The notes beneath the pieces are model-generated. The model saw only the letters and a program-made list of their open reading frames with translations, did no database searches and was not told the DNA's origin. Source: Heptranchias perlo (lineage: Eukaryota). From it: a stretch of DNA of 64,000 nucleotides. The stretch is from NCBI RefSeq assembly GCF_035084215.1, contig NW_027139453.1:8680001-8744000 (forward strand), read 5' to 3'. The position numbers were made by a program, and so were the translations under genes. This document shows positions 1 to 64,000 of the stretch, in pieces. How positions within the stretch are numbered: the stretch's first letter is position 1; each line of letters opens with the position of its first letter.

Positions 1-100
1 TGGTTTCACCGCCAATCGAACGAATGACCACCAGTTCAACCTGGAGACCTCTGGCCTGCGGGCGAATCAGTCGGCCGTGTATTACTGCGCGTGGATTCTA
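1..100 (+). CDS. TRBV: TCR V segment V1 (TRBV30-like), 3' part only; truncated by window edge
   Basis: Reads GFTANRTNDHQFNLETSGLRANQSAVYYCAWIL, paralogous to the full V exons downstream; followed by an RSS. Confidence 0.85.
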
Positions 101-139
101 CACAGTGACTCAGAGAGATCGAGCAGTTTAACAAAAAAA
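101..139 (+). other. 23-bp spacer RSS of V1
   Basis: CACAGTG (101-107), 23-nt spacer, ACAAAAAAA (131-139; near-consensus nonamer). Confidence 0.9.
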
Positions 140-239
140 CCCAAACTGGCAGGAAACACGCTGGAGACACAAAACCGCGCGTCGCCTCGGCACCTGTTTT
201 TTTTTTTGCAGAGCAAACGTGTATTGGACAAGAAGATGA

Positions 240-690
240 GACGAGTTAGAATGAAGTGAGAGATTAGATATTGAGGCACTGGAGAACGTGCGATAAAGAT
301 TTACCGGCGTGATGCTAGATCTGAGAGGTTAAAACTATCAGGAAAGCTTGAACAGACTGGTGCTAAGTGATGACCTGATAGAGCTCGTTAAAATTATGAA
401 AGGCACTGATAGGGTATACGCAGGGAACATGTTTATACTTGTGGGGGGACCAGAAGTAGCGACCAAAGATATAAAATAGCCATTAATTAATCCAAAGGGA
501 ATTCAGGAGAAACGTCTTTACCCAGAGACTGATTGGAATGTGGATCTCGCCACAAAAGGGAGTGGTTGAGGCGAACAGCATAAATGCTTTTCAACTGAAG
601 GTGGAAGGCAGGAATCGACGGACATGCTGATAGGGTGAAATTAAATAATGTGGGAGGACTCTCGTGTGCAGCTTAAACACAAGCATGTTT
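240..690 (+). mobile_element. Old CR1-like LINE 3' fragment, repeated downstream of each V as part of the duplication unit
   Basis: Paralogous copies encode decayed RFTGMIRELRGYNYQESLNRLGLFSLEKRRLRDDL (CR1 ORF2 C-terminus) at ~1.7, 4.5, 7.4, 8.75, 22.1, 24.9 and 29.1 kb. Confidence 0.75.
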
Positions 691-719
691 ATCTAACGGG
701 CTTGGTTGAGGCCATCGTT

Positions 720-994
720 GTCCAATAGCTACTAGACACATGTGGCAAATTGGGGATCCAGATGTGGTTAATTTCATAACTGATTGTAAATACAAAATAT
801 TTAATTTCCCCATTAGCAACCACATTGATTCTAATTGGTTGAACGGGGAAATTGGGCGTGTCCAACCCTGCGTCACTTGCTTATTCTCTTCATGCTTTCC
901 TGAATGATTTGAAAAGGGCGGGTTGGCTCCTCAAAAGACTCACCGCTGCTGTTCTCGCTCCTTTCCTTATTAAGAGCGAAGCTTAAAGTAAAAG
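720..994 (+). promoter_or_regulatory. V-gene promoter, conserved upstream of each V
   Basis: CCAAT 722-726, palindromic E-box CACATGTG 737-744, RUNX-type TGTGGTT 763-769 and AACCACA 818-824, GC box GGGCGG 916-921, TATA-like TATTAA 968-973; block recurs before the leaders at 3796, 6602, 17251, 24177, 28408. Confidence 0.7.
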
Positions 995-1543
995 ATGAAT
1001 CTGTTCCTGGGCCTGATCATCTTGATTCACCGTAAATTATGTTTTCAAACCATAATCCTTGTTGATAACATTTCATAACGTTTCATTTCTTTATTTATTT
1101 ATTTCTAACTTTCGCTCTATTTGTTCTACACTCTATCTATTTTTATTTCTCTCTTTCTTTCTTTCTCCCTTTCTCTCTTTCTCCCTTTTCCCATTTCCTC
1201 GAATGTCCCTATTTAATGATATCCTCCTCTCCCTTCATCTTTCTCAGACGTGAACTCGCAGACGATCAACCAGACGCCCTTCGCTGTCTCCAAATTCCCT
1301 GAGGACGGAGTGAAACTGAAGTGCACGGTGGAGGGCACCAGTAACCCTGACATGTATTGGTACAGACAATACCCGGGGAAGAAGCCAGAGTTTATGTTTC
1401 ACTCCGGGGGTACCAATCACGTGAGACCAGAGGAGAAGGCGGACGGTTTTACCGCTAAGCGACCAAATGGCGACAAGTTATACCTGGAGAGCTCCAGCCT
1501 GCGGGCGAATCACTCAGCCGTGTATTACTGCGCCTGGAGTCTG
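995..1543 (+). CDS. TRBV: TCR V segment V2 (TRBV30-like), apparently functional; leader exon 995-1031, V exon 1248-1543
   Basis: Leader MNLFLGLIILIH + phase-1 GT..AG intron; V exon VNSQTINQTP..LKCTVEGTSNPDMYWYRQ..SAVYYCAWSL is open, with both Cys and the conserved Trp. Confidence 0.92.
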
Positions 1544-1582
1544 CACAGTGACTCAGAGAGATCGAGGAGTTTAACAAAAACC
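1544..1582 (+). other. 23-bp spacer RSS of V2
   Basis: Consensus CACAGTG + 23 nt + ACAAAAACC. Confidence 0.95.
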
Positions 1583-3795
1583 CCAAAGTGGCAGAAAACA
1601 CGCTTGTGACACAAAAACGCGCGTCGCCTCGACCTGTTGTTTTATTTTGCAGAGCAAACGTGCATTTGAAAGAATATGAGACAAGTTAGAATAAACGTGA
1701 GAAATTAGACATAGAGACACTGGAGAAGGTGCGATATAGATTTACAGGTATGATACGAGAACTGGGAGTTTATAATTATCAGGAAAGCTTGAACAGGCTG
1801 GGGCTCTATTCTTTAGAGAAGCGAAGGCTGAGAGATGGCCTGGTAGAGTTCATTAAAAATATGAAAGGGACTGATAGGGTAGACGAAGAGAACTTGTTTC
1901 CAAATATGGGGGAGACCAGAAGTAGAGACCAAATACGTCATATAGTCATTAATTAATCCAAAGGGATTTAAGGAGAAACTTTTTGACCCAAAGAGATGTT
2001 AGAATGTGGAACTCGCACTAAAAGGAGTAATTGAGGCGAACAGCAAAGATGCATTTAAGGGGAAGTTAGGTAAGTACATGCGAAAGAAAGGAATCGAAGC
2101 ATATGCTTATAGGGTGAGATGAATAATGTGAAGCTTAAACACAAGCATAGTCCTGTTGGGCCGAATGACCTGTTTCTATGCTGTTCATTCTATGTAATTT
2201 GAGTGATGAGCAGGAAAACAAACAGTATGGGAATGATCTGTGAATTTTGGAAAATATTCCTGGGTGAGGGAGGTAGATGTGGGATCAATGCAGGAATAAA
2301 TGTGGGAACGCGATTGGACCTCATGTTCTTTTCTACACTTTGTCGCCGTTCCTGTTGGTCGGTATGTAAAGTCACATAGAGGCCTTTGGGTCTGGAGCAG
2401 CATTGGAGATGCTACAAATCAAGTGTCGAATACAGGCGGGATGGGAGGAAATTGAAAGCGAGGATTGAAGAAATACCGATTCAAAGAAAGTAAAAAGTCT
2501 TTTATATTTTCATCCAAAAACTGTGTTCCCTTTCTCCGAGACGACAGCAGAGGGCGTTCTATGCGCATGAAACACAGCAGCGGCTTGAACATAATTGAAT
2601 TGGAAAAGGAGTCGGCCGCTCAGCCATTCGTGCTTGTCACATAGTCAGAGGCAGAGGACATTCAACCCATCGATCCTGTTAAATAGGAACAGGAGGAGGC
2701 CATTCAATTCCAACGACTGTGTTCCGCAATTCAATTTGTTCATGGCTGATCTGTGCCTCAACTTCATTTCCCCACCATATCCCTCGACACCCTCACCCAG
2801 CAATAATCTATCAATCTCAGTCTTGCAAGCTCCAATTTACACCCCGCGTCCACAGCTTTTTGGGGCAGAAAGTTCCGGATTTCCATTACCCATTGTGTGA
2901 AGAAGTCTTACTGACTTCACCCCTGAACCGCCTTGGTCTAAGTTTAAGGTGACCCCTTCTTCTGGACTCCCCAGTCAGGAAATGGTTTCTTTCTATTTAC
3001 AATTTCAAATCCTTTAATCATCTTAAACACCTCAATTAGATCACTGCTTAATCCTCTATATTCCATGGAAAAGAAGCTAAGTGTATGCCAACTGACCTCA
3101 TAATTTGACCCACGAAGCCACGGTACCATTCTGTTGAATGAGCTGTGCACCCGTTCCAAGGCCAATAGATCCTTCCCCGCTCAGGTGCCCGGATCTGAAG
3201 ACAGCACTCCAGATGAAGTTTGCACAAGGCTGTCTAAAACTTCAGTATAACTAACACCCCTTTGTATTCCAGTCCCCTTGAGATGAAGGCCAACATTCTA
3301 TTGGCCTTTTCACTTATTATATGTATCTGTCCATGAGTTTTAGTGATTTCAATCCCTGGACCCCTCAATTTCGCTGCTCCTCCACAGTTCATATCTTCTC
3401 AGGGAGGAGTGGGGCTGTCAATCAGAGAGGGAGGGCGGGGCGTGTCCAAACCTGCATCTCTTCCAGATACTGTTGTACGATCTGCATCTCGTTATCTAAC
3501 GGTTGGTTTCGGCCAGCGTTGTCCAATAGCCGCTAGCCACACGTGGCAAATTGGGCATCCAGATGTGGTTAATTGCATAACTGATGGTAAATACAAAGTA
3601 AGTAATTTCGTCATTCGGAACCACGTTGATTCTAATTGGCTGAATCGGGAAAGGGGGCGTTTCCAAACCTGCATCACTTCCTTATTCTCGTCATGCTTTC
3701 CTGAATGATTCGAAAAGGGCGGGTTGGCTCCTCACAAGACTCACCACTGCTGTTCTCGCTCCTTTCCTTATTAAGAGTGAAGCTTAAAGTAAAAG

Positions 3796-4348
3796 ATGAA
3801 TCTGTTACTGGGCCTGATCATCTTGATTGACCGCAAATTATTTTTTCAAACGACTATTCTTGTTAATAACAACTATTAACGTTTTCGATCGTTCTATCTT
3901 TACCTCTTTCTTTCATTCTTTCTCCGTTTCGCACATTCACTCCTTTACTCTTTTTCTCTTTTTCCATTTCTCTGTTTCTCTCTTTCTCCCTTTCCACATT
4001 TCCGCGAATGTCCCTATTTAATGATATCCTCCACTCCCCGTCTCTTTCCCAGATGTGAACTCGAAGACGATCAGCCAGATGCCCATCGCTGTCTCCAAAT
4101 TGCCTGGCGAGGGAGTGGAACTGAAGTGCACTATGGAGGGCACCAGTAACCCTGACTTGTAATGGTACAGACAATACCCGGGGAAGGAGCCAGAGTTTAT
4201 ATTTTACTCCGCGGGTACCAATCTCGTGAGTCCAGAGGAGAAGGTGGACGGTTTTACCGCCAAGCGACCAAATGGCAATAAGTTCAACCTGGAGACCTCC
4301 AGCCTGCGGGCGAATCACTCGGACGTTCATTACTGCGCCTGGAGTCTG
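3796..4348 (+). pseudogene. TRBV: TCR V pseudogene V3; leader 3796-3832, V exon 4053-4348
   Basis: GC instead of GT donor at 3833; in-frame TAA at 4160-4162 replacing the Tyr before WYRQ. Confidence 0.9.
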
Positions 4349-4387
4349 CACAGTGACTCAGTGAGTTGGAGCAGTTTAACAAAAACT
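4349..4387 (+). other. 23-bp spacer RSS of V3
   Basis: CACAGTG + 23 nt + ACAAAAACT. Confidence 0.9.
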
Positions 4388-6601
4388 CCAAAGTGGCAGG
4401 AAACACAGTTGTGACATAAAACCGCGCGTTGCCTCCACCTGGTGTTTTTTTTGCAGAACAAACGTGTTTTTGACAAGAAGATGAGACGAGTTGGAATAAA
4501 CATGAGTGATTAGACATAGAGGCACTGGAGAAGGTTCGATAAAGATTTACAAGCATGATACGAGAACTGAGAGGTTATAACTATCTGGAAAGCTTGAATA
4601 GGCTGGGGCTCTTTTCTTTAGAGAAGCGAAGGCTGAGAAATGACCTGATAGAGTTCATTAAAATTAGGAAAGCGGCTTATAGGGTAGACGAAGAGAACTT
4701 GTTTCCACATGTGGGGGAGACCAGAAGTAGAGACCAAAATCATCACATAATCATTAATTAATTCAAAGGGATTTCAGGAGAAACTTCTTCATCCAAAGAG
4801 AGGTTAGAATGTGGAACTCGCCACTACAAGGAGTAGTTGAGGCGAACAGCAAAGATGCATTTAAGGGGAAGTTGGGTAAGTACATGAGGTAGAAAGGAAT
4901 CGACGGATATGCTTATAGGGTGAGATGAAATAATGTGGAGCTCAATCACAAACATAGTCCTATTGGGCCGAATGGCCTGATTCTGTGCTGTTGATTCTAT
5001 GTAATTAGAGTGATTATCAAGAATACAAACAGAATGGGAAAAATTTGTGAAATTTGGGAAATGATTCCTGGGTGAGGGAAGTAGATGTGGGATCAGTGCT
5101 GGAATAAATGTGGGAACGCATTTGAACCTCATGATCTTAACTAAACTTTATCGCTTTTCCTGTTGGCGCGTAAGTAAAGCGAGTGCCCAGTTTTACGTAG
5201 AGGCTTATCGGTCCTGAGCAGCATTAGAGATGCTACAAATCAAGTGTTAAATACAGGCGGGTTGGGCGAAAAGAGAAAAGGAGGAAGGAAGAAAGAAATA
5301 CAGATTCAAAGAAAGTAAGAAGCCTTTTGTGTTTTCATCGATTCACTTTGTTACCTTTCTCCAAGTAAACAGCAGAGGGCGGTCTAGGACCATGGAACAC
5401 AGCAGCGCCTTGAACCGAATTGAACTGGAAAAGGAGGAGGCCGTTCAGCCATTCGTTGTCGTCAATAATCACGAGCGGAGGACATTCAGCCAATTTTCCT
5501 GTTAAATAGGAACAGGGGGAGGCCATTCAATTCCCTCGACTCTGTTCCGCCATTCAATTTGTTGATGGCTAATCTGTACGTCAACTGCTTTTACCCGCCT
5601 TTGCTCCATATCCCTCGACACTCTCACTCAACCAAAATCTATCAATCTCAGTCTTGGAAGCTCCATTTGACACCCCGCGTCCACAGCTTTTTCGGGGAGA
5701 AAGTCCCAGATTTCCCTTTGTATGAAGAAGTCTTACTGACATCACGCCTGAACCGACTTGGTTTAAGTTTAAGGTGACCCCTTGTTCTGGAATACCTACC
5801 CAGTTAATGGTTTCTTTCTATCTCCCCTATCAAATCCTTTCATCATCTTAAACACCTCAATTATATCATCGCTTAAACTTCTATATTGCATGGAACACAC
5901 ACCAAGTGTATGCCAACTGTCTTCATAATTTACCCCACGAAGCCCCGGTACCATTCTGTTCAATGAGCTGTGCACCCTTTACCACGCCAATATATCCTTC
6001 TGAGCTCAGTTGCCGGGAACTGAACGCAGCATTCCAAATGGAGTCTGCGCAAGGCTGTCTAAAACTGCAGTATAAATACCACCCCTTTGTATTCCAGTCC
6101 CTTTGAGATGAAGGCCAACATTCAATTGGCCTTTTCACTTATTTTATGTATCTGTCCATGAGTTCAAGTGATTTCTGTTGCTGGAAACCTCAATCTCGCT
6201 GCCTTCTCAGGGAGGGGTCAGGCTTTTCATCAGAGAAGGAGGGGCTGGGGTGCCAATCAATGAAGGAGGCCTGGCGTATGCAAACTGCATCACTTCCTGA
6301 TATTGTTGCACGATCTGCATCTCGTTATCCAATAGCCGCTAGCCACATGTGGCAAATTGGGAATCCAGATGTGGTGAATTGCATAACTGATTGTAAATAC
6401 AAAATATATCATTTCGTCATTAGCAACCACATTGATTCTAATTGTTTCAACCGGGAAAGGGGGCGTGTCCAACCCTCCATTATTTCCTTATTCTCTTCAT
6501 GTTTTCCTGAATGATTTGAAAAGGGCGGGTTGGCTCCTCACAAGACTCACCGCTGCTGTTATCGCTCCTTTCCTGATCAAGAGTGAAGCTTAACGTAAAA
6601 G

Positions 6602-7178
6602 ATGAATCTGTTACTGGGCCTGGTCATCTTGATTCACCGTAATTTATTTTTTCAAAACATTATTCTTGTTAATAATATTTATTGACGTTTTCGATCGATT
6701 TTTCTTCCCCTCATTCTTTTCTTGTTTCTCCAATTCGTTCTTTCTCTCCTTTACTCTTTCTATCTTTCTCTATTTCCCTGTTTCTCTCTATCTTTTGTTC
6801 CCTCTTTCTGTCTTCCTCCCTTTCCCTATTTCCCCGAATGTCCCTATTTAATGATATCCATCTCTCCCCGTCTCGTTCACAGACACGAACTCGAAGAGGA
6901 TCCGCCAGACGCCCGCCGCTGTCTCCAGATTTCCTGCGGAGGGAGTGGAACTGAAGTGCACGGTGGAGGGAACCAGTAACCCTGACATGTATTGGTACAG
7001 AAAATACCAGGGGAAGGAACTAGAATTTATGTTTTACTCCACGGGTACCAATCACGTGGATCCAGTGGCGAAGGTGGACGGTTTTACCGCCAAGCGAACG
7101 AATAACTACCAGTTCAAGCTGGAGACTTCCAGCCTGCGGGCGAATCAGTCGGCCGTGTATTACTGCGCCTGGAGTCTG
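6602..7178 (+). CDS. TRBV: TCR V segment V4 (TRBV30-like), apparently functional; leader 6602-6638, V exon 6883-7178
   Basis: Leader MNLLLGLVILIH, GT-AG intron, open exon TNSKRIRQTP..CTVEGTSNPDMYWYRK..SAVYYCAWSL. Confidence 0.9.
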
Positions 7179-7217
7179 CACAGTGACTCACAGAAATCGA
7201 GGAGTTTAACAAAAACC
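7179..7217 (+). other. 23-bp spacer RSS of V4
   Basis: CACAGTG + 23 nt + ACAAAAACC. Confidence 0.95.
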
Positions 7218-7842
7218 CCAAAGTGGGCAGGAAACACCTGTTTGACATAAAGCCGTGGGTCGCTTCGACCTGTTGGTTTCTTTTGCAGAGCAAATGTGTT
7301 TTTGACAAGAAGATGAGACGAGTTTGAATAAGCGTGAGAGATTGGATATAGATGCATTGGAGGGTGTGCATTAAATATTTACAAGAATGATACGAGAACT
7401 GAGAGGTTATAACTATCAGGAAAGTATGAACAGGCGGGGGCTCTTTTCTTTAGAAAAACGAAGGCTGAGAGATGACCTGATAGAGTTCATTAAAATCATG
7501 AAAGGGACTGATAAGGTAGACGTACGGAACATGTTTACACTTGTGGGGGAGACCAGAAGGAGGGACCTTAAATATTTCATAGACATTAATTAATCCAAAT
7601 GGAATCCAGGAGAAACTTCTTTACCCAGAGAGTGGTTAGAATGTGGAACTCGATGCTACAAGTATTAATTGGGGCGAACAGCATAGATGAATTTAAGGGG
7701 AAGGTAGATAAATACATGAGAAAGAAAAGAATAGACGGATATGCTGCTAGGGTGAGATGCTAATAATGTGAGACGAGACTCCTGTACATCATAAACACAA
7801 GCATAGATCAGTTGGGATGAATGGCCTGCTTCTGCGCTGTTC

Positions 7843-8660
7843 ATAGAAACACAGAAAGGTTACTGCACGGAAAGAGGCCATTTGGCCCATAATGTCCCCG
7901 CCTGTACTATGCAAGAGCAATCCAGCAAGTTCCACTTTCGCGCCCTATCCCTGTAACCCTGCATTTTTTTCCTTTCAAGTACTTTTCCAGTTCCCTTTGG
8001 AAGAAGATGATTGAATCTGCCTCTACCATTCCCTCGGGCAGTGCATTCCAGAATCTAATCATTCGCTCTGTAAAAACGTTTTTCCTTATTTCACATTTGA
8101 TTCTTTTGCCAATCGCCTTAAATGACTATCCTCTGGTTGTTTACCATTCCGCCATTGGGAACAGTTTCTCGCTATCTACTCTCTCTAGACCCTTCATGAT
8201 GTTGAATACCTCTATCAAATCTCCTCTCAAACGTCTCTGTTCCAAGGAGAACAACCCCAGCTTGTCCAGTCTATCCATGAAGTCCCTCATCCCTGGAATC
8301 ATTCTGGTAAATCTTTTCTGCAACCTCTCTAAGGCCTTGACATTTTTCCTAAAGTGTGGCGCCCTGAACGGGACACAATACTCCAGTTGTGACTGAACCA
8401 GTGTTTTATTAAGATTCATCAAAACTTCCTCACTTTTGTACTCTAAGCCTCTATTTATAAAAACCCAGGATCTCGTATGCTTTAATAACCGCTTTCTCAA
8501 CCTGCCCTGCAACCTTCAACGATTTGTGCACACACACCCCCAGATCTCTGTGTGCCTGTACCCCGTTTAGAATTGTGCCCTCTAGTTTATATTGCCTCTC
8601 TTCGTTCTTCCGAATGAAATGCATCACTTCGCATTTTCTGCGTTTAATTTCAGCTGCCAT
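7843..8660 (-). mobile_element. 5'-truncated, decayed CR1 LINE fragment
   Basis: Minus-strand ORFs 8141-8512 and 8451-8660 match CR1 ORF2 C-terminus (LEYCV, LERLQKRFTRMIPG, RRLRGDLIEV). Confidence 0.8.
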
Positions 8661-9905
8661 GTTGGGCTTTTTTGCAGAGCGAAGGTATATTTGATATAAA
8701 CAAGAGGCGAGTTGGGATAAAAGTGAGAGATTAGAAATAGAGGCACTGGAGAAGGTGCAACAAAGACTTACGAGGATGACACCAGAACTGGAAGGTTATA
8801 ACTATCAGGAAAGACTGCACAGGCTGGGGCTCGTTTCTTTAGAAAAGCCAAGGCGTAGAGATGATTTGAAAGAGGTCATTAAAATTAAGACAGTGTTTGA
8901 TAGGGTAAACGTAGAGAGGATGTTTCCACTTGTGGGTGATCCCAGAACTCGGGAGCATAAATATAAAATAGTCACTAATTAATCCAAGAGGGAATTCAGC
9001 AGAAACTTATTTACCCAGAGAGAGGTTAGAATGTGAAACTCGCTACTACAAGGAGTAGTTGAGGCGCCTCGTAAAGATGCATTTAAGTGGAAGGTGGATA
9101 CGTACATGAGGGGGAAGGGATAGATGGATATGCTGATAGGATGAGATGAAATAATGTGGGAGGAGGCTCGTGTGGAGCATAAACACCAGCATAGGTCAGA
9201 TGGGCAGAATGTCCTGTTTCTGTGCTGTTCATTCCATGTAATTAGAGTGATGAGCAGGAATACAAACAGTATGGGAATGATCGGTCGGTGAATTTTGGGG
9301 CACTGACTCCTGGGTGAGGGAGGTAGATGTCGGATCAGTGCAGGAATAAATGGGGGGAACGCGATTGGACCTCGTGGTCTTTTCTACACTTTGTCGCTGT
9401 TCCTGTTGGCGGGTAAGTAAAGCGAGCGCCCGATGTCACATCGAGGCTTTTGGGTCTCGTGCAGTATTAGAGATCCTGCAAAGAAAATGTTAATTACAGG
9501 CGGGATGGGCGATAAGCGAAAGGGAGGAAGAAGGAAAGAAAGAAGAAAAGAAAGAATGTGTAGAATATTGCGTATTTATCCACTGACACTGTGTTTCCTT
9601 TCTGCACGAAGACAGTAGCGGGCGCTCTAGGATCATGAAACACTGCAGTGCCCGAAAGATAGTGGTACATTTACAGGAGGAGGCATTCAGCCCCTCAAGA
9701 CTGTTACATAGGAGCAAGCGGAGATAATTCAGACCCTCAACCCTTGTACACAGGTACAGAACGAGGCCATTCATCCCCTCGAACCGATAAATATGAACAG
9801 GTGGATGACATTCATTCCACAGACTCTGTTCCGACATTCAATCAGTTCCTGGATGATGTGCAGCTGAACTCCATTTACGGCCTTTGCTCCACATTCCTCG
9901 ATCCC

Positions 9906-11150
9906 ATTACATAGTAACGCAGGAACATAAGAACAGGAGTACGCCATTCAGCCCCTCGTGCCTGCTGCGACATTTGATAAGGTCATGGCTGATCTGCGTT
10001 CTAACTCCATATACCTGCCTTAGGCCCATATCCCTTAATACCTTTGGTTGCCAAAAAGCTATCTATCTCAGATTTAAATTTAGCAATTGAGCTAGTATCA
10101 ATTGCCGTTTGTGGAAGAGAGTTCCAAACTTCTACCACCTTTGAGTGAAGAAATGTTTTCTGATCTCACTCCTGAAATGCCTGGCTCTATTTTTTAGATT
10201 GTGCCCCCTAGAATCGCCAAACAGCGGAAATAGTTTATCTCCATCCGCCCAATCTGTTCCCCTTAATATTTTATAAACTTCGATCAGATCACCCCTGAAC
10301 CTTCTAAACTTTAGAGAATACAACCTCAATTTGTGTAATCTCTCCTCGTAACTTAATCCTTGAAGTCCGGGTATCATTCTAGTAAACCTACGCTGCACTC
10401 CCTCCAAGGACAACATGTCCTTCCGAAGGTTCAGTGCCCAGAACTGCTCACAGTACTCCAGGTGCGGTCTAACCAGGGTTTTGTATAGCTGCAGCATAAC
10501 TTCTGCCCCCTTGTATTCTAGTCCTCGAGATATAAAGGCCAGCATTCCATTAGCCTTATTGATTATTTTCAGCACCTGTTCATGAGACTTGAATGATCGA
10601 TGTACCTGAACCCCGAGGTCTCTTTGGACATCCACTGTTTTTAACTTTTTACCATTGGGAAAGTACCCTGTCCTATGCTTTTTTGATCCAAAGTGGATGA
10701 TCTCGCATTTGTCTACACGGAATTCCATTTGCCAAAGTTTGGCCCAATCAGCTAATCTATCAATATCGCTTTGTAATTTTATGTTTTCATCTACATGGCT
10801 TACAATGCCACCAATCTTTGTGTCATCGACAAACTTTGATATGTGACTTTCTATGCCTTCATCTAAGTCGTTAATAAATATTGTGAATAATTGAGGCCCC
10901 AAGACAGAACCCTGCGGACTCCACTCGTCACATCATGCCAATGTGAATACCGAGCCATTATCCCTACACTCTGTCGCTTTTCGCTCAACCAACTTCCTAC
11001 CCAAGTCCGGACTTTTCCCTCGATTCCTTGGGCTTCTATCTTAGCTAACAGTCTCTTATGTGGGACCTTATCAAATACCTTCTGGAAGTCCATCTAAATA
11101 ACATCCATTAACATTCTCCTCTCCACTACTTTAGTCACCTCTTCAAAAAT
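9906..11150 (-). mobile_element. 5'-truncated CR1 LINE (RT C-terminal half)
   Basis: ORFs 10863-11093 (DFQKVFDKVPH) and 10132-10902 (LFTIFINDL, SKFVDDTK); absent from the paralogous empty site near 26085. Confidence 0.88.
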
Positions 11151-11361
11151 CCAACAAAAATATATCAATCTCAGCCTTCAAAGCTCCAATTGACTCCCAG
11201 CATCCACGGGCTTTTGGGGGAGAGAGTTGCAGGTTTCCACTACCCATTGTGTAAAGAAGTCTTCCTGGCATCACCTGAATGGCCTTGGTTTAAGTTTAAA
11301 GTTCTGTCGCCTTGTGCTGGACTCCCAAACCAGAGGAAACGCTTTTATTCTATCAATCCAA

Positions 11362-12279
11362 TCCTCTTGTGGGATGTGGGAATTCAGGGCTCCTTCCTGT
11401 ATCCCTGATTCCTTCACCTGCGGGAAGTGTGTCCAGCTGCAGCTATTGTTTGACCGCTTGACGGCTCTGGAGCTGCGGATGGACTCACTTTGGAGCATCC
11501 GCGATGCTGAGAAAGTCGTGGATAGCACGTTCAGTGAGTTGGTCACACCGCAGATAAAAATTACTGAGGGAGATAGTGAATGGGTGACCAACAGACAGAG
11601 GAAGAGTAGGAAGGCAGTGCAGGGGTCCCCTGCGGTCATCTCCCTCCAAAACAGGTATACCGTTTTGGATACTGTTGGCGGAGATGGCTCACCAGGGGAA
11701 GGTGGCAGTGGCCAGGTTCATGGCACCGTGGCTGGCTCTGCTGCACAGGAGGGCAGGAAAAAGAGTGGCAGAGCTATAGTGATAGGGGACTCGATTGTAA
11801 GGGGAATAGACAGGCGTTTCTGCGGACGCAACCGAGACTCCAGGATGGTATGTTGCCTCCCTGGTGCAAGGGTCAAGGATGTCTCGGAGCGGCTGCAGGA
11901 CATTCTGGAGGGGGAGGGTGAACAGCCAGTTGTCGTGGTGCATATAGGCACCAACGACATAGGTAAAAAACAGGATGAGGTCCTACAAGCTGAATTTAGG
12001 GAGTTAGGAGTTAAACTAAAGAGTAGGACCTCAAAGGTAGTAATCTCAGGATTGCTACCAGTGCCACGGATTAGTCAGAGTAGGAATGACAGGATAGCTA
12101 AGATGAATACGTGGCTTGAGAGATGGTGCAAGAGGGAGGGATTCAAATTCCTGGCCCATTGGAACCGGTTCTGGGGGAGGTGGGACCAGTACAAATTGGA
12201 CGGTCTGCATCTGGGCAGGACTGGAACCAATGTCCTAGGGGGAGTGTTTGCTAGTGCTGTTGGGGAGGGTTTAAACTAA
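11362..12279 (+). CDS. CR1 ORF1p (zinc finger/leucine zipper + SGNH esterase), missing about its first 10 codons
   Basis: Motifs IGDS, PGA, HIGTND, DGLHL; near-identical to the ORF at 21050-21997; the ORF-track start at 11227 lies in flanking DNA. Confidence 0.85.
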   Translation, partial: SSCGMWEFRAPSCIPDSFTCGKCVQLQLLFDRLTALELRMDSLWSIRDAEKVVDSTFSELVTPQIKITEGDSEWVTNRQRKSRKAVQGSPAVISLQNRYTVLDTVGGDGSPGEGGSGQVHGTVAGSAAQEGRKKSGRAIVIGDSIVRGIDRRFCGRNRDSRMVCCLPGARVKDVSERLQDILEGEGEQPVVVVHIGTNDIGKKQDEVLQAEFRELGVKLKSRTSKVVISGLLPVPRISQSRNDRIAKMNTWLERWCKREGFKFLAHWNRFWGRWDQYKLDGLHLGRTGTNVLGGVFASAVGEGLN

Positions 12280-12280
12280 T

Positions 12281-15226
12281 GTGCAGGGGGATGGGAAACG
12301 ATGCAGGAAGTCAGTGGGAAATAAAGTGGTGACAGAAACAAAAGGCAGTAAGGGAGAGTGTACAGAACATGACCGGACAGATGGTCTGAGAAAGCAGGGC
12401 AAAGACCAAGGGAAGACTAGATTAAACTGCATTTATTTCAATGCAAGAAGTCTGATGGGCAAGGCAGATGAACTCAGGGCATGGATGGGTACATGGGACT
12501 GGGATGTTATAGCTATTACTGAAACATGGCTAAGGGAGGGGCAGGACTGGCAGCTCAATGTTCCAGGGTACAGATGCTATAGGAAAGATAGAGCAGGAGG
12601 TAAGAGAGGAGGGGGAGTTGCGTTCTTGATTAGGGAGAACATCACGGCAGTAGTGAGAGGGGATATATCCGAGGGTTCGCCCACTGAGTCCATATGGGTA
12701 GAACTGAAAAATAAGAAGGGAGAGATCACTTTGATAGGATTGTACTACAGACCCCCAAATAGTCAACGGGAAATTGAGGAGCAAATATGTAAGGGGATTA
12801 CAGACAGCTGCAAGAAAAATAGGGTGGTAATAGTAGGGGACTTTAACTTTCCCAACATTGACTGGGACAGCCATAGCATTAGGGGCTTGGATGGAGAGAA
12901 ATTTGTTGAGTGTATTCAGGAGGAATTTCTCATTCAGTATGTGGATGGCCCGACTAGAGAGGGGGCAAAACTTGACCTCCTCTTGGGAAATAAGGAAGGG
13001 CAGGTGACAGAAGTGTTAGTGAGGGATCACTTTGGGACCAGTGATCATAATTCCATTAGTTTTAAGATAGCTATGGAGAAGGATAGGTCTGGCCCAAAAG
13101 TTAAAATTCTAAATTGGGGAAAGGCCAATTTTGATGGTATTAGACAGGAACTTTCAGAAGTTGATTGGGAGAGTCTGTTGGCAGGCAAAGGGACGTCTGG
13201 TAAGTGGGAGGCTTTCAAAAGTGTGTTAACCAGGGTTCAGTGTAAGCACATTCCTTATAAAGTGAAGGGCAAGGCTGGTAGAAGTAGGGAACCTTGGATG
13301 ACTCGGGAGATTGAGGCACCAGTCAAAAATAAGAAGGAGGCATATGACATGCATAGGCAGCTGGGATCAAGTGGAACCCTTGAAGAGTATAGAGATTGCC
13401 GGAGTAGAGTTAAGAGAGAAATCAGGAGGGCAAAAGGGGGATATGAGATTGCTTTGGCAGATCAGGCAGAGGTGAATCCAAAGAGCTTCTACAAATACAT
13501 AAAGGGCAAAAGGGTAACTAGGGAGAGAGTAGGGCCTCTTAAGGATCAACAAGGTCATCTATGTGCGGAACCACAAGAGATGGGTGAGATCCTGAATGAA
13601 TATTTCACATCGGTATTTACGGTTGAGAAAGGCATGGATGTTAGGGAACTTGGGGAAATAAATAGTGATGTCTTGAGGAGTGTACATATTACAGAGAGGG
13701 AGGTGCTGGAAGTCTTAACGCGCATCAAGGTAGATAAATCTCCGGGACCTGATGAAATGTATCCCAGGACGTTATGGGAGGTTAGGGAGGAAATTGCGGG
13801 TCCCCTAGCAGAGATATTTGAATCATCCACCGCTACAGGTGAGGTGCCTGAAGATTGGAGGGTAGCAAATGTTGTGCCTTTGTTTAAGAAGGGCGGCAGG
13901 GAAAAGCCTGGGAACTACAGACCAGTGAGCCTGACATCTGTAGTGGGTAAGTTGTTAGAGGGTATTCTGAGGGACAGAATCTACAGGCATTTGGAGAGGC
14001 AGGGACTAATTAGGAACAGTCAGCATGGTTTTGTGAGAGGAAAATCATGTCTCACGAATTTGATTGAGTTTTTTGAAGGGGTAACCAAGAAGATAGATGA
14101 GGGCTGTGCAGTAGACGTGGTCTACATGGACTTCAGCAAAGCATTTGACAAGGTACCGCATGGTAGGTTGTTACATAAGGTTAAATCTCATGGGATCCAA
14201 GGTGAGGTAGCCAATTGGATACAAAATTGGCTTGACGACAGAAGACAGAGGGTGGTTGTCGAGGGTTGTTTTTCAAACTGGATGCCTGTGTCCAGCGGTG
14301 TGCCTCAGGGATCGGTGCTGGGTCCGCTGTTATTTGTTATTTATATTAATGATTTGGATGAGAATTTAGGAGGCATGGTTAGTAAGTTTGCAGATGACAC
14401 CAAGATTGGTGGCATTGTGGACAGTGAAGAAGGTTATCTAGGATTGCAACGGGATCTTGATAAATTGGGCCAGTGGGCCGATGAATGGCAGATGGAGTTT
14501 AATTTAGATAAATGTGAGGTGATGCATTTTGGTAGATCGAATCGGGCCAGGACCTACTCCGCTAATGGTAGGGCGTTGGGGAGAGTTATAGAACAAAGAG
14601 ATCTAGGAGTACAGATTCATAGCTCCTTGAAAGTGGAGTCACAGGTGGATAGGGTGGTGAAGAAGGCATTCAGCATGCTTGGTTTCATTGGTCAGAACAT
14701 TGAATGCAGGAGTTGGGATGTCTTGTTGAAGTTGTACAGGGCATTGGTGAGGCCACACTTGGAGTACTGTGTACAGTTCTGGTCACCCTATTATAGAAAG
14801 GATATTATTAAACCAGAAAGAGTGCAGAAAAGATTTACTCGGATGCTACCGGGACTTGATGGTTTGACTTATCGGGAGAGGTTAGACAGACTGGGACTTT
14901 ATTCCCTGGAGAGTAGGAGGTTAAGGGGTGATCTTATAGAAGTCTATAAAATAATGAGGGGCATAGATAAGGTCGATAGTCAAAATCTTTTCCCAAAGGT
15001 AGGGGAGTCTATAACGAGGGGGCACAGATTTAAGGTGAGAGGGGAGAGATACAAAAGGATCCAGAGGGGCAATTTTTTCACTCAAAGGGTGGTGAGTGTC
15101 TGGAACGAGCTGCCAGAGGCAGTAGTAGAGGCGGGTACAATTTTGTCTTTTAAAAAGCATTTGGACAGTTACATGGGGAAGATGGGTATCGAGGGATATG
15201 GGCCAAGTGCAGGCAATTGGGACTAG
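12281..15226 (+). CDS. CR1 ORF2p: apurinic-type endonuclease + reverse transcriptase (981 codons open)
   Basis: YFNARS, ITETW, GDFN, SDHN (APE); YRPVSLTS, QHGF, DFSKAFDKV, GVPQGSVLGP, FADD (RT). Confidence 0.95.
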   Translation: MQGDGKRCRKSVGNKVVTETKGSKGECTEHDRTDGLRKQGKDQGKTRLNCIYFNARSLMGKADELRAWMGTWDWDVIAITETWLREGQDWQLNVPGYRCYRKDRAGGKRGGGVAFLIRENITAVVRGDISEGSPTESIWVELKNKKGEITLIGLYYRPPNSQREIEEQICKGITDSCKKNRVVIVGDFNFPNIDWDSHSIRGLDGEKFVECIQEEFLIQYVDGPTREGAKLDLLLGNKEGQVTEVLVRDHFGTSDHNSISFKIAMEKDRSGPKVKILNWGKANFDGIRQELSEVDWESLLAGKGTSGKWEAFKSVLTRVQCKHIPYKVKGKAGRSREPWMTREIEAPVKNKKEAYDMHRQLGSSGTLEEYRDCRSRVKREIRRAKGGYEIALADQAEVNPKSFYKYIKGKRVTRERVGPLKDQQGHLCAEPQEMGEILNEYFTSVFTVEKGMDVRELGEINSDVLRSVHITEREVLEVLTRIKVDKSPGPDEMYPRTLWEVREEIAGPLAEIFESSTATGEVPEDWRVANVVPLFKKGGREKPGNYRPVSLTSVVGKLLEGILRDRIYRHLERQGLIRNSQHGFVRGKSCLTNLIEFFEGVTKKIDEGCAVDVVYMDFSKAFDKVPHGRLLHKVKSHGIQGEVANWIQNWLDDRRQRVVVEGCFSNWMPVSSGVPQGSVLGPLLFVIYINDLDENLGGMVSKFADDTKIGGIVDSEEGYLGLQRDLDKLGQWADEWQMEFNLDKCEVMHFGRSNRARTYSANGRALGRVIEQRDLGVQIHSSLKVESQVDRVVKKAFSMLGFIGQNIECRSWDVLLKLYRALVRPHLEYCVQFWSPYYRKDIIKPERVQKRFTRMLPGLDGLTYRERLDRLGLYSLESRRLRGDLIEVYKIMRGIDKVDSQNLFPKVGESITRGHRFKVRGERYKRIQRGNFFTQRVVSVWNELPEAVVEAGTILSFKKHLDSYMGKMGIEGYGPSAGNWD

Positions 15227-16299
15227 CTTAGTGGTATAAACTGGGCGACATGGACATGTTGGGCCGAAGGGCCTGTTTCCATGTTGTAACTTCTATGATT
15301 CTATGATTCTATGAAATAATTTAATCATCTTAAACACCTCAATTAGATCACACTATAATTTTCTATATTCCAGGGAATACAAGGAAAATTTATGCAACTT
15401 GTCCACGTAATTTAACCATCTGAACCCTGATATTATTGCTGTCAATTCTCCCTGCACCCTCTGCAAGGCCAATATATCTGTCTGAGGTGCGGTGCCCAGA
15501 ACTGAACGCAGTTCTCCAGATGGGGTTTCACCAGATCTCTCTATACAACTGGAGTATAACTTCCACCCCTTTGTATTCCAATCCCCTTGAGGAAAAAGCC
15601 AACATTCCATTAGACTTTTCAATTTTATATGTATCTGTCCACGAATTATGGTGATTTCTGTACTTGGATCGCCCAAATCTCTCTGCTCCTCCAAATTTTC
15701 GAGCGACACACCATTTAGAAAATAAACTCCGATTTAGCTTTCTTAGGTCCAAAATGAATGACCTCACACTTTGCCACTTTGAACTCAATCTGCCATAGGT
15801 TTGACACCTTACTTACCCTGTCTATGTCCCCTTTGCAAATTCCTTCTGTCATTTGCTATATTTATAGTCAATCGGAGAGGGAAGGCGTGGCATCTCCAAA
15901 CCTGCATCTCTTCCTAATCCTCCTCATGTTTTCCTGAATGATTTGAAAAGGACGCGTTGTTTCCTCAAAACACTCAACGCTGCTGTTCTCGTTCCTTTCC
16001 TTATTAGGAAAAAAGCTTCAAGTAAAAGAGGTGTGCAACTGGTTCTAATGATCGTATTTCACTGTAAGAATTTTTTTGAAACAATAATTCTTGATATTAA
16101 TATCTATTTCAGTAATCTTTCCTTCTTTCTTTCTTTCTGTTCATTCCTTTCCTTCTTTCTGTCTTCCTTGATTTCCGTCTTTCCTTCATTCTGTTTTTCT
16201 TTCTTTCTATGTTTCTTTCCTTGTTGTTTTCTCTCTTTCCCCCATTCCCCTTCGCCCATGAATGAACCTGCTTTCTGACCTCATCCTCTCCCCATCTCT

Positions 16300-16498
16300 T
16301 TGCCACATTTGAACTTACAGATGATCCGCCAGATTCCCCGCCGCTGTCTTCAAATTTCCTGTGGAGGGGGTGGAACTGCAGTGCACCTTACATGTACTGG
16401 TACTGACAACACCCGTGGAAGGAGCAGCAGTTTATGTATTAATGCGCCTGGAGCGTTCACAGCGAGACAGAGACAGCGGAGGCTCGATGACAAAGAAC
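16300..16498 (+). pseudogene. TRBV: Heavily deleted TCR V pseudogene V5 with degenerate RSS
   Basis: FR1-like ATCCGCCAGA..GTGGAACTGCAGTGCAC, TACATGTACTGGTAC, then a jump to TGTATTAATGCGCCTGGAG; CACAGCG at 16458 with ~25-nt spacer and ACAAAGAAC; decayed leader near 16030-16065. Confidence 0.75.
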
Positions 16499-16584
16499 CC
16501 CAGCTTGGAACTCAGCATGAGGCGCTGTTGTTCCACTGATGGAGGTCAGCCTTCCGCCGCCAGGTGGCGCTGTTGACCCAGTGA

Positions 16585-16650
16585 TGAGGGTTGGCTCAGT
16601 GGTGAGACTCGTTGCATCTCTGGCTGTTGGGTTCAAAGTCCTCAGACTGT
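16585..16650 (+). mobile_element. tRNA-derived SINE head remnant
   Basis: A-box TGGCTCAGTGG and B-box-like GGTTCAAAGTCC; paralog at ~27745-27806. Confidence 0.45.
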
Positions 16651-17250
16651 ATTGTTTGTTTCGAATAAAAACAAGAGCAAAGTGCCGTTAAAGAAACCCA
16701 AGAAATTACTTCCTGTTCCATATAGCTCCACATCCGTTTCCATTCGTGTTCCAACTCATCGATTGATATCTCTGAAATGCAACGGTTCAACTGCAGTTTG
16801 AATGGAGTGAGGCTGTTTGCAATTTCCCCAATCAAGGGTGAGTTTCTGAATCCTCCTGATCGTCATAGACCCAATAATGAGTCCAACCATGCGGTAGAAC
16901 AGATGGTCAGCCACGTGTGACCCAGATATGGTTGTACCATCTGCATCTCGTTATCTAACGGGCTTGGTTTAGCCCAGCGTTGTCCCATAGCCGTTAGCCA
17001 CATGTGGCATAATGGGAATCCAGATGTGGCTCATTGCATAATTGAATGTAAATACAAAATATACCATCTCGTCATTAATAACCACATTGATTCTAATTGG
17101 TTCAACCTGGAAAGGGTGCGTGCCTGCATCACTTCCTTACGCTCTTCCAGTTTTCCTGATTTATTTGAAAATGGCGGGTTGGCTCCTCACGAGACTCACC
17201 ACTGCTGTTCTCGCTCCTTTCCTTATTAAGAGTGAAGCTTAAAGTAAAAG

Positions 17251-17869
17251 ATGAATCTGTTACTGGGCCTGATCATCTTGATTCACCGTAAATGATTTTT
17301 CAAACCATTATTCGTGTTAATGACTTTTAATAATGTTTTATTTCTTTCTTCCTTTCCTGCTTTCTTTCTATCTTTCCCTCTTTCCTTGTTTCTTTCTACG
17401 TTTCCCTCTTTCCTTGTTTCTTTCTATCTTGCCCTGTTTCCTTCTTTCTCTCTTTCCCTTTTTCTCTTCTTCACTCTATCTATATTTATTGCTCTGTTTT
17501 TCTCTTTCTCCCTTTCCCCATTGCCCCGAATGTCCCTATTTAATGATATCCTCCTCTCCCGGTCTCTTTCGCAGACGTGAACTCGAAGAGGATTCACCAG
17601 ACGCCCGTCGATATCTCCACATTTCCTGGGGAGGGAGTGGAACTGAAGTGCACGGTGGAGGTCACCAGTAACTCTAACATATATTGGTACAGACAATACA
17701 GGGGGAAGGAGCCGAGTTGATGTTTTACTCCACAGGTACTAGTATCGTGAGTCCAGAGGGGAAGGTGGATGGATTTACCACCAAGCGACCGAATGAGCAC
17801 CAGTTCAACCTGGAGATATCCAGCCTGCGGGCGAATCACTCGGCTGTGTATTACTGCGCCTGGAGTCTG
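17251..17869 (+). pseudogene. TRBV: TCR V pseudogene V6; leader 17251-17287, V exon 17575-17869
   Basis: 1-nt deletion in FR2 (GAGCCGAGTTGA, exon 295 nt) causes frameshift and stop; heptamer mutated to TACATTT (17870-17876). Confidence 0.9.
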
Positions 17870-18015
17870 TACATTTACTCAGAGAGATCGAGGAGTTCAA
17901 CAAAAAACACAAATTGGCAGGAAACATGCGTGTGACACAAAAGCGCGCGTCGATTTGTCATTTTGTTTCTTTTTTGGAGAGCAAAAATGTATTTGACAAG
18001 AAGATGAGACGAGTT

Positions 18016-21000
18016 CATTCAATCATAGAATCATAGAAGTTACAACATGGAAACAGGCCCTTCGGCCCAACATGTCCATGACGCCCAGTTTATACCACTA
18101 AGCTAGTCACAATTTCCTGCACTTGGCCCATATCCCTCCATACCCATCTTACCCATGTAACTGTCCAAATGCTTTTTAAAAGACAAAATGGTACCCGCCT
18201 CCACTACTGCCTCTGGCAGCTCGTTCCAGACACTCACCACGCTTTGAGTGAAAAAATGCCCCTCTGGACCCTTTTGTATCTCTCCCCTCTCACCTTTAAT
18301 CTATGCCCCCTCGTTAACGACTCCCCTACCTTTGGGAAAAGATTTTGACGATCTACCTTATCTATGCCCCTCATTATTTTATAGACTTCTATAAGATCAC
18401 CCCTTAACCTCCTACTCTCCAGGGAAAAAAGTCCCAGTGTTTCTAATCTCTCCCTATAAGTCAAACCATCAAGTCCCGGTAGCATCCTAGTAAATCTTTT
18501 CTGTACTCTTTCTAGTTTAATAATATCCTTTCTATAATAGGGTGACCAGAACTATACACAGTATTCCAAGTGTGGCCTCACCAATGCCCTGTACAACTTC
18601 AACAAGACATCCCAACTCCTGTATTCAAAGTTCTGACCAATGAAACCAAGCATGCCGAATGCCTTCTTCACCACCCTATCCACCTGTGACTCCACTTTCA
18701 AGGAGCTATGAACCTGTACTCCTAGATCTCTTTGTTCTATAACTCTCCCCAACGCCCTACCATTAACGGAGTAGGTCCTCGCCCGATTCGATCTACCAAA
18801 ATGCATCACATCACATTTATCTAAATTAAACTCCATCTGCCATTCATCGGCCCACTGGCCCAATTTATCAAGTTCCCGTTGCAATCCTAGATAACCTTCT
18901 TCACTGTCCACAATGCCACCAATCTTGGTGTCATCTGCAAACTTACGAACCATGTCTCCTAAATTATCATCCAAATCATTAATATAAAGAACAAATAACA
19001 GCGGACCCAGCACCGATCCCTGAGGCACACCGCTGGACACAGGCATCCAGTTTGAAAAACAACCCTCGACAACCACCCTCTGTCTTCTGTCGTCAAGTCA
19101 ATTTTGTATCCAATTGGCTACCTCACCTTGGATCCCATGAGATTTAACCTGATGTAACAACCTACCATGCGGTACCTTGTCAAAGGCTTTGCTGATGTCC
19201 ATGTGGACCGCGGCTACTGCACAGCCCTCATCTATCTTCTTGGTTACCCCTTCAAAAAACTCAATCAAATTCGTGAGACATGATTTTCCTCTCACAAAAC
19301 CATGCTGACTGTTCCTAATTAGTCCCTGCCTCTCCAAATGCCTGTAGATCCTATCCCTCAGAATACCCTCTAACAACTTACCCACTACAGATGTCAGGCT
19401 CACCGGTCTGTAGTTCCCAGGATTTTCCCTGCCGCCCTTCTTAAACAAAGGCACAACATTTGCTACCCTCCAATCTTCAGGCACCTCACCTGTAGCGGTG
19501 GATGATTCAAATATCTCTGCTTGGGGACCCGCAATTTCCTCCCTAACCTCCCATAACGTCCTGGGATACATTTCATCAGGTCCCGGAAATTTATCTACCT
19601 TGATGCGCGTTAAGACTTCCAGCACCTCCCTCTCTGTAATATGTACACTCCTCAAGACATCACTATTTATTTCCCCAAGTTCACTAACATCCATGCCTTT
19701 CTAAACCGTAAATACCGATGTGAAATATTCATTCAGGATCTCACCCATCTCTTGTGGTTCCGCACATAGATGACCTTGTTGATCCTTAAGAGGTCCTACT
19801 CTCTCCCTAGTTACTCTTTTGCCCTTTATGTATTTGTAGAAGCTCTTTGGATTCTCCTTTGCCTTATCTGCCAAAGCAATCTCATGTCCCCTTTTTGCCC
19901 TCCTGATTTCTCTCTTAACTCCACTCCGGCAATCTCTATACTCTTCAAGGGATCCACTTGACCCCAGCTGCCTATGCATGTCATATGCCTCCTTCTTCTT
20001 TTTGACTCGGGCCTCAATCTCCCGAGTCATCCAAGGTTCCCTACTTCTACCAGCCTTGCCCTTCACTTTATAAGGAATGTGCTTACACTGAACCCTGGTT
20101 AACACACTTTTGAAAGCCTCCCACTTACCAGACGTCCCTTTGCCTGCCAACAGACTCTCCCAATCAACTTCTGAAAGTTCCTGTCCAATACCATCAAAAT
20201 AGACCTTTCCCCAATTTAGAATTTTAACTTTTGGGCCAGACCTATCCTTCTCCATAGCTATCTTAAAACTAATGGAATTATGATCACTGGTCCCACAGTG
20301 ATCCCTCACTAACACTTCTGTCACCTGCCCTTCCTTATTTCCCAAGAGGAGGTCAAGTTTTGCCACCTCTCTAGTCAGGCCATCCACATACTGAATGAGA
20401 AATTCCTCCTGAATACACTCAACAAATTTCTCTCCATCCAAGCCCCTAATGCTATCGCTGTCCCAGTCATCGTTGGGAAAGTTAAAGTCCCCTAATATTA
20501 CCACACTATTTTTCTTGCAGCTGTCTGTAATCTCCTTACATATTTGTTCCTCAATTTCCCGTTGACTATTTGGGAGTCTGTAGTACAATCCTATCAAAGT
20601 GATCTCTCCCTTCTTATTTTGCAGTTCTACCCATATAGACTCAGTGGGCGAACCCTCGGATATATCCCATCTCGCGACTGCCGTGATGTTCTCACTAATC
20701 AAGAACGCAACTCCCCCTCCTCTCTTACATCCTGCTCTATCTTTCATATAGCATCTGTACCTTGGAACATTGAGCTGCCAGTCCTGCCCCTCCCTTAGCC
20801 ATGTTTCAGTAATAGCTATAACATCCCAGTCCCATGTACCCATCCATGCCCTGAGTTCATCTGCCTTGCCCATCAGACTCCTTGCATTGAAATAAATGCA
20901 GTTTAATCTAGACTTCCCTTGGTCTTTGCCCTGCTTTCTCAGACCATTTGTCCGGTCATGTTTTGTACACTCTCCCTTACTGCCTTTTGTTTCTGTCACC

Positions 21001-22080
21001 ACTTTATTTCCCACTGACTTCCTGCATCGGTTCCCATTCCCCTGCCATATTAGTTTAAACCCTCCCCAACAGCCCTAGCAAACACTCCCCCTCGGACATT
21101 GGTTCCAGTCCTGCCCAGATGCAGACCGTCCAATTTGTACTGGTCCCACCTCCCCCAGAACCGCTTCCAATGTCCCAGGAATTTGAATCCCTCCCTCTTG
21201 CACCATCTCCCAAGCCACGTATTCATCCTAGCTATACTGTCATTCCTACTCTGACTAGCCCGTGGCACTGGTAGCAATCCTGAGATTACTACCCTTGACG
21301 TCCTACTCTTTAGTTTAACTCCTAACTCCCTAAATTCAGCTTGTAGGACCTCATCCTGCTTATTACCTATATCGTTGGTGCCTATATGCACCACGACAAC
21401 TGGCTGTTCACCCTCCCCCTCCAGAATGTCCTGCAGCCGCTCCGAGACATCCTTGACCCTTGCACCAGCGAGGCAACATTCCATCCTGGAGTCTCGGTTG
21501 CGTCCGCAGAAACGCTTGTCTATTCCCCTTACATTCGAGTCCCCTATCACTATAGCTCTGCCACTCTTTTTCCTGCCCTCCTGTGCAGCAGAGCCAGCCA
21601 CGGTGCCATGAACCTGGCCGCTGCCACCTTCCACTGGTGAGCCATCTCCCCCAACAGTATCCAAAACGGTATACCTGTTTTGGAGGGAGATGACCGCAGG
21701 GGACCCCTGCACTGCCTTCCTACTCTTCCTCTGTCTGTTGGTCACCCATTCACTATCTCCCCCAGTAATTTTTATCTGCGGTTTGACCAACTCACTGAAC
21801 GTGCTGTCCACGACTTTCTCAGCATCGCGGATGCTCCAAAGTGAGTCCATCCGCAGCTCCAGAGCCGTCAAGCGGTCAAACAATAGCTGCAGCTGGACAC
21901 ACTTCCCGCAGGTGAAGGAATCAGGGATACAGGTAGGATCCCTGAATTCCCACATCCCACAAGAGGAACATGACACGGCTGTGGGATCTCCTGCCATGAC
22001 TTAACCCTTAAGTTAGCTTAACAATAACTACAATGTCAAGAGAAAAAAAAGGAAAGAAAATCTACTTACCACTCCCTTTA
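18016..22080 (-). mobile_element. Near full-length CR1 LINE (intact ORF1, ORF2 with several stops)
   Basis: ORF1 21050-21997; ORF2 pieces 19701-21014, 19098-19694, 18552-19076, 18234-18485; tail at 18020-18040; putative AGTT target duplication 18012-18015 / 22081-22084 relative to empty-site GAGACGAGTTAGAATG. Confidence 0.95.
21050..21997 (-). CDS. CR1 ORF1p (CxxC..CxxC zinc finger, coiled coil, SGNH esterase)
   Basis: ATG start, 315 aa, CSSC..CGKC, IGDS, HIGTND, DGLHL. Confidence 0.9.
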   Translation of the reverse strand: MAGDPTAVSCSSCGMWEFRDPTCIPDSFTCGKCVQLQLLFDRLTALELRMDSLWSIRDAEKVVDSTFSELVKPQIKITGGDSEWVTNRQRKSRKAVQGSPAVISLQNRYTVLDTVGGDGSPVEGGSGQVHGTVAGSAAQEGRKKSGRAIVIGDSNVRGIDKRFCGRNRDSRMECCLAGARVKDVSERLQDILEGEGEQPVVVVHIGTNDIGNKQDEVLQAEFRELGVKLKSRTSRVVISGLLPVPRASQSRNDSIARMNTWLGRWCKREGFKFLGHWKRFWGRWDQYKLDGLHLGRTGTNVRGGVFARAVGEGLN

Positions 22081-24176
22081 AGTTAGAATGAAGTGAGAGA
22101 TTAGATATAGATGCATTGGAGAAGGTGCGATAAAGATTTACGGGCATGATACGAGAACTGAGAGGTTATAACTATCAGGAAAGCTTGAACAGGCTGGGAC
22201 TCTTTTCTTTTGAGAAGCGAAGCCTGTGCGCTGACCTGACAGAGCTGATTAAAATTATGAAAGGGACTGATAGGGTAGACGTAAGTAACATGTTTACACT
22301 TGTGAGGGAGAAAAGAAGTAGGGATCAAAATTATAATATAGACATTAATTAATCCAATCGGAATTTAGGAGAAATTGTTTTACCCAAAGAAACTTTAGCA
22401 TGTGGATCTCACCACTGGAAGGAGTAGTTGAGGCCAACACCATAGATGTATTTAATGGGAAGGTAGGAAAATACATGAGAAAGAAAGGAATCGACGGATA
22501 TGCTTCTTGGATGAGATGAAATAATGTGGGAGTAGTCTCGTGTGCGGTTTAAACACAAGCACAATCCTGTCGGGCCGAATGAACCTTTTCTGTGCTTTTC
22601 ATTCCATTTAATTAGAGTGCTAAGCCGGAATACAAGCAGGGTTGGAATGCTCTTTGAATTTTGGAAATGATTCCTGGGTGAGGGAGGTAAATGTGGGATT
22701 AGTGCAGGAATGAATGTGGGAACGCGTTAGGAACTCATGGTCTTTTCTACACTATGTCGCTGTTCCTGTTGGCGGGATGGGCGAAAAGAGAAAGGGAGGG
22801 AAGAAGAAATACAGATTCAAAGAAAGTAAAAAGACTTTTGTATTTTCATCAATTTACTGTGTTATCTTTCACCGAGAGGACAGCAGAGGGCGTTCTAGGA
22901 CCGTGAAACAGAGCAGCGCCTTGAGCATAATTGAATTGGAAAAGGAGGAGGTCATTCAGCCATTCGTGCTTGTCACATAGTCAGAGGCAGAGGACATTCG
23001 GCCCGTCGAGCTTGTCAAATAGAAATAGTTGGAGGAAATTCAATTCCCTCGACTCTGTTCCGCAATTCAATTAGTTCATGGCTGATCTGTACCTCAACTG
23101 CATTTACCCGCCTTTTCTCCATATCGCTCGACTCCGTCACCAAAAAAAAATCTATCAATCTCAGTCTTGGAAGCTCCAATTGTCTCCCAGCGTCCACAGT
23201 TTTTTGGAGGAGAGAGTTGCAGATTTCCACTACCCGTTGTGTGAAAAAGTCTTACTGACTTCACCTCTGAACCGACTTGATCGAAGTTTAAGGTGACCCC
23301 TCGTTCTGGACTCCCCAGCCAGCAAATGCTTTCTTTCGAACTACCCTATCAAATCCTTTAATCATTTTAAACAACTCAATTAAACCAATCCTTAATCTTC
23401 TATATTCCATGGAATACAAGCCAAGGGTATGCAAACTGTCCTCATAATTTAACCCTCGAAGCCCCAGTACTATTCTTTTCAATGAGCTGTGCACCCTTTC
23501 AAAGGCCAATATACCCTTCTGAGCTCAGGTGCGCGGAACTGAACGCGACACTCCAGATGGAGACTTCCCAAAGCTGTCTGAAACTTCAGTATAACTACCA
23601 TCCCTTTGTATTCCAGTCCCCTTGAGATGAAGGCCAAAATTCTATTGGCCTTTTCACTCATTTTATGTATCTGTCCATGAGTTTTAGTGAATTCTCTTCC
23701 TGGACCCCTCAATCTCGCAGCTCCTCCACAGTTCATAACTTCTGATGGAGGGGTGGGGCTTTCATTCAGGGAGGGAGGGGCGGGACTGTCAAATAGTGAG
23801 GGAGGGCGGGGCGTTTCTAAACCTGCATCAATTCCTGACATTGTTGTGCAATCTGTATATCGCTATCTCGTTATCAAACGGGCTTGGTTTAGCCCAGAGT
23901 TGTCCAATAGCCGCTCGCCACATGTGGCAAATTAGGAATCCAGATGTGGTTAATTGCATAACTGATTGTAAATACAAAATATACCATTTCGTTATTAGCA
24001 ACCACATTGATTCTAATTGGTTCAACTGGGAAAGGAGGCGTGTCCAACCGTGCAACACGACCTTATTCTCTTCATGTTTTCCTGAATGATTTGAAAAGGG
24101 CGGGTTGGCCCATCACAAGACTCACCGCTGCTGTTCTAGCTCCTTTGCTTATTAAGAGTGAAGCTTAAAGTAAAGG

Positions 24177-24745
24177 ATGAATCTGTTACTGGGCCTGATC
24201 ATCTTGATTCACAGTAAATTATTTTTTTCAAACCATTAATCTTGTTAACAACATTTATTAACGTTTTCGATCGTTTTTTTTTCTTGCCCTCATTCTTTGC
24301 TTCTTTCTCCCATTCGCTCATTCTCTCCTTTACTCTTTCTATATTTCTCTGTTTCTCCATTTCTTTCTCATTTTCTCTCTTTCTCCCTTTCCCCATTTTC
24401 CCGAATGTCCCTATTAAATGATATCCTCCTCTCCCTGTCTCTTTCCCAGACGTGAAATCGAAGACGATCTACCAGACACCAGTCGCTGTCTCCAAATTCC
24501 CTGGGGAGGGAGTGGAACTGAAGTGCACGGTGGAGGGCACCAGGAGCGCTTACATGTATTGGTACAGACAATACCCGAGGAAGGAGCCAGAGTTTATGTT
24601 TTACTCGACGGGTACCAATCTTGTGCGTCCAGAGGAGAAGGTGGACGGTTTTACCGCCAAGCGACCGAATGATCACCAGTTAAACCTGAAGGCGTCCAGC
24701 CTGCGGGCGAATCACTCGGCCGTGTATTACTGCGCCTGGAGTCTG
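24177..24745 (+). CDS. TRBV: TCR V segment V7 (TRBV30-like), apparently functional; leader 24177-24213, V exon 24450-24745
   Basis: Leader MNLLLGLIILIH, GT-AG intron, open exon VKSKTIYQTP..CTVEGTRSAYMYWYRQ..YYCAWSL. Confidence 0.92.
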
Positions 24746-24784
24746 CACAGTGGCTCAGAGAGATCGAAGAGTTTAACAAAAACC
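24746..24784 (+). other. 23-bp spacer RSS of V7
   Basis: CACAGTG + 23 nt + ACAAAAACC. Confidence 0.95.
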
Positions 24785-27017
24785 CCAAAGTGGGCAGGAA
24801 ACACGCGTGTGACACAAAACCGCGCATCGCCTCGACCTGTTGTTTTTTTTGCATATCAAACGTGTTTTTATCAGGAAGAGGAGACGAGTTACAATGAAGT
24901 GAGAGATTAGATATGGAGGCACTGGGGAAGATGCAACAAAGATTTTAAGGGTTATACGAGAACTGAGAAGTTATAACTATCAGGAAAGTTTGAACAGGCT
25001 GGGGCTCTTTTCTTGAGAGAAGCGAAGGCTGAGAGATGACCTGATAGAGTTCATTAAAATTTTGAAAGGGACTGATAGGTTAGACATAGGGAACATGTTT
25101 ACCCTTGTGGAGGAGACCAGAAGTAGGGACTTTAAATATTACATAGTCATTCATTAAACCTAATGGAATTCAGCAGAAACTTCTTCACCTACAGAGTGGT
25201 TAGAATGTCGAGCTCGACTCCACATGGAGTAGTTGAGCCGAATAGTGTAGATGCATTTAAGGGGAAGGTAGATAAATACATGAGGAAGAAAGGAGTAGAC
25301 GGATATGCTGATAGGGTGAGATGAAATAATGTGGGAGGATGTCCCTGCGATGCATAAACACAAGCATATACCAGTTGGGCCGAATGGCCTATTTCTATGC
25401 TGTTCATTGTATGTAATTAGAGTGATGAGCACGTACACAAACAGTGTGGGAATAATCTGTGAATTTGGGGAACTGACTCCTGGGTGAGGGAGGTAGATGT
25501 GGGATCAATGCAGGAATAAATGGGGGAACGCGATTGGACCTCATGGTCTTTTCTACACTTTGTCGCTGTTCCTGTTGGCGGGTAAGTAAAGCGAGCGCCC
25601 GATGTCACATCGAGGCCTTCGGGTCTGGTGCAGTATTAGAGATCCGACAAATCATGTGTTAAATACAGGCGGGATGGGCGAAAAGAGAAAGGGAGAAAGT
25701 AATAAAGAAAGGAAGAAAGAAGGAAAGAAAGAATGTGTAATGACTGTTGGTTTTTATCCACTGACATTCTGTTTCCTTTCTGCACGAGGACAGTAGTGGG
25801 CGCTCGAGGATCATGAAACACTTCAGTGCCCTGAAGATGGTGGTGCAGGAAAAGAAGGAGGCCATTCAGCTCCTCAAGCCTGTTGCATAGGAACAAGCGG
25901 AGATAATTCAGACCCTCGACCCTTGTACATAGGTACAGAACGAGTCCATTCAGCCCCTCAATCGTCTTAAATATAAACAGGTGGATGACATTCATTCCAC
26001 AGAGTCTGTTCCGACATTCAATTAGTTCATGGATGATCTGTAGCTCAACTCCATTTAACGCCTTGGTTCCATATTCCTCGATCCCCTGACTCAACAAAAA
26101 TCTATCAATCTCGGTCTACAAAGCTGCAATTGACCCCCAGCATCCACAGGCTTTTTGGGGGAGAGAGTTGCAGATTTCCACTAACCTTTGTGTGAAGAAG
26201 TCTTATTGGCATCACACCAGAACGGCCTTGGTTCAAGTTTAAGGTTCTGTCCCCTTGTGCTGGACTCCCAAACCAGAGGAAATGCTTTTACTTTCTATCT
26301 ACCCAATCAAATCCTTTAATCATCTTAAACACCTCAATTAGATCACCCCTTACTTTTCTATATTCCAGGGAATACAAGCCAAATTTATGCAACTTATCCT
26401 CATAATTTAACCCTATAAACCCTGGTATTATTGCAGTCAATTCGCCCTGGGCTCTCTGCAAGGTCAATATATCTGTCTGAGGTACGGAGCCGAGAACTGA
26501 ACGCGGTTCTCCAGATGGGGTCGAAACATATCTCTCTATAAAACTGGAGCATAACTTCCACCCCTTTGTATTCCAATCCTCTTGAGGAAAAGGCCAACAT
26601 TCCATTCGACTTTTCACTTATTTTATGTATCTTTCCACAGTGATTTCTGTACATGAATCCCCCAAATCTCTCTGCTCCTCCAAATTTGCGAGCTACACAC
26701 CATTTAGTAAATACTCTCCGATTTAGCTTTCTTAAGCCCAAAATGAATGACCTCGCACTTTGCCACTTTGAACTAAATCTGCCACAGTTTTGACAACTCA
26801 CTTTACCTGTCTATGTGCACTTTGCTAATTCCTTCTGCCATTTGCTCTATTTATTGTCAATCGTAGAGGGAAGGCGGGGCGTGTCCAAACCTGCTTCACT
26901 TCCTTATCCTCCTCATGTTTTCCTGAATGATTTCAAAAGAGCAGGTTGGCTCCCCACAAGACTCAACGCTGCTGTTCTCGTTCCTTTCCTTATTAAGAGA
27001 AAAGCTTCAAATAAAAT

Positions 27018-27672
27018 ATGTCTCTGTTACTGGGCCTGATCATCTTATTTCACTGTAAGAGATCTTTTCAAACAATAAGTCTTGATACTAATATTTCTTT
27101 ACGTAATCTTTCCTTCTTTCTTTCTGTTCATTCCTTTTATTCTTTCTGTCTTCTTTTTTTCTGTCTTTCCTTCCATCTGTATTTCTTTTCTTCTTTCTAT
27201 GTTTCTTTCGTTCTTGCTTTCAATCTTTCTCTCTATCTCCCATTCCTTCGCCCATGAATGATCCTGCTTGCTGAAATCTTCCTCTCCCCATCTCTTTGCC
27301 AGATTTGAACTCACAGACGATCCGCCAGATTCCCCGCCTCTGTCCCCAAATTTCCTGGGGAAACTCCTTCTGCCATTTGCTCTATCCATTGTCAATCGGA
27401 GAGGGAAGGCGGGGCGTCTCCAAACCTGCATCACTTCTTTATCATCCTCATGTTTTCCTGAATGAATTGAAAAGAGCGGGTTGGCTCCTCAAAACACTCA
27501 ACGCTGCTGTTCTCGTTCCTTTCCTTATTAAGAGAAAAGCTTCAAGTAAATGATGTCTCTGAATTGAAATGCACCGTGGAGGGAGCCATTACCCCTTACA
27601 TGTAATGGTACTGACAACACCCGTGGAAGGAGCCGCAGTTTATATATTACGGTGCCTGGAGCGCTCACAGCG
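27018..27672 (+). pseudogene. TRBV: Rearranged TCR V pseudogene V8 (leader 27018-27054; V exon split by an insertion and internally deleted)
   Basis: Leader MSLLLGLIILFH+GT; FR1 from 27303; copy of its own promoter at ~27362-27550; then GAATTGAAATGCACCGTGGAGGG..TAATGGTAC..TATTACGGTGCCTGGAG and CACAGCG with no nonamer. Confidence 0.75.
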
Positions 27673-28407
27673 AGACGTACACGGGGGGAGAGGGGGAGGG
27701 GTGGTTGCTCTGTGAAAATGAATGCCAGCTGGTGGCCCACTGATGCGGGTTGGCTCAGTGGTGAGACTCGTTGTCTCTCTGGCTGTTATGTTCAAGGTCC
27801 TCAGACGGTATTGTTGGATTCAAATAAAAATAAGAGAAAAGTGCCGTTAAGCACACCCACGAAATTACTTTCTCTTCCATATAGCTGTATATCTGTGGCC
27901 ATTCGTGTTCCAACTCATCGATTGGTATCTCTGAAATGCAATGTGTTAATTGCAGTCTGAATAGAGTGGGGCCGTTTGCAAATTGCACAATCAAGGGCGA
28001 GTCTTTAAAACACCCTGATCGTCATAGGCCCAATAATGAGCCCAACCATGTGGTAGAACAGGTGATCATCCCCGTTTGACCCAAATATTGTTGTACCATC
28101 TGCAGCTCATTATTTTGGTTTAGCCCCGCGTTGTCCAATAGCCGCTAGCCACATGTGGCAGATTGGGAATCCAGATGTGATTAATTTCCGAACTGATTGC
28201 AAATACAAAATAAGTAATTTCGTCATTAGCAACCACGTTGATTCTAATTGGTTCAACCTGGAAAGCGGGCGTGCCCAACACTGAATCTCTTCCTTGTTCT
28301 CTTCATGTTTTCCTGAATGATTTGAAAAGGGCGGGTTGGCTCCTCACAAGACTCAACGCTGCTGTTCTGGCTCCTTTCCTTATCAAGAGTGACGCTTACG
28401 TAAAGAG

Positions 28408-28961
28408 ATGAATCTGTTACTAGGCCTGATCATCTTGATTCACCGTAAATTATTTTTTTCAAACTATTATTCTTGTTAACAACATTTAATAACGTTTTAT
28501 TTCTTTCTTCCTTTCCTTCTTTCTATCTTTCCCTCGTTCTCTTCTTCACTCTATCTACTTTTATTTCTCTGTTTCTCTCTTCCTCCCTTTCTCTCTTTCT
28601 CCCTTTCCCCATTTCCGCGAATGTCCCTATTTAATGTTATCCTCCTCTCCCCATCTCTTTCGCAGATGTGAACTTGCAGAGTATCCGCCAGACGCCCGCC
28701 ACTGTCGCCAAATTTCCTTGGGAGAGAGTGGAACTGAATTGTGCCCTGGAGGGCACCAGTTACACTTACATGTATTGGTACAGACAAAACCCGGGGAAGG
28801 AGCCAGAGTTAATGTTTTACTCCGTGGCTGCCAATTTCGTGAGTCCAGAGGGGACGGTGGACGGATTTACCGCCAAGCGACCGAATGACAACCAGATCAA
28901 CCTGGAGACCTCTGGCGTGCGGGCGAATCACTCGGCCGTGTATTACTGCGCTTGGAGTCTG
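28408..28961 (+). CDS. TRBV: TCR V segment V9 (TRBV30-like), apparently functional; leader 28408-28444, V exon 28666-28961
   Basis: Leader MNLLLGLIILIH, GT-AG intron, open exon VNLQSIRQTP..CALEGTSYTYMYWYRQ..YYCAWSL. Confidence 0.92.
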
Positions 28962-29000
28962 CACAGTGACTCAGAGAGATCGAGGAGTTCAACAAAAACC
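28962..29000 (+). other. 23-bp spacer RSS of V9
   Basis: CACAGTG + 23 nt + ACAAAAACC. Confidence 0.95.
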
Positions 29001-29829
29001 CCTAATGGGCAGGAAACACCTGTTTGACATATAACCGCGCGTCGCCTCGTCATGTTGTTTTTTTGCATAGCAAAAATGCTTTTGGCAAGAAGAGACGGGC
29101 TGGTATAAAAGTGAGGGATTAGATATATAGGCACTGGAGAAGGTGCAACAAAGATTTACAAGGATGATACCTGTACTGAGAGGTTATAACTGTCAGGAAA
29201 GCCTGAACAGGCTGTGGCTCTGTTCGCTAGAAAAGTGATGGCTGTGATGTGTCCTGATAGAGGTTTTTGAAATGATGTAAGGTGATAATAGGATGGGTTT
29301 AGAGAACGTGTTTCCTCTTGTCGGGAGACCAAAATTAGGCAGCATAAATATAAATAGTCGCTGTTAAATCCAATAAGAAATTCCGGAGAAATGTCTTTAA
29401 CCAGAGAAAGGTTTGAATGTGGAACTCGCTTCCACAAGTGGTTGAGGTGAATAGCATAGATATATTTGAGGGGAAGCTAGATAAATACATGAGAGGGAAA
29501 GGAATAGAAGGATATTCTGATCGAGTGAGATGAAGAAAGGTTGGATCAAGCATTATGGGGCTGATTTGTGAAGTTAGCGAACTTACTCCTGGGTATCGGG
29601 AGGGGGTGGGGTTTGCCGGGGAGGAGGGGTCAGTGTGGGAATAAATTGGGGGATCGGGTTTGGAACTCATGATCTTTTCTACGCTTTATCGCTGTGCCTG
29701 TTGTCGGGTAAATGCCCCATGTCACATATAAAACCTTTGGGTCTGGTGGTGGAGTGGATTAGAGAGCCTACAAATCAAGTGTTCAACATAGGCAGGATAG
29801 AGGAAAAGGGAGCGAGAGAAAGAAAGAAC

Positions 29830-30270
29830 ATACCAACAGACCAATTAAGAGCAGGAGTAGGCCATTCGGCCCCTCGAGCCTGCTGTGCCATTTGATAAGA
29901 ACATGGCTGATCTGATTGCGATCTCAACCCTAATTTCCCCGTTTACCTTTGACTCCCTTGTTAATCAGGAATCTATCTAACTCAGCCTTATAAATATTCA
30001 ATGACCCTGCCGTCACCGCTCTCTGTGGAAGGGAATTCCACAGACTCGCGAACCTCTGATAGAAAAAATAATATCCTCATCTCCATCTTAAATGGGAGGC
30101 CCCTTGTTCTAATCTCTCCCACAAGGGGAAACATCCCCTCAGCATCTACTCATTCCAGTCCCCTCAGGATCCTATATGTTTCAATAAGATCACCTCTCAT
30201 TCTCCTAAACGCCAGTGGATATCGGCCCAACTTGTCCTACCTTTCCTCATAAGATAACCCTCTCATCCAA
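29830..30270 (-). mobile_element. CR1-like 3' fragment
   Basis: Typical 3' end (GCAGGAGTAGGCCATTCGGCCCCTCGAGCC) and AGATCACCTCTCATTCT (RGDL on the minus strand). Confidence 0.6.
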
Positions 30271-31239
30271 GGAATGAAGAAAGAAAGAAGGATGGAAAAA
30301 AAGATTGAAATAAAAATTGAAAGAAGGAAAGTAAAAAGATAGGTGAGTTTTCATCCACTGATATTGTGTTTTAATTCTCCACCCAGACAGCAGAGGGCGC
30401 TCTAGGACCATAACGTGCAGAAGTGTCCTGAACATTGTTTAATAATAACAGGAGGTGACCATTCAGCTCCTCGAGCCAGTTACATCGGAACAGGAGAAGG
30501 CCCCCCGATCCTGTTATACAAAAACAGGAGTAGGACATTCAGCCACTCGAGCGAGCTCCACCGTTCAATTGGATCAAGGCTGATCTGTGCCTCATCTTTA
30601 TCTATCCGCCTTGGGCCTGTAACTATTAAGTAACAAAAATCTACCGATCTCAGTCTTGAAAGCTGCAATTGACCCCCAGCTTCCACAGCCTTTTGGGGGA
30701 GAGAGTTCCAGATTTCCACTGCCCTTTCTGAGAAGAAGTGCCTCCTGACTTCACAATTAAACGGTCCCGTTCAAATTTTAGGAGTTTTTTTTACATATTC
30801 ATGGCTTGTGGGCGTCGCTGGTAATGCTAGCATTTATTGCCCATTCCTAATTGACCTTGAGAAGGCGGTGGTGAGCCGCCTTCTTGAACAGCTGCAGGTT
30901 ACGCCCCCTTGTTTAGGACTCCCCCACCAGAGGAATTAGTTGCTCTCCAGCTAACGTAGCGAAACATTGTCGCATCTTAAACACCTCAATCAGATTATCC
31001 CTCAATCTTCTACGCTCAAGGTAATACCAGGCTAGCCTATGCAACCTGTCCTCATAATTGAACACTTTTAGCCCCGGTGTTATTCAGGTGAATCTGCACT
31101 GCATCACCTCCAAAGCCAAAATATCCTTCCTGACGTGCGGTGCCCAGAACTGAATGCAGTTCTCCAGATGGTCTCTGAGCAGAGCTCTGTCTAACTGTAA
31201 GTTCACTTCCAAAGCTTTGTATTCCAGCCTTCCTGAGAT

Positions 31240-34200
31240 AAATGTAAGGAATCTTACAACACCAGGTTATAGTCCAACAAATTTATTTTAAAATCACAAG
31301 CTTTCGGAGATTATCTCCTTCGTCAGATGAATGAATGAAAAGGTTCTCAAATCGCATATCTTATACGATGTTGGGACAGCATCACACCAATCAAAAGGTG
31401 TCGTTGTTATTCAAACAGGCCAGTCACGGAGAACAGCACGTCCCAGTACACTCGATATACATTGTGTCTTTTATACAGGCAGGCAGAAAGAAACTCAAAA
31501 TGGCAGAGAGAGAGAGAGAGAGAATTTTAAAAAACATATAAATTTTTCCCCTTTTTGCTGGTGGGGTTACGTGTAGCGTGACATGAACCCAAGATCCCGG
31601 TTGAGGCCGTCCTCATGGGTGCGGAACTTGGCTATCAACTTCTGCTCGACGATTTTGCGTTGTCGTGTGTCTCGAAGGCCGCCTTGGAGAACGCTTACCC
31701 GAAGATCGGTGGCTGAATGTCCTTGACTGCTAAAGTGTTCCCCGACTGGGAGGGAACCCTCCTGTTTGGCGATTGTTGCGCGGTGTCCGTTCATCCGTTG
31801 TCGCAGCGTCTGCATGGTCTCGCCAATGTACCATGCTCCGGGGCATCCTTTCCTGCAACGTATGAGGTAAACAACGTTGGCCGAGTCACAGGAGTATGAA
31901 CCGTGTACCTGGTGGGTGGTGTCCTCTCATGTGATGGTGGTATCTGTGTCGATGATCTGGCATGTCTTGCAGAGGTTACCATGGCAGGGTTGTGTGGTGT
32001 CGTGGACACTGTTCTCCTGAAAGCTGGGTAATTTGCTGCGAACGATGGTCTGTTTGAGGTTGGGTGGCTGTTTAAAGTCGAGTAGTGGAGGTGTGGGGAT
32101 GGCCTTAGCGAGGTGTTCGTCGTCATCGATGACATGTTGAAGGCTGCGGAGAACATGTTGTAGTTTCTCCGCTCCAGGGAAGTACTGGACGACGAAGGGT
32201 ACTCTGTTGGTTGCGTTCCGTGTTTGTCTTCTGAGGAGGTCTATGCGATTCTTCGCTGTGGCCCGTCGGAACTGTCGATCGACAAGTCGAGCGTCATATC
32301 CCGTTCTTACGAGGGCGTCTTTCAGCGTCTGTAGGTGTCCATCACGTTCCTCCTCGTCTGAGCAGACCCTGTGTATTCGTAGGGCCTGTCCATAGGGGAT
32401 GGCCTCTTTGCCGTGGTTGGGGTGGAAGTTGGAAAAGTGGAGCATCGTGAGGTTGTCCGTGGGCTTGCGGTAGAGTGAGGTGCTGAGGTGCCCGTCTTTG
32501 ATGGAGATTTGTGTGTCCAAGAAAGAAACCGATTCTGAGGAGTAATCCATGGTGAGTTTGATGGTGGGATGGAACTTGTTGATGTTATCGTGTAGTCTCT
32601 TCAGTGATTCTTCGCCGTGGGTCCATAGGAAGAAAATGTCGTCGATGTATCTGGTGTATAGTGTTGGTTGGAGGTCCTGTGCAGTGAAGAAGTCCTGCTC
32701 GAACTTGTGCATGAAAATGTTGGCGTATTGGGGTGCGAATTTGGTCCCCATGGCTGTTCCGTGTGTTTGGGTAAAGAACTGGTTATTGAAGGTGAAGACA
32801 TTGTGATCCAGGATGAAGCGGATGATTTGTAGGATGGCATCTGGAGATTGGCTGTTGTTGGTGTTGAGGACTGAGGCTGTTGCAGCGATGCCGTCATCGT
32901 GGGGGATACTGGTGTAGAGTGCCGAGACGTCCATCGTGGTGAGAAGTGTTCCTGGTTCAACTGGACCGTGGGTGCTGAGTTTTTGTAGGAAGTCTGTAGT
33001 GTCGCGACAGAAGCTGGGGGTTCCCTGTACGATGGGTTTCAGGATGCCCTCGACGTATCCAGAGATGTTCTCACACAGGGTTCCGTTGCCTGATACGATA
33101 GGACGTCCGGGTGTGTTGGCTTTGTGTATCTTTGGGAGGCAGTAGAAGTCTCCCATGCGGGGAGTACGTGGAATGAGAGTGCGTAGGATGCTTTGAAGGT
33201 CTGGATCGAAGGTCTTGATCAGTTTGTTGAGCTGGTGGGTGTGTTCTTTGTTCGGATCTGCGGGTAACCGTCTGTAGTGTTCCTGGTTGTCCAGTTGTCG
33301 GTATGCTTCTTTGCAATAGTCCGTTCTGTTCTGTATGACAATGGCTCCTCCTTTGTCCGCTGGTTTGATGACGAGGTTTCGGTTGGTCTTGAGAGCGTTG
33401 ATGGCGTTGCGTTGTGCTCGGGTGACATTCTGGATTGTCTTCTGAGTGCGCCTGATGAATCTGGCATTGACGCATTTCCTGACAGCTTGGGCATACATGT
33501 CAAGCTGAGGGTAGCGACCCTCCGGAGGAGTCCAGTTTGACTCTTTCCTCTTCGGTTGCTGTACCGTGGATCCCTCTGTCTGCTGTTCTGGATCATTGAT
33601 TGTCTCATTGGGTTCACTGTTGAAATCTTGGGGTTTGTGGTAAAATTCCCGGAGCCTCATTCTCCTAATGAATTCCTCTGTGTCCGCCGCGAGACCGATG
33701 CGGTCCATTTTGGTGGTGGGGCAGAAATTGAGCCCTCGGCTGAGAACCTCGATTTCGTCTGGTTGAAGGGTGTGGTCGGACAAATTGATGATAGACTTCC
33801 CTGTGGTTGTAACCGTGGTACCGGTGGAGGCTTGGTTGATGCTGGTGGTGATGCCGAGTTTCTCAAGCTTCCTGCTCTTGGTTTTCATGTAGGCAGTGTA
33901 GTTCCGTTGCCTCGTCTGTTTGGCGGTATATCGTAGCTGGTCTGCTGTGTCCTGAGTACAGGTTGAGAGTATGGACTCTATCTTGGTTTCGAGGTTGTGG
34001 AGTCTGCTGTAGAGTTGGTGTATGAGATGGTTGCAGAGTGTGCGAGAGGTACGGCGGCAGAGTCTCTCAGCGTAATCCGAGTTGTATGTTGACTTGAGTG
34101 GGTTCTTGATCTGTAGTCCTTTCGGGATCTTGTCTGCTTTCTTGCAGCTCTGTAAAAACTTGATGTCTGTGTCGATATGTGCAATCTTCATGGAGATCAT

Positions 34201-34552
34201 TAACACTGTGAGCCGGCAGTTTGTGGTGTCGATAGTAGCCATGATGTGGAGATGCCGGTGATGGACTGGGGTGGACAAATGTAAGGAATTTTACAACACC
34301 AGGTTATAGTCCAACAAATTTATTTTAAAATCACAAGCTTTTGGAGATTATCTCCTTCGTCAGATGAATGAATGAAAAGGTTCTCAAATCGCATATCTTA
34401 TACGATGTTGGGACAGCATCACACCAATCAAAAGGTGTCGTTGTTATTCAAACAGGCCAGTCACGGAGAACAGCACGTCCCAGTACACTCGATATACATT
34501 GTGTCTTTTACACAGGCAGGCAGAAAGAAACTCAAAATGGCAGAGAGAGAGA
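31240..34552 (-). mobile_element. Penelope-like retroelement (probably Neptune-type), full unit plus upstream partial repeat (pseudo-LTR)
   Basis: ORF 31567-34278 broken by one CGA>TGA at 31927; RT motifs YCLPKIHK, GRPIVS, DVSALYTSIP, GTAMG, RYIDD; Cys linker CHGNLCKTC; GIY-YIG; 31240-31510 repeated at 34278-34552. Confidence 0.92.
31294..31330 (-). ncRNA. Minimal hammerhead ribozyme motif in Penelope 3' repeat
   Basis: Minus strand UCAU-CUGACGA-A-GGAGA(UAA)UCUCC-GAAA-GCUU-GUGA. Confidence 0.65.
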
Positions 34553-36482
34553 GATACACAAAGCCAACACACCCGGACGTCCTATCGTATCAGGCAACGG
34601 AACCCTGTGTGAGAACCTCTCTGGATACGTCGAGGGCATCCTGAAACCCATCGTACAGGGAACCCCCAGCTTCTGTCGCGACACTACAGACTTCCTACAA
34701 AAACTCAGCACCCACGGACCAGTTGAACCAGGAACACTTCTCACCACGATGGACGTCTCGGCACTCTACACCAGTATCCCCCACGATGACGGCATCGCTG
34801 CAACAGCCTCAGTACTCAACACCAACAACAGCCAATCTCCAGATGCCATCCTACAACTCATCCGCTTCATCCTGGATCACAATATCTTCACCTTCAATAA
34901 CCAGTTCTTTACCCAAACACACGGAACAGCCATGGGGACCAAATTCGCACCCCAATACGCCAACATTTTCATGCACAAGTTCGAGCAGGACTTCTTCACT
35001 GCACAGGACCTCCAACCAACGCTATACACCAGATACATCGACGACATTTTTTTCCTATGGACCCACGGTGAGGAATCACTAAAGAGACTACACGATAACA
35101 TCAACAAGTTCCATCCCACCATCAAGCTCACCATGGACTACTCCTCAGAATCAGTTTATTTCTTGGACACACGAATCTCCATCAAAGACGGGCACCTCAG
35201 CACCTCACTCTACCGCAAGCCCACGGACAACCTCACGATGCTCCACTTTTCCAGCTTCGACCCTAACCACGTCAAAGAGGCCATCCCCTATGGACAGGCC
35301 CTGCGAATACACAGGGTCTGCTCAGACGAGGAGGAACGCGATGGACACCTGCAGATGCTGAAAGACGCCCTGGTAAGAACGGGATACGACGCTCGACTCA
35401 TCGATCGACAGTTCCGACGGGCCACAGCGAAAAATCGCATCGACCTCCTCAGGAGAGTAACACGGGACGCAACCAACAGAGTACCCTTTGTCGTCCAGTA
35501 CTTCCCCAGAGCGGAGAAACTACGCCATGTTCGCCGCAGCCTTCAACATGTCATCAATGAGGACAAACACCTCGCTATGGCCATCCCCACACCTCCACTA
35601 CTCGCCTTTAAACAGCCACCCAACCTCAAACAAACCATCTTTCGCAGCAAATTACCCAGCTTTCAGGAGAACAGCGTACACGGCACCACACAACCCTGCC
35701 ACGGTAACCGTTGCAAGACATGCCAGATCATCGACACAGATACCACCATCACACGAGAGGACACCACCCACCAGGTGCATGGTTCATACTCCTGTGACTC
35801 GGCCAACGTTGTCTACCTCATACGTTGCAGGAAATGATGCCCCAGAGCATGGTACATTGGCGAGACCATGCAGACGCTGCGACAATGGATGAACGGACAC
35901 CGCGCAACAATCGCCAAACAGGAGGGTTCCCTCCCAGTCGGGGAACACTTCAGCAGTCAAGGACATTCATCCACCGACCTTCGGGTAAGCATAATCCAAG
36001 GCGGCCTTCGAGACACACGACAACGCAAAATCGTCGAGCAGAATTTGATAGCCAAGTTCCGCACCCATGAGGACGGCCTCAACCGGGATCTTGGGTTCAT
36101 GTCATGCTACACGCAACACCAGCGAAAAAATGTTATCCGTTTTTAATATAAATGGTCAGTTGCTGTCTTTTCTATGTTTCTACCTCTCTATCTCTATGTT
36201 TTTTTCTATATTCGGAGACCTTGTTGGTAACACCTGCCTGTCTGCACACTGATTGCCTTGGCAACGGGCAGTTGAAAAGACAGTCTGTAATCACCACGCA
36301 TTGTTCTATGATTTATAAATGCGATTTCATTTCGAGGATGTCATTTCCACAAAATTCACCTGAGGAAGGAGGAAGCCTCCGAAAGCTTGTGAAATTAAAA
36401 TAAAATTGCTGGAGTATAACTTGGTATTGTGAAATTGTTTACAATTGTCAACCCCAGTCCATCACCGGCATCTCCACATCAT
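34551..36482 (+). mobile_element. 5'-truncated Penelope-like element in opposite orientation
   Basis: IHKANTPGRPIVS..RYIDD..VVYLIRCRK then premature TGA at 35835; 3' UTR differs from the neighbouring copy; ends with the first ~40 nt of a next unit. Confidence 0.9.
36355..36393 (+). ncRNA. Minimal hammerhead ribozyme motif
   Basis: UUCAC-CUGAGGA-A-GGAGG(AAG)CCUCC-GAAA-GCUU-GUGAA; perfect 5-bp helices I and II. Confidence 0.7.
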
Positions 36483-36894
36483 AAATATCCACAAATAACC
36501 TTGGTTCACAGAAATCTATCAATCTCAGATTTAACATTCACAAGTGAGCTCGCATCAACTGCCGACTGCAGAAGAGCGTTCCAAACGTCAACCAAACTTT
36601 CCGTGCAGAAGCCGAGGTTTTGTGGATGCAACACACCTGGAGAAAAGAAAATGTCTCAAGATGTTTTGCAGATTGAAGCTGAATATGAATTTATCCCAAT
36701 TCACGCAATGTCATGAATGCAGAATGAGAATGCTTCTGCATTGTGCCGTAATCGAACTCCAACTTCCTGTGTGGCAGGAAGCTGCGACAATGGATGAACG
36801 ATGATTCTGCTCGACGATTTTGCGTTGTCGTGTGTCTCGACCAATTTTACACAAAAGCCCAAGCAGCTGTTTGATGACGCGCTGCTATCTGGTG

Positions 36895-36989
36895 GCTCTC
36901 GTGGCGCAATCGGTTAGCGCGCGGTATTTATATAACAATATCAGGCTCAAGCAATATCGAGGTTCTGAGCTCGATCCTTACATCTAACA
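36895..36989 (+). pseudogene. tRNA-Ile(TAT) pseudogene with intron
   Basis: GTGGCGCAATCGGTTAGCGCGCGGTA..TATA + intron; acceptor stem and T-arm mutated relative to the copy at 40431. Confidence 0.85.
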
Positions 36990-38268
36990 GTTAAACCTTT
37001 TGCATCTGAATATTTCCACCGGAGTTCAAGGTGCAGCTGGTCTGTTCCATGAACCATCTCCTTCTTAGTGTTCTTATGTGGGAACTTAAGGTGCTCTGGC
37101 CGGCCGTATTGCAACAGCAGCTGTGAGTTTAGTTGTTTATCGGCGGGAGAGTGGGCGATTGGCCACAGCATGAAATGGGAAAGGAGGCGCCACGAGATCT
37201 TTCAGTCCAAACAACCGAACACACAATTCTTCTTTTCGTGAAACAGGCATTCTTCTGTTTGAAGTGTCGTATAGGAATATGGGGATCGGGCGGGAAATAG
37301 ATTCGAGGTCGAAAATCAGCCAAGATCTTATTGAACAGCGGAGTAGGCTCGAGGGGCCGTAAGGCCGACTCCTGCTTCTATTTCTTATCTTCTGATGGAA
37401 AAGCTGACCCGCTCCTCGTTGCTTGGGTGTTTGTTTTGCAATATCCCGACCCGCCTATCCGCTTGATCCAAATTGTTGCTCCAACTTTCACATTCAACTT
37501 GTTTCACTTCCTGGTCATGTGATAAAAATAGCGGAGTGCAGAAGGTTCAGAGCCCGCAGGAAGATCAACGGTGGAACGAATGAAAGCAGCGATTTTGCTT
37601 CGCCACCAATGAAGAAACGCGCACTTTTCCTTTATTTTTCGTTGTTCTCTCTTAGAGTGAACTTTGGGGAAAGTGCAGCGAACTTCGGTGACTGTAAAAT
37701 CACCAGGGGTTCTGGCTGCACAGGCTGAAATTGGCGACATCGGCATCTGAGAAGCTGAAATGGTGAACATTGTTCCCGAGTTTCGGTAAGAGGAAGCACG
37801 GATTGATTTGCAGCGCTGAATGTCTTTACATTCTACCGCCCACGGAGATGATGCTGGAAGTGTCTGCAAGGAGTGGGTGGAGGTTAAAAACTATCTAATT
37901 TATTCGAACAAAGAAATCAGATTAGCCCAACTAAACTCTGTGTTAACCATCCAATTGACAAGCTGCAGATAACTGCACTAATCCAAACATTTCCAGGCAA
38001 CTATGGAAAAGACTCAGTTTGAAGCAGTTTGGACACAAAGCAATCTCTGTCCAAACAAGGGACAGGTGGTGTGAACGTGCAATCAGTGGTCTTTCTAACA
38101 GAACTGTCCAAATGTTTCTGTTAAAAATGGTGATCAGAGAAGATCAAAGCCCTTTTCTGAGAATGCTCACCAAAGGTAAACATATTGACAACACATCGCA
38201 GGCATCGTCTCTTCAGCAGTTGTTGCTCCAGTGGACTGGGAAAACTTGACAGCTGTTCTAAAATTGCT

Positions 38269-38355
38269 CGCATGAATAGGGACTTTGAACGCTGGACACT
38301 CAAATCACTTCTGTCACCTAAAGGTCTGATGGTCTACCGACTGAGCTATCCAGGC
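38269..38355 (-). pseudogene. tRNA-Lys(TTT)-derived gene or pseudogene with a 13-nt insertion after position 37
   Basis: GCCTGGATAGCTCAGTCGGTAGACCATCAGACCTTTA[GGTGACAGAAGTG]ATTTGAGTGTCCAGCGTTCAAAGTCCCTATTCATGCG. Confidence 0.8.
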
Positions 38356-38389
38356 TCGTGGTTATAGCTGTTTCCATCATTCAGATTCA

Positions 38390-38925
38390 TAGAAATAGAA
38401 TCATCGAAATTTACGGCACAGAAGGAGGCTATTCGGCCCATCGTGTCTGTGCCGGCCGAAAAAGAGCTATCCAACCTGTTCCCACTTTCCAACTCTTGGT
38501 CCGTAACCTTGTAGGTTACGGCACTTCAAGTGTATATCAAAGTGCTTTTTAAATGTGATGAGAGTTTCTGCCTCTACCACCCTTTCAGGCAGTGAGTTCC
38601 AAATCCCCACCACCCTCTGGGTGAAAAAAGATTCTCCTCAACTCCCCTCGAATCCTCCTACCAATTACATAAATCTATGCCCCCTGGTTATTGACTTCTC
38701 TGCGAAGGGAAATAGGTCCTTCCTATACACTCTATCTCGGCCCCTCATAATTTTATACACCTTATTTAAATCTCCCCTCAGCCTCCTCTGCTCCAAAGAA
38801 AACTTGCCACTTTCCCTTGAATCCAATGGACTCTTACTTTTCTGACCAGTCTGTCATGTGGGACGTTGTCAAAAGCCTTGCTAAAATCCATGTAGACTAC
38901 ATCAAACGCGCTACCCTCATTGACC
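38390..38925 (-). mobile_element. Internally deleted CR1 fragment
   Basis: CATAGAAATAGAATCAT tail, CR1 3' end, then a jump to AAAATCCATGTAGACTACATC (DVVYMDF on the minus strand). Confidence 0.65.
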
Positions 38926-38929
38926 CTCA

Positions 38930-39701
38930 TGATTTTATATCATGTTCTTCAGTGCCAAGAAATCCACATAGATCATGTCCACCGTCTACGACCATGTACT
39001 GTACAGTTGGTCTGTTTTGTAAACGGATCAGAAGCCACCTAAAGCAGTTCCCGGCCAATTTTTTCATTCAGCAGAGAACAAGATAAAACTTGTCAGTGAC
39101 TGCAAGAGTTTCCAATCGGTTTAGTGGGACTCGATGCCAGCTATTGAATGTGATTCTTGAGGATGGCCATTGCCTGCTGTTGGCAGAATTCATATACTTC
39201 AATGAAATTCAACCTGCAGTGCTCTTCAAAGGAGCTCTTCAACCATTGATTATTCTCCAACAGAAAAAGGCTGCTCACAATTAACACCATGGGACACTTT
39301 GGGGAGGGCAAGCACTTTACAGTTAAAGAGCTTCATCCTATATTAACATCCCTCTTTAACTTCATTCTTGACTTCTAATTTGTAATGTTTTTGCAGTTTG
39401 GTCAGCTTTGAGATATGTTTGCATTGGTTTATAGATTGAATGTATCTGATTCAAAAGATACACTTCTGAAAAAAGGATGAAGAATTTCTAACCTAAGAGA
39501 TATATAATATGTCTACTAGAACTTCAGATTGTAGAATTCATTTCTATTATACTTTTAGATAAAGATAAAAGTTCTGTCTACTAAGATCTAAATATTTTCA
39601 ATTTATCTACTTTATGTACTCATTTTAAAAAAATTGTTATTAATCTGATAATATCAATTATATATCTGTTTCTTGGCACTGAAGAACATGATATAAAATC
39701 A
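38930..39701. repeat. Perfect 33-bp inverted repeat (38930-38962 / 39669-39701)
   Basis: TGATTTTATATCATGTTCTTCAGTGCCAAGAAA and its exact reverse complement. Confidence 0.9.
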
Positions 39702-40430
39702 AAATCAGATTTAGTGCAAATTATGATATTTATTGCACAAAGAAATATGTTAAACCTTATAATAAATGAAGCTGCAAGCACATAATCAACTTATAATACA
39801 TACAGCTAAATTCATGGTCGGTCTTTGAATTATCCCTTGTGGCCGTCGACCTCGGGTGAGGATCCGATTTTTAAAATTCTCAGTACCGTTTTGAGGAGAA
39901 TCTGATGTAAGAAACATGGAGAGGAAATTCGTGAGTTTACAATTCTTCTTGTTTGTGCCAAATGTCCTGTTATTCGTTCGCAGCAATTAAAAACAATCAC
40001 TTTACCCAGTGGCTCAAATCCAGACTTGTCCCACACGTGAGCTGGAAAAGGTCTCTCGACCTGTCAGCGGATCAACAACTGAAAGCGGAATAATTCCATC
40101 CGTTGCTCAGTGACTCCGGCAAACACATTTACCTTCCGAATTTTCCGACACGACATTTCAAACCGAAGAATGTCTGTTTCACGAAAAGAAAAATTGTGTG
40201 TTCAGTTCATTAGATTTCAAGATCTCGTACCGCCTGATTTCCCATTTCATGCTGGAGCCAATCGCCCCCTCTCCCGCCTATTAACAAATAAACTCACACC
40301 TGCTATTGCAATAATGCTGGCCAGAGGACCCCAAAAGCCCACATGAAAACACGAAGAAGGAGATGCTTCATGGAACATTCTCGCTGCACCTTGAACTCGG
40401 GTGGAAATGTTCAGTAGCAAAAGGTCAAAC

Positions 40431-40525
40431 TGCTCCAGGTGAGGCTCGAACTCACAACCTCGGCATTTCTCAAGCCTAATACTGTTATATAAGTACCGCG
40501 CGCTAACCGATTGCGCCACTGGAGC
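40431..40525 (-). tRNA. tRNA-Ile(TAT), intact, 21-nt intron
   Basis: GCTCCAGTGGCGCAATCGGTTAGCGCGCGGTACTTATA[taacagtattaggcttgagaa]ATGCCGAGGTTGTGAGTTCGAGCCTCACCTGGAGCA; T4 terminator ~9 nt downstream. Confidence 0.95.
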
Positions 40526-40631
40526 CGCACGTGTTTAAAGCGCCCAGCCAACAACCGCATTTGCGGCCGGTGAGAATGTCTGTTCTTCCAGTTTATTTCC
40601 AAGTGGACACATGCAGCCAACTGCCGTTCGG

Positions 40632-40702
40632 CCATTGATATTTTCGTCGTCAAATTCTTGCCTGCCACACAGGAAGCGGGGGTTCGATTACCGCCAAATG
40701 CA
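40632..40702 (+). pseudogene. tRNA-Gly(GCC) pseudogene
   Basis: AATTCTTGCCTGCCACACAGGAAGCGGGGGTTCGATTACCGCCAAATGCA resembles Gly-GCC; inverted partial paralog at ~36737-36780. Confidence 0.7.
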
Positions 40703-40944
40703 GGAGCATTTTCGTTCTGCTTTCATGACACCGAGTGAATTGGGATAAATTCATATACAGCTTCAATCTGCACAACATCGTGTGATATGTTCTTTTCTCC
40801 ATTTGTGTTGCGTTGACGAAACCTCGGCATTCGGTCCTCCAGAGCTGAAACAGGTCGAGAATTCAGTCAATCCTGCCTTCTGCATCGCTGAAACGATGTG
40901 AGAAACAAATGAGTGAATTTTCAGCAAAAGTGGAGACAGAACAC

Positions 40945-41034
40945 TGCTCGATTGGGATTTGACCCTGGGACGTGTCGCATATATAATCAGCAAAACCGCC
41001 TGCAGTGAGAATTATTCCCCTCGACATACCAACC
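40945..41034 (-). pseudogene. tRNA-Pro-like relic with insertion in the anticodon loop
   Basis: Minus strand GAGGGGAATAATTCTCACT..AGG[~18 nt]ATGCGACACGTCCCAGGGTCAAATCCC..CGAGC; 3' end and flank recur at ~42150-42245. Confidence 0.45.
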
Positions 41035-43627
41035 GCCACGAATATGGCCGTGCAGCCAGTGCACAATTCGCAACCACCCACAACCGACCACCCAGTCTTG
41101 CAGACCACTTCTGACCAGCCAATCGCGTTTTCTATTCCGATGTACAGCAATGTCAAGTTGAGCACCAACTATTTCATATCACCAATAATAGGCTCTCTTT
41201 ACCACATTCGTTTTGAAGGAACGACTTGCATATTCAAGTAAAACTTTGCAGAATTTATTGCTCTAAAGCTACAATGTCATCTGTCTCGCCATCCGCAGGT
41301 TCTACACTGAACAACAAGTATAATGAGGGCGAAGAGAGATACATGTGGAGACATTAGCTCTGAATTCATCAGCTGGGTTGCAACTTTGCTTTTCCTACCG
41401 TCTAAATCTTTCTTTCTTTACCCTTCTCTGTTGGCTTTGCAGTTTCGATCAGCCTTGGCCGTTCAAGTCAGCCTGAGAATTTCATCAGGGGAAAATACAA
41501 ATAGTCAAGAGACTGAGACAGGGGGAGATCGAGAGATTAAAGTACAGGAACAAAGGGTGTAAATGAATACCGAATATTGTGAATTAGCAGAATATAAGTT
41601 GGAGCTGGGAATAATTCCTTCATGTATTTTGAAATCTTGCAAGAGACCATCGGGCGCCCAATCCAAAGTGTCCATGTTGCCGAGTATCTCTGCTCCATTT
41701 GGAAAATTGATCATTTATTTTGAACTGAAACAGCTGCGATGCAAGGAGGATGTGAAAATCCCTAGGAAAACCCCATTAGATTAACCATTCAGCCATTGCT
41801 GTACGAGTGTACATTAGAATGCGTACGGTGATCACAGGCGATCTGGCAGACTGTAAATTTTTCAGAGAGGTTTCGAAAGCGACATATATAATTTGTTGCT
41901 GTTCAGGCATTGATTGTTAATCGGGAGAAATCTCGCTTCTTTTGCAAGTCAGTTGGATTAGATTCCCGGCCATGACATAAACTTTTTGCATTGTGCACCC
42001 ATGAGATTGCCTGAATTGGGATCAATTCACATTCAGATTCACTCTACACATCATCCTGAGACATTTTTTGTTCTGCCCGTATATTGTGTCGACAAACCCT
42101 TTGCATTCTGTCTTTTGGTTCTCAAACATGCTCTCAATATAAATCAATTCTGCCATCCTCAACGCTGAAACGATGTGAGAAACCAACTGGTGATTTTGGA
42201 CTAAAATAGTGACACAGAGGGCGCTCGTCTGGCATTTGAACCAAACGCTCGTCTGTGATTTGAGACCCTCCCATTCCAATATCCATCTAAGGGCTGCGTC
42301 TGAACAAATCCGTCAGCTTGAGATTCTTTGCGAGAGAGCGGGAGATGTTGAGAAATTTGCTGAAGATTTCCCTACATTCATTAATAGTTCACATTCTCAC
42401 ATACATTTGATAATGGACTTTCACACAGACTTTCAACCCTTTTTATTTATTGGTCACATCTTGCTGGAGGGAGGAGCGCATTGGTACATCCGGGTTTATT
42501 GGATAGACTGTGCTTGTGCGGGGATCAAAGGGCCAAATGGCCGAGGGGACCTGTTTGTTCACCGAGTCCATCACAGCCTCAGACTGACGAAAGGAAGGGG
42601 AGGTTAGTGATGAAATGGGCGAAGAAGTAGTTATTGAGTTAATTTTGAAGGTAGGAGGGTCAGTTAGCAAGGTCACTTTTCCCCAGTTCTGCCACTTCCT
42701 TTGCTGTTTACAAACCGTTTGCTTATTTAATGTTTCAATCAGTAGAGACTAAATTACGCTTATCTCTTCTCTCCGCTAATATTGAATGTCCAACCGTGAG
42801 TTTTTGTAATTTATGTTGTTTGTTTCAAGCTCGGTTTCACGATGAACCGATGGACGTCAAAACCTGCCGTGGATGGAGGACGGGTTGATTTTATGGAAGG
42901 GGCAAATCTCACTTGGCAGGAAAAGGGACCTTCAACCGAATGCACAGAAATAACTCCGTAAGCGAATAAAATTGCCGAGTGCAATTTTAACCCCCGTCCA
43001 CAGAAGCGATCGTAACTCTGAACACTTCACCAGCCTGATCGCAGGAGCCAACACTGGAGAGTACCTTCCTGACTGAAATCTGTGTGTGGGAGTTAGGCCT
43101 GAATCGGTCCCCTTCAGTGTGAGGCGGCCCGGCAGGCGGCTGGCAGACCCAGCTCGGAATGGGACTCGATTCACTCCTGCATCAGTGGCTTGTTCAGAAA
43201 TCGCTCTGGCTGCTGCTGCTCCCACACTCTGGGTGCTCCGCGGAGCTTGGTCCTGACTTCTCTATTCTGGATCTGGCTCCACCTCTTTACTGTTGACTGG
43301 AGCGCGTCAGAGCCGTGTGCAAATCCAGACCCGAGTACATCGACTCGGGGACTGGCGATTAGTTTTATATTTGGTCATTGTTTAAGGTACGAGCTGTTCA
43401 AAGTTTGTGTAATAGTAATTATCATAATTATTTCCAGCTCCTCCTGCTCACTGGTGCTCGGTGCTTCATCCTGTGAGATACCCTCAGTCTCACTATAAAC
43501 TTCCTCTCGAGAGGGTGCACATGGGCTGGTGATGGAAGCGGTGAATCAGGAACAGCAATAGACGCTTCGGAGTTACCAAGCTTACTGTCATATACTCACT
43601 TCTTTAAATGGTGGGAGACCTTACAAT

Positions 43628-44080
43628 TAACAACAGCTTGCATTTATATAGCGCATTTAACATAATAAAATGTCCTAAGACGCTTCACAGGAGCGTAATT
43701 AGATAACATTTCACACAGATCTACAAAAGTAGATATTCGGGCAGGTGAACTAAACTTAGTGAAAAAAGCGCGGTCGTAATGAGCGTCATAAAGGAGGAGA
43801 GATAGGCAGAGGGGTTTAAGTCGGGTATTCCAGAGATTTGGGCCCAGGTAGCTGAAGCCAAGACCACCAATGGTGCACCGATTAAAATCAGGAGTGCACA
43901 AGAGACCATAATTTGAGGAACGCAATGATCTCGGAGGGTTGTAGGGCTGGGGGAGGTTACAGCGATAGGGAGAGGCGAGGCCATGGAGGGATCTGAACAC
44001 AAGGATGAGATTTTTAAGATCGAGGCTTTGGTGGAACCGGACCCAATGTAGGTGAGCGTGCACTGGGGTGATGAACAGTT
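43628..44080 (-). mobile_element. L2-type LINE 3' fragment
   Basis: ITPVHAHLHW..ILVFRSLHGLASPY..PPRSLRSS; 3' tail GCGCTATATAAATGCAAGCTGTTGTT. Confidence 0.7.
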
Positions 44081-44880
44081 TCAAAGCTGAGCACCGTGTG
44101 CAGGATTGGAGGGGCAGTGCGACTCGGGATAATTGGCCTGAGGCAGTGAGAACATCTCTTGAGCATTCAGATATTCAGTACCTGAAAGAGACAGGGAGAT
44201 GAGATCTTTGTATCAGTTATCCAGGCATCTGCAAAATCCATCGTCTCTCAGTGACCAACATCTTTCTTTCCCTCTCCTTGCTTTACTGGTAAAGGTTTTT
44301 TTTTTCCTGTCGCTGTATTTGCGTCGAACATCTCATTCCCCCGGCATGGGGAGGAGCAGAGGAAGCTGGTGGAAAATAACATACAGAAGCAGAAGGAGAT
44401 GGCAGGTGAAACTGGCAGAAAACGTGAGTGTCACTTGCTTCAAATGAGGCATGAAAAGCCGGCGTCGCCTTGCACCTTTGCAAGGAGATGCGTTGATCAG
44501 GTAGGTGGGTTTTGGAAATGGAAGCAGTTGCACCAGCAACTTGTGATAGTATTTCCCCTCACTGTCCGTTCCATGTTCATGCCTCCTCGCACTTGGTGCT
44601 TTCATTCTCTGAACAAGTCTTTCGTGTTCTTATAGTAAATGCCATTTTGTACGAGCAGCTTGTCTGGGGCGAAAGTGACCTGAGTTTGAAAGGGATAATT
44701 AGGAAAAGCAGCGTTGGTCGTCTTGCTTGCAGGAAAATTGCAGCAGTTTCCCTGGTGGTCTGGTGGTTCGGATTCGATTGCATGTCGGGTTGGTTTTCTG
44801 GAAGGACCAAATCAAATAGGCCGAAAAACCACCTCGAGCCGAATGCACCAAAAATTGTTCCGTCTTTGTAAAGGACTGAA

Positions 44881-44950
44881 CGTCTAGATTGGGATCCGAA
44901 TCCACGCCTCCAGATTAGCTGAACGCAGCGCCTTCGACTCCCGATTCCTG
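44881..44950 (-). pseudogene. Deleted tRNA-Leu(CAG) relic
   Basis: CGAATCCACGCCTCCAGA..CTGAACGCAGCGCCTT; flanks are a direct paralog of 46800-47210. Confidence 0.6.
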
Positions 44951-45612
44951 GGTGCAGTGGTTACGTTTTCTCATTTCCAGATTAAAAGCCTAAGGAATTT
45001 TCACTCATTCCGAACTTCCTTCAAGGCTTCTGGAGGTGTGAGTGACTGGGATATAATTTCCCCAGTAATTCCTGCCCATGTGCTCGGTGTATGGGGAGGT
45101 TTGACTCGGCCGTGGTATTTTGTTTCCCAGGGAGGGGCAGTAATACGATGTCTGAGGCTGCATTCGCTGCTTTCCGCCGGCAGCGGGTGATTGGAGAGAT
45201 CGGGGCCGGACAAGCGGCCTCAATGTTGCTGCTTGTCGCGGCCTCACTCACTCCGGGAGCTGGGGAACAGCGAAAAACTGATGGCTTTGTTGCCGTGGTT
45301 GAAATGCGTTTACGACCTATTGCTATTAACAGAGGCAGCGCTGCAGGATCCTTAAATGATCTCTCACAAATCAACTGAACCCATTCGGAATGTGTAGCTT
45401 GGAGAGGGGCTTTCTGCATCGTCAGAGCAGGAAATGGGAGTAATTTAGAAACACTGCCGGTATCTGTGTAGTGTTTGATTGTGTGTTGAACTGTACAGAG
45501 AAAGAAACAATCAACCGGGGCTGTGAGATATTGTATTATTTTCATTTTACCCTCAAAATGAATTATTGTGTTGTTTGTACTTATTCATTTTTAATGAAGA
45601 ATGTCTTCAAAA

Positions 45613-45681
45613 TGATTCCACCCGACATTGAACCCGGAGCTTTCTTGACATGAGGCGAAATGTGATAACCGCGACCGAAAC
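45613..45681 (-). pseudogene. tRNA-Val relic
   Basis: TGAGGCGAAATGTGATAACC..GAAAC matches the reverse complement of the Val D-arm/anticodon region. Confidence 0.55.
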
Positions 45682-46904
45682 TCAGCTCTATGAACTATTA
45701 TAGGAACGACTCAAAGAAGAGAATTTCGGTCTCAAATGCTTGTCGTGCGGGAAATGCATTCGATTCCGGTTGAGGGAATTGAACTTTACAAAACATTTTA
45801 CCATATTAATCACGCAAAACTTATTAAACTGTCAAAAAGATAAATACTTGTTCTCGTCGCCATTAATCAATCGATAACTTTCTGTTTCAGACCGAAGAAA
45901 ATCCTAACATGGTAACCGAGACAGTCAAAACTTTAATAAGTTGTTGTGTTTTGCATGTGTTGAATTGTCTTCCGTTCTCATTGTGCAGACGATATTTCAG
46001 GACTTGGTTAACAATGTTCCGTGTTTATGACAGCAGGAATCTGGTGCAGCCTTTGTTAAATTCACCATCTCATTAAAACACAACGGTAACTCCTGCTCCA
46101 CTCTATCATACAACCCCAACTAGTGCCGCTCATTTCAAGAACATTAACTAGTGCCCCCCACTAATGTACAACCTCAAGTGTGTATATACAAAGTGTGAAT
46201 GTGTGTATTTGACTGTGATATTTATGTAATAGAAGCCTCCAATCCCTCCGTGTCTATGGAAAGTTTGTGAGTGACAAAAGTCGAACCGCGACCTGACAAT
46301 ACTGAAGCATCAGTGTCCGGGATCAGGCCACTCGACCACGCTCTATCCCACTGTTGTCCAATAGAAATTGCTGACTTATCGCAGATGTGACTATGGCGAC
46401 ACCGTTTTATGCACATGAACGGATTTTAGTGTAAAAGATCTCCCACACATAATACAGGGAAATAGACTTCAAATGTGTGTATTTCACAACATCTTTCACC
46501 ATTCAGTAAACAAGGAAGTAAAACATTCACAACGACGAAACAACACTCTGCTTTTCATCTTATCATTTTACCAACAACATAAAAAGGTTAAGGTTCACAT
46601 GCAAACCGCATGCGAATATGAGTATTGAGATCACAGGCCCAAAGACTGTGTTCATTATTCATTTTTATTCAGTGCCCAAGGTATTGGACAACACTGGTCT
46701 GTGTCACAATGGATTGTGTGGACGGACCGTGTTCTGCTGAACCACAAGACTATACATTCCTACAACAAATAAAAATAAACCTGCCGTGGATGGATGTCAG
46801 GTCGGTTTTCTGATTGGTTTTCTGGAAGGAACAAATCAATTGGGCAGAAAAATCCCCACCATCCGAAAGAAGAAAAAATAGTTCGGCCCGTGTCAAGGAC
46901 TAAA

Positions 46905-46988
46905 TGTCAGAAGTGTGATTCGAACCCACGCCTCCAGAAGAGACTGCGACCATGAACGCAACGCCTTAGACCGCTCGGCCGTCCCGAC
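46905..46988 (-). tRNA. tRNA-Leu(CAG)-derived gene with +1 nt anticodon loop, probably a pseudogene
   Basis: GTCGGGACGGCCGAGCGGTCTAAGGCGTTGCGTTCATGGTCGCAGTCTCTTCTGGAGGCGTGGGTTCGAATCACACTTCTGACA. Confidence 0.8.
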
Positions 46989-47214
46989 TAGATAAGCTTC
47001 CATTTTACTGAACCTGATTTTCCCAAAAAAGCCAATGGAAGTTTCACTCAGGTTCTCAGGAAATCCTGCTGCAAGGCCCAGTGACCAAGTGACCAGCTCT
47101 TCGGATCTTCCTGGGCCTGTGCTCGGTGTCGGGGGAGGTTTGGTCGGGCCGTGGGATATTGTTTCCCGCGGAGGTTGCACTAACGCGCGGTCTGAGACTG
47201 CTTTCGGTGCTTTC

Positions 47215-47660
47215 CATATCAACGATTTGGATGAGGGAACCAAATATAATATTCCCAACTTTGCTGACGACACAACACTCGGTGGGATCGTGAGTTGTGA
47301 GGAGGCTGCAAAGAGGCTTCAAGGCGATTTAGACAAGTTGAGTGAGTGGACAAATACATGGCAGGTGTAGCATAATGTGGATAAATGTGAAGTTATCCAC
47401 TTCAGAAGGAAAAAGAGTGGCAAAGTATTATTTAAATGGTGATAGATTGATGTAAAAAGGGATCTGTGTGTCCATGTCCACCAGTCACTGAAAGCAAACA
47501 TGCAAATGAAGTAAGCAGTTAGGAAGACAAGTGGTATGTTGGCCTTCGTTACAAGAGGATTTGATTACAGAAGCAAAGATGTCTTACTGCAGTTATACAA
47601 GGCTTTTGTGAGACCACACCTGGCATATTGCGTGCAGTTTTGGTCTCCTTACATGGCGTA
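47215..47660 (+). mobile_element. CR1 RT fragment
   Basis: INDLDEGTKYNIPNFADDTTLGG..LQGDLDKL. Confidence 0.8.
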
Positions 47661-48094
47661 TACTTAACCTACTTGATCAATGCATCTCCTATTAAAGGTG
47701 CAAGACAACGCCGGCCTCTCATGCTTCATTTGAAGCAAGTGAAACTCACATTTTCTGCCAGTTTCACCTGCCACCTCCTTCTGCTTCTGTCTGTTCTTGT
47801 CCTCCAGCTTCCTCTGTTCCTCCAGATGCTGGGGAATTAGATGTTCGAAGCAAATACAACAACAGAAAAAAAAACATTCCCAGGAAAGCAAGGGGAAGGG
47901 AAGAACGATGTTGGTCATCGAGAGACGATGGATTTTGCATATGCCAGGATAAATAGACGCAAAGATCTCATCTCCCTGCCTCTTTTAGCTACTGAACATC
48001 TTAATGCTCAAGAGATGTTCTCACTGCTCCAGGACAATTATCTGGAGTCGCACTGTTCCTCCAATCTTGCACACGTTGCTTAGCTTAGAAACTG

Positions 48095-48470
48095 TGCATC
48101 ACCCCTGTGCTCGCTCACCTACATTGGCTCCCGGTCCGCCAAAGACTCGATTTTACAATTCTCATCATTGTGTTCAGAACCCTCCGTGGCCTCGCCTCTC
48201 CCAATCGCAGTAACCTCCCACAGCCCTACATCCTTCCGAGATCAGTGCGTGCCTCAAATTATGGCCTCTTTTGCACCCCTGATTTTAATCGCTCCACCAT
48301 TGACGGTCTTGCCTTCAGCTGCCTGTGCCCAAATCTCTGGAATACCCGAATTAAACCCCTCCGCCTCTCTCTGCTCCTTTACGACGCTCCATAAAACCGA
48401 CCCTTTGTGACTGAGTTTTAGTTCACCTGTCCGAATATCTCATTTTATGCACCTGTGCTATATTTTATCT
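48095..48470 (+). mobile_element. L2-type LINE 3' fragment (inverted paralog of 43628-44080)
   Basis: LAHLHWLPVRQRLDFTILIIVFRTLRGLA. Confidence 0.7.
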
Positions 48471-51400
48471 GATTAAAAATGTGGTCTGTCTCACGCTGAC
48501 CTTCAGCCCAACCGAGCCCATTCCCAGAACTATTGACCTGCAAGGAGTGGTTGCAGATTTCAATGTTTCTGATGACGCGGATAATGTGGTTCTGTGGTGA
48601 ACCCAGTCGGAATTACATGCACAATGGGGATGAGAACAGAAACAGGTCCTGCAAGAACATCAAGATCCCAACAGTCCAAGTCCCATTGCTGCTGCTGTGT
48701 TGGACTTGACACAGAATGGCTGTAGGGAAGATAGTGTGCGCTACATTGATAACAGGGATAAAAGTAAAACGATATATTCCTTACACCCAATTTGAGCGAG
48801 GCGCCCAGACATAATAAATGTATTGGTACAGGGACAAAGTGTTTGACTATTCGAGATGTGGAATGTGACTTGACACTTTGGGCTGCTTGACAGATCATCA
48901 GTGAGTTCAATCTGGAATGAACCTGCTGAGTAACCCGGATCGGGTCGGAGGCTGGTGACTGCACCCTGTGGATTATCAGGGATGAAATGGAACTTCGGCG
49001 GAGCGGAATTCCAGGCGGCAGCACATCGGCCGTCCGTTTTGCACCTCGTTACTTCAATGGAAAGGAGAATTGAGTAGGATGTATAATAGGCAGCCGATCC
49101 ACTACCGCCTGTGTTGTGTCCTGGTCAAAGTTGATTTTTTTCCCCCATTGTTTCTGAGTTGCTTTCATCAGGATTTTCTGTATTTCCATGTTTAGAATCT
49201 GTTCCTTTAGTAACTGTAGGGCTGATACAACTGGTCTAGTAGCGGGGTGGGGAAATCTCGGGCTCACAGGCGGGATTGTTCTGTCTCCAGTCGGTTTTAA
49301 TTAGTGAGGAGAAAATAAAGCGCTGCCACCTTGTGGTTTATAGATCGGCTCTCCCTGAGAGTGGCGCTCATCGCTGGGAGCGCCCATTCGTGGAATCAAC
49401 CCTGACATCAACAGCACTTGCAGAATGAAATTGTTCGATCACAAGCTGTTCTCAGACAGACTGTCCACACAATCGCCGAGTCTCCCATCGCACACTATTT
49501 CCCCCGATAATTACAGAATTCAATGCTCCCTGGAAAAAAAAAAACTGGGGGTGAAATTGGTCTTCGGCAGTAGTGGAAAAAGAGCGAATGTGGCAAATGA
49601 GCGATTGTGGAAAATGAGTTGTAACCACGTGTTGTATTGAATAGAGCAGAATAAGGAAAATAGGTTAAGAATACAAAAATCAGTATTAATGTCTTATGAG
49701 AATGTATTCTGTGTGATAGAGGTTACATATGATTTAGATTAGGTCGTTAGGATTCCACGGGGGGAGGTGTCAGGTTAATGCAATTTAATGAAGCATCAAA
49801 GGTTTTGTGTAAACATTATTGCTAGTTTGGAGACAACGTGTCTTACTTTCAGCTGTTATCATTCTATTAAAGTGTGATGTTTTTAACCATACAAAATTTT
49901 CTCATCTTCTCCATCAACAAAACACACATTCAAGTCAGAGCTTGTTCTGGTGAGAGACACGGAAAGGGTTCATTATTGTTCCTCTTAAATCACTGTTGCA
50001 CTATACTTAAAGAAACAAACTGAGTGGGAATGACACTAGTTGGTGTTAAACACAACGACAGCCGTGCATTGAAGGAATTAACACCAAAATGCGAATTTCT
50101 GCAAAAAAATGTGTTAACATTTGATTATTTCGCTGTAACGCTTACAGAGAAGGAGAGAGCAGGCATTCGGAGGAAAAGGCAAAGTAGTCATTTTTTGCAA
50201 AGAATATAATTCTAGATTCTATTAAAAATTTCAGCGTGAAATTGGACTCAATCTGAATGTAGTTCTGATCTTGGATTTGGTTTATCTCTCCATGACTCAT
50301 ATTTTTCTTTAATCTGAAACAATACCTGTATTTGTAACAATAACAGAGCAGGACAGTGCTGCGGGACCCTGTCCAGTTTGGTAACACAGCGGAAGGAGTC
50401 AGAGTACATTGTGTTTTATTACAGGATCCAGCAGGTCACTGGGAATGTTACACATGATACAGATACAGGAGCAGAAAGGTGCAAAATGACTTCACACTTT
50501 AATTTGGTTCAATACATTTTTATCTGTAAAAGGTTTAATCGTGTACTTAATTGAATGCGTTCTTTTTCCAAATGAAACTTCAGGTACAAACCATTGCATT
50601 ATAAAGAAAACAATCATTTATTTGTATTAATGCACTAGAAGAATTGACATTACAATTTAAAGAACATCTTAGGTTTATGTTCGATTTAAAATTGCTTCAC
50701 TAACAATAAAAAAAACACATTCTGAATTCCCAAAATGCATAACCGTTTGGAAATGAAAAGTTATGGAGAGATATTGGCTCAAGCTTGCCGGGAAGTTTCT
50801 GGGTATTTTGATGGATACCGTTGTAATGTAACCAGGTCATCTGCTCCACAGGCAATCTGTAAACTGGCATCGAGGCATCAAGCTGGGAGGCAGTGAGCAG
50901 TCATGATGATTCCAGGTGAGGTGGTGCTGCAAGGAAGCAAAAGGTGAGGTTGGAATAGCCGTAGTGGATCCGTGTCTCTCCCCAATCAACTTCTGCCCAG
51001 CTTTTAAAGATCTTTTTAACACAGAACCACACCTTTTGGACGGTGACTTGTCAACAATAGTTTTCTACAAATACAACCCACGATTGATTGGCACTTCACT
51101 TGTTTACTCTCAATGTCCACAATGTAACCAAGTTAAGTCGGCAGGTGTTCAAACGACCTCTCGCCCTCCTAGACTCGTTCTTCTTGCTATGGTGATTTAT
51201 CCTCTGTTGTGTTATCTTTTACAATGTGTCATCAACAGTCTTTTTAAAAGTCCTTCCACCTTTTAAGATTCCTTTTCCTTCAGTCATGCTGAAGCCGATT
51301 TACCAACAGGCTTTCATTGATCAGGTGAACTTTTACCACACAGAAAAGCTGTGAAACTCCTGCAGTAAGTAATGGTCAGGGTCAGGTATGCAAGACTGAG

Positions 51401-51569
51401 TGACTTTATTGTTCAGCTTCCAGGCATCACCTTAAGAACTGCCAAATTAAATCCACAGGAGTGTTACCCCTGAACAAATATGAACTGTCTGGCCTGCTTC
51501 ACCAGCTGCTTTTCTGCGAGTCAGCACTCTCTCACACTCCGGGCTGATCATACACTTTATTTGGTTATT

Positions 51570-53070
51570 TAATGCTTTCTGTGTTCTATTTTCACTCCTG
51601 CCTCTACAATCCTGTCACTTTATATGATTGTCTGTCTTTCACTGTATCTGTTCTCTGTGTATATCGTCTATCTCACATATTCTGTGTGTTTTTCTATCTT
51701 GATATTACCACTTCTACTTTAATTTCTGTCTTTCTGTCGCTGTTTACGTCAATACCTTTTTCTATCTGTTAGTTTTGGCTTTTTCTTGATGCCCCTCACC
51801 CCCTGTCTCTATGTCGCTGCATGTCTTCTCTCTCTGCCTTATCTCTCTTTTTTCATATCTGCCTCCTGCCCCTTTCGCTTGTTGTATCTCTCACCCTCTG
51901 ACTTCACCCGTCATTTTGTCTTTCCACGTCGGTCTCCATAGCCTTCACTTTCTTTCTGTTTTCCTGTCTTTGTTTCTCTCGGTGTATCTACTTTCCCCTT
52001 TCTTTCTCTCTATCTAATTCTTTCTCTTTCCCCTTTCATCCGCCTTTGATTCGTTCTGTTTATTTTCCACTCTCTCCAGCTCAGTTTCTGTCTACTTCTT
52101 ACTTCCTGCTGCTGGTTGACTTTTCGATCTCTTCTTTGCATCGGTTTCTGTATTTCATTCCATTTCTTTCCATCTTAGCATTTCTCCCCTTCGCTCCCGC
52201 TTTCTATTTTTCTCCTTGATTTCTATTTCTCTTACTCTCTTTCTCTTATTGTCTTTTTATGTCTGACACTCTTCCGTTCCACCCTTCTGTCGCTAGATAT
52301 TTTTTATTGATTTCTTCTGTCTATGTACCTCCCCGCTTCTATCAATTTTTAATTCTTTATCAGTGTCTTTCTCTCGTTCCATCCATGACTGCGTTCTCTC
52401 TTTGTCTCTCGCTCTATCGCCCTATCTATGTATATCTATGAATTTTATTTTTTTCTGTCTTTAATTTTCTCTCCTGTCTTATTAAATCCCTTCATGTTTC
52501 TCCGTCACTGAGCAACTCTGTCTCTGCCCCTCTTTGTTTTTATCTCTGAATCACAAACAAACTCCGTCCCTTTCATGTGAATCTGTATTGATTTTGGGTG
52601 TTTTTAATCGTTACATTTCTTTACTCCATTTGTTCTCTCTCCTTGTCTTTCTTTCTATTTTAATTTTTGCCTCTCTCCACATCACTTTTTTTCTCTCGCC
52701 CACCTTCTGCCTTCTCTCTGATTCTTCATTTCTTTCTTTTCCATTCTGTCTTTTTTCTGAATATCTGTGTTTGTTTCTCCGGCTATTTCTCTATCTCTCT
52801 TTGTGTCTCTCCAGTGGACTCTCATGTTTTTTTCTCAATCTTTACCTTTCTCCTCCTCAGTCACTGTCTATTATTTTGTATGTTCTTACCTCTTCCTTTT
52901 TATCTCTCTCTTCCCTGTTCTCTCTCCCTCTATCTCTAGGTCTCTTTCTGACTTTGACTCCGACATTCTCTCACTCTCTCTTTATGTCTCCTTGTGTAAC
53001 TGTGTCTCTTCCTTTCCATGCCTCTCTCCCTACCTTTGTTTTTCCTACAATCTCTCTCTCATAAACACAC
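51570..53070 (+). repeat. Long CT-rich low-complexity tract
   Basis: ~1.5 kb strongly pyrimidine-biased + strand. Confidence 0.85.
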
Positions 53071-53164
53071 ACAAGCACAGACACACTCGCTCACTCTCCA
53101 GAAGCAGCTGTGAATATCCTACAAGGGTAGTTTTACACAAGGTAGTTACAGGATTCTAGTAACA

Positions 53165-54025
53165 GACTTTAGGAGGACATAGACAGACTGCTGAAATCGG
53201 CAGACACGTAGCTGGTGATATTTAATGCAGAGACGTGCGAAGTTACGCATTTTGGTAGGATGAATGAGGAGATACAATATAAACTAAATGGTACAATTTT
53301 AAAGGGGGAGCAGGAACAGAGAGACCTGGGGTGTACGTACAAAAATCTTTGGAGGTGGCAGGACAGGTTGATAAGACTCATGAAAAAGCATGTGGCATCC
53401 TTGGCTTCATCAATAGAGACATAGAGTATAAAAGCAATGATTTAAGCTAAACCTTCATGATCACCGGTTAGGCCTGAACTGGAGTATTGTGTCCAATTCT
53501 GAGCACCACACTTTATGAAGGACGTCATGGTCTTCGAGAGGGTGCGAAAGAGAATGGTACCAAGGGTGAGGGACTTCCTTTATATGGAGAGACTGGAGAA
53601 GCTCGGATTGTTCTCCATAGAGCAGGGAAGGTTAAGGGGAGATTGAATACGTATAATCAATATTATGTGGGGTTCCGATATGGTTACGAGGGAGAAGCTG
53701 TCTCCACTTTCAGGAGAGTCGATAACCAATGGACACAGATATAAGATAATTAGCAAAAGACTGAGAGGAGAGATAAGGAGACATTTTTTAACAAAGCGAG
53801 TTGTTATGATCTTGAATAAACTCCCTGAAAAGGTGATGGAAGCAAGTTCAATAGTAACGATGAAAAGAGAATTGGATAAATACTTGAAGGGGAGTAAATT
53901 GCAGGGCTACGGGGAAAGAGCAGGGGCGTGGGATTAATTGGATAGCTTTTGCAAAGAGGCATGATGGGCCAAATGGCCTCCCTCTGTACTGTATGATCCT
54001 ACGACGCTATAATTCTATGATTCTA
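53165..54025 (+). mobile_element. Decayed CR1-like 3' fragment
   Basis: FNAETCEVTHFGR..EQRDLG; ends in a CTATGATTCTA-like tail. Confidence 0.75.
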
Positions 54026-54199
54026 ATTGGGTGATCACTACGAGTAAAATGTTGGACGGAGGGACATCAAGAACATTCATTTCCATAAGGCAAGTGAGAG
54101 GTATTGGTCGGAGGAAATTAAGAACTAGAGTTATAGATGGGGAATTCTTAAGAGGGGGATTATAAAATTGATTCTGCTTCAGAGATTTATGCGCTACCT

Positions 54200-54780
54200 G
54201 CAACTCTCCATTTCTCTGTTGGTCTCCGTCTCCGCCCCTCTGATTTTATCTCTCTCTCTTTCTCACACTCTGTTTTTCTCTCTCGGTTTGCCTCTTTCTT
54301 TTTCTCTCACCTCCCTCGCTATCCCTATTTATCTTGCTTTCTCGCTCTCACGACCTGCTCTCTCTTCGCCTGTTTGTCTCTTTTTCTGCTCTCTTTCTCT
54401 CTCTCACCCTCTCTTACACCCTCTATCTCTGACTTCGTTCCCCCGCCCACTTTTTGTGTCGAGTACTCCCTGTCTATTTCTCGCAACCTCTGTCTGCCTG
54501 TCTCTAGCTGTCTCAATCTCTGTTTCTCCCTCTTTCTTTCTCTCACTCTCCCTATCTCTCCTGGTTTTTTTCTTTCTCTTTAACTTTCCCTGCCTGTCTA
54601 TCTCTCCATCTGTCTTTCTATTTCTCTCAATCTCTCCCTGTCTCTCTCTCCCCCTCTGTCTCACTTTATCTCCATCTGACTGTATGCCTGTCTCTCGTTC
54701 TCGCTCTCTCCCACGTTCACTCTGTTGCCCTTTCTCCTTCTATGTCTCTCTCTCAACATCACCTCTCTCTCCGTTTATTT
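54200..54780 (+). repeat. CT-rich low-complexity tract
   Basis: Degenerate (CT)n/(CTGT)n. Confidence 0.85.
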
Positions 54781-55661
54781 ACTTGACAACATTGTTCAAT
54801 GAAAGGGAAATCCTGTTTGACAAATTTATTGGAGTTTTTTGAGGAGGTAACTAGCAGGGTAGATAAATGAGAAACGAGTGGATGTGGTATATTTAGATTT
54901 TCAAAAGGCATTCGATAAGGTGCCACATAAAAGGTTTAACAAAAGGTAAGGGCTCAAGGTTTGGGCGTAATATATTAGCAAGGATAAAGGATTGGTTAAA
55001 GAACAGAAAAGAGAAAGTAGGGATAGAATCATAGAATCACAGAAGTTTACAACATGGAAACAGGCCCTTCGGCCCAACATGTCCATGTCGCCCAATTTAT
55101 ACCACTAAGCTAGTCCCAATTTCCTGCACTTGGCCCATATCCCTCTATACCCATCTTACCCATGTTACTGTCCAAATGCTTTTTAAAAGACAAAATTGTA
55201 CCCGCCTCTACTACTGCCTCTGGCAGCTCGTTCCAGACAATCACCACTCTTTGAGTGAAAAAATTGCCCCTCTGGACCCTTTTGTATCTCTCCCCTCTCA
55301 CCTTAAATCTATGTCCCCTCGTTATAGTCTCCCCTACATTTGGGAAAAGATTTTGACTATCTACCTTATCTATGCCCCTCATTATTTTATAGACTTGTAT
55401 AAGATCACCCCTCAACCTCCTACTCTCCAGGGAAATAAGTCCCAGTCTATCTAACCTCTCCCTATAAGTCAAACCATCAAGTCCCGGCAGCATCCTAGTA
55501 AATCTTTTCTGCACTCTTTCTAGATTAATAACAACCTTTCTAGAATAGGGTGACCAGAACTGTACACAGTATTCCAAGTGTGGCCTAACTAATGTCTTGT
55601 ACAACTTCAATTGTAAACAATTTTACAACACCAAGTTATAGTCCAGCAATTTTATTTTAAA

Positions 55662-55700
55662 TTCACAAGCTTTCGGAGATTTTCTCCTTCCTCAGGCAAA
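55662..55700 (-). ncRNA. Minimal hammerhead motif (unit 1)
   Basis: UUUGC-CUGAGGA-A-GGAGA(AAA)UCUCC-GAAA-GCUU-GUGAA. Confidence 0.65.
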
Positions 55701-55953
55701 TGTTTCAAGATCTCCTTGAAGCCTACGCATTTATACATATTGAACAATAAAACATGGTGTTTACAGACTGCCCCTGCAACTGCCCGTTGCCAAGGCAATC
55801 ACCGTGTTCAGACAGAGAGGTGTTACCTGCAGAACCTCCGAATACACATTCAACAAAAAAACAAACAGGGAAAAAAAACAGAGAAAAAAAAAAAACACAG
55901 AGAGAGGCAGAAACATCCGGAAGGCAGAGAGAGCCAGCAAATGACCCATTATA

Positions 55954-58698
55954 TTAAAAACAGATAACATTTGTTCGCTGGTGGGGTAACGTGTAGCGTG
56001 ACATGAACCCAAGATCCCGGTTGAGGCCGTCCTCATGGGTGCGGAACTTGGCTATCAATTTCTGCTCGACAATTTTGCGTTGTCGTGTGTCTCGAAGGCC
56101 GCCTTGGAGTACGCTTACCCGAAGGTCGGTGGATGAATGTCCATGACTGCTGAAGTGTTCCCCGACTGGGAGGGAACCCTCCTGTTTGGCGATTGTTGCG
56201 CGGTGTCCGTTCATCCGTTGTCGCAGCGTCTGCATGGTCTCGCCAATGTACCATGCTCTGGGGCATCCTTTCCTGCAACGTATGAGGTAGACAACGTTGG
56301 CTGAGTCACAGGAGTATGAACCATGCACCTGGTGGGTGGTGTCATCTCGTGTGATGGTGGTATCTGTGTCGATGATCTGGCATGTCTTGCAGAGGTTACC
56401 GTGGCAGGGTTGTGTGGCGTCGTGGACGCTGTTCTCTTGAAAGCTAGGTAGTTTGCTGCGAACGATGGTCTGTTTGAGGTTGGGTGGCTGTTTAAAGGCG
56501 AGTAGTGGAGGTGTGGGGATGGCCATAGCGAGGTGTTTGTCCTCATTGATGACATGTTGAAGGCTGCGGAGAACATGGCGTAGTTTCTCCGCTCCGGGGA
56601 AGTACTGGACGACAAAGGGTACTCTGTTGGTTGCGTCCCGTGTTAGTCTCCTGAGGAGGTCTATGCGATTTTTTGCTGTGGCCCGTCGGAACTGTCGATC
56701 GATGAGTCGAGCGTCATATCCCGTTCTTACTAGGGCGTCTTTCAGCGTCTGTAGTTGTCCATCGCGTTCCTCCTCGTCTGAGCAGACCCTGTGTATTCGC
56801 AGGGCCTGTCCATAGGGGATGGCCTCTTTGACGTGGTTAGGGTGGAAGCTGGAAAAGTGGAGCATCGTGAGGTTGTCCGTGGGCTTGCGGTAGAGTGAGG
56901 TGCTGAGGTGCCCGTCTTTGATGGAGATTCGTGTGTCCAAGAAAGAAACTGATTCTGAGGAGTAGTCCATGGTGAGCTTGATGGTGGGATGGAACTTGTT
57001 GATGTTATCGTGTAGTCTCTTTAGTGATTCCTTGCCGTGGGTCCATAGAAAGAAAATGTCGTCGATGTATCTGGTGTATAGTGTTGGTTGGAGGTCTTGT
57101 GCAGTGAAGAAGTCCTGCTCGAACTTGTGCATGAAAATGTTGGCGTATTGGGGTGCGAATTTGGTCCCCATGGCTGTTCCGTGTGTTTGGGTAAAGAACT
57201 GGTTATCGAAGGTGAAGACATTGTGATCCAGGATGAAGCGGATGAGTTGTAGGATGGCTTCCGGAGATTGGCTGTTGTTGGTGTTGAGTATTGATGCTGT
57301 CGCAGCGATGCCGTCATCGTGGGGGATACTGGTGTATAGTGCCGAGACGTCCATCGTGGTGAGAAGTGTTCCTGGTTCAACTGGTCCGTGGGTACTGAGT
57401 TTTTGTAGGAAGTCTGTAGTGTCACGACAGAAGCTGGGGGTTCCCTGTACGATGGGTTTCAGGATGCCCTCGATGTATCCAGAGAGGTTCTCACACAGGG
57501 TTCCGTTGCCTGATACGATGGGACGTCCGGGTGTGTTGGCTTTGTGTATCTTTGGGAGGCAGTAGAAGTCTCCCACGCGGGGAGTACGTGGGATGAGAAT
57601 GCGTAGGATGCTTTGAAGGTCTGGATCGAAGGTCTTGATCAGTTTGTTGAGCTGGTGGGTGTGTTCTTTGGTCGGATCTGCGGGTAACCGTCTGTAGTGT
57701 TCCTGGTTGTCCAGTTGTCGGTATGCTTCTTTGCAATAGTCTGTTCTGTTCTGTATGACGATGGCTCCTCCTTTGTCCGCTGGTTTGATGACGATGTTGC
57801 GGTTGGTCTTGAGAGCGTTGATGGCGTTGCGTTGTGCTCGGGTGACATTCTGGACTGTCTTCTGAGTGCGGCTGATGAATCTGGCATTGACGCATTTCCT
57901 GACAGCTTGAGCATACATGTCCAGCTGAGGGCAGCGACCCTCCGGAGGAGTCCAGTTTGACTCTTTCCTCTTCGGTTGCTGTACCGCGGATCCCTCTGTC
58001 TGCTGTTCCGGATCGTCGATTGTCTCATTGGGTTCGCTGCTGAAATCTTGGGGTTTGTGGTAGAATTCCCGGAGCCTCATTCTCCTGATGAATTCCTCTG
58101 TGTCCGCCGCGAGACTAGTGGGGTCCATTTTGGTAGTGGGGCAGAAATTGAGCCCTCGGCTGAGAACTTCGATTTCGTCTGGTTGAAGGGTGTGGTCGGA
58201 TAAATTGACAATAGACTTCCCTGTGGTTGCAACCGTGGTACCAGGGGAAGCTTGGTCGTTGCTGGTGGTGATGCCGAGTTTCTCAAGCTTCCTGCTCTTG
58301 GTTTTCATGTAGGCAGCGTAGTTCCGTTGCCTCGTCTGTTTGGCGGTATAACGTAGCTGGTCTGCTGTGTCCTGAGTACAGGTTGAGAGTATGGACTCTA
58401 TCTTGGTTTCGAGGTTGTGGCGTCTGCTGTAGAGTTGGTGTATGAGATGGTTGCGGAGTGTGCGAGAGGTACGGCGGCAGAGTCTCTCAGCGTAATCCGA
58501 GTTGTATGTGGACTTGAGTGGGTTCGTGATCTGGAGTCCTTTCGGGATCTTGTCTGCTTTCTTGCAGCTCTGTAAAAACTTGATGTCTGTGTCTAAATGC
58601 GCGATCTTCTTGGATATCCTTTCCACTGTGAGCCGGCAGTTTGTGGTGTCGATGGTAGTCATGATGTGGAGATGCCGGTGATGGACTGGGGTTGACAA
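55954..58698 (-). CDS. Penelope-like RT + GIY-YIG endonuclease, intact ORF (914 codons)
   Basis: GLNFCP, KPADKG, LPKIHK, RYIDD, Cys linker, VVYLIRC..WYIGET..RMNGH; first ATG at MTTIDTT. Confidence 0.93.
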   Translation of the reverse strand: MSTPVHHRHLHIMTTIDTTNCRLTVERISKKIAHLDTDIKFLQSCKKADKIPKGLQITNPLKSTYNSDYAERLCRRTSRTLRNHLIHQLYSRRHNLETKIESILSTCTQDTADQLRYTAKQTRQRNYAAYMKTKSRKLEKLGITTSNDQASPGTTVATTGKSIVNLSDHTLQPDEIEVLSRGLNFCPTTKMDPTSLAADTEEFIRRMRLREFYHKPQDFSSEPNETIDDPEQQTEGSAVQQPKRKESNWTPPEGRCPQLDMYAQAVRKCVNARFISRTQKTVQNVTRAQRNAINALKTNRNIVIKPADKGGAIVIQNRTDYCKEAYRQLDNQEHYRRLPADPTKEHTHQLNKLIKTFDPDLQSILRILIPRTPRVGDFYCLPKIHKANTPGRPIVSGNGTLCENLSGYIEGILKPIVQGTPSFCRDTTDFLQKLSTHGPVEPGTLLTTMDVSALYTSIPHDDGIAATASILNTNNSQSPEAILQLIRFILDHNVFTFDNQFFTQTHGTAMGTKFAPQYANIFMHKFEQDFFTAQDLQPTLYTRYIDDIFFLWTHGKESLKRLHDNINKFHPTIKLTMDYSSESVSFLDTRISIKDGHLSTSLYRKPTDNLTMLHFSSFHPNHVKEAIPYGQALRIHRVCSDEEERDGQLQTLKDALVRTGYDARLIDRQFRRATAKNRIDLLRRLTRDATNRVPFVVQYFPGAEKLRHVLRSLQHVINEDKHLAMAIPTPPLLAFKQPPNLKQTIVRSKLPSFQENSVHDATQPCHGNLCKTCQIIDTDTTITRDDTTHQVHGSYSCDSANVVYLIRCRKGCPRAWYIGETMQTLRQRMNGHRATIAKQEGSLPVGEHFSSHGHSSTDLRVSVLQGGLRDTRQRKIVEQKLIAKFRTHEDGLNRDLGFMSRYTLPHQRTNVICF

Positions 58699-58749
58699 TT
58701 GTAAACAATTTTACAACACCAAGTTATAGTCCAGCAATTTTATTTTAAA

Positions 58750-58788
58750 TTCACAAGCTTTCGGAGATTTTCTCCTTCCTCAGGCAAA
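58750..58788 (-). ncRNA. Minimal hammerhead motif (unit 2)
   Basis: Identical to 55662-55700. Confidence 0.65.
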
Positions 58789-59038
58789 TGTTTCAAGATC
58801 TCCTTGAAGCCTACGCATTTATACATATTGAACAATAAAACATGGTGTTTACAGACTGCCCCTGCAACTGCCCGTTGCCAAGGCAATCACCGTGTTCAGA
58901 CAGAGAGGTGTTACCTGCAGAACCTCCGAATACACATTCAACAAAAAAACAAACAGGGAAAAAAACAGAGAAAAAAAAAACACAGAGAGAGGCAGAAACA
59001 TCCGGAAGGCAGAGAGAGCCAGCAAATGACCCATTATA

Positions 59039-61783
59039 TTAAAAACAGATAACATTTGTTCGCTGGTGGGGTAACGTGTAGCGTGACATGAACCCAAGAT
59101 CCCGGTTGAGGCCGTCCTCATGGGTGCGGAACTTGGCTATCAATTTCTGCTCGACAATTTTGCGTTGTCGTGTGTCTCGAAGGCCGCCTTGGAGTACGCT
59201 TACCCGAAGGTCGGTGGATGAATGTCCATGACTGCTGAAGTGTTCCCCGACTGGGAGGGAACCCTCCTGTTTGGCGATTGTTGCGCGGTGTCCGTTCATC
59301 CGTTGTCGCAGCGTCTGCATGGTCTCGCCAATGTACCATGCTCTGGGGCATCCTTTCCTGCAACGTATGAGGTAGACAACGTTGGCTGAGTCACAGGAGT
59401 ATGAACCATGCACCTGGTGGGTGGTGTCATCTCGTGTGATGGTGGTATCTGTGTCGATGATCTGGCATGTCTTGCAGAGGTTACCGTGGCAGGGTTGTGT
59501 GGCGTCGTGGACGCTGTTCTCTTGAAAGCTAGGTAGTTTGCTGCGAACGATGGTCTGTTTGAGGTTGGGTGGCTGTTTAAAGGCGAGTAGTGGAGGTGTG
59601 GGGATGGCCATAGCGAGGTGTTTGTCCTCATTGATGACATGTTGAAGGCTGCGGAGAACATGGCGTAGTTTCTCCGCTCCGGGGAAGTACTGGACGACAA
59701 AGGGTACTCTGTTGGTTGCGTCCCGTGTTAGTCTCCTGAGGAGGTCTATGCGATTTTTTGCTGTGGCCCGTCGGAACTGTCGATCGATGAGTCGAGCGTC
59801 ATATCCCGTTCTTACTAGGGCGTCTTTCAGCGTCTGTAGTTGTCCATCGCGTTCCTCCTCGTCTGAGCAGACCCTGTGTATTCGCAGGGCCTGTCCATAG
59901 GGGATGGCCTCTTTGACGTGGTTAGGGTGGAAGCTGGAAAAGTGGAGCATCGTGAGGTTGTCCGTGGGCTTGCGGTAGAGTGAGGTGCTGAGGTGCCCGT
60001 CTTTGATGGAGATTCGTGTGTCCAAGAAAGAAACTGATTCTGAGGAGTAGTCCATGGTGAGCTTGATGGTGGGATGGAACTTGTTGATGTTATCGTGTAG
60101 TCTCTTTAGTGATTCCTTGCCGTGGGTCCATAGAAAGAAAATGTCGTCGATGTATCTGGTGTATAGTGTTGGTTGGAGGTCTTGTGCAGTGAAGAAGTCC
60201 TGCTCGAACTTGTGCATGAAAATGTTGGCGTATTGGGGTGCGAATTTGGTCCCCATGGCTGTTCCGTGTGTTTGGGTAAAGAACTGGTTATCGAAGGTGA
60301 AGACATTGTGATCCAGGATGAAGCGGATGAGTTGTAGGATGGCTTCCGGAGATTGGCTGTTGTTGGTGTTGAGTATTGATGCTGTCGCAGCGATGCCGTC
60401 ATCGTGGGGGATACTGGTGTATAGTGCCGAGACGTCCATCGTGGTGAGAAGTGTTCCTGGTTCAACTGGTCCGTGGGTACTGAGTTTTTGTAGGAAGTCT
60501 GTAGTGTCACGACAGAAGCTGGGGGTTCCCTGTACGATGGGTTTCAGGATGCCCTCGATGTATCCAGAGAGGTTCTCACACAGGGTTCCGTTGCCTGATA
60601 CGATGGGACGTCCGGGTGTGTTGGCTTTGTGTATCTTTGGGAGGCAGTAGAAGTCTCCCACGCGGGGAGAACGTAGGATGAGAGCGCGTAGGATGCTTTG
60701 AAGGTCTGGATCGAAGGTCTTGATCAGTTTGTTGAGCTGGTGGGTGTGTTCTTTGGTCGGATCTGCGGGTAACCGTCTGTAGTGTTCCTGGTTGTCCAGT
60801 TGTCGGTATGCTTCTTTGCAATAGTCTGTTCTGTTCTGTATGACTATGGCTCCTCCTTTGTCCGCTGGTTTGATGACGATGTTGCGGTTGGTCTTGAGAG
60901 CGTTGATGGCGTTGCGTTGTGCTCGGGTGACATTCTGGACTGTCTTCTGAGTGCGGCTGATGAATCTGGCATTGACGCATTTCCTGACAGCTTGAGCATA
61001 CATGTCCAGCTGAGGGCAGCGACCCTCCGGAGGAGTCCAGTTTGACTCTTTCCTCTTCGGTTGCTGTACCGCGGATCCCTCTGTCTGCTGTTCCGGATCG
61101 TCGATTGTCTCATTGGGTTCGCTGCTGAAATCTTGGGGTTTGTGGTAGAATTCCCGGAGCCTCATTCTCCTGATGAATTCCTCTGTGTCCGCCGCGAGAC
61201 TAGTGGGGTCCATTTTGGTAGTGGGGCAGAAATTGAGCCCTCGGCTGAGAACTTCGATTTCGTCTGGTTGAAGGGTGTCGTCGGATAAATTGACAATAGA
61301 CTTCCCTGTGGTTGCAACCGTGGTACCAGGGGAAGCTTGGTCGTTGCTGGTGGTGATGCCGAGTTTCTCAAGCTTCCTGCTCTTGGTTTTCATGTAGGCA
61401 GCGTAGTTCCGTTGCCTCGTCTGTTTGGCGGTATAACGTAGCTGGTCTGCTGTGTCCTGAGTACAGGTTGAGAGTATGGACTCTATCTTGGTTTCGAGGT
61501 TGTGGCGTCTGCTGTAGAGTTGGTGTATGAGATGGTTGCGGAGTGTGCGAGAGGTACGGCGGCAGAGTCTCTCAGCGTAATCCGAGTTGTATGTGGACTT
61601 GAGTGGGTTCGTGATCTGGAGTCCTTTCGGGATCTTGTCTGCTTTCTTGCAGCTCTGTAAAAACTTGATGTCTGTGTCTAAATGCGCGATCTTCTTGGAT
61701 ATCCTTTCCACTGTGAGCCGGCAGTTTGTGGTGTCGATGGTAGTCATGATGTGGAGATGCCGGTGATGGACTGGGGTTGACAA
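59039..61783 (-). CDS. Penelope-like RT + GIY-YIG endonuclease, intact ORF (914 codons)
   Basis: Same motifs; differs from the first unit at only a few residues. Confidence 0.93.
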   Translation of the reverse strand: MSTPVHHRHLHIMTTIDTTNCRLTVERISKKIAHLDTDIKFLQSCKKADKIPKGLQITNPLKSTYNSDYAERLCRRTSRTLRNHLIHQLYSRRHNLETKIESILSTCTQDTADQLRYTAKQTRQRNYAAYMKTKSRKLEKLGITTSNDQASPGTTVATTGKSIVNLSDDTLQPDEIEVLSRGLNFCPTTKMDPTSLAADTEEFIRRMRLREFYHKPQDFSSEPNETIDDPEQQTEGSAVQQPKRKESNWTPPEGRCPQLDMYAQAVRKCVNARFISRTQKTVQNVTRAQRNAINALKTNRNIVIKPADKGGAIVIQNRTDYCKEAYRQLDNQEHYRRLPADPTKEHTHQLNKLIKTFDPDLQSILRALILRSPRVGDFYCLPKIHKANTPGRPIVSGNGTLCENLSGYIEGILKPIVQGTPSFCRDTTDFLQKLSTHGPVEPGTLLTTMDVSALYTSIPHDDGIAATASILNTNNSQSPEAILQLIRFILDHNVFTFDNQFFTQTHGTAMGTKFAPQYANIFMHKFEQDFFTAQDLQPTLYTRYIDDIFFLWTHGKESLKRLHDNINKFHPTIKLTMDYSSESVSFLDTRISIKDGHLSTSLYRKPTDNLTMLHFSSFHPNHVKEAIPYGQALRIHRVCSDEEERDGQLQTLKDALVRTGYDARLIDRQFRRATAKNRIDLLRRLTRDATNRVPFVVQYFPGAEKLRHVLRSLQHVINEDKHLAMAIPTPPLLAFKQPPNLKQTIVRSKLPSFQENSVHDATQPCHGNLCKTCQIIDTDTTITRDDTTHQVHGSYSCDSANVVYLIRCRKGCPRAWYIGETMQTLRQRMNGHRATIAKQEGSLPVGEHFSSHGHSSTDLRVSVLQGGLRDTRQRKIVEQKLIAKFRTHEDGLNRDLGFMSRYTLPHQRTNVICF

Positions 61784-61834
61784 TTGTAAACAATTTTACA
61801 ACACCAAGTTATAGTCCAGCAATTTTATTTTAAA

Positions 61835-61873
61835 TTCACAAGCTTTCGGAGATTTTCTCCTTCCTCAGGCAAA
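61835..61873 (-). ncRNA. Minimal hammerhead motif (unit 3)
   Basis: Identical to 55662-55700. Confidence 0.65.
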
Positions 61874-64000
61874 TGTTTCAAGATCTCCTTGAAGCCTACG
61901 CATTTATACATATTGAACAATAAAACATGGTGTTTACAGACTGCCCCTGCAACTGCCCGTTGCCAAGGCAATCACCGTGTTCAGACAGAGAGGTGTTACC
62001 TGCAGAACCTCCGAATACACATTCAACAAAAAAACAAACAGGGAAAAAAAACAGAGAAAAAAAAAACACAGAGAGAGGCAGAAACATCCGGAAGGCAGAG
62101 AGAGCCAGCAAATGACCCATTATATTAAAAACAGATAACATTTGTTCGCTGGTGGGGTAACGTGTAGCGTGACATGAACCCAAGATCCCGGTTGAGGCCG
62201 TCCTCATGGGTGCGGAACTTGGCTATCAATTTCTGCTCGACAATTTTGCGTTGTCGTGTGTCTCGAAGGCCGCCTTGGAGTACGCTTACCCGAAGGTCGG
62301 TGGATGAATGTCCATGACTGCTGAAGTGTTCCCCGACTGGGAGGGAACCCTCCTGTTTGGCGATTGTTGCGCGGTGTCCGTTCATCCGTTGTCGCAGCGT
62401 CTGCATGGTCTCGCCAATGTACCATGCTCTGGGGCATCCTTTCCTGCAACGTATGAGGTAGACAACGTTGGCTGAGTCACAGGAGTATGAACCATGCACC
62501 TGGTGGGTGGTGTCATCTCGTGTGATGGTGGTATCTGTGTCGATGATCTGGCATGTCTTGCAGAGGTTACCGTGGCAGGGTTGTGTGGCGTCGTGGACGC
62601 TGTTCTCTTGAAAGCTAGGTAGTTTGCTGCGAACGATGGTCTGTTTGAGGTTGGGTGGCTGTTTAAAGGCGAGTAGTGGAGGTGTGGGGATGGCCATAGC
62701 GAGGTGTTTGTCCTCATTGATGACATGTTGAAGGCTGCGGAGAACATGGCGTAGTTTCTCCGCTCCGGGGAAGTACTGGACGACAAAGGGTACTCTGTTG
62801 GTTGCGTCCCGTGTTAGTCTCCTGAGGAGGTCTATGCGATTTTTTGCTGTGGCCCGTCGGAACTGTCGATCGATCTTGTTGTACAACTTCAACAAGACAT
62901 CCCAACTGTCGATCTTGTTGTACAACTTCAACAAGACATCCCAACTCCTGTATTCAATGTTCTGACCAATGAAACCAAGCAAGCTGAATGCCTTCTTCAC
63001 CACCCTATCCACCTGTGACTCCACTTTCAAGGAGCTATGAACCTGTACTCCTAGATCTCATTGTTCTACAACTCTCCCCAACGCCCTACCATTAACGGAG
63101 TAGGTCCTGGCCCGATTCGATCTCCCAAAATGCATCACCTCACATTTATCTAAATTAAACTCCATCTGCCATTCATCGGCCCACTGGCCCAATTTATCAA
63201 GATCCCGTTGCAATCCTAGATAACCTTCTTCACTGTCCACGATGCCACCAATCTTGGTGTCATCTGCAAACTTACTAACCATGCCTCCTAAATTCTCATC
63301 CAAATCATTAATATAAATAACAAATAACAGCGGACCCAGCACCGATCCCTGAGGCACACCGCTGGTCACAGGCCTCCAATTTGTAAAACAACCCTCTGCA
63401 CCCACCCTCTGTCTTCTGTCGTCAAGCCAATGTTGTATCCAATTGGCTACCTCACCTTGGATCCCGTGAGATTTAACCTTATGTAACAACCTACCATGCG
63501 GTACCTTGCCAAAGGCTTTGCTAAAGTCCATGTAGACCCCGTCTACTGCACAGCCCTCATCTATCTTCTTTGTTACCCCTTCAAAAAACTCAATCAAATT
63601 CGTGAGACATGATTTTCCTCTCACAAAACCATGCTGACTGTTCCTAATCAGTCCCTGCCTCTCCAAATGCCCGTAGATCCTGTCTCTCAGAATACCCTCT
63701 AACAACTTACCCACTACAGATGTTAGGCTCACCGGTCTGTAGTTCCCAGGCTTTTCCTTGCCGCCCTTCTTAAACAAAGGCACAACATTTGCTCCCCTCC
63801 AATCTTCAGGCACCTCACCTGTAGCGGTGGATGATTCAAATATCTCTGGTAGATAAATGTGTCATTCTCAGGGTGGCAGGCTGTAACTAGTGGAATGGTG
63901 CAAGGATCAGTGCTTGGGCCTCAGCTGCTTAGAATCTATATTAATGACTTAGATGAAGGGACCGAGTGTAATGTATACAGGTTTGCTGACGATACATAGC

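Follow-up and report, generated by a model that had tools for sequence, protein, structure and literature searches.

Human TRBV30 and mouse Trbv31 are lone V segments that lie inverted, 3′ of TRBC. Trbv31/TRBV30 is a V segment with a 23-bp recombination signal, inverted 3′ of C-beta and joined through inversion, and long-range inversional joining is functional at mouse Tcrb (PMC10772921). The 3′ flank of this locus holds an EPH receptor gene (PMC12529555). The tuatara TRB locus has five inverted 3′ TRBV genes, the inverted V genes of amniotes form a clade, and the inversion has been traced to amniotes, salmonids and some amphibians and modelled as the translocation of a V family (PMC11754216; available sections, which hold no shark locus map). 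Salmonids carry an inverted, duplicated TRB, and leftover inverted V genes (trout TRB4) have been interpreted as what remains of a locus since lost (PMC10464911). An inverted V segment 3′ of C-beta is already a known layout.

The window analyzed here (64,000 nucleotides of Heptranchias perlo) carries an array of V segments. Our preferred reading, to which we assign a probability of roughly 0.6, is that the array consists of TCR-beta V genes that probably belong to the TRBV30 lineage and lie backward, 3′ of a D-J-C cluster, and that RAG-mediated inversion probably joins its four intact members to D. The segments share with TRBV30/Trbv31 the 23-bp signal, the inverted 3′ position and a nearly identical CDR1 and terminal motif, and with tuatara the presence of several inverted V genes 3′ of TRBC. 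Mammals, however, have one such gene. In the shark that strand carries ten, of which nine fall in the window and one stands alone, at distances of up to 194 kb from D; the same family also occurs in line at the 5′ end of the locus, and a second C-beta neighbors the lone V. Salmonid TRB, too, has been duplicated in inverted orientation, but its paired loci meet head to head: the V genes occupy the center, and the C genes are near-identical. In the shark the two C genes point toward each other and share 31% identity.

The V array and its members

Nine V genes or relics of a single family occupy positions 1-29,000 of the window, all on the + strand (Table 1), in agreement with the earlier note; V2 does read SQTINQ..CAWS, and the CDR1 variants TSNPD, TRSAY and TSYTY listed there are all present. 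Four of the nine (V2, V4, V7 and V9) look functional and five are broken. Each of the four has a leader exon, a V-set exon with the conserved Cys-Trp-Cys and a 3′ recombination signal, the attributes of a rearranging TCR or Ig V gene, and all four exons, when tested, score above the Pfam V-set cut-off. Four V-set exons, each directly abutting a perfect 23-spacer signal, are beyond chance. Heptamers and nonamers show 0/64 mismatches in the intact genes vs 8/48 in V1, V3 and V6 (p=0.0008); within the intact genes, the difference in conservation between heptamer/nonamer and spacer is not significant (p=0.08). Selection on the perfect signals could be older than the duplication discussed below. 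The V1 exon begins about 200 bp upstream of the window and ends at position 100; its frame is open, but the signal has two mismatches and a search for a leader exon found none, and V1 is probably non-functional. Likeness in the 3′ flank stops at 31,242, where reverse-transcriptase elements start, the apparent end of a duplicated block.

Table 1. Features of the array (window coordinates)
Feature	Position	Strand	Description
V1	1..139	+	3′ third of V exon, then 23-RSS 101-139
V2	995..1582	+	Intact; leader 995-1031, V exon 1248-1543, perfect 23-RSS 1544-1582
V3 pseudogene	3796..4387	+	Exon 4053-4348, TAA at 4160; leader donor GC; RSS 4349-4387, one nonamer mismatch
V4	6602..7217	+	Intact; leader 6602, exon 6883-7178, perfect 23-RSS 7179-7217
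Relic 5	15965..16490	+	Decayed leader; V with internal deletion and stops
V6 pseudogene	17251..17908	+	Leader 17251, exon 17575-17869; frameshift near 17715; heptamer broken
V7	24177..24784	+	Intact; leader 24177, exon 24450-24745, perfect 23-RSS 24746-24784
Relic 8	26955..27690	+	Two leader-like pieces; V fragments carrying stops
V9	28408..29000	+	Intact; leader 28408, exon 28666-28961, perfect 23-RSS 28962-29000
LINE-type retroelement inverted pair	11362-15331 and 17998-21967		96.7% alike; enclose relic 5 and V6
3′ flank	29001..31242	+	85% alike to flank behind last family member of both minus-strand arrays

Selection was assessed from pairwise counts. A conserved CDR1, taken in the earlier note as a hint of a conserved ligand, is not supported: the five-residue core is kept in 8 of 16 open-frame family members, V genes at a different locus, on contig C240, carry a similar motif (SNP-D/Y-L), and CDR1 is less constrained than framework, both in pairwise difference (0.39 vs 0.23) and in pN/pS (1.00 vs 0.60). 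Diversification of the CDRs by selection, for which a comparison of dN/dS in CDR and framework had been suggested, was not significant (permutation p=0.07). Framework pN/pS across the five open-frame V genes of the window is 0.78, indicating weak constraint.

The surrounding TRB locus and an inversional signal joint

The locus map was drawn from 464 kb and 200 kb of sequence, both without N. A complete TRB locus, with a V array, D, at least seven J, C and a transmembrane (TM) exon, lies on the minus strand at 8.856-8.957 Mb of the contig, its D, J, C and TM exons 147-195 kb from the window on the same scaffold. The main C forms a clade with a bamboo shark C and mammalian TRBC, apart from Ig C domains (support 99/98) and, judged by this sequence comparison, is TRBC-like. 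The window array, with its 23-bp spacer signals, is thus linked to D-beta, J-beta and C-beta, as TRBV genes are; it lies 167-194 kb from D-beta and, being on the strand opposite to D-J-C, is therefore inverted and 3′ of C-beta, like TRBV30, a position that for the window relies on the assembly. The interval from the window to D-J-C contains a 14-kb satellite, where a misjoin could have flipped the window. None of 14 Eph ligand-binding exons was found on this scaffold (C1286), which may be unplaced, and the EPH flank of TRBV30/Trbv31 was accordingly not seen. Beyond the array, the + strand carries a lone further V of the family (8,815,938; 59 kb from D) and a deeply diverged second C-beta; a lone inverted V 3′ of C is found in both copies of the locus, the other being at 4.9 Mb. 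The family was said to have been amplified here: the expansion is real but not peculiar to the window, as two other arrays of the scaffold and bamboo shark also show it.

Direct evidence for inversion comes from a separate contig of 25 kb, C885, formed by two arms (10,155 and 14,818 bp) identical (100%) to this locus, one of them flipped. At the junction, the D-beta 5′ signal meets the signal of the lone + strand V, heptamer to heptamer. C885 is a precise signal joint of the lone V to D-beta, and inversional joining occurs in this animal; it also independently supports the sequence from the lone V through the second C. Rearrangement of the family to D-beta, and by inversion, is evidenced for the lone V only: this single signal joint uses it, and neither a coding nor a signal joint with any window V was found in the assembly. 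Four sequencing runs from one sample, none recorded as RNA, were compared with positions 1-9000 of the window and gave a 112-base contig over V2, with five differences and assignable to no copy, and a 47-base piece at the conserved end of V4; these contigs are short, none spans a junction, and they are uninformative on expression either way, as is the absence of a match to the second C-beta exon in the same runs.

The second C-beta has orthologues in Scyliorhinus torazame (59% identical) and whale shark (52%), and its C and TM exons are open in both locus copies. Pettinello and co-authors reportedly described, in 2017, two TCR-beta genes in the small-spotted catshark, with which the present locus shares a second, diverged C-beta; the difference is that D and J segments for it were not found here. 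That the second C exon might be pre-TCR-alpha-like or belong to an Ig light chain was rejected, in view of the beta-type TM segments of its shark orthologues and the tree. Neither C gene yielded a short hinge exon when one was searched for, which shows that this search was insensitive; protein searches at near length with V2 and with the second C found nothing.

Lineage, origin and use of the array

That the family consists of TCR-beta V segments, as had been claimed, finds support in the locus context, the D-beta signal joint and PDB matches. Mel5 is TRBV30 (PMC5887915), and the best single-domain matches of V2 in the PDB were human TRBV30 chains, whose sequence agrees with the motif given for that gene in the earlier note. 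With the family profile, TRBV30 chains were the sole entries with a stretch passing 1e-17 among the best 60 listed; neither the nearest other shark V family, used as a control, nor the C-terminal half of V2 alone had TRBV30 chains among the best 60 PDB matches listed. An Atlas look-up with a bamboo shark homologue returned generic V-set and beta-chain clusters. In a full-length V tree, built without mammalian V rows, the family groups with one turtle TRBV30 orthologue (96/84). These matches and tree, together with the inverted 3′ position in both locus copies, make it likely that the TRBV30 lineage predates the split of sharks and bony fish, as proposed; the tree support, however, hinges on CDR1 and the last residues, without which the turtle grouping disappears. 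In the framework, the turtle TRBV30 shares 32-40% identity with the family, compared with 34% for a different turtle TRBV and 36% for a different shark family, P0006 had itself been picked by likeness to V2, and the C240 genes carry similar CDR1 motifs. Convergence, or the retention of an ancestral CDR1 motif rather than orthology, is thus a possible, if doubtful, source of the resemblance, against which stand the full-length tree, the family-profile result and the shared position.

In structure, the array resembles a copy of the 5′ end of the locus that was inverted and truncated: a beta locus would have had its 5′ V block duplicated in inverted orientation, with a cut before the next V family, an origin different from the translocation modelled in PMC11754216. 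RAG would pair the 23-signal of V2, V4, V7 or V9 with the D-beta 5′ 12-signal, 167-194 kb away, and the intervening DNA would be flipped, yielding a V-D-J spliced to the main C-beta. We infer this use of the window V genes; the neighboring lone V was joined in this way. The five broken members, the framework pN/pS of 0.78 and the lack of a window-V joint speak against functional use, and would suit an orphon, a stranded inverted duplicate too far from the recombination center and decaying, with only the lone V near C rearranging; loss of the V1 leader at the block edge and the abrupt stop at 31,242 fit such a fate as well. We consider it rather unlikely, as in four members the reading frame is open and leader, splice sites and perfect signals are kept, despite about 10% exon difference from their nearest paralogues, and relics occur in the in-line array of this locus too (3/8). 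It is far less probable that the array is misplaced, having been wrongly joined or turned around at a satellite, and is really the in-line 5′ end belonging to another haplotype or another copy of the locus: its upstream flank matches, inverted, that of the 4.9 Mb copy (87-96%), and long satellites lie on both sides, but no other copy resembles the window V exons by more than 87-91%, which is low for alleles, and the region has no N gap. Ordinary deletional joining to the second C-beta, with D and J missing from the assembly or too diverged, is no more credible. Array and second C-beta share a strand, the C and TM exons of the latter are open in both copies, and an automatic catshark gene model (P0046) joins a family V, a J and the orthologous C. 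Yet between the window and the second C, gap-free in both copies, the + strand yielded neither a J motif with a signal nor a convincing D (a single poor D-like match at 8,781,831), although these scans did pick up the D and J segments of the minus strand; C885 independently confirms the stretch from the lone V through the second C, and the TM exon has an Asp where catshark and whale shark carry Tyr.

If joining of the window V genes by inversion holds, inverted 3′ TRBV genes and inversional V-to-D joining would be as old as cartilaginous fish, with direct DNA evidence of inversion; the locus also suggests a testable explanation of how a peculiarity of the mammalian beta locus, familiar from textbooks, arose, and an inverted array 167-194 kb from D would offer a natural test of diffusion-based vs scanning RAG synapsis outside mammals. 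More speculatively, and on the whole improbably, mammalian TRBV30 would be the last trace of an ancient, tail-to-tail second TCR-beta locus, of which sharks keep the C and whose D and J were lost here, its V genes being captured by the opposite locus via inversion; squamate TCR-epsilon, whose V is sister to inverted TRBV, could come from the same second locus. Within the window array, the V9 exon clusters with the two lone inverted V genes, one per locus copy.

The beta locus around the window

Scanned with motifs, signals and BLAST, the window showed V genes of one family with nine members, repeated in tandem on the plus strand at a unit length of about 2.8 kb, as the earlier note had correctly seen. 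V2, V4, V7 and V9 are intact, from leader exon and splice sites through an open V-set exon to a perfect recombination signal with a 23-bp spacer (23-signal); the V1 exon is open, with no leader found upstream of it, V3 carries a stop, V6 is frameshifted and its heptamer broken, and the other two of the nine are relics. The five open exons are 63–76% alike as proteins, and the closest named relatives come from bamboo, cat and horn sharks, in line with a shark as the likely host. None of 64 signal positions is mismatched in the intact genes, versus 8 of 48 in the broken ones; compared with their own spacers, the signals of the intact genes show no significant advantage.

The locus context was more informative than the window alone. 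The analysis covered 524 kb surrounding the window, plus 300 kb surrounding another cluster on the same contig (C1286, NW_027139453.1), at 4.8–5.0 Mb. A complete beta locus lies near the window on the minus strand (see table); thus, the window V genes are 3′ of C-beta and in the opposite orientation, 167–194 kb from the D. The 5′-most V genes of this locus (five open and three relics) belong to the window's family, as does a lone V on the plus strand. A near-complete second copy about 4 Mb off, at 4.86–4.98 Mb, repeats the whole layout, from the lone V through the in-line (minus-strand) V array, and is mostly 85–99% alike; the C-beta protein is identical between the copies and the D sequence of the second copy is changed. 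The 464 kb first examined around the window are free of N bases; between the window and D-J-C, however, lies a satellite of 14 kb, so that the orientation of the window rests on the assembly.

Features of the beta loci and of the window
Feature	Location	Strand	Remark
V genes, complete beta locus	C1286:8,884,962-8,956,952	-	sequence scans
D-beta	C1286:8,875,557	-	sequence scans
J-beta, at least seven	complete beta locus	-	sequence scans
Main C-beta, C exon	C1286:8,859,894	-	sequence scans
Main C-beta, TM exon	C1286:8,856,290	-	sequence scans
Lone V, window's family	C1286:8,815,938	+	sequence scans
Second C-beta	C1286:8820850-8826143	+	faces main C-beta; C1 exon 4.6 kb past lone V, partial exon copy, TM exon at 8,826,030
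Second C-beta, second copy	C1286:4863374-4868557		faces main C-beta
Second locus copy	C1286:4856259-4978690
C885 arm 1-10,155	C1286:8,826,384-8,816,230	reversed	100% match
C885 arm 10,154-24,971	C1286:8,875,570-8,890,387		100% match
Third D-J-C-TM cluster	C94:9459-27862
Orphan mini-locus	C35:15475219-15488902	-
Inverted LINE copies and block between	window 11362-21967
Reverse-transcriptase elements	window 31237-36482 and 55608-62874

A signal joint and inversional joining

Another contig of the assembly, C885 (24,971 bp), consists of two arms that both match the C1286 beta locus. At its junction the D 5′ 12-signal (12-bp spacer) abuts the 23-signal of the lone V, heptamer to heptamer and with no loss: a V-to-D rearrangement by inversion has left its signal joint here. 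The joint likely derives from a T cell present when the tissue was sequenced, although C885 may instead be a germline-joined allele; contigs like it are lymphocyte DNA or joined alleles, not ordinary germline. No other joint of this kind was found in the assembly, and a search of the assembly for the V 3′-end pattern matched C1286 alone, in 16 places.

At the lone V, RAG-mediated inversion has joined a 23-signal of the same orientation to the D 5′ 12-signal, and the window V genes presumably rearrange in the same manner. For mouse Tcrb, long-range inversional joining is described as a diffusion process whose rate is comparable to that of deletion (PMC10772921). Once the DNA is inverted, V-D-J would be read on into the main C-beta, and the second C would flip along with the J segments and remain antisense to them. 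The array represents a variant of the inverted-TRBV layout. Neither a shark TRB locus map nor a shark inversion was found in the shark TCR-beta literature searched; closed papers may contain one.

The second C-beta gene and other beta-like loci

The second C is deeply diverged: it shares 31% identity with the main C-beta, against 59% and 52% with catshark and whale shark proteins, both with beta-type TM segments; in its TM exon an Asp replaces a conserved Tyr. A 14-row tree, which lacks two proteins of Ig light chain type and one fetched locus each from contigs C3 and C240, unites the main and the second C of sharks with mammalian TRBC in one clade against Ig C domains (99/98), as three branches of a polytomy. 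On the plus strand upstream of the second C, in both locus copies, scans that do recover the minus-strand D and J yielded a single poor D-like match and no J. The catshark has two TCR-beta genes, and an automatic catshark model holds a family V, a J and the second-C orthologue in one orientation, which shows co-orientation only.

Contig C94 (63 kb) carries a third beta-type D-J-C-TM cluster with four J motifs and a C that shares 52% identity with the main C-beta; no V was found on the contig. On C35 an orphan mini-locus combines one TRBV-like V, ending in a signal-like sequence, with a D-like piece bearing a 12-signal, a single J motif and a single C1 exon; the same contig carries an Eph receptor exon at a distance of 2.8 Mb.

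Relation to TRBV30 and origin of the array

The earlier note had assigned the family to the TRBV30 lineage. The best single-domain PDB matches of V2, and of its first 52 residues, are the Mel5 and 5xov beta chains, the former being TRBV30 (PMC5887915). With a 15-member family profile these chains alone pass 1e-17 in one stretch (best 60 of 86 matches); they are absent among the best 60 PDB rows for the sister shark family. Against the link, the C-terminal half of V2 did not retrieve TRBV30 among its best 60. A candidate TRBV30 orthologue from turtle scores 89.6 bits against these chains and groups with the window family (96/84) in a 55-row tree lacking P0003, a protein record, and one of the 20 outgroup loci, whose motifs suggest that they are alpha/delta, gamma or Ig. 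In a 40-row tree, with 15 near-redundant rows dropped and CDR1 and the last residues removed, the turtle V separates from the family, both staying in one TRBV-containing clade (95/94). The PDB matches and the first tree speak for the lineage claim, while the closer grouping is lost without CDR1 and the last residues; we consider orthology to TRBV30 probable (about 0.7), an estimate helped by shared position.

The suggestion that a conserved CDR1 reflects a conserved ligand is unsupported: the five-residue core is kept in 8 of the 16 open exons, CDR1 differs more than framework among them (0.39 versus 0.23), and a CDR1-like motif also occurs in three of the V genes fetched from C240, which were picked for likeness to V2. 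Pairwise pN/pS was 0.60 for framework and 0.75 for CDR1+2 (0.78 and 1.13 in the five window exons), and the proposed comparison of selection found no significant CDR1+2 excess of differences among the 16 (p=0.07).

The flank downstream of V9 is 85% alike to the one that follows the final family member in each in-line array, a likeness ending 1.6 kb before the next V family, and the upstream flank of the array is an inverted match (87–96%) to that of the 4.9-Mb copy. In the 55-row tree V2, V3 and V7 pair, order kept, with three in-line V genes, and V9 pairs with the lone V genes. Flank likeness and ordered pairing fit an origin of the window array by inverted duplication of the 5′ end of a locus, with truncation.

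Within the array, two inverted LINE copies (96.7% alike) flank a 2.7-kb block of relic 5 and V6 that is similar to the relic 8 and V9 unit. Beyond 31 kb of the window no D, J or C was found, and the longest open frames tested there are reverse transcriptases. Some copies are inverted and others in tandem; the two in tandem are 99.8% alike, have 918-codon open frames and so are recent.

Follow-up and report, generated by a model that had tools for sequence, protein, structure and literature searches.

The ORF1 of a CR1-type LINE in the genome of Heptranchias perlo ends in the slippery heptamer U_UUA_AAC directly followed by a stop codon, and a programmed -1 frameshift at this site probably joins ORF1 to ORF2. 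As judged from comparative sequence analysis, the resulting fusion protein would be the main source of the endonuclease and the reverse transcriptase (RT) of the element. Most ribosomes would halt at the UAA codon and release the ORF1 protein (ORF1p). On a minority of ribosomes, tRNA-Leu and tRNA-Asn would re-pair on UUU and AAA, respectively (tandem -1 slippage), and reading would resume at CUA. The predicted junction peptide is G-L-N/L-I-W-Q-G, and the fusion product would comprise ~1,300 residues (about 315 + 983). A gag-pol-like ORF1-ORF2 fusion had been proposed for a single copy of the element from its sequence; this proposal gains comparative support from the reading frame and the heptamer, whereas a stimulator was not found and an AUG overlaps the stop codon in the largest subfamily. 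U_UUA_AAC is described as one of the most shift-prone heptamers for mammalian ribosomes in the part of a frameshifting review that was available (PMC5009743). How LINEs translate ORF2 from a two-gene RNA is presented as an open question in the sections covered of this review and of a second paper (PMC3894237), and CR1 is the most abundant chicken repeat according to an excerpt of the chicken genome report (PMC11835228). If the frameshift takes place, it would fix the ORF1p:ORF2p ratio and tether the enzyme to ORF1p, the annotated ORF2 start in CR1 libraries would change, and the junction would represent a natural -1 site with a stimulator unlike the usual pseudoknot.

The element and its ORF1-ORF2 junction

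The window, i.e. the whole stretch of 64,000 nt analyzed here (contig NW_027139453.1), harbors two copies of the element, denoted A and B, the latter being the copy for which the frameshift had been proposed (Table 1). The copies show 96.7% identity across 3971 nt. ORF2 of copy A is open over 983 codons. Copy B itself is unable to make ORF2, because stops interrupt this frame at three positions (19703, 19100, and 18554), as does a 1-nt gap near 18257. The 3' ends of both copies consist of TTCTATGA repeats, that is, short tandem repeats, and no LTR is present. ORF1 shows an N-terminal Cys motif and a C-terminal SGNH/GDSL esterase (Pfam PF13472, E 3.9e-11 and 2.8e-13 for the ORFs of the window), and its product terminates in G-L-N. 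The Pfam matches of ORF2 are PF03372, PF14529, and PF00078, and its endonuclease resembles human L1 endonuclease structures (E about 3e-4). The element is taken for a CR1-type LINE on account of its domain layout and its short-repeat tail. The nearest named homologs of ORF1 come from sawshark and rays. Vertebrate CR1-clade LINEs of the ZfL2-1 type likewise combine an esterase ORF1, an ORF2 with APE endonuclease and RT, and a 3' short-repeat tail, as far as the available portion of the report goes (PMC3905857).

Table 1. Coordinates of the LINE copies and of the junction elements within the window.
Feature	Position	Strand	Remarks
Copy B, CR1-type LINE (flagged)	17998..21997	-	from ORF1 start through 3' tail; ORF2 broken
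Copy A, same family as copy B	11361..15330	+	alignment to copy B begins ~10 codons inside ORF1
ORF1, copy B	21050..21997	-	315 aa; ATG at 21997, stop TAA
ORF2 body, copy B	18092..20888	-	APE endonuclease, then RT; interrupted
Slippery heptamer U_UUA_AAC, ORF1 phase	21053..21059	-	TTTAAAC read as T TTA AAC
ORF1 stop TAA	21050..21052	-	directly 3' of the heptamer; its TA completes the first -1 codon CTA
-1-frame linker, heptamer to endonuclease	20889..21053	-	55 codons, without stop and without Met
G-rich block G5-A-W-G2-3, candidate cis-element	21033..21042	-	begins 10 nt after the heptamer

On the minus strand, ORF1 of copy B ends with GGT TTA AAC TAA (21062-21050), which confirms that the heptamer and the stop (21059-21050) are read as T TTA AAC TAA in the X_XXY_YYZ phase. 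The ORF2 frame extends over 19701..21074 (-), and its codons, read from 21053 and hence one base back, are CTA ATA TGG CAG, in agreement with the -1 frame originally assigned to it. The Asn of the endonuclease motif N-A-R-S is residue 56 of this frame (20888), presumably the counterpart of the active-site Asn of the L1 endonuclease, and Met first appears in this frame at residue 61 (20873). The Pfam endonuclease match begins at residue 55. As the alignment with the L1 endonuclease runs from ORF2 residue 59 onward, against L1 residue 19, a start at Met61 would drop the first strand. TTTAAAC occurs 14 times in the window, and TTTAAACTA is found only at the two ORF1 ends. Copy A harbors the same heptamer (12270-12276) followed by TAATG (12277-12281), and one base is missing at about 12284; the heptamer and the shortening had been noted previously.

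Copy A is inserted within a ~400-nt repeat (flanks 11150-11360 and 15310-15500), which is found uninterrupted at 26092-26495, 23143-23532, 2797-3171, 5629-6004, and 30632-31148. Near-identical single long ORFs with an RT domain, the longest of 918 aa, are located at 55954-63861 (-), 31927-34290 (-), and 34368-35837 (+); they form a tandem array with a repeat unit of about 3085 bp and, in addition, a divergent pair. No endonuclease domain was matched in them at E up to 0.5, and they are possibly Penelope-like, which is a guess. An immunoglobulin V-set exon (PF07686, E 4.6e-14) is present at 24422-24910 (+), and the window may lie within an antigen-receptor locus.

Conservation of the heptamer

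A DNA search with the junction yielded 1676 candidates in the 3.25-Gb genome. The spacing of copy B was found in 36 of the 38 loci with a measurable junction, the exceptions being copy A (-1 nt) and one other locus (-2 nt). A query taken 400 nt downstream, which does not contain the junction, returned 18 loci; eight of these hold the junction, six of them with the spacing of copy B. The 1-nt deletion is private to copy A. In the clustered family of the window, TTTAAACTAA is present in 34/34 copies. A flank-only pattern that leaves the heptamer free and fixes the spacing, and hence carries no information on the frame, gave 7,436 genomic matches, the junction being present at least 7,400 times in the genome. 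Among the first 100 flank-anchored junctions listed, 97 carry the exact TTTAAAC and none uses another Leu codon; the synonymous variants that the original prediction had named as evidence against a frameshift are rare. Similarly, TTTAAACTA is present in 123 of 130 own-genome junctions that were placed by an ORF1 profile without its last 8 residues, a count that excludes 30 loci retrieved through a heptamer pattern and in which L001-L030 stem from a junction-containing query.

Further lineages were obtained by genome searches with six diverged ORF1 proteins, one pattern, and two linkers, and by one metagenome scan (39 loci). In six metagenome contigs the ORF1 end is intact and belongs to a distant type, and a seventh carries a frame-broken ORF1 with the same heptamer; the remaining contigs are cut short, broken, or encode more distant proteins without the heptamer. 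We take the six distant metagenome lineages to be bird-type. For a comparison of 12 lineages, one real copy each was hand-picked from the clusters, six from this genome and six from metagenome contigs. The C-terminal identity of ORF1 amounts to 37-87% among the lineages of this genome and to about 30% between these and the bird-type group. In 12/12 lineages the last ORF1 codons are nnT TTA AAC, followed by TAA or TAG, and the conservation of TTTAAAC that had been suggested as a check is found down to about 30% ORF1 identity. Unlike the shark element, teleost esterase ORF1s (P0081-P0092) end in unrelated residues, and the more distant metagenome esterase ORFs L150 and L153 lack the heptamer.

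The T at the third position of the codon before TTA is kept under Gly, Ala, Ser, and Cys. Three consecutive synonymous sites are fixed at the heptamer, compared with a single codon kept in only 1/20 other columns with an invariant residue (0/8 in ORF1 and 1/12 in the endonuclease, the latter columns drawn from 9 sequences), and therefore the constraint acts on nucleotides. In the compared ORFs, TTA accounts for 45/328 Leu codons and AAC for 56/147 Asn codons. On this comparative evidence the heptamer is conserved beyond the need of the protein, which indicates selection at the nucleotide level. It could be supposed that selection maintains no more than the protein end Leu-Asn-stop, its codons being common by descent or chance. 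Residues L299 and N300 are indeed invariant in 40 aligned ORF1 proteins, a set chosen for an intact C-terminus, and the lineages are related, so that the 12 are not independent. Nevertheless, this explanation is scarcely credible and appears largely refuted, as synonymous sites are saturated elsewhere and the T is retained under four different amino acids.

Reading frame of the linker and position of AUG codons

The usual distances between the ORF1 stop and the endonuclease Asn are 110, 134, 149, 152, 164, 173, 176, 197, 206, 275, and 374 nt (152 and 173 nt in one copy each), and all 11 lengths equal 2 mod 3, i.e. they belong to the -1 class. ORF2 is found at -1 in 32/34, 36/42, 12/12, and 15/17 copies of four lineages, the first of which is the family of the window, where the -1 position had been named as a test and is now borne out. 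The linker of this family is open in 32/32 -1 copies. The representative L014 contains 3 and 4 stops in the two frames other than -1, and in the 374-nt linker (7/7 copies) no stop interrupts the -1 frame, whereas the other two frames contain 6-8 and 10-12 stops. Although the linker sequences differ widely between the lineages, the -1 frame is open and the other frames contain several stops. Judging from these sequences, translation enters ORF2 near the junction; the preserved linker frame speaks for entry at this place, not for slipping as the route. The 374-nt linker (L231, L236-L238, L243, L246, and L253) resembles an in-frame chimera, to which the 275-nt lineage would have contributed its linker and, behind it, the 149-nt lineage the start of its ORF2.

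Frame linkage is looser in older lineages. In one of them, with unstable G-runs, only 14/33 copies are at -1. A second, related older lineage (L278-L307; also L094, L107, and L208) keeps the heptamer and shows G-runs of 7 to 32 nt. Its 30 copies comprise 17 of the +1 class, 12 of the -1 class, and one in frame 0, and these classes are intermingled in a tree of poor resolution; the search had started from a +1 copy, whose clade is made up of four hits. In the three translated copies the +1 frame is closed by stops at the junction, and an in-frame ATG is located ~40 nt past the stop in 28/30 copies. The spread of frames in the older lineages could result from one-base contraction of the G-run from -1 sources, from assembly error, or from release by the new ATG.

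A Met before the endonuclease Asn was found in 0/12, 4/36, and 3/15 copies of three lineages and is absent from all 16 -1 copies without TAATG in the window's family; four own-genome lineages and the non-TAATG half of this family are mostly without a Met ahead of the endonuclease. The most numerous subfamily carries TAATG. This sequence follows the heptamer in 17/34 copies of the window's family, 16 of which are -1 copies with the ATG in the ORF2 frame, and in 59 of the first 100 flank-anchored junctions listed an ATG of this frame overlaps the stop (counted by hand; one of them is TGATG). The earlier statement that no in-frame ATG precedes the endonuclease motif consequently applies to copy B, whose Met61 lies behind Asn56, and does not extend to the TAATG half of the family. 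In 3/6 bird-type lineages an in-frame ATG is located 2 nt past the stop. Conservation of an AUG at the ORF1 stop was not observed across the six young own-genome clusters tallied: it occurs in one of them, in 16/32 copies.

Start codons at these positions raise the question of termination-reinitiation, by which ribosomes would stop at the ORF1 end and restart in the -1 frame at UAAUG, at a nearby AUG, or at a non-AUG codon. ORF2 would then be made as a separate protein, and the role of the heptamer would be that of a pausing site or of a context for termination. Because an ATG overlaps or adjoins the stop, reinitiation is possible in the TAATG and bird-type lineages, and the loss of strict frame linkage in the older lineage with a downstream ATG fits this mechanism. 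Precedents are known from SART1 (PMC3894237 and PMC3708506, passages available) and from the AUG-independent initiation of L1 ORF2 (PMC5009743, part covered). The largest CR1 subfamily found here resembles SART1 in having a UAAUG whose AUG belongs to the ORF2 frame. According to the passages available, SART1 relies on a downstream structure (PMC3894237, PMC3708506), whereas none was found at the CR1 junction, where the best z-score was -1.9 and the folds were not common to the lineages; in addition, the AUG is not conserved here and the upstream heptamer is. The two bases following the ORF1 stop are free (TG, TA, AG, AA, CT, TT, AT, GT, and AC were found), but the seven bases before it are fixed, even in all 18 TG copies counted. 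Moreover, abundant young lineages lack an AUG ahead of the endonuclease, and an in-phase X_XXY_YYZ heptamer is not in itself needed for reinitiation. Taken as the explanation of the junction, termination-reinitiation is the main alternative to frameshifting, but it is unlikely in view of these observations. Frameshifting and reinitiation may both operate in the AUG-bearing (TAATG) subfamilies.

Candidate stimulators and relation to known systems

Downstream of the heptamer, G is found at stop+10..+14 and at +17 and +18 in 14/14 lineage representatives, three of which had been retrieved by means of a pattern that included the G-run. In copy B the block carries one G>A change, at 21038. It reads Gly-Asp/Glu-Gly, and the use of GGG codons suggests a role at the RNA level. 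For the programmed frameshift it may be speculated that the stimulator is this G-rich block 10 nt downstream, either protein-bound or folded in an unpredicted way, and not a conserved local hairpin. G-quadruplexes are reported to stimulate shifting in synthetic constructs (PMC5009743, in the part covered); the G block alone contains too few G-runs for a three-tier quadruplex.

The conserved G block would also be compatible with another nucleotide signal. Together with the heptamer it could form a weak UUUAAA poly(A) site giving an ORF1-only mRNA, a TATA-like internal promoter, or a splice signal, with ORF2 being made otherwise. TTTAAA resembles a weak poly(A) hexamer as well as a variant of the TATA box, and G-rich elements are known to occur downstream of poly(A) sites. 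Such a signal leaves unexplained why the codon phase and the final C are invariable and why the linker is AUG-free and open in -1 at 11 lengths. A splice acceptor requires AG, while most own-genome lineages have TAA, and an internal promoter would require a downstream AUG. All three variants are considered highly improbable.

Several candidate structures were rejected. A conserved downstream fold was not found among nested folds in 11 lineages (z-scores of -1.9 to +1.8). Folds of the 50 and 80 nt after the stop were no better than those of shuffled sequences and not common to the 11 lineages, which disfavors a local hairpin stimulator; folding of the downstream 80 nt, recommended in the original prediction, lent it no support. 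A long-range pairing between the G block and a C-rich part of ORF1 ~630 nt upstream ranked first or second in 5/11 lineages and was rejected as unsupported on controls: 1-71% of shuffled G blocks paired equally well, as often did other G-rich 19-mers, one lineage breaks a pair without compensation, and two pair poorly. An Rfam search gave no match to the junction better than E 2. A reading of UGGGA as a TURBS-like element was discarded as well, since the pentamer is missing in some lineages and is placed on the side of the stop opposite to that expected from the known TURBS layout.

Contigs from four runs, whose RNA origin is a guess, were aligned to 20800-21300. Loose ends of diverged relatives cluster near 21029 and 21082, the linker of one contig is interrupted by two 12-nt gaps, and no joint is common to different runs. 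Alignments of this kind cannot reveal splicing or expression. No relative was found in the genome-contig collection searched. A search for longer ORF1 homologs returned two ray gene models with host-gene names, which are uninformative on a real fusion.

A stop codon directly after the shift site is known from several retroviruses. The 1a/1b junction of the infectious bronchitis coronavirus shows the identical heptamer in X_XXY_YYZ phase and a polymerase ORF at -1 (PMC5009743, part covered). Unlike viral U_UUA_AAC sites, the LINE junction has no predicted pseudoknot or stable hairpin 5-9 nt downstream (as far as nested folds are concerned), and a G-rich block is present instead. The element encodes no protease recognized by Pfam, and therefore a fusion protein would stay joined or need a host protease. 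Among APE-type non-LTR elements, TRE5-A and TRE3-A of Dictyostelium require a -1 frameshift for ORF2 according to the section of a review that was available (PMC5911963). They belong to another clade and host, their ORF1 is unrelated, and the shift site is absent from the account given in that section.

If the proposal is extended to the CR1 LINEs of vertebrates, from cartilaginous fish to the bird-type group, the RT would be made as a Gag-Pol-like fusion via U_UUA_AAC-stop, stimulated by a G motif without a pseudoknot and so far undescribed; in this broad form the proposal is tentative and somewhat less probable than its opposite. No description of a CR1 frameshift was found in the literature searched. 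The original chicken and turtle CR1 papers, the work of Kapitonov and Jurka (2003), notes in Repbase and Dfam, and supplements are outside this coverage and may already propose a frameshift. A frameshift is mentioned nowhere in the available portion of the ZfL2-1 report (PMC3905857), CR1 is not mentioned in the part covered of the frameshifting review (PMC5009743), and the chicken genome report, in the excerpt at hand, presents CR1 simply as two ORFs (PMC11835228).

Some database proteins, namely P0006, P0034, P0035, and P0121, are mislabelled CR1 ORF1 sequences. One of the four, 62% identical, is filed as Pseudomonas aeruginosa, probably owing to contamination, and the others are gene models from rays, two of which bear the names of host genes.
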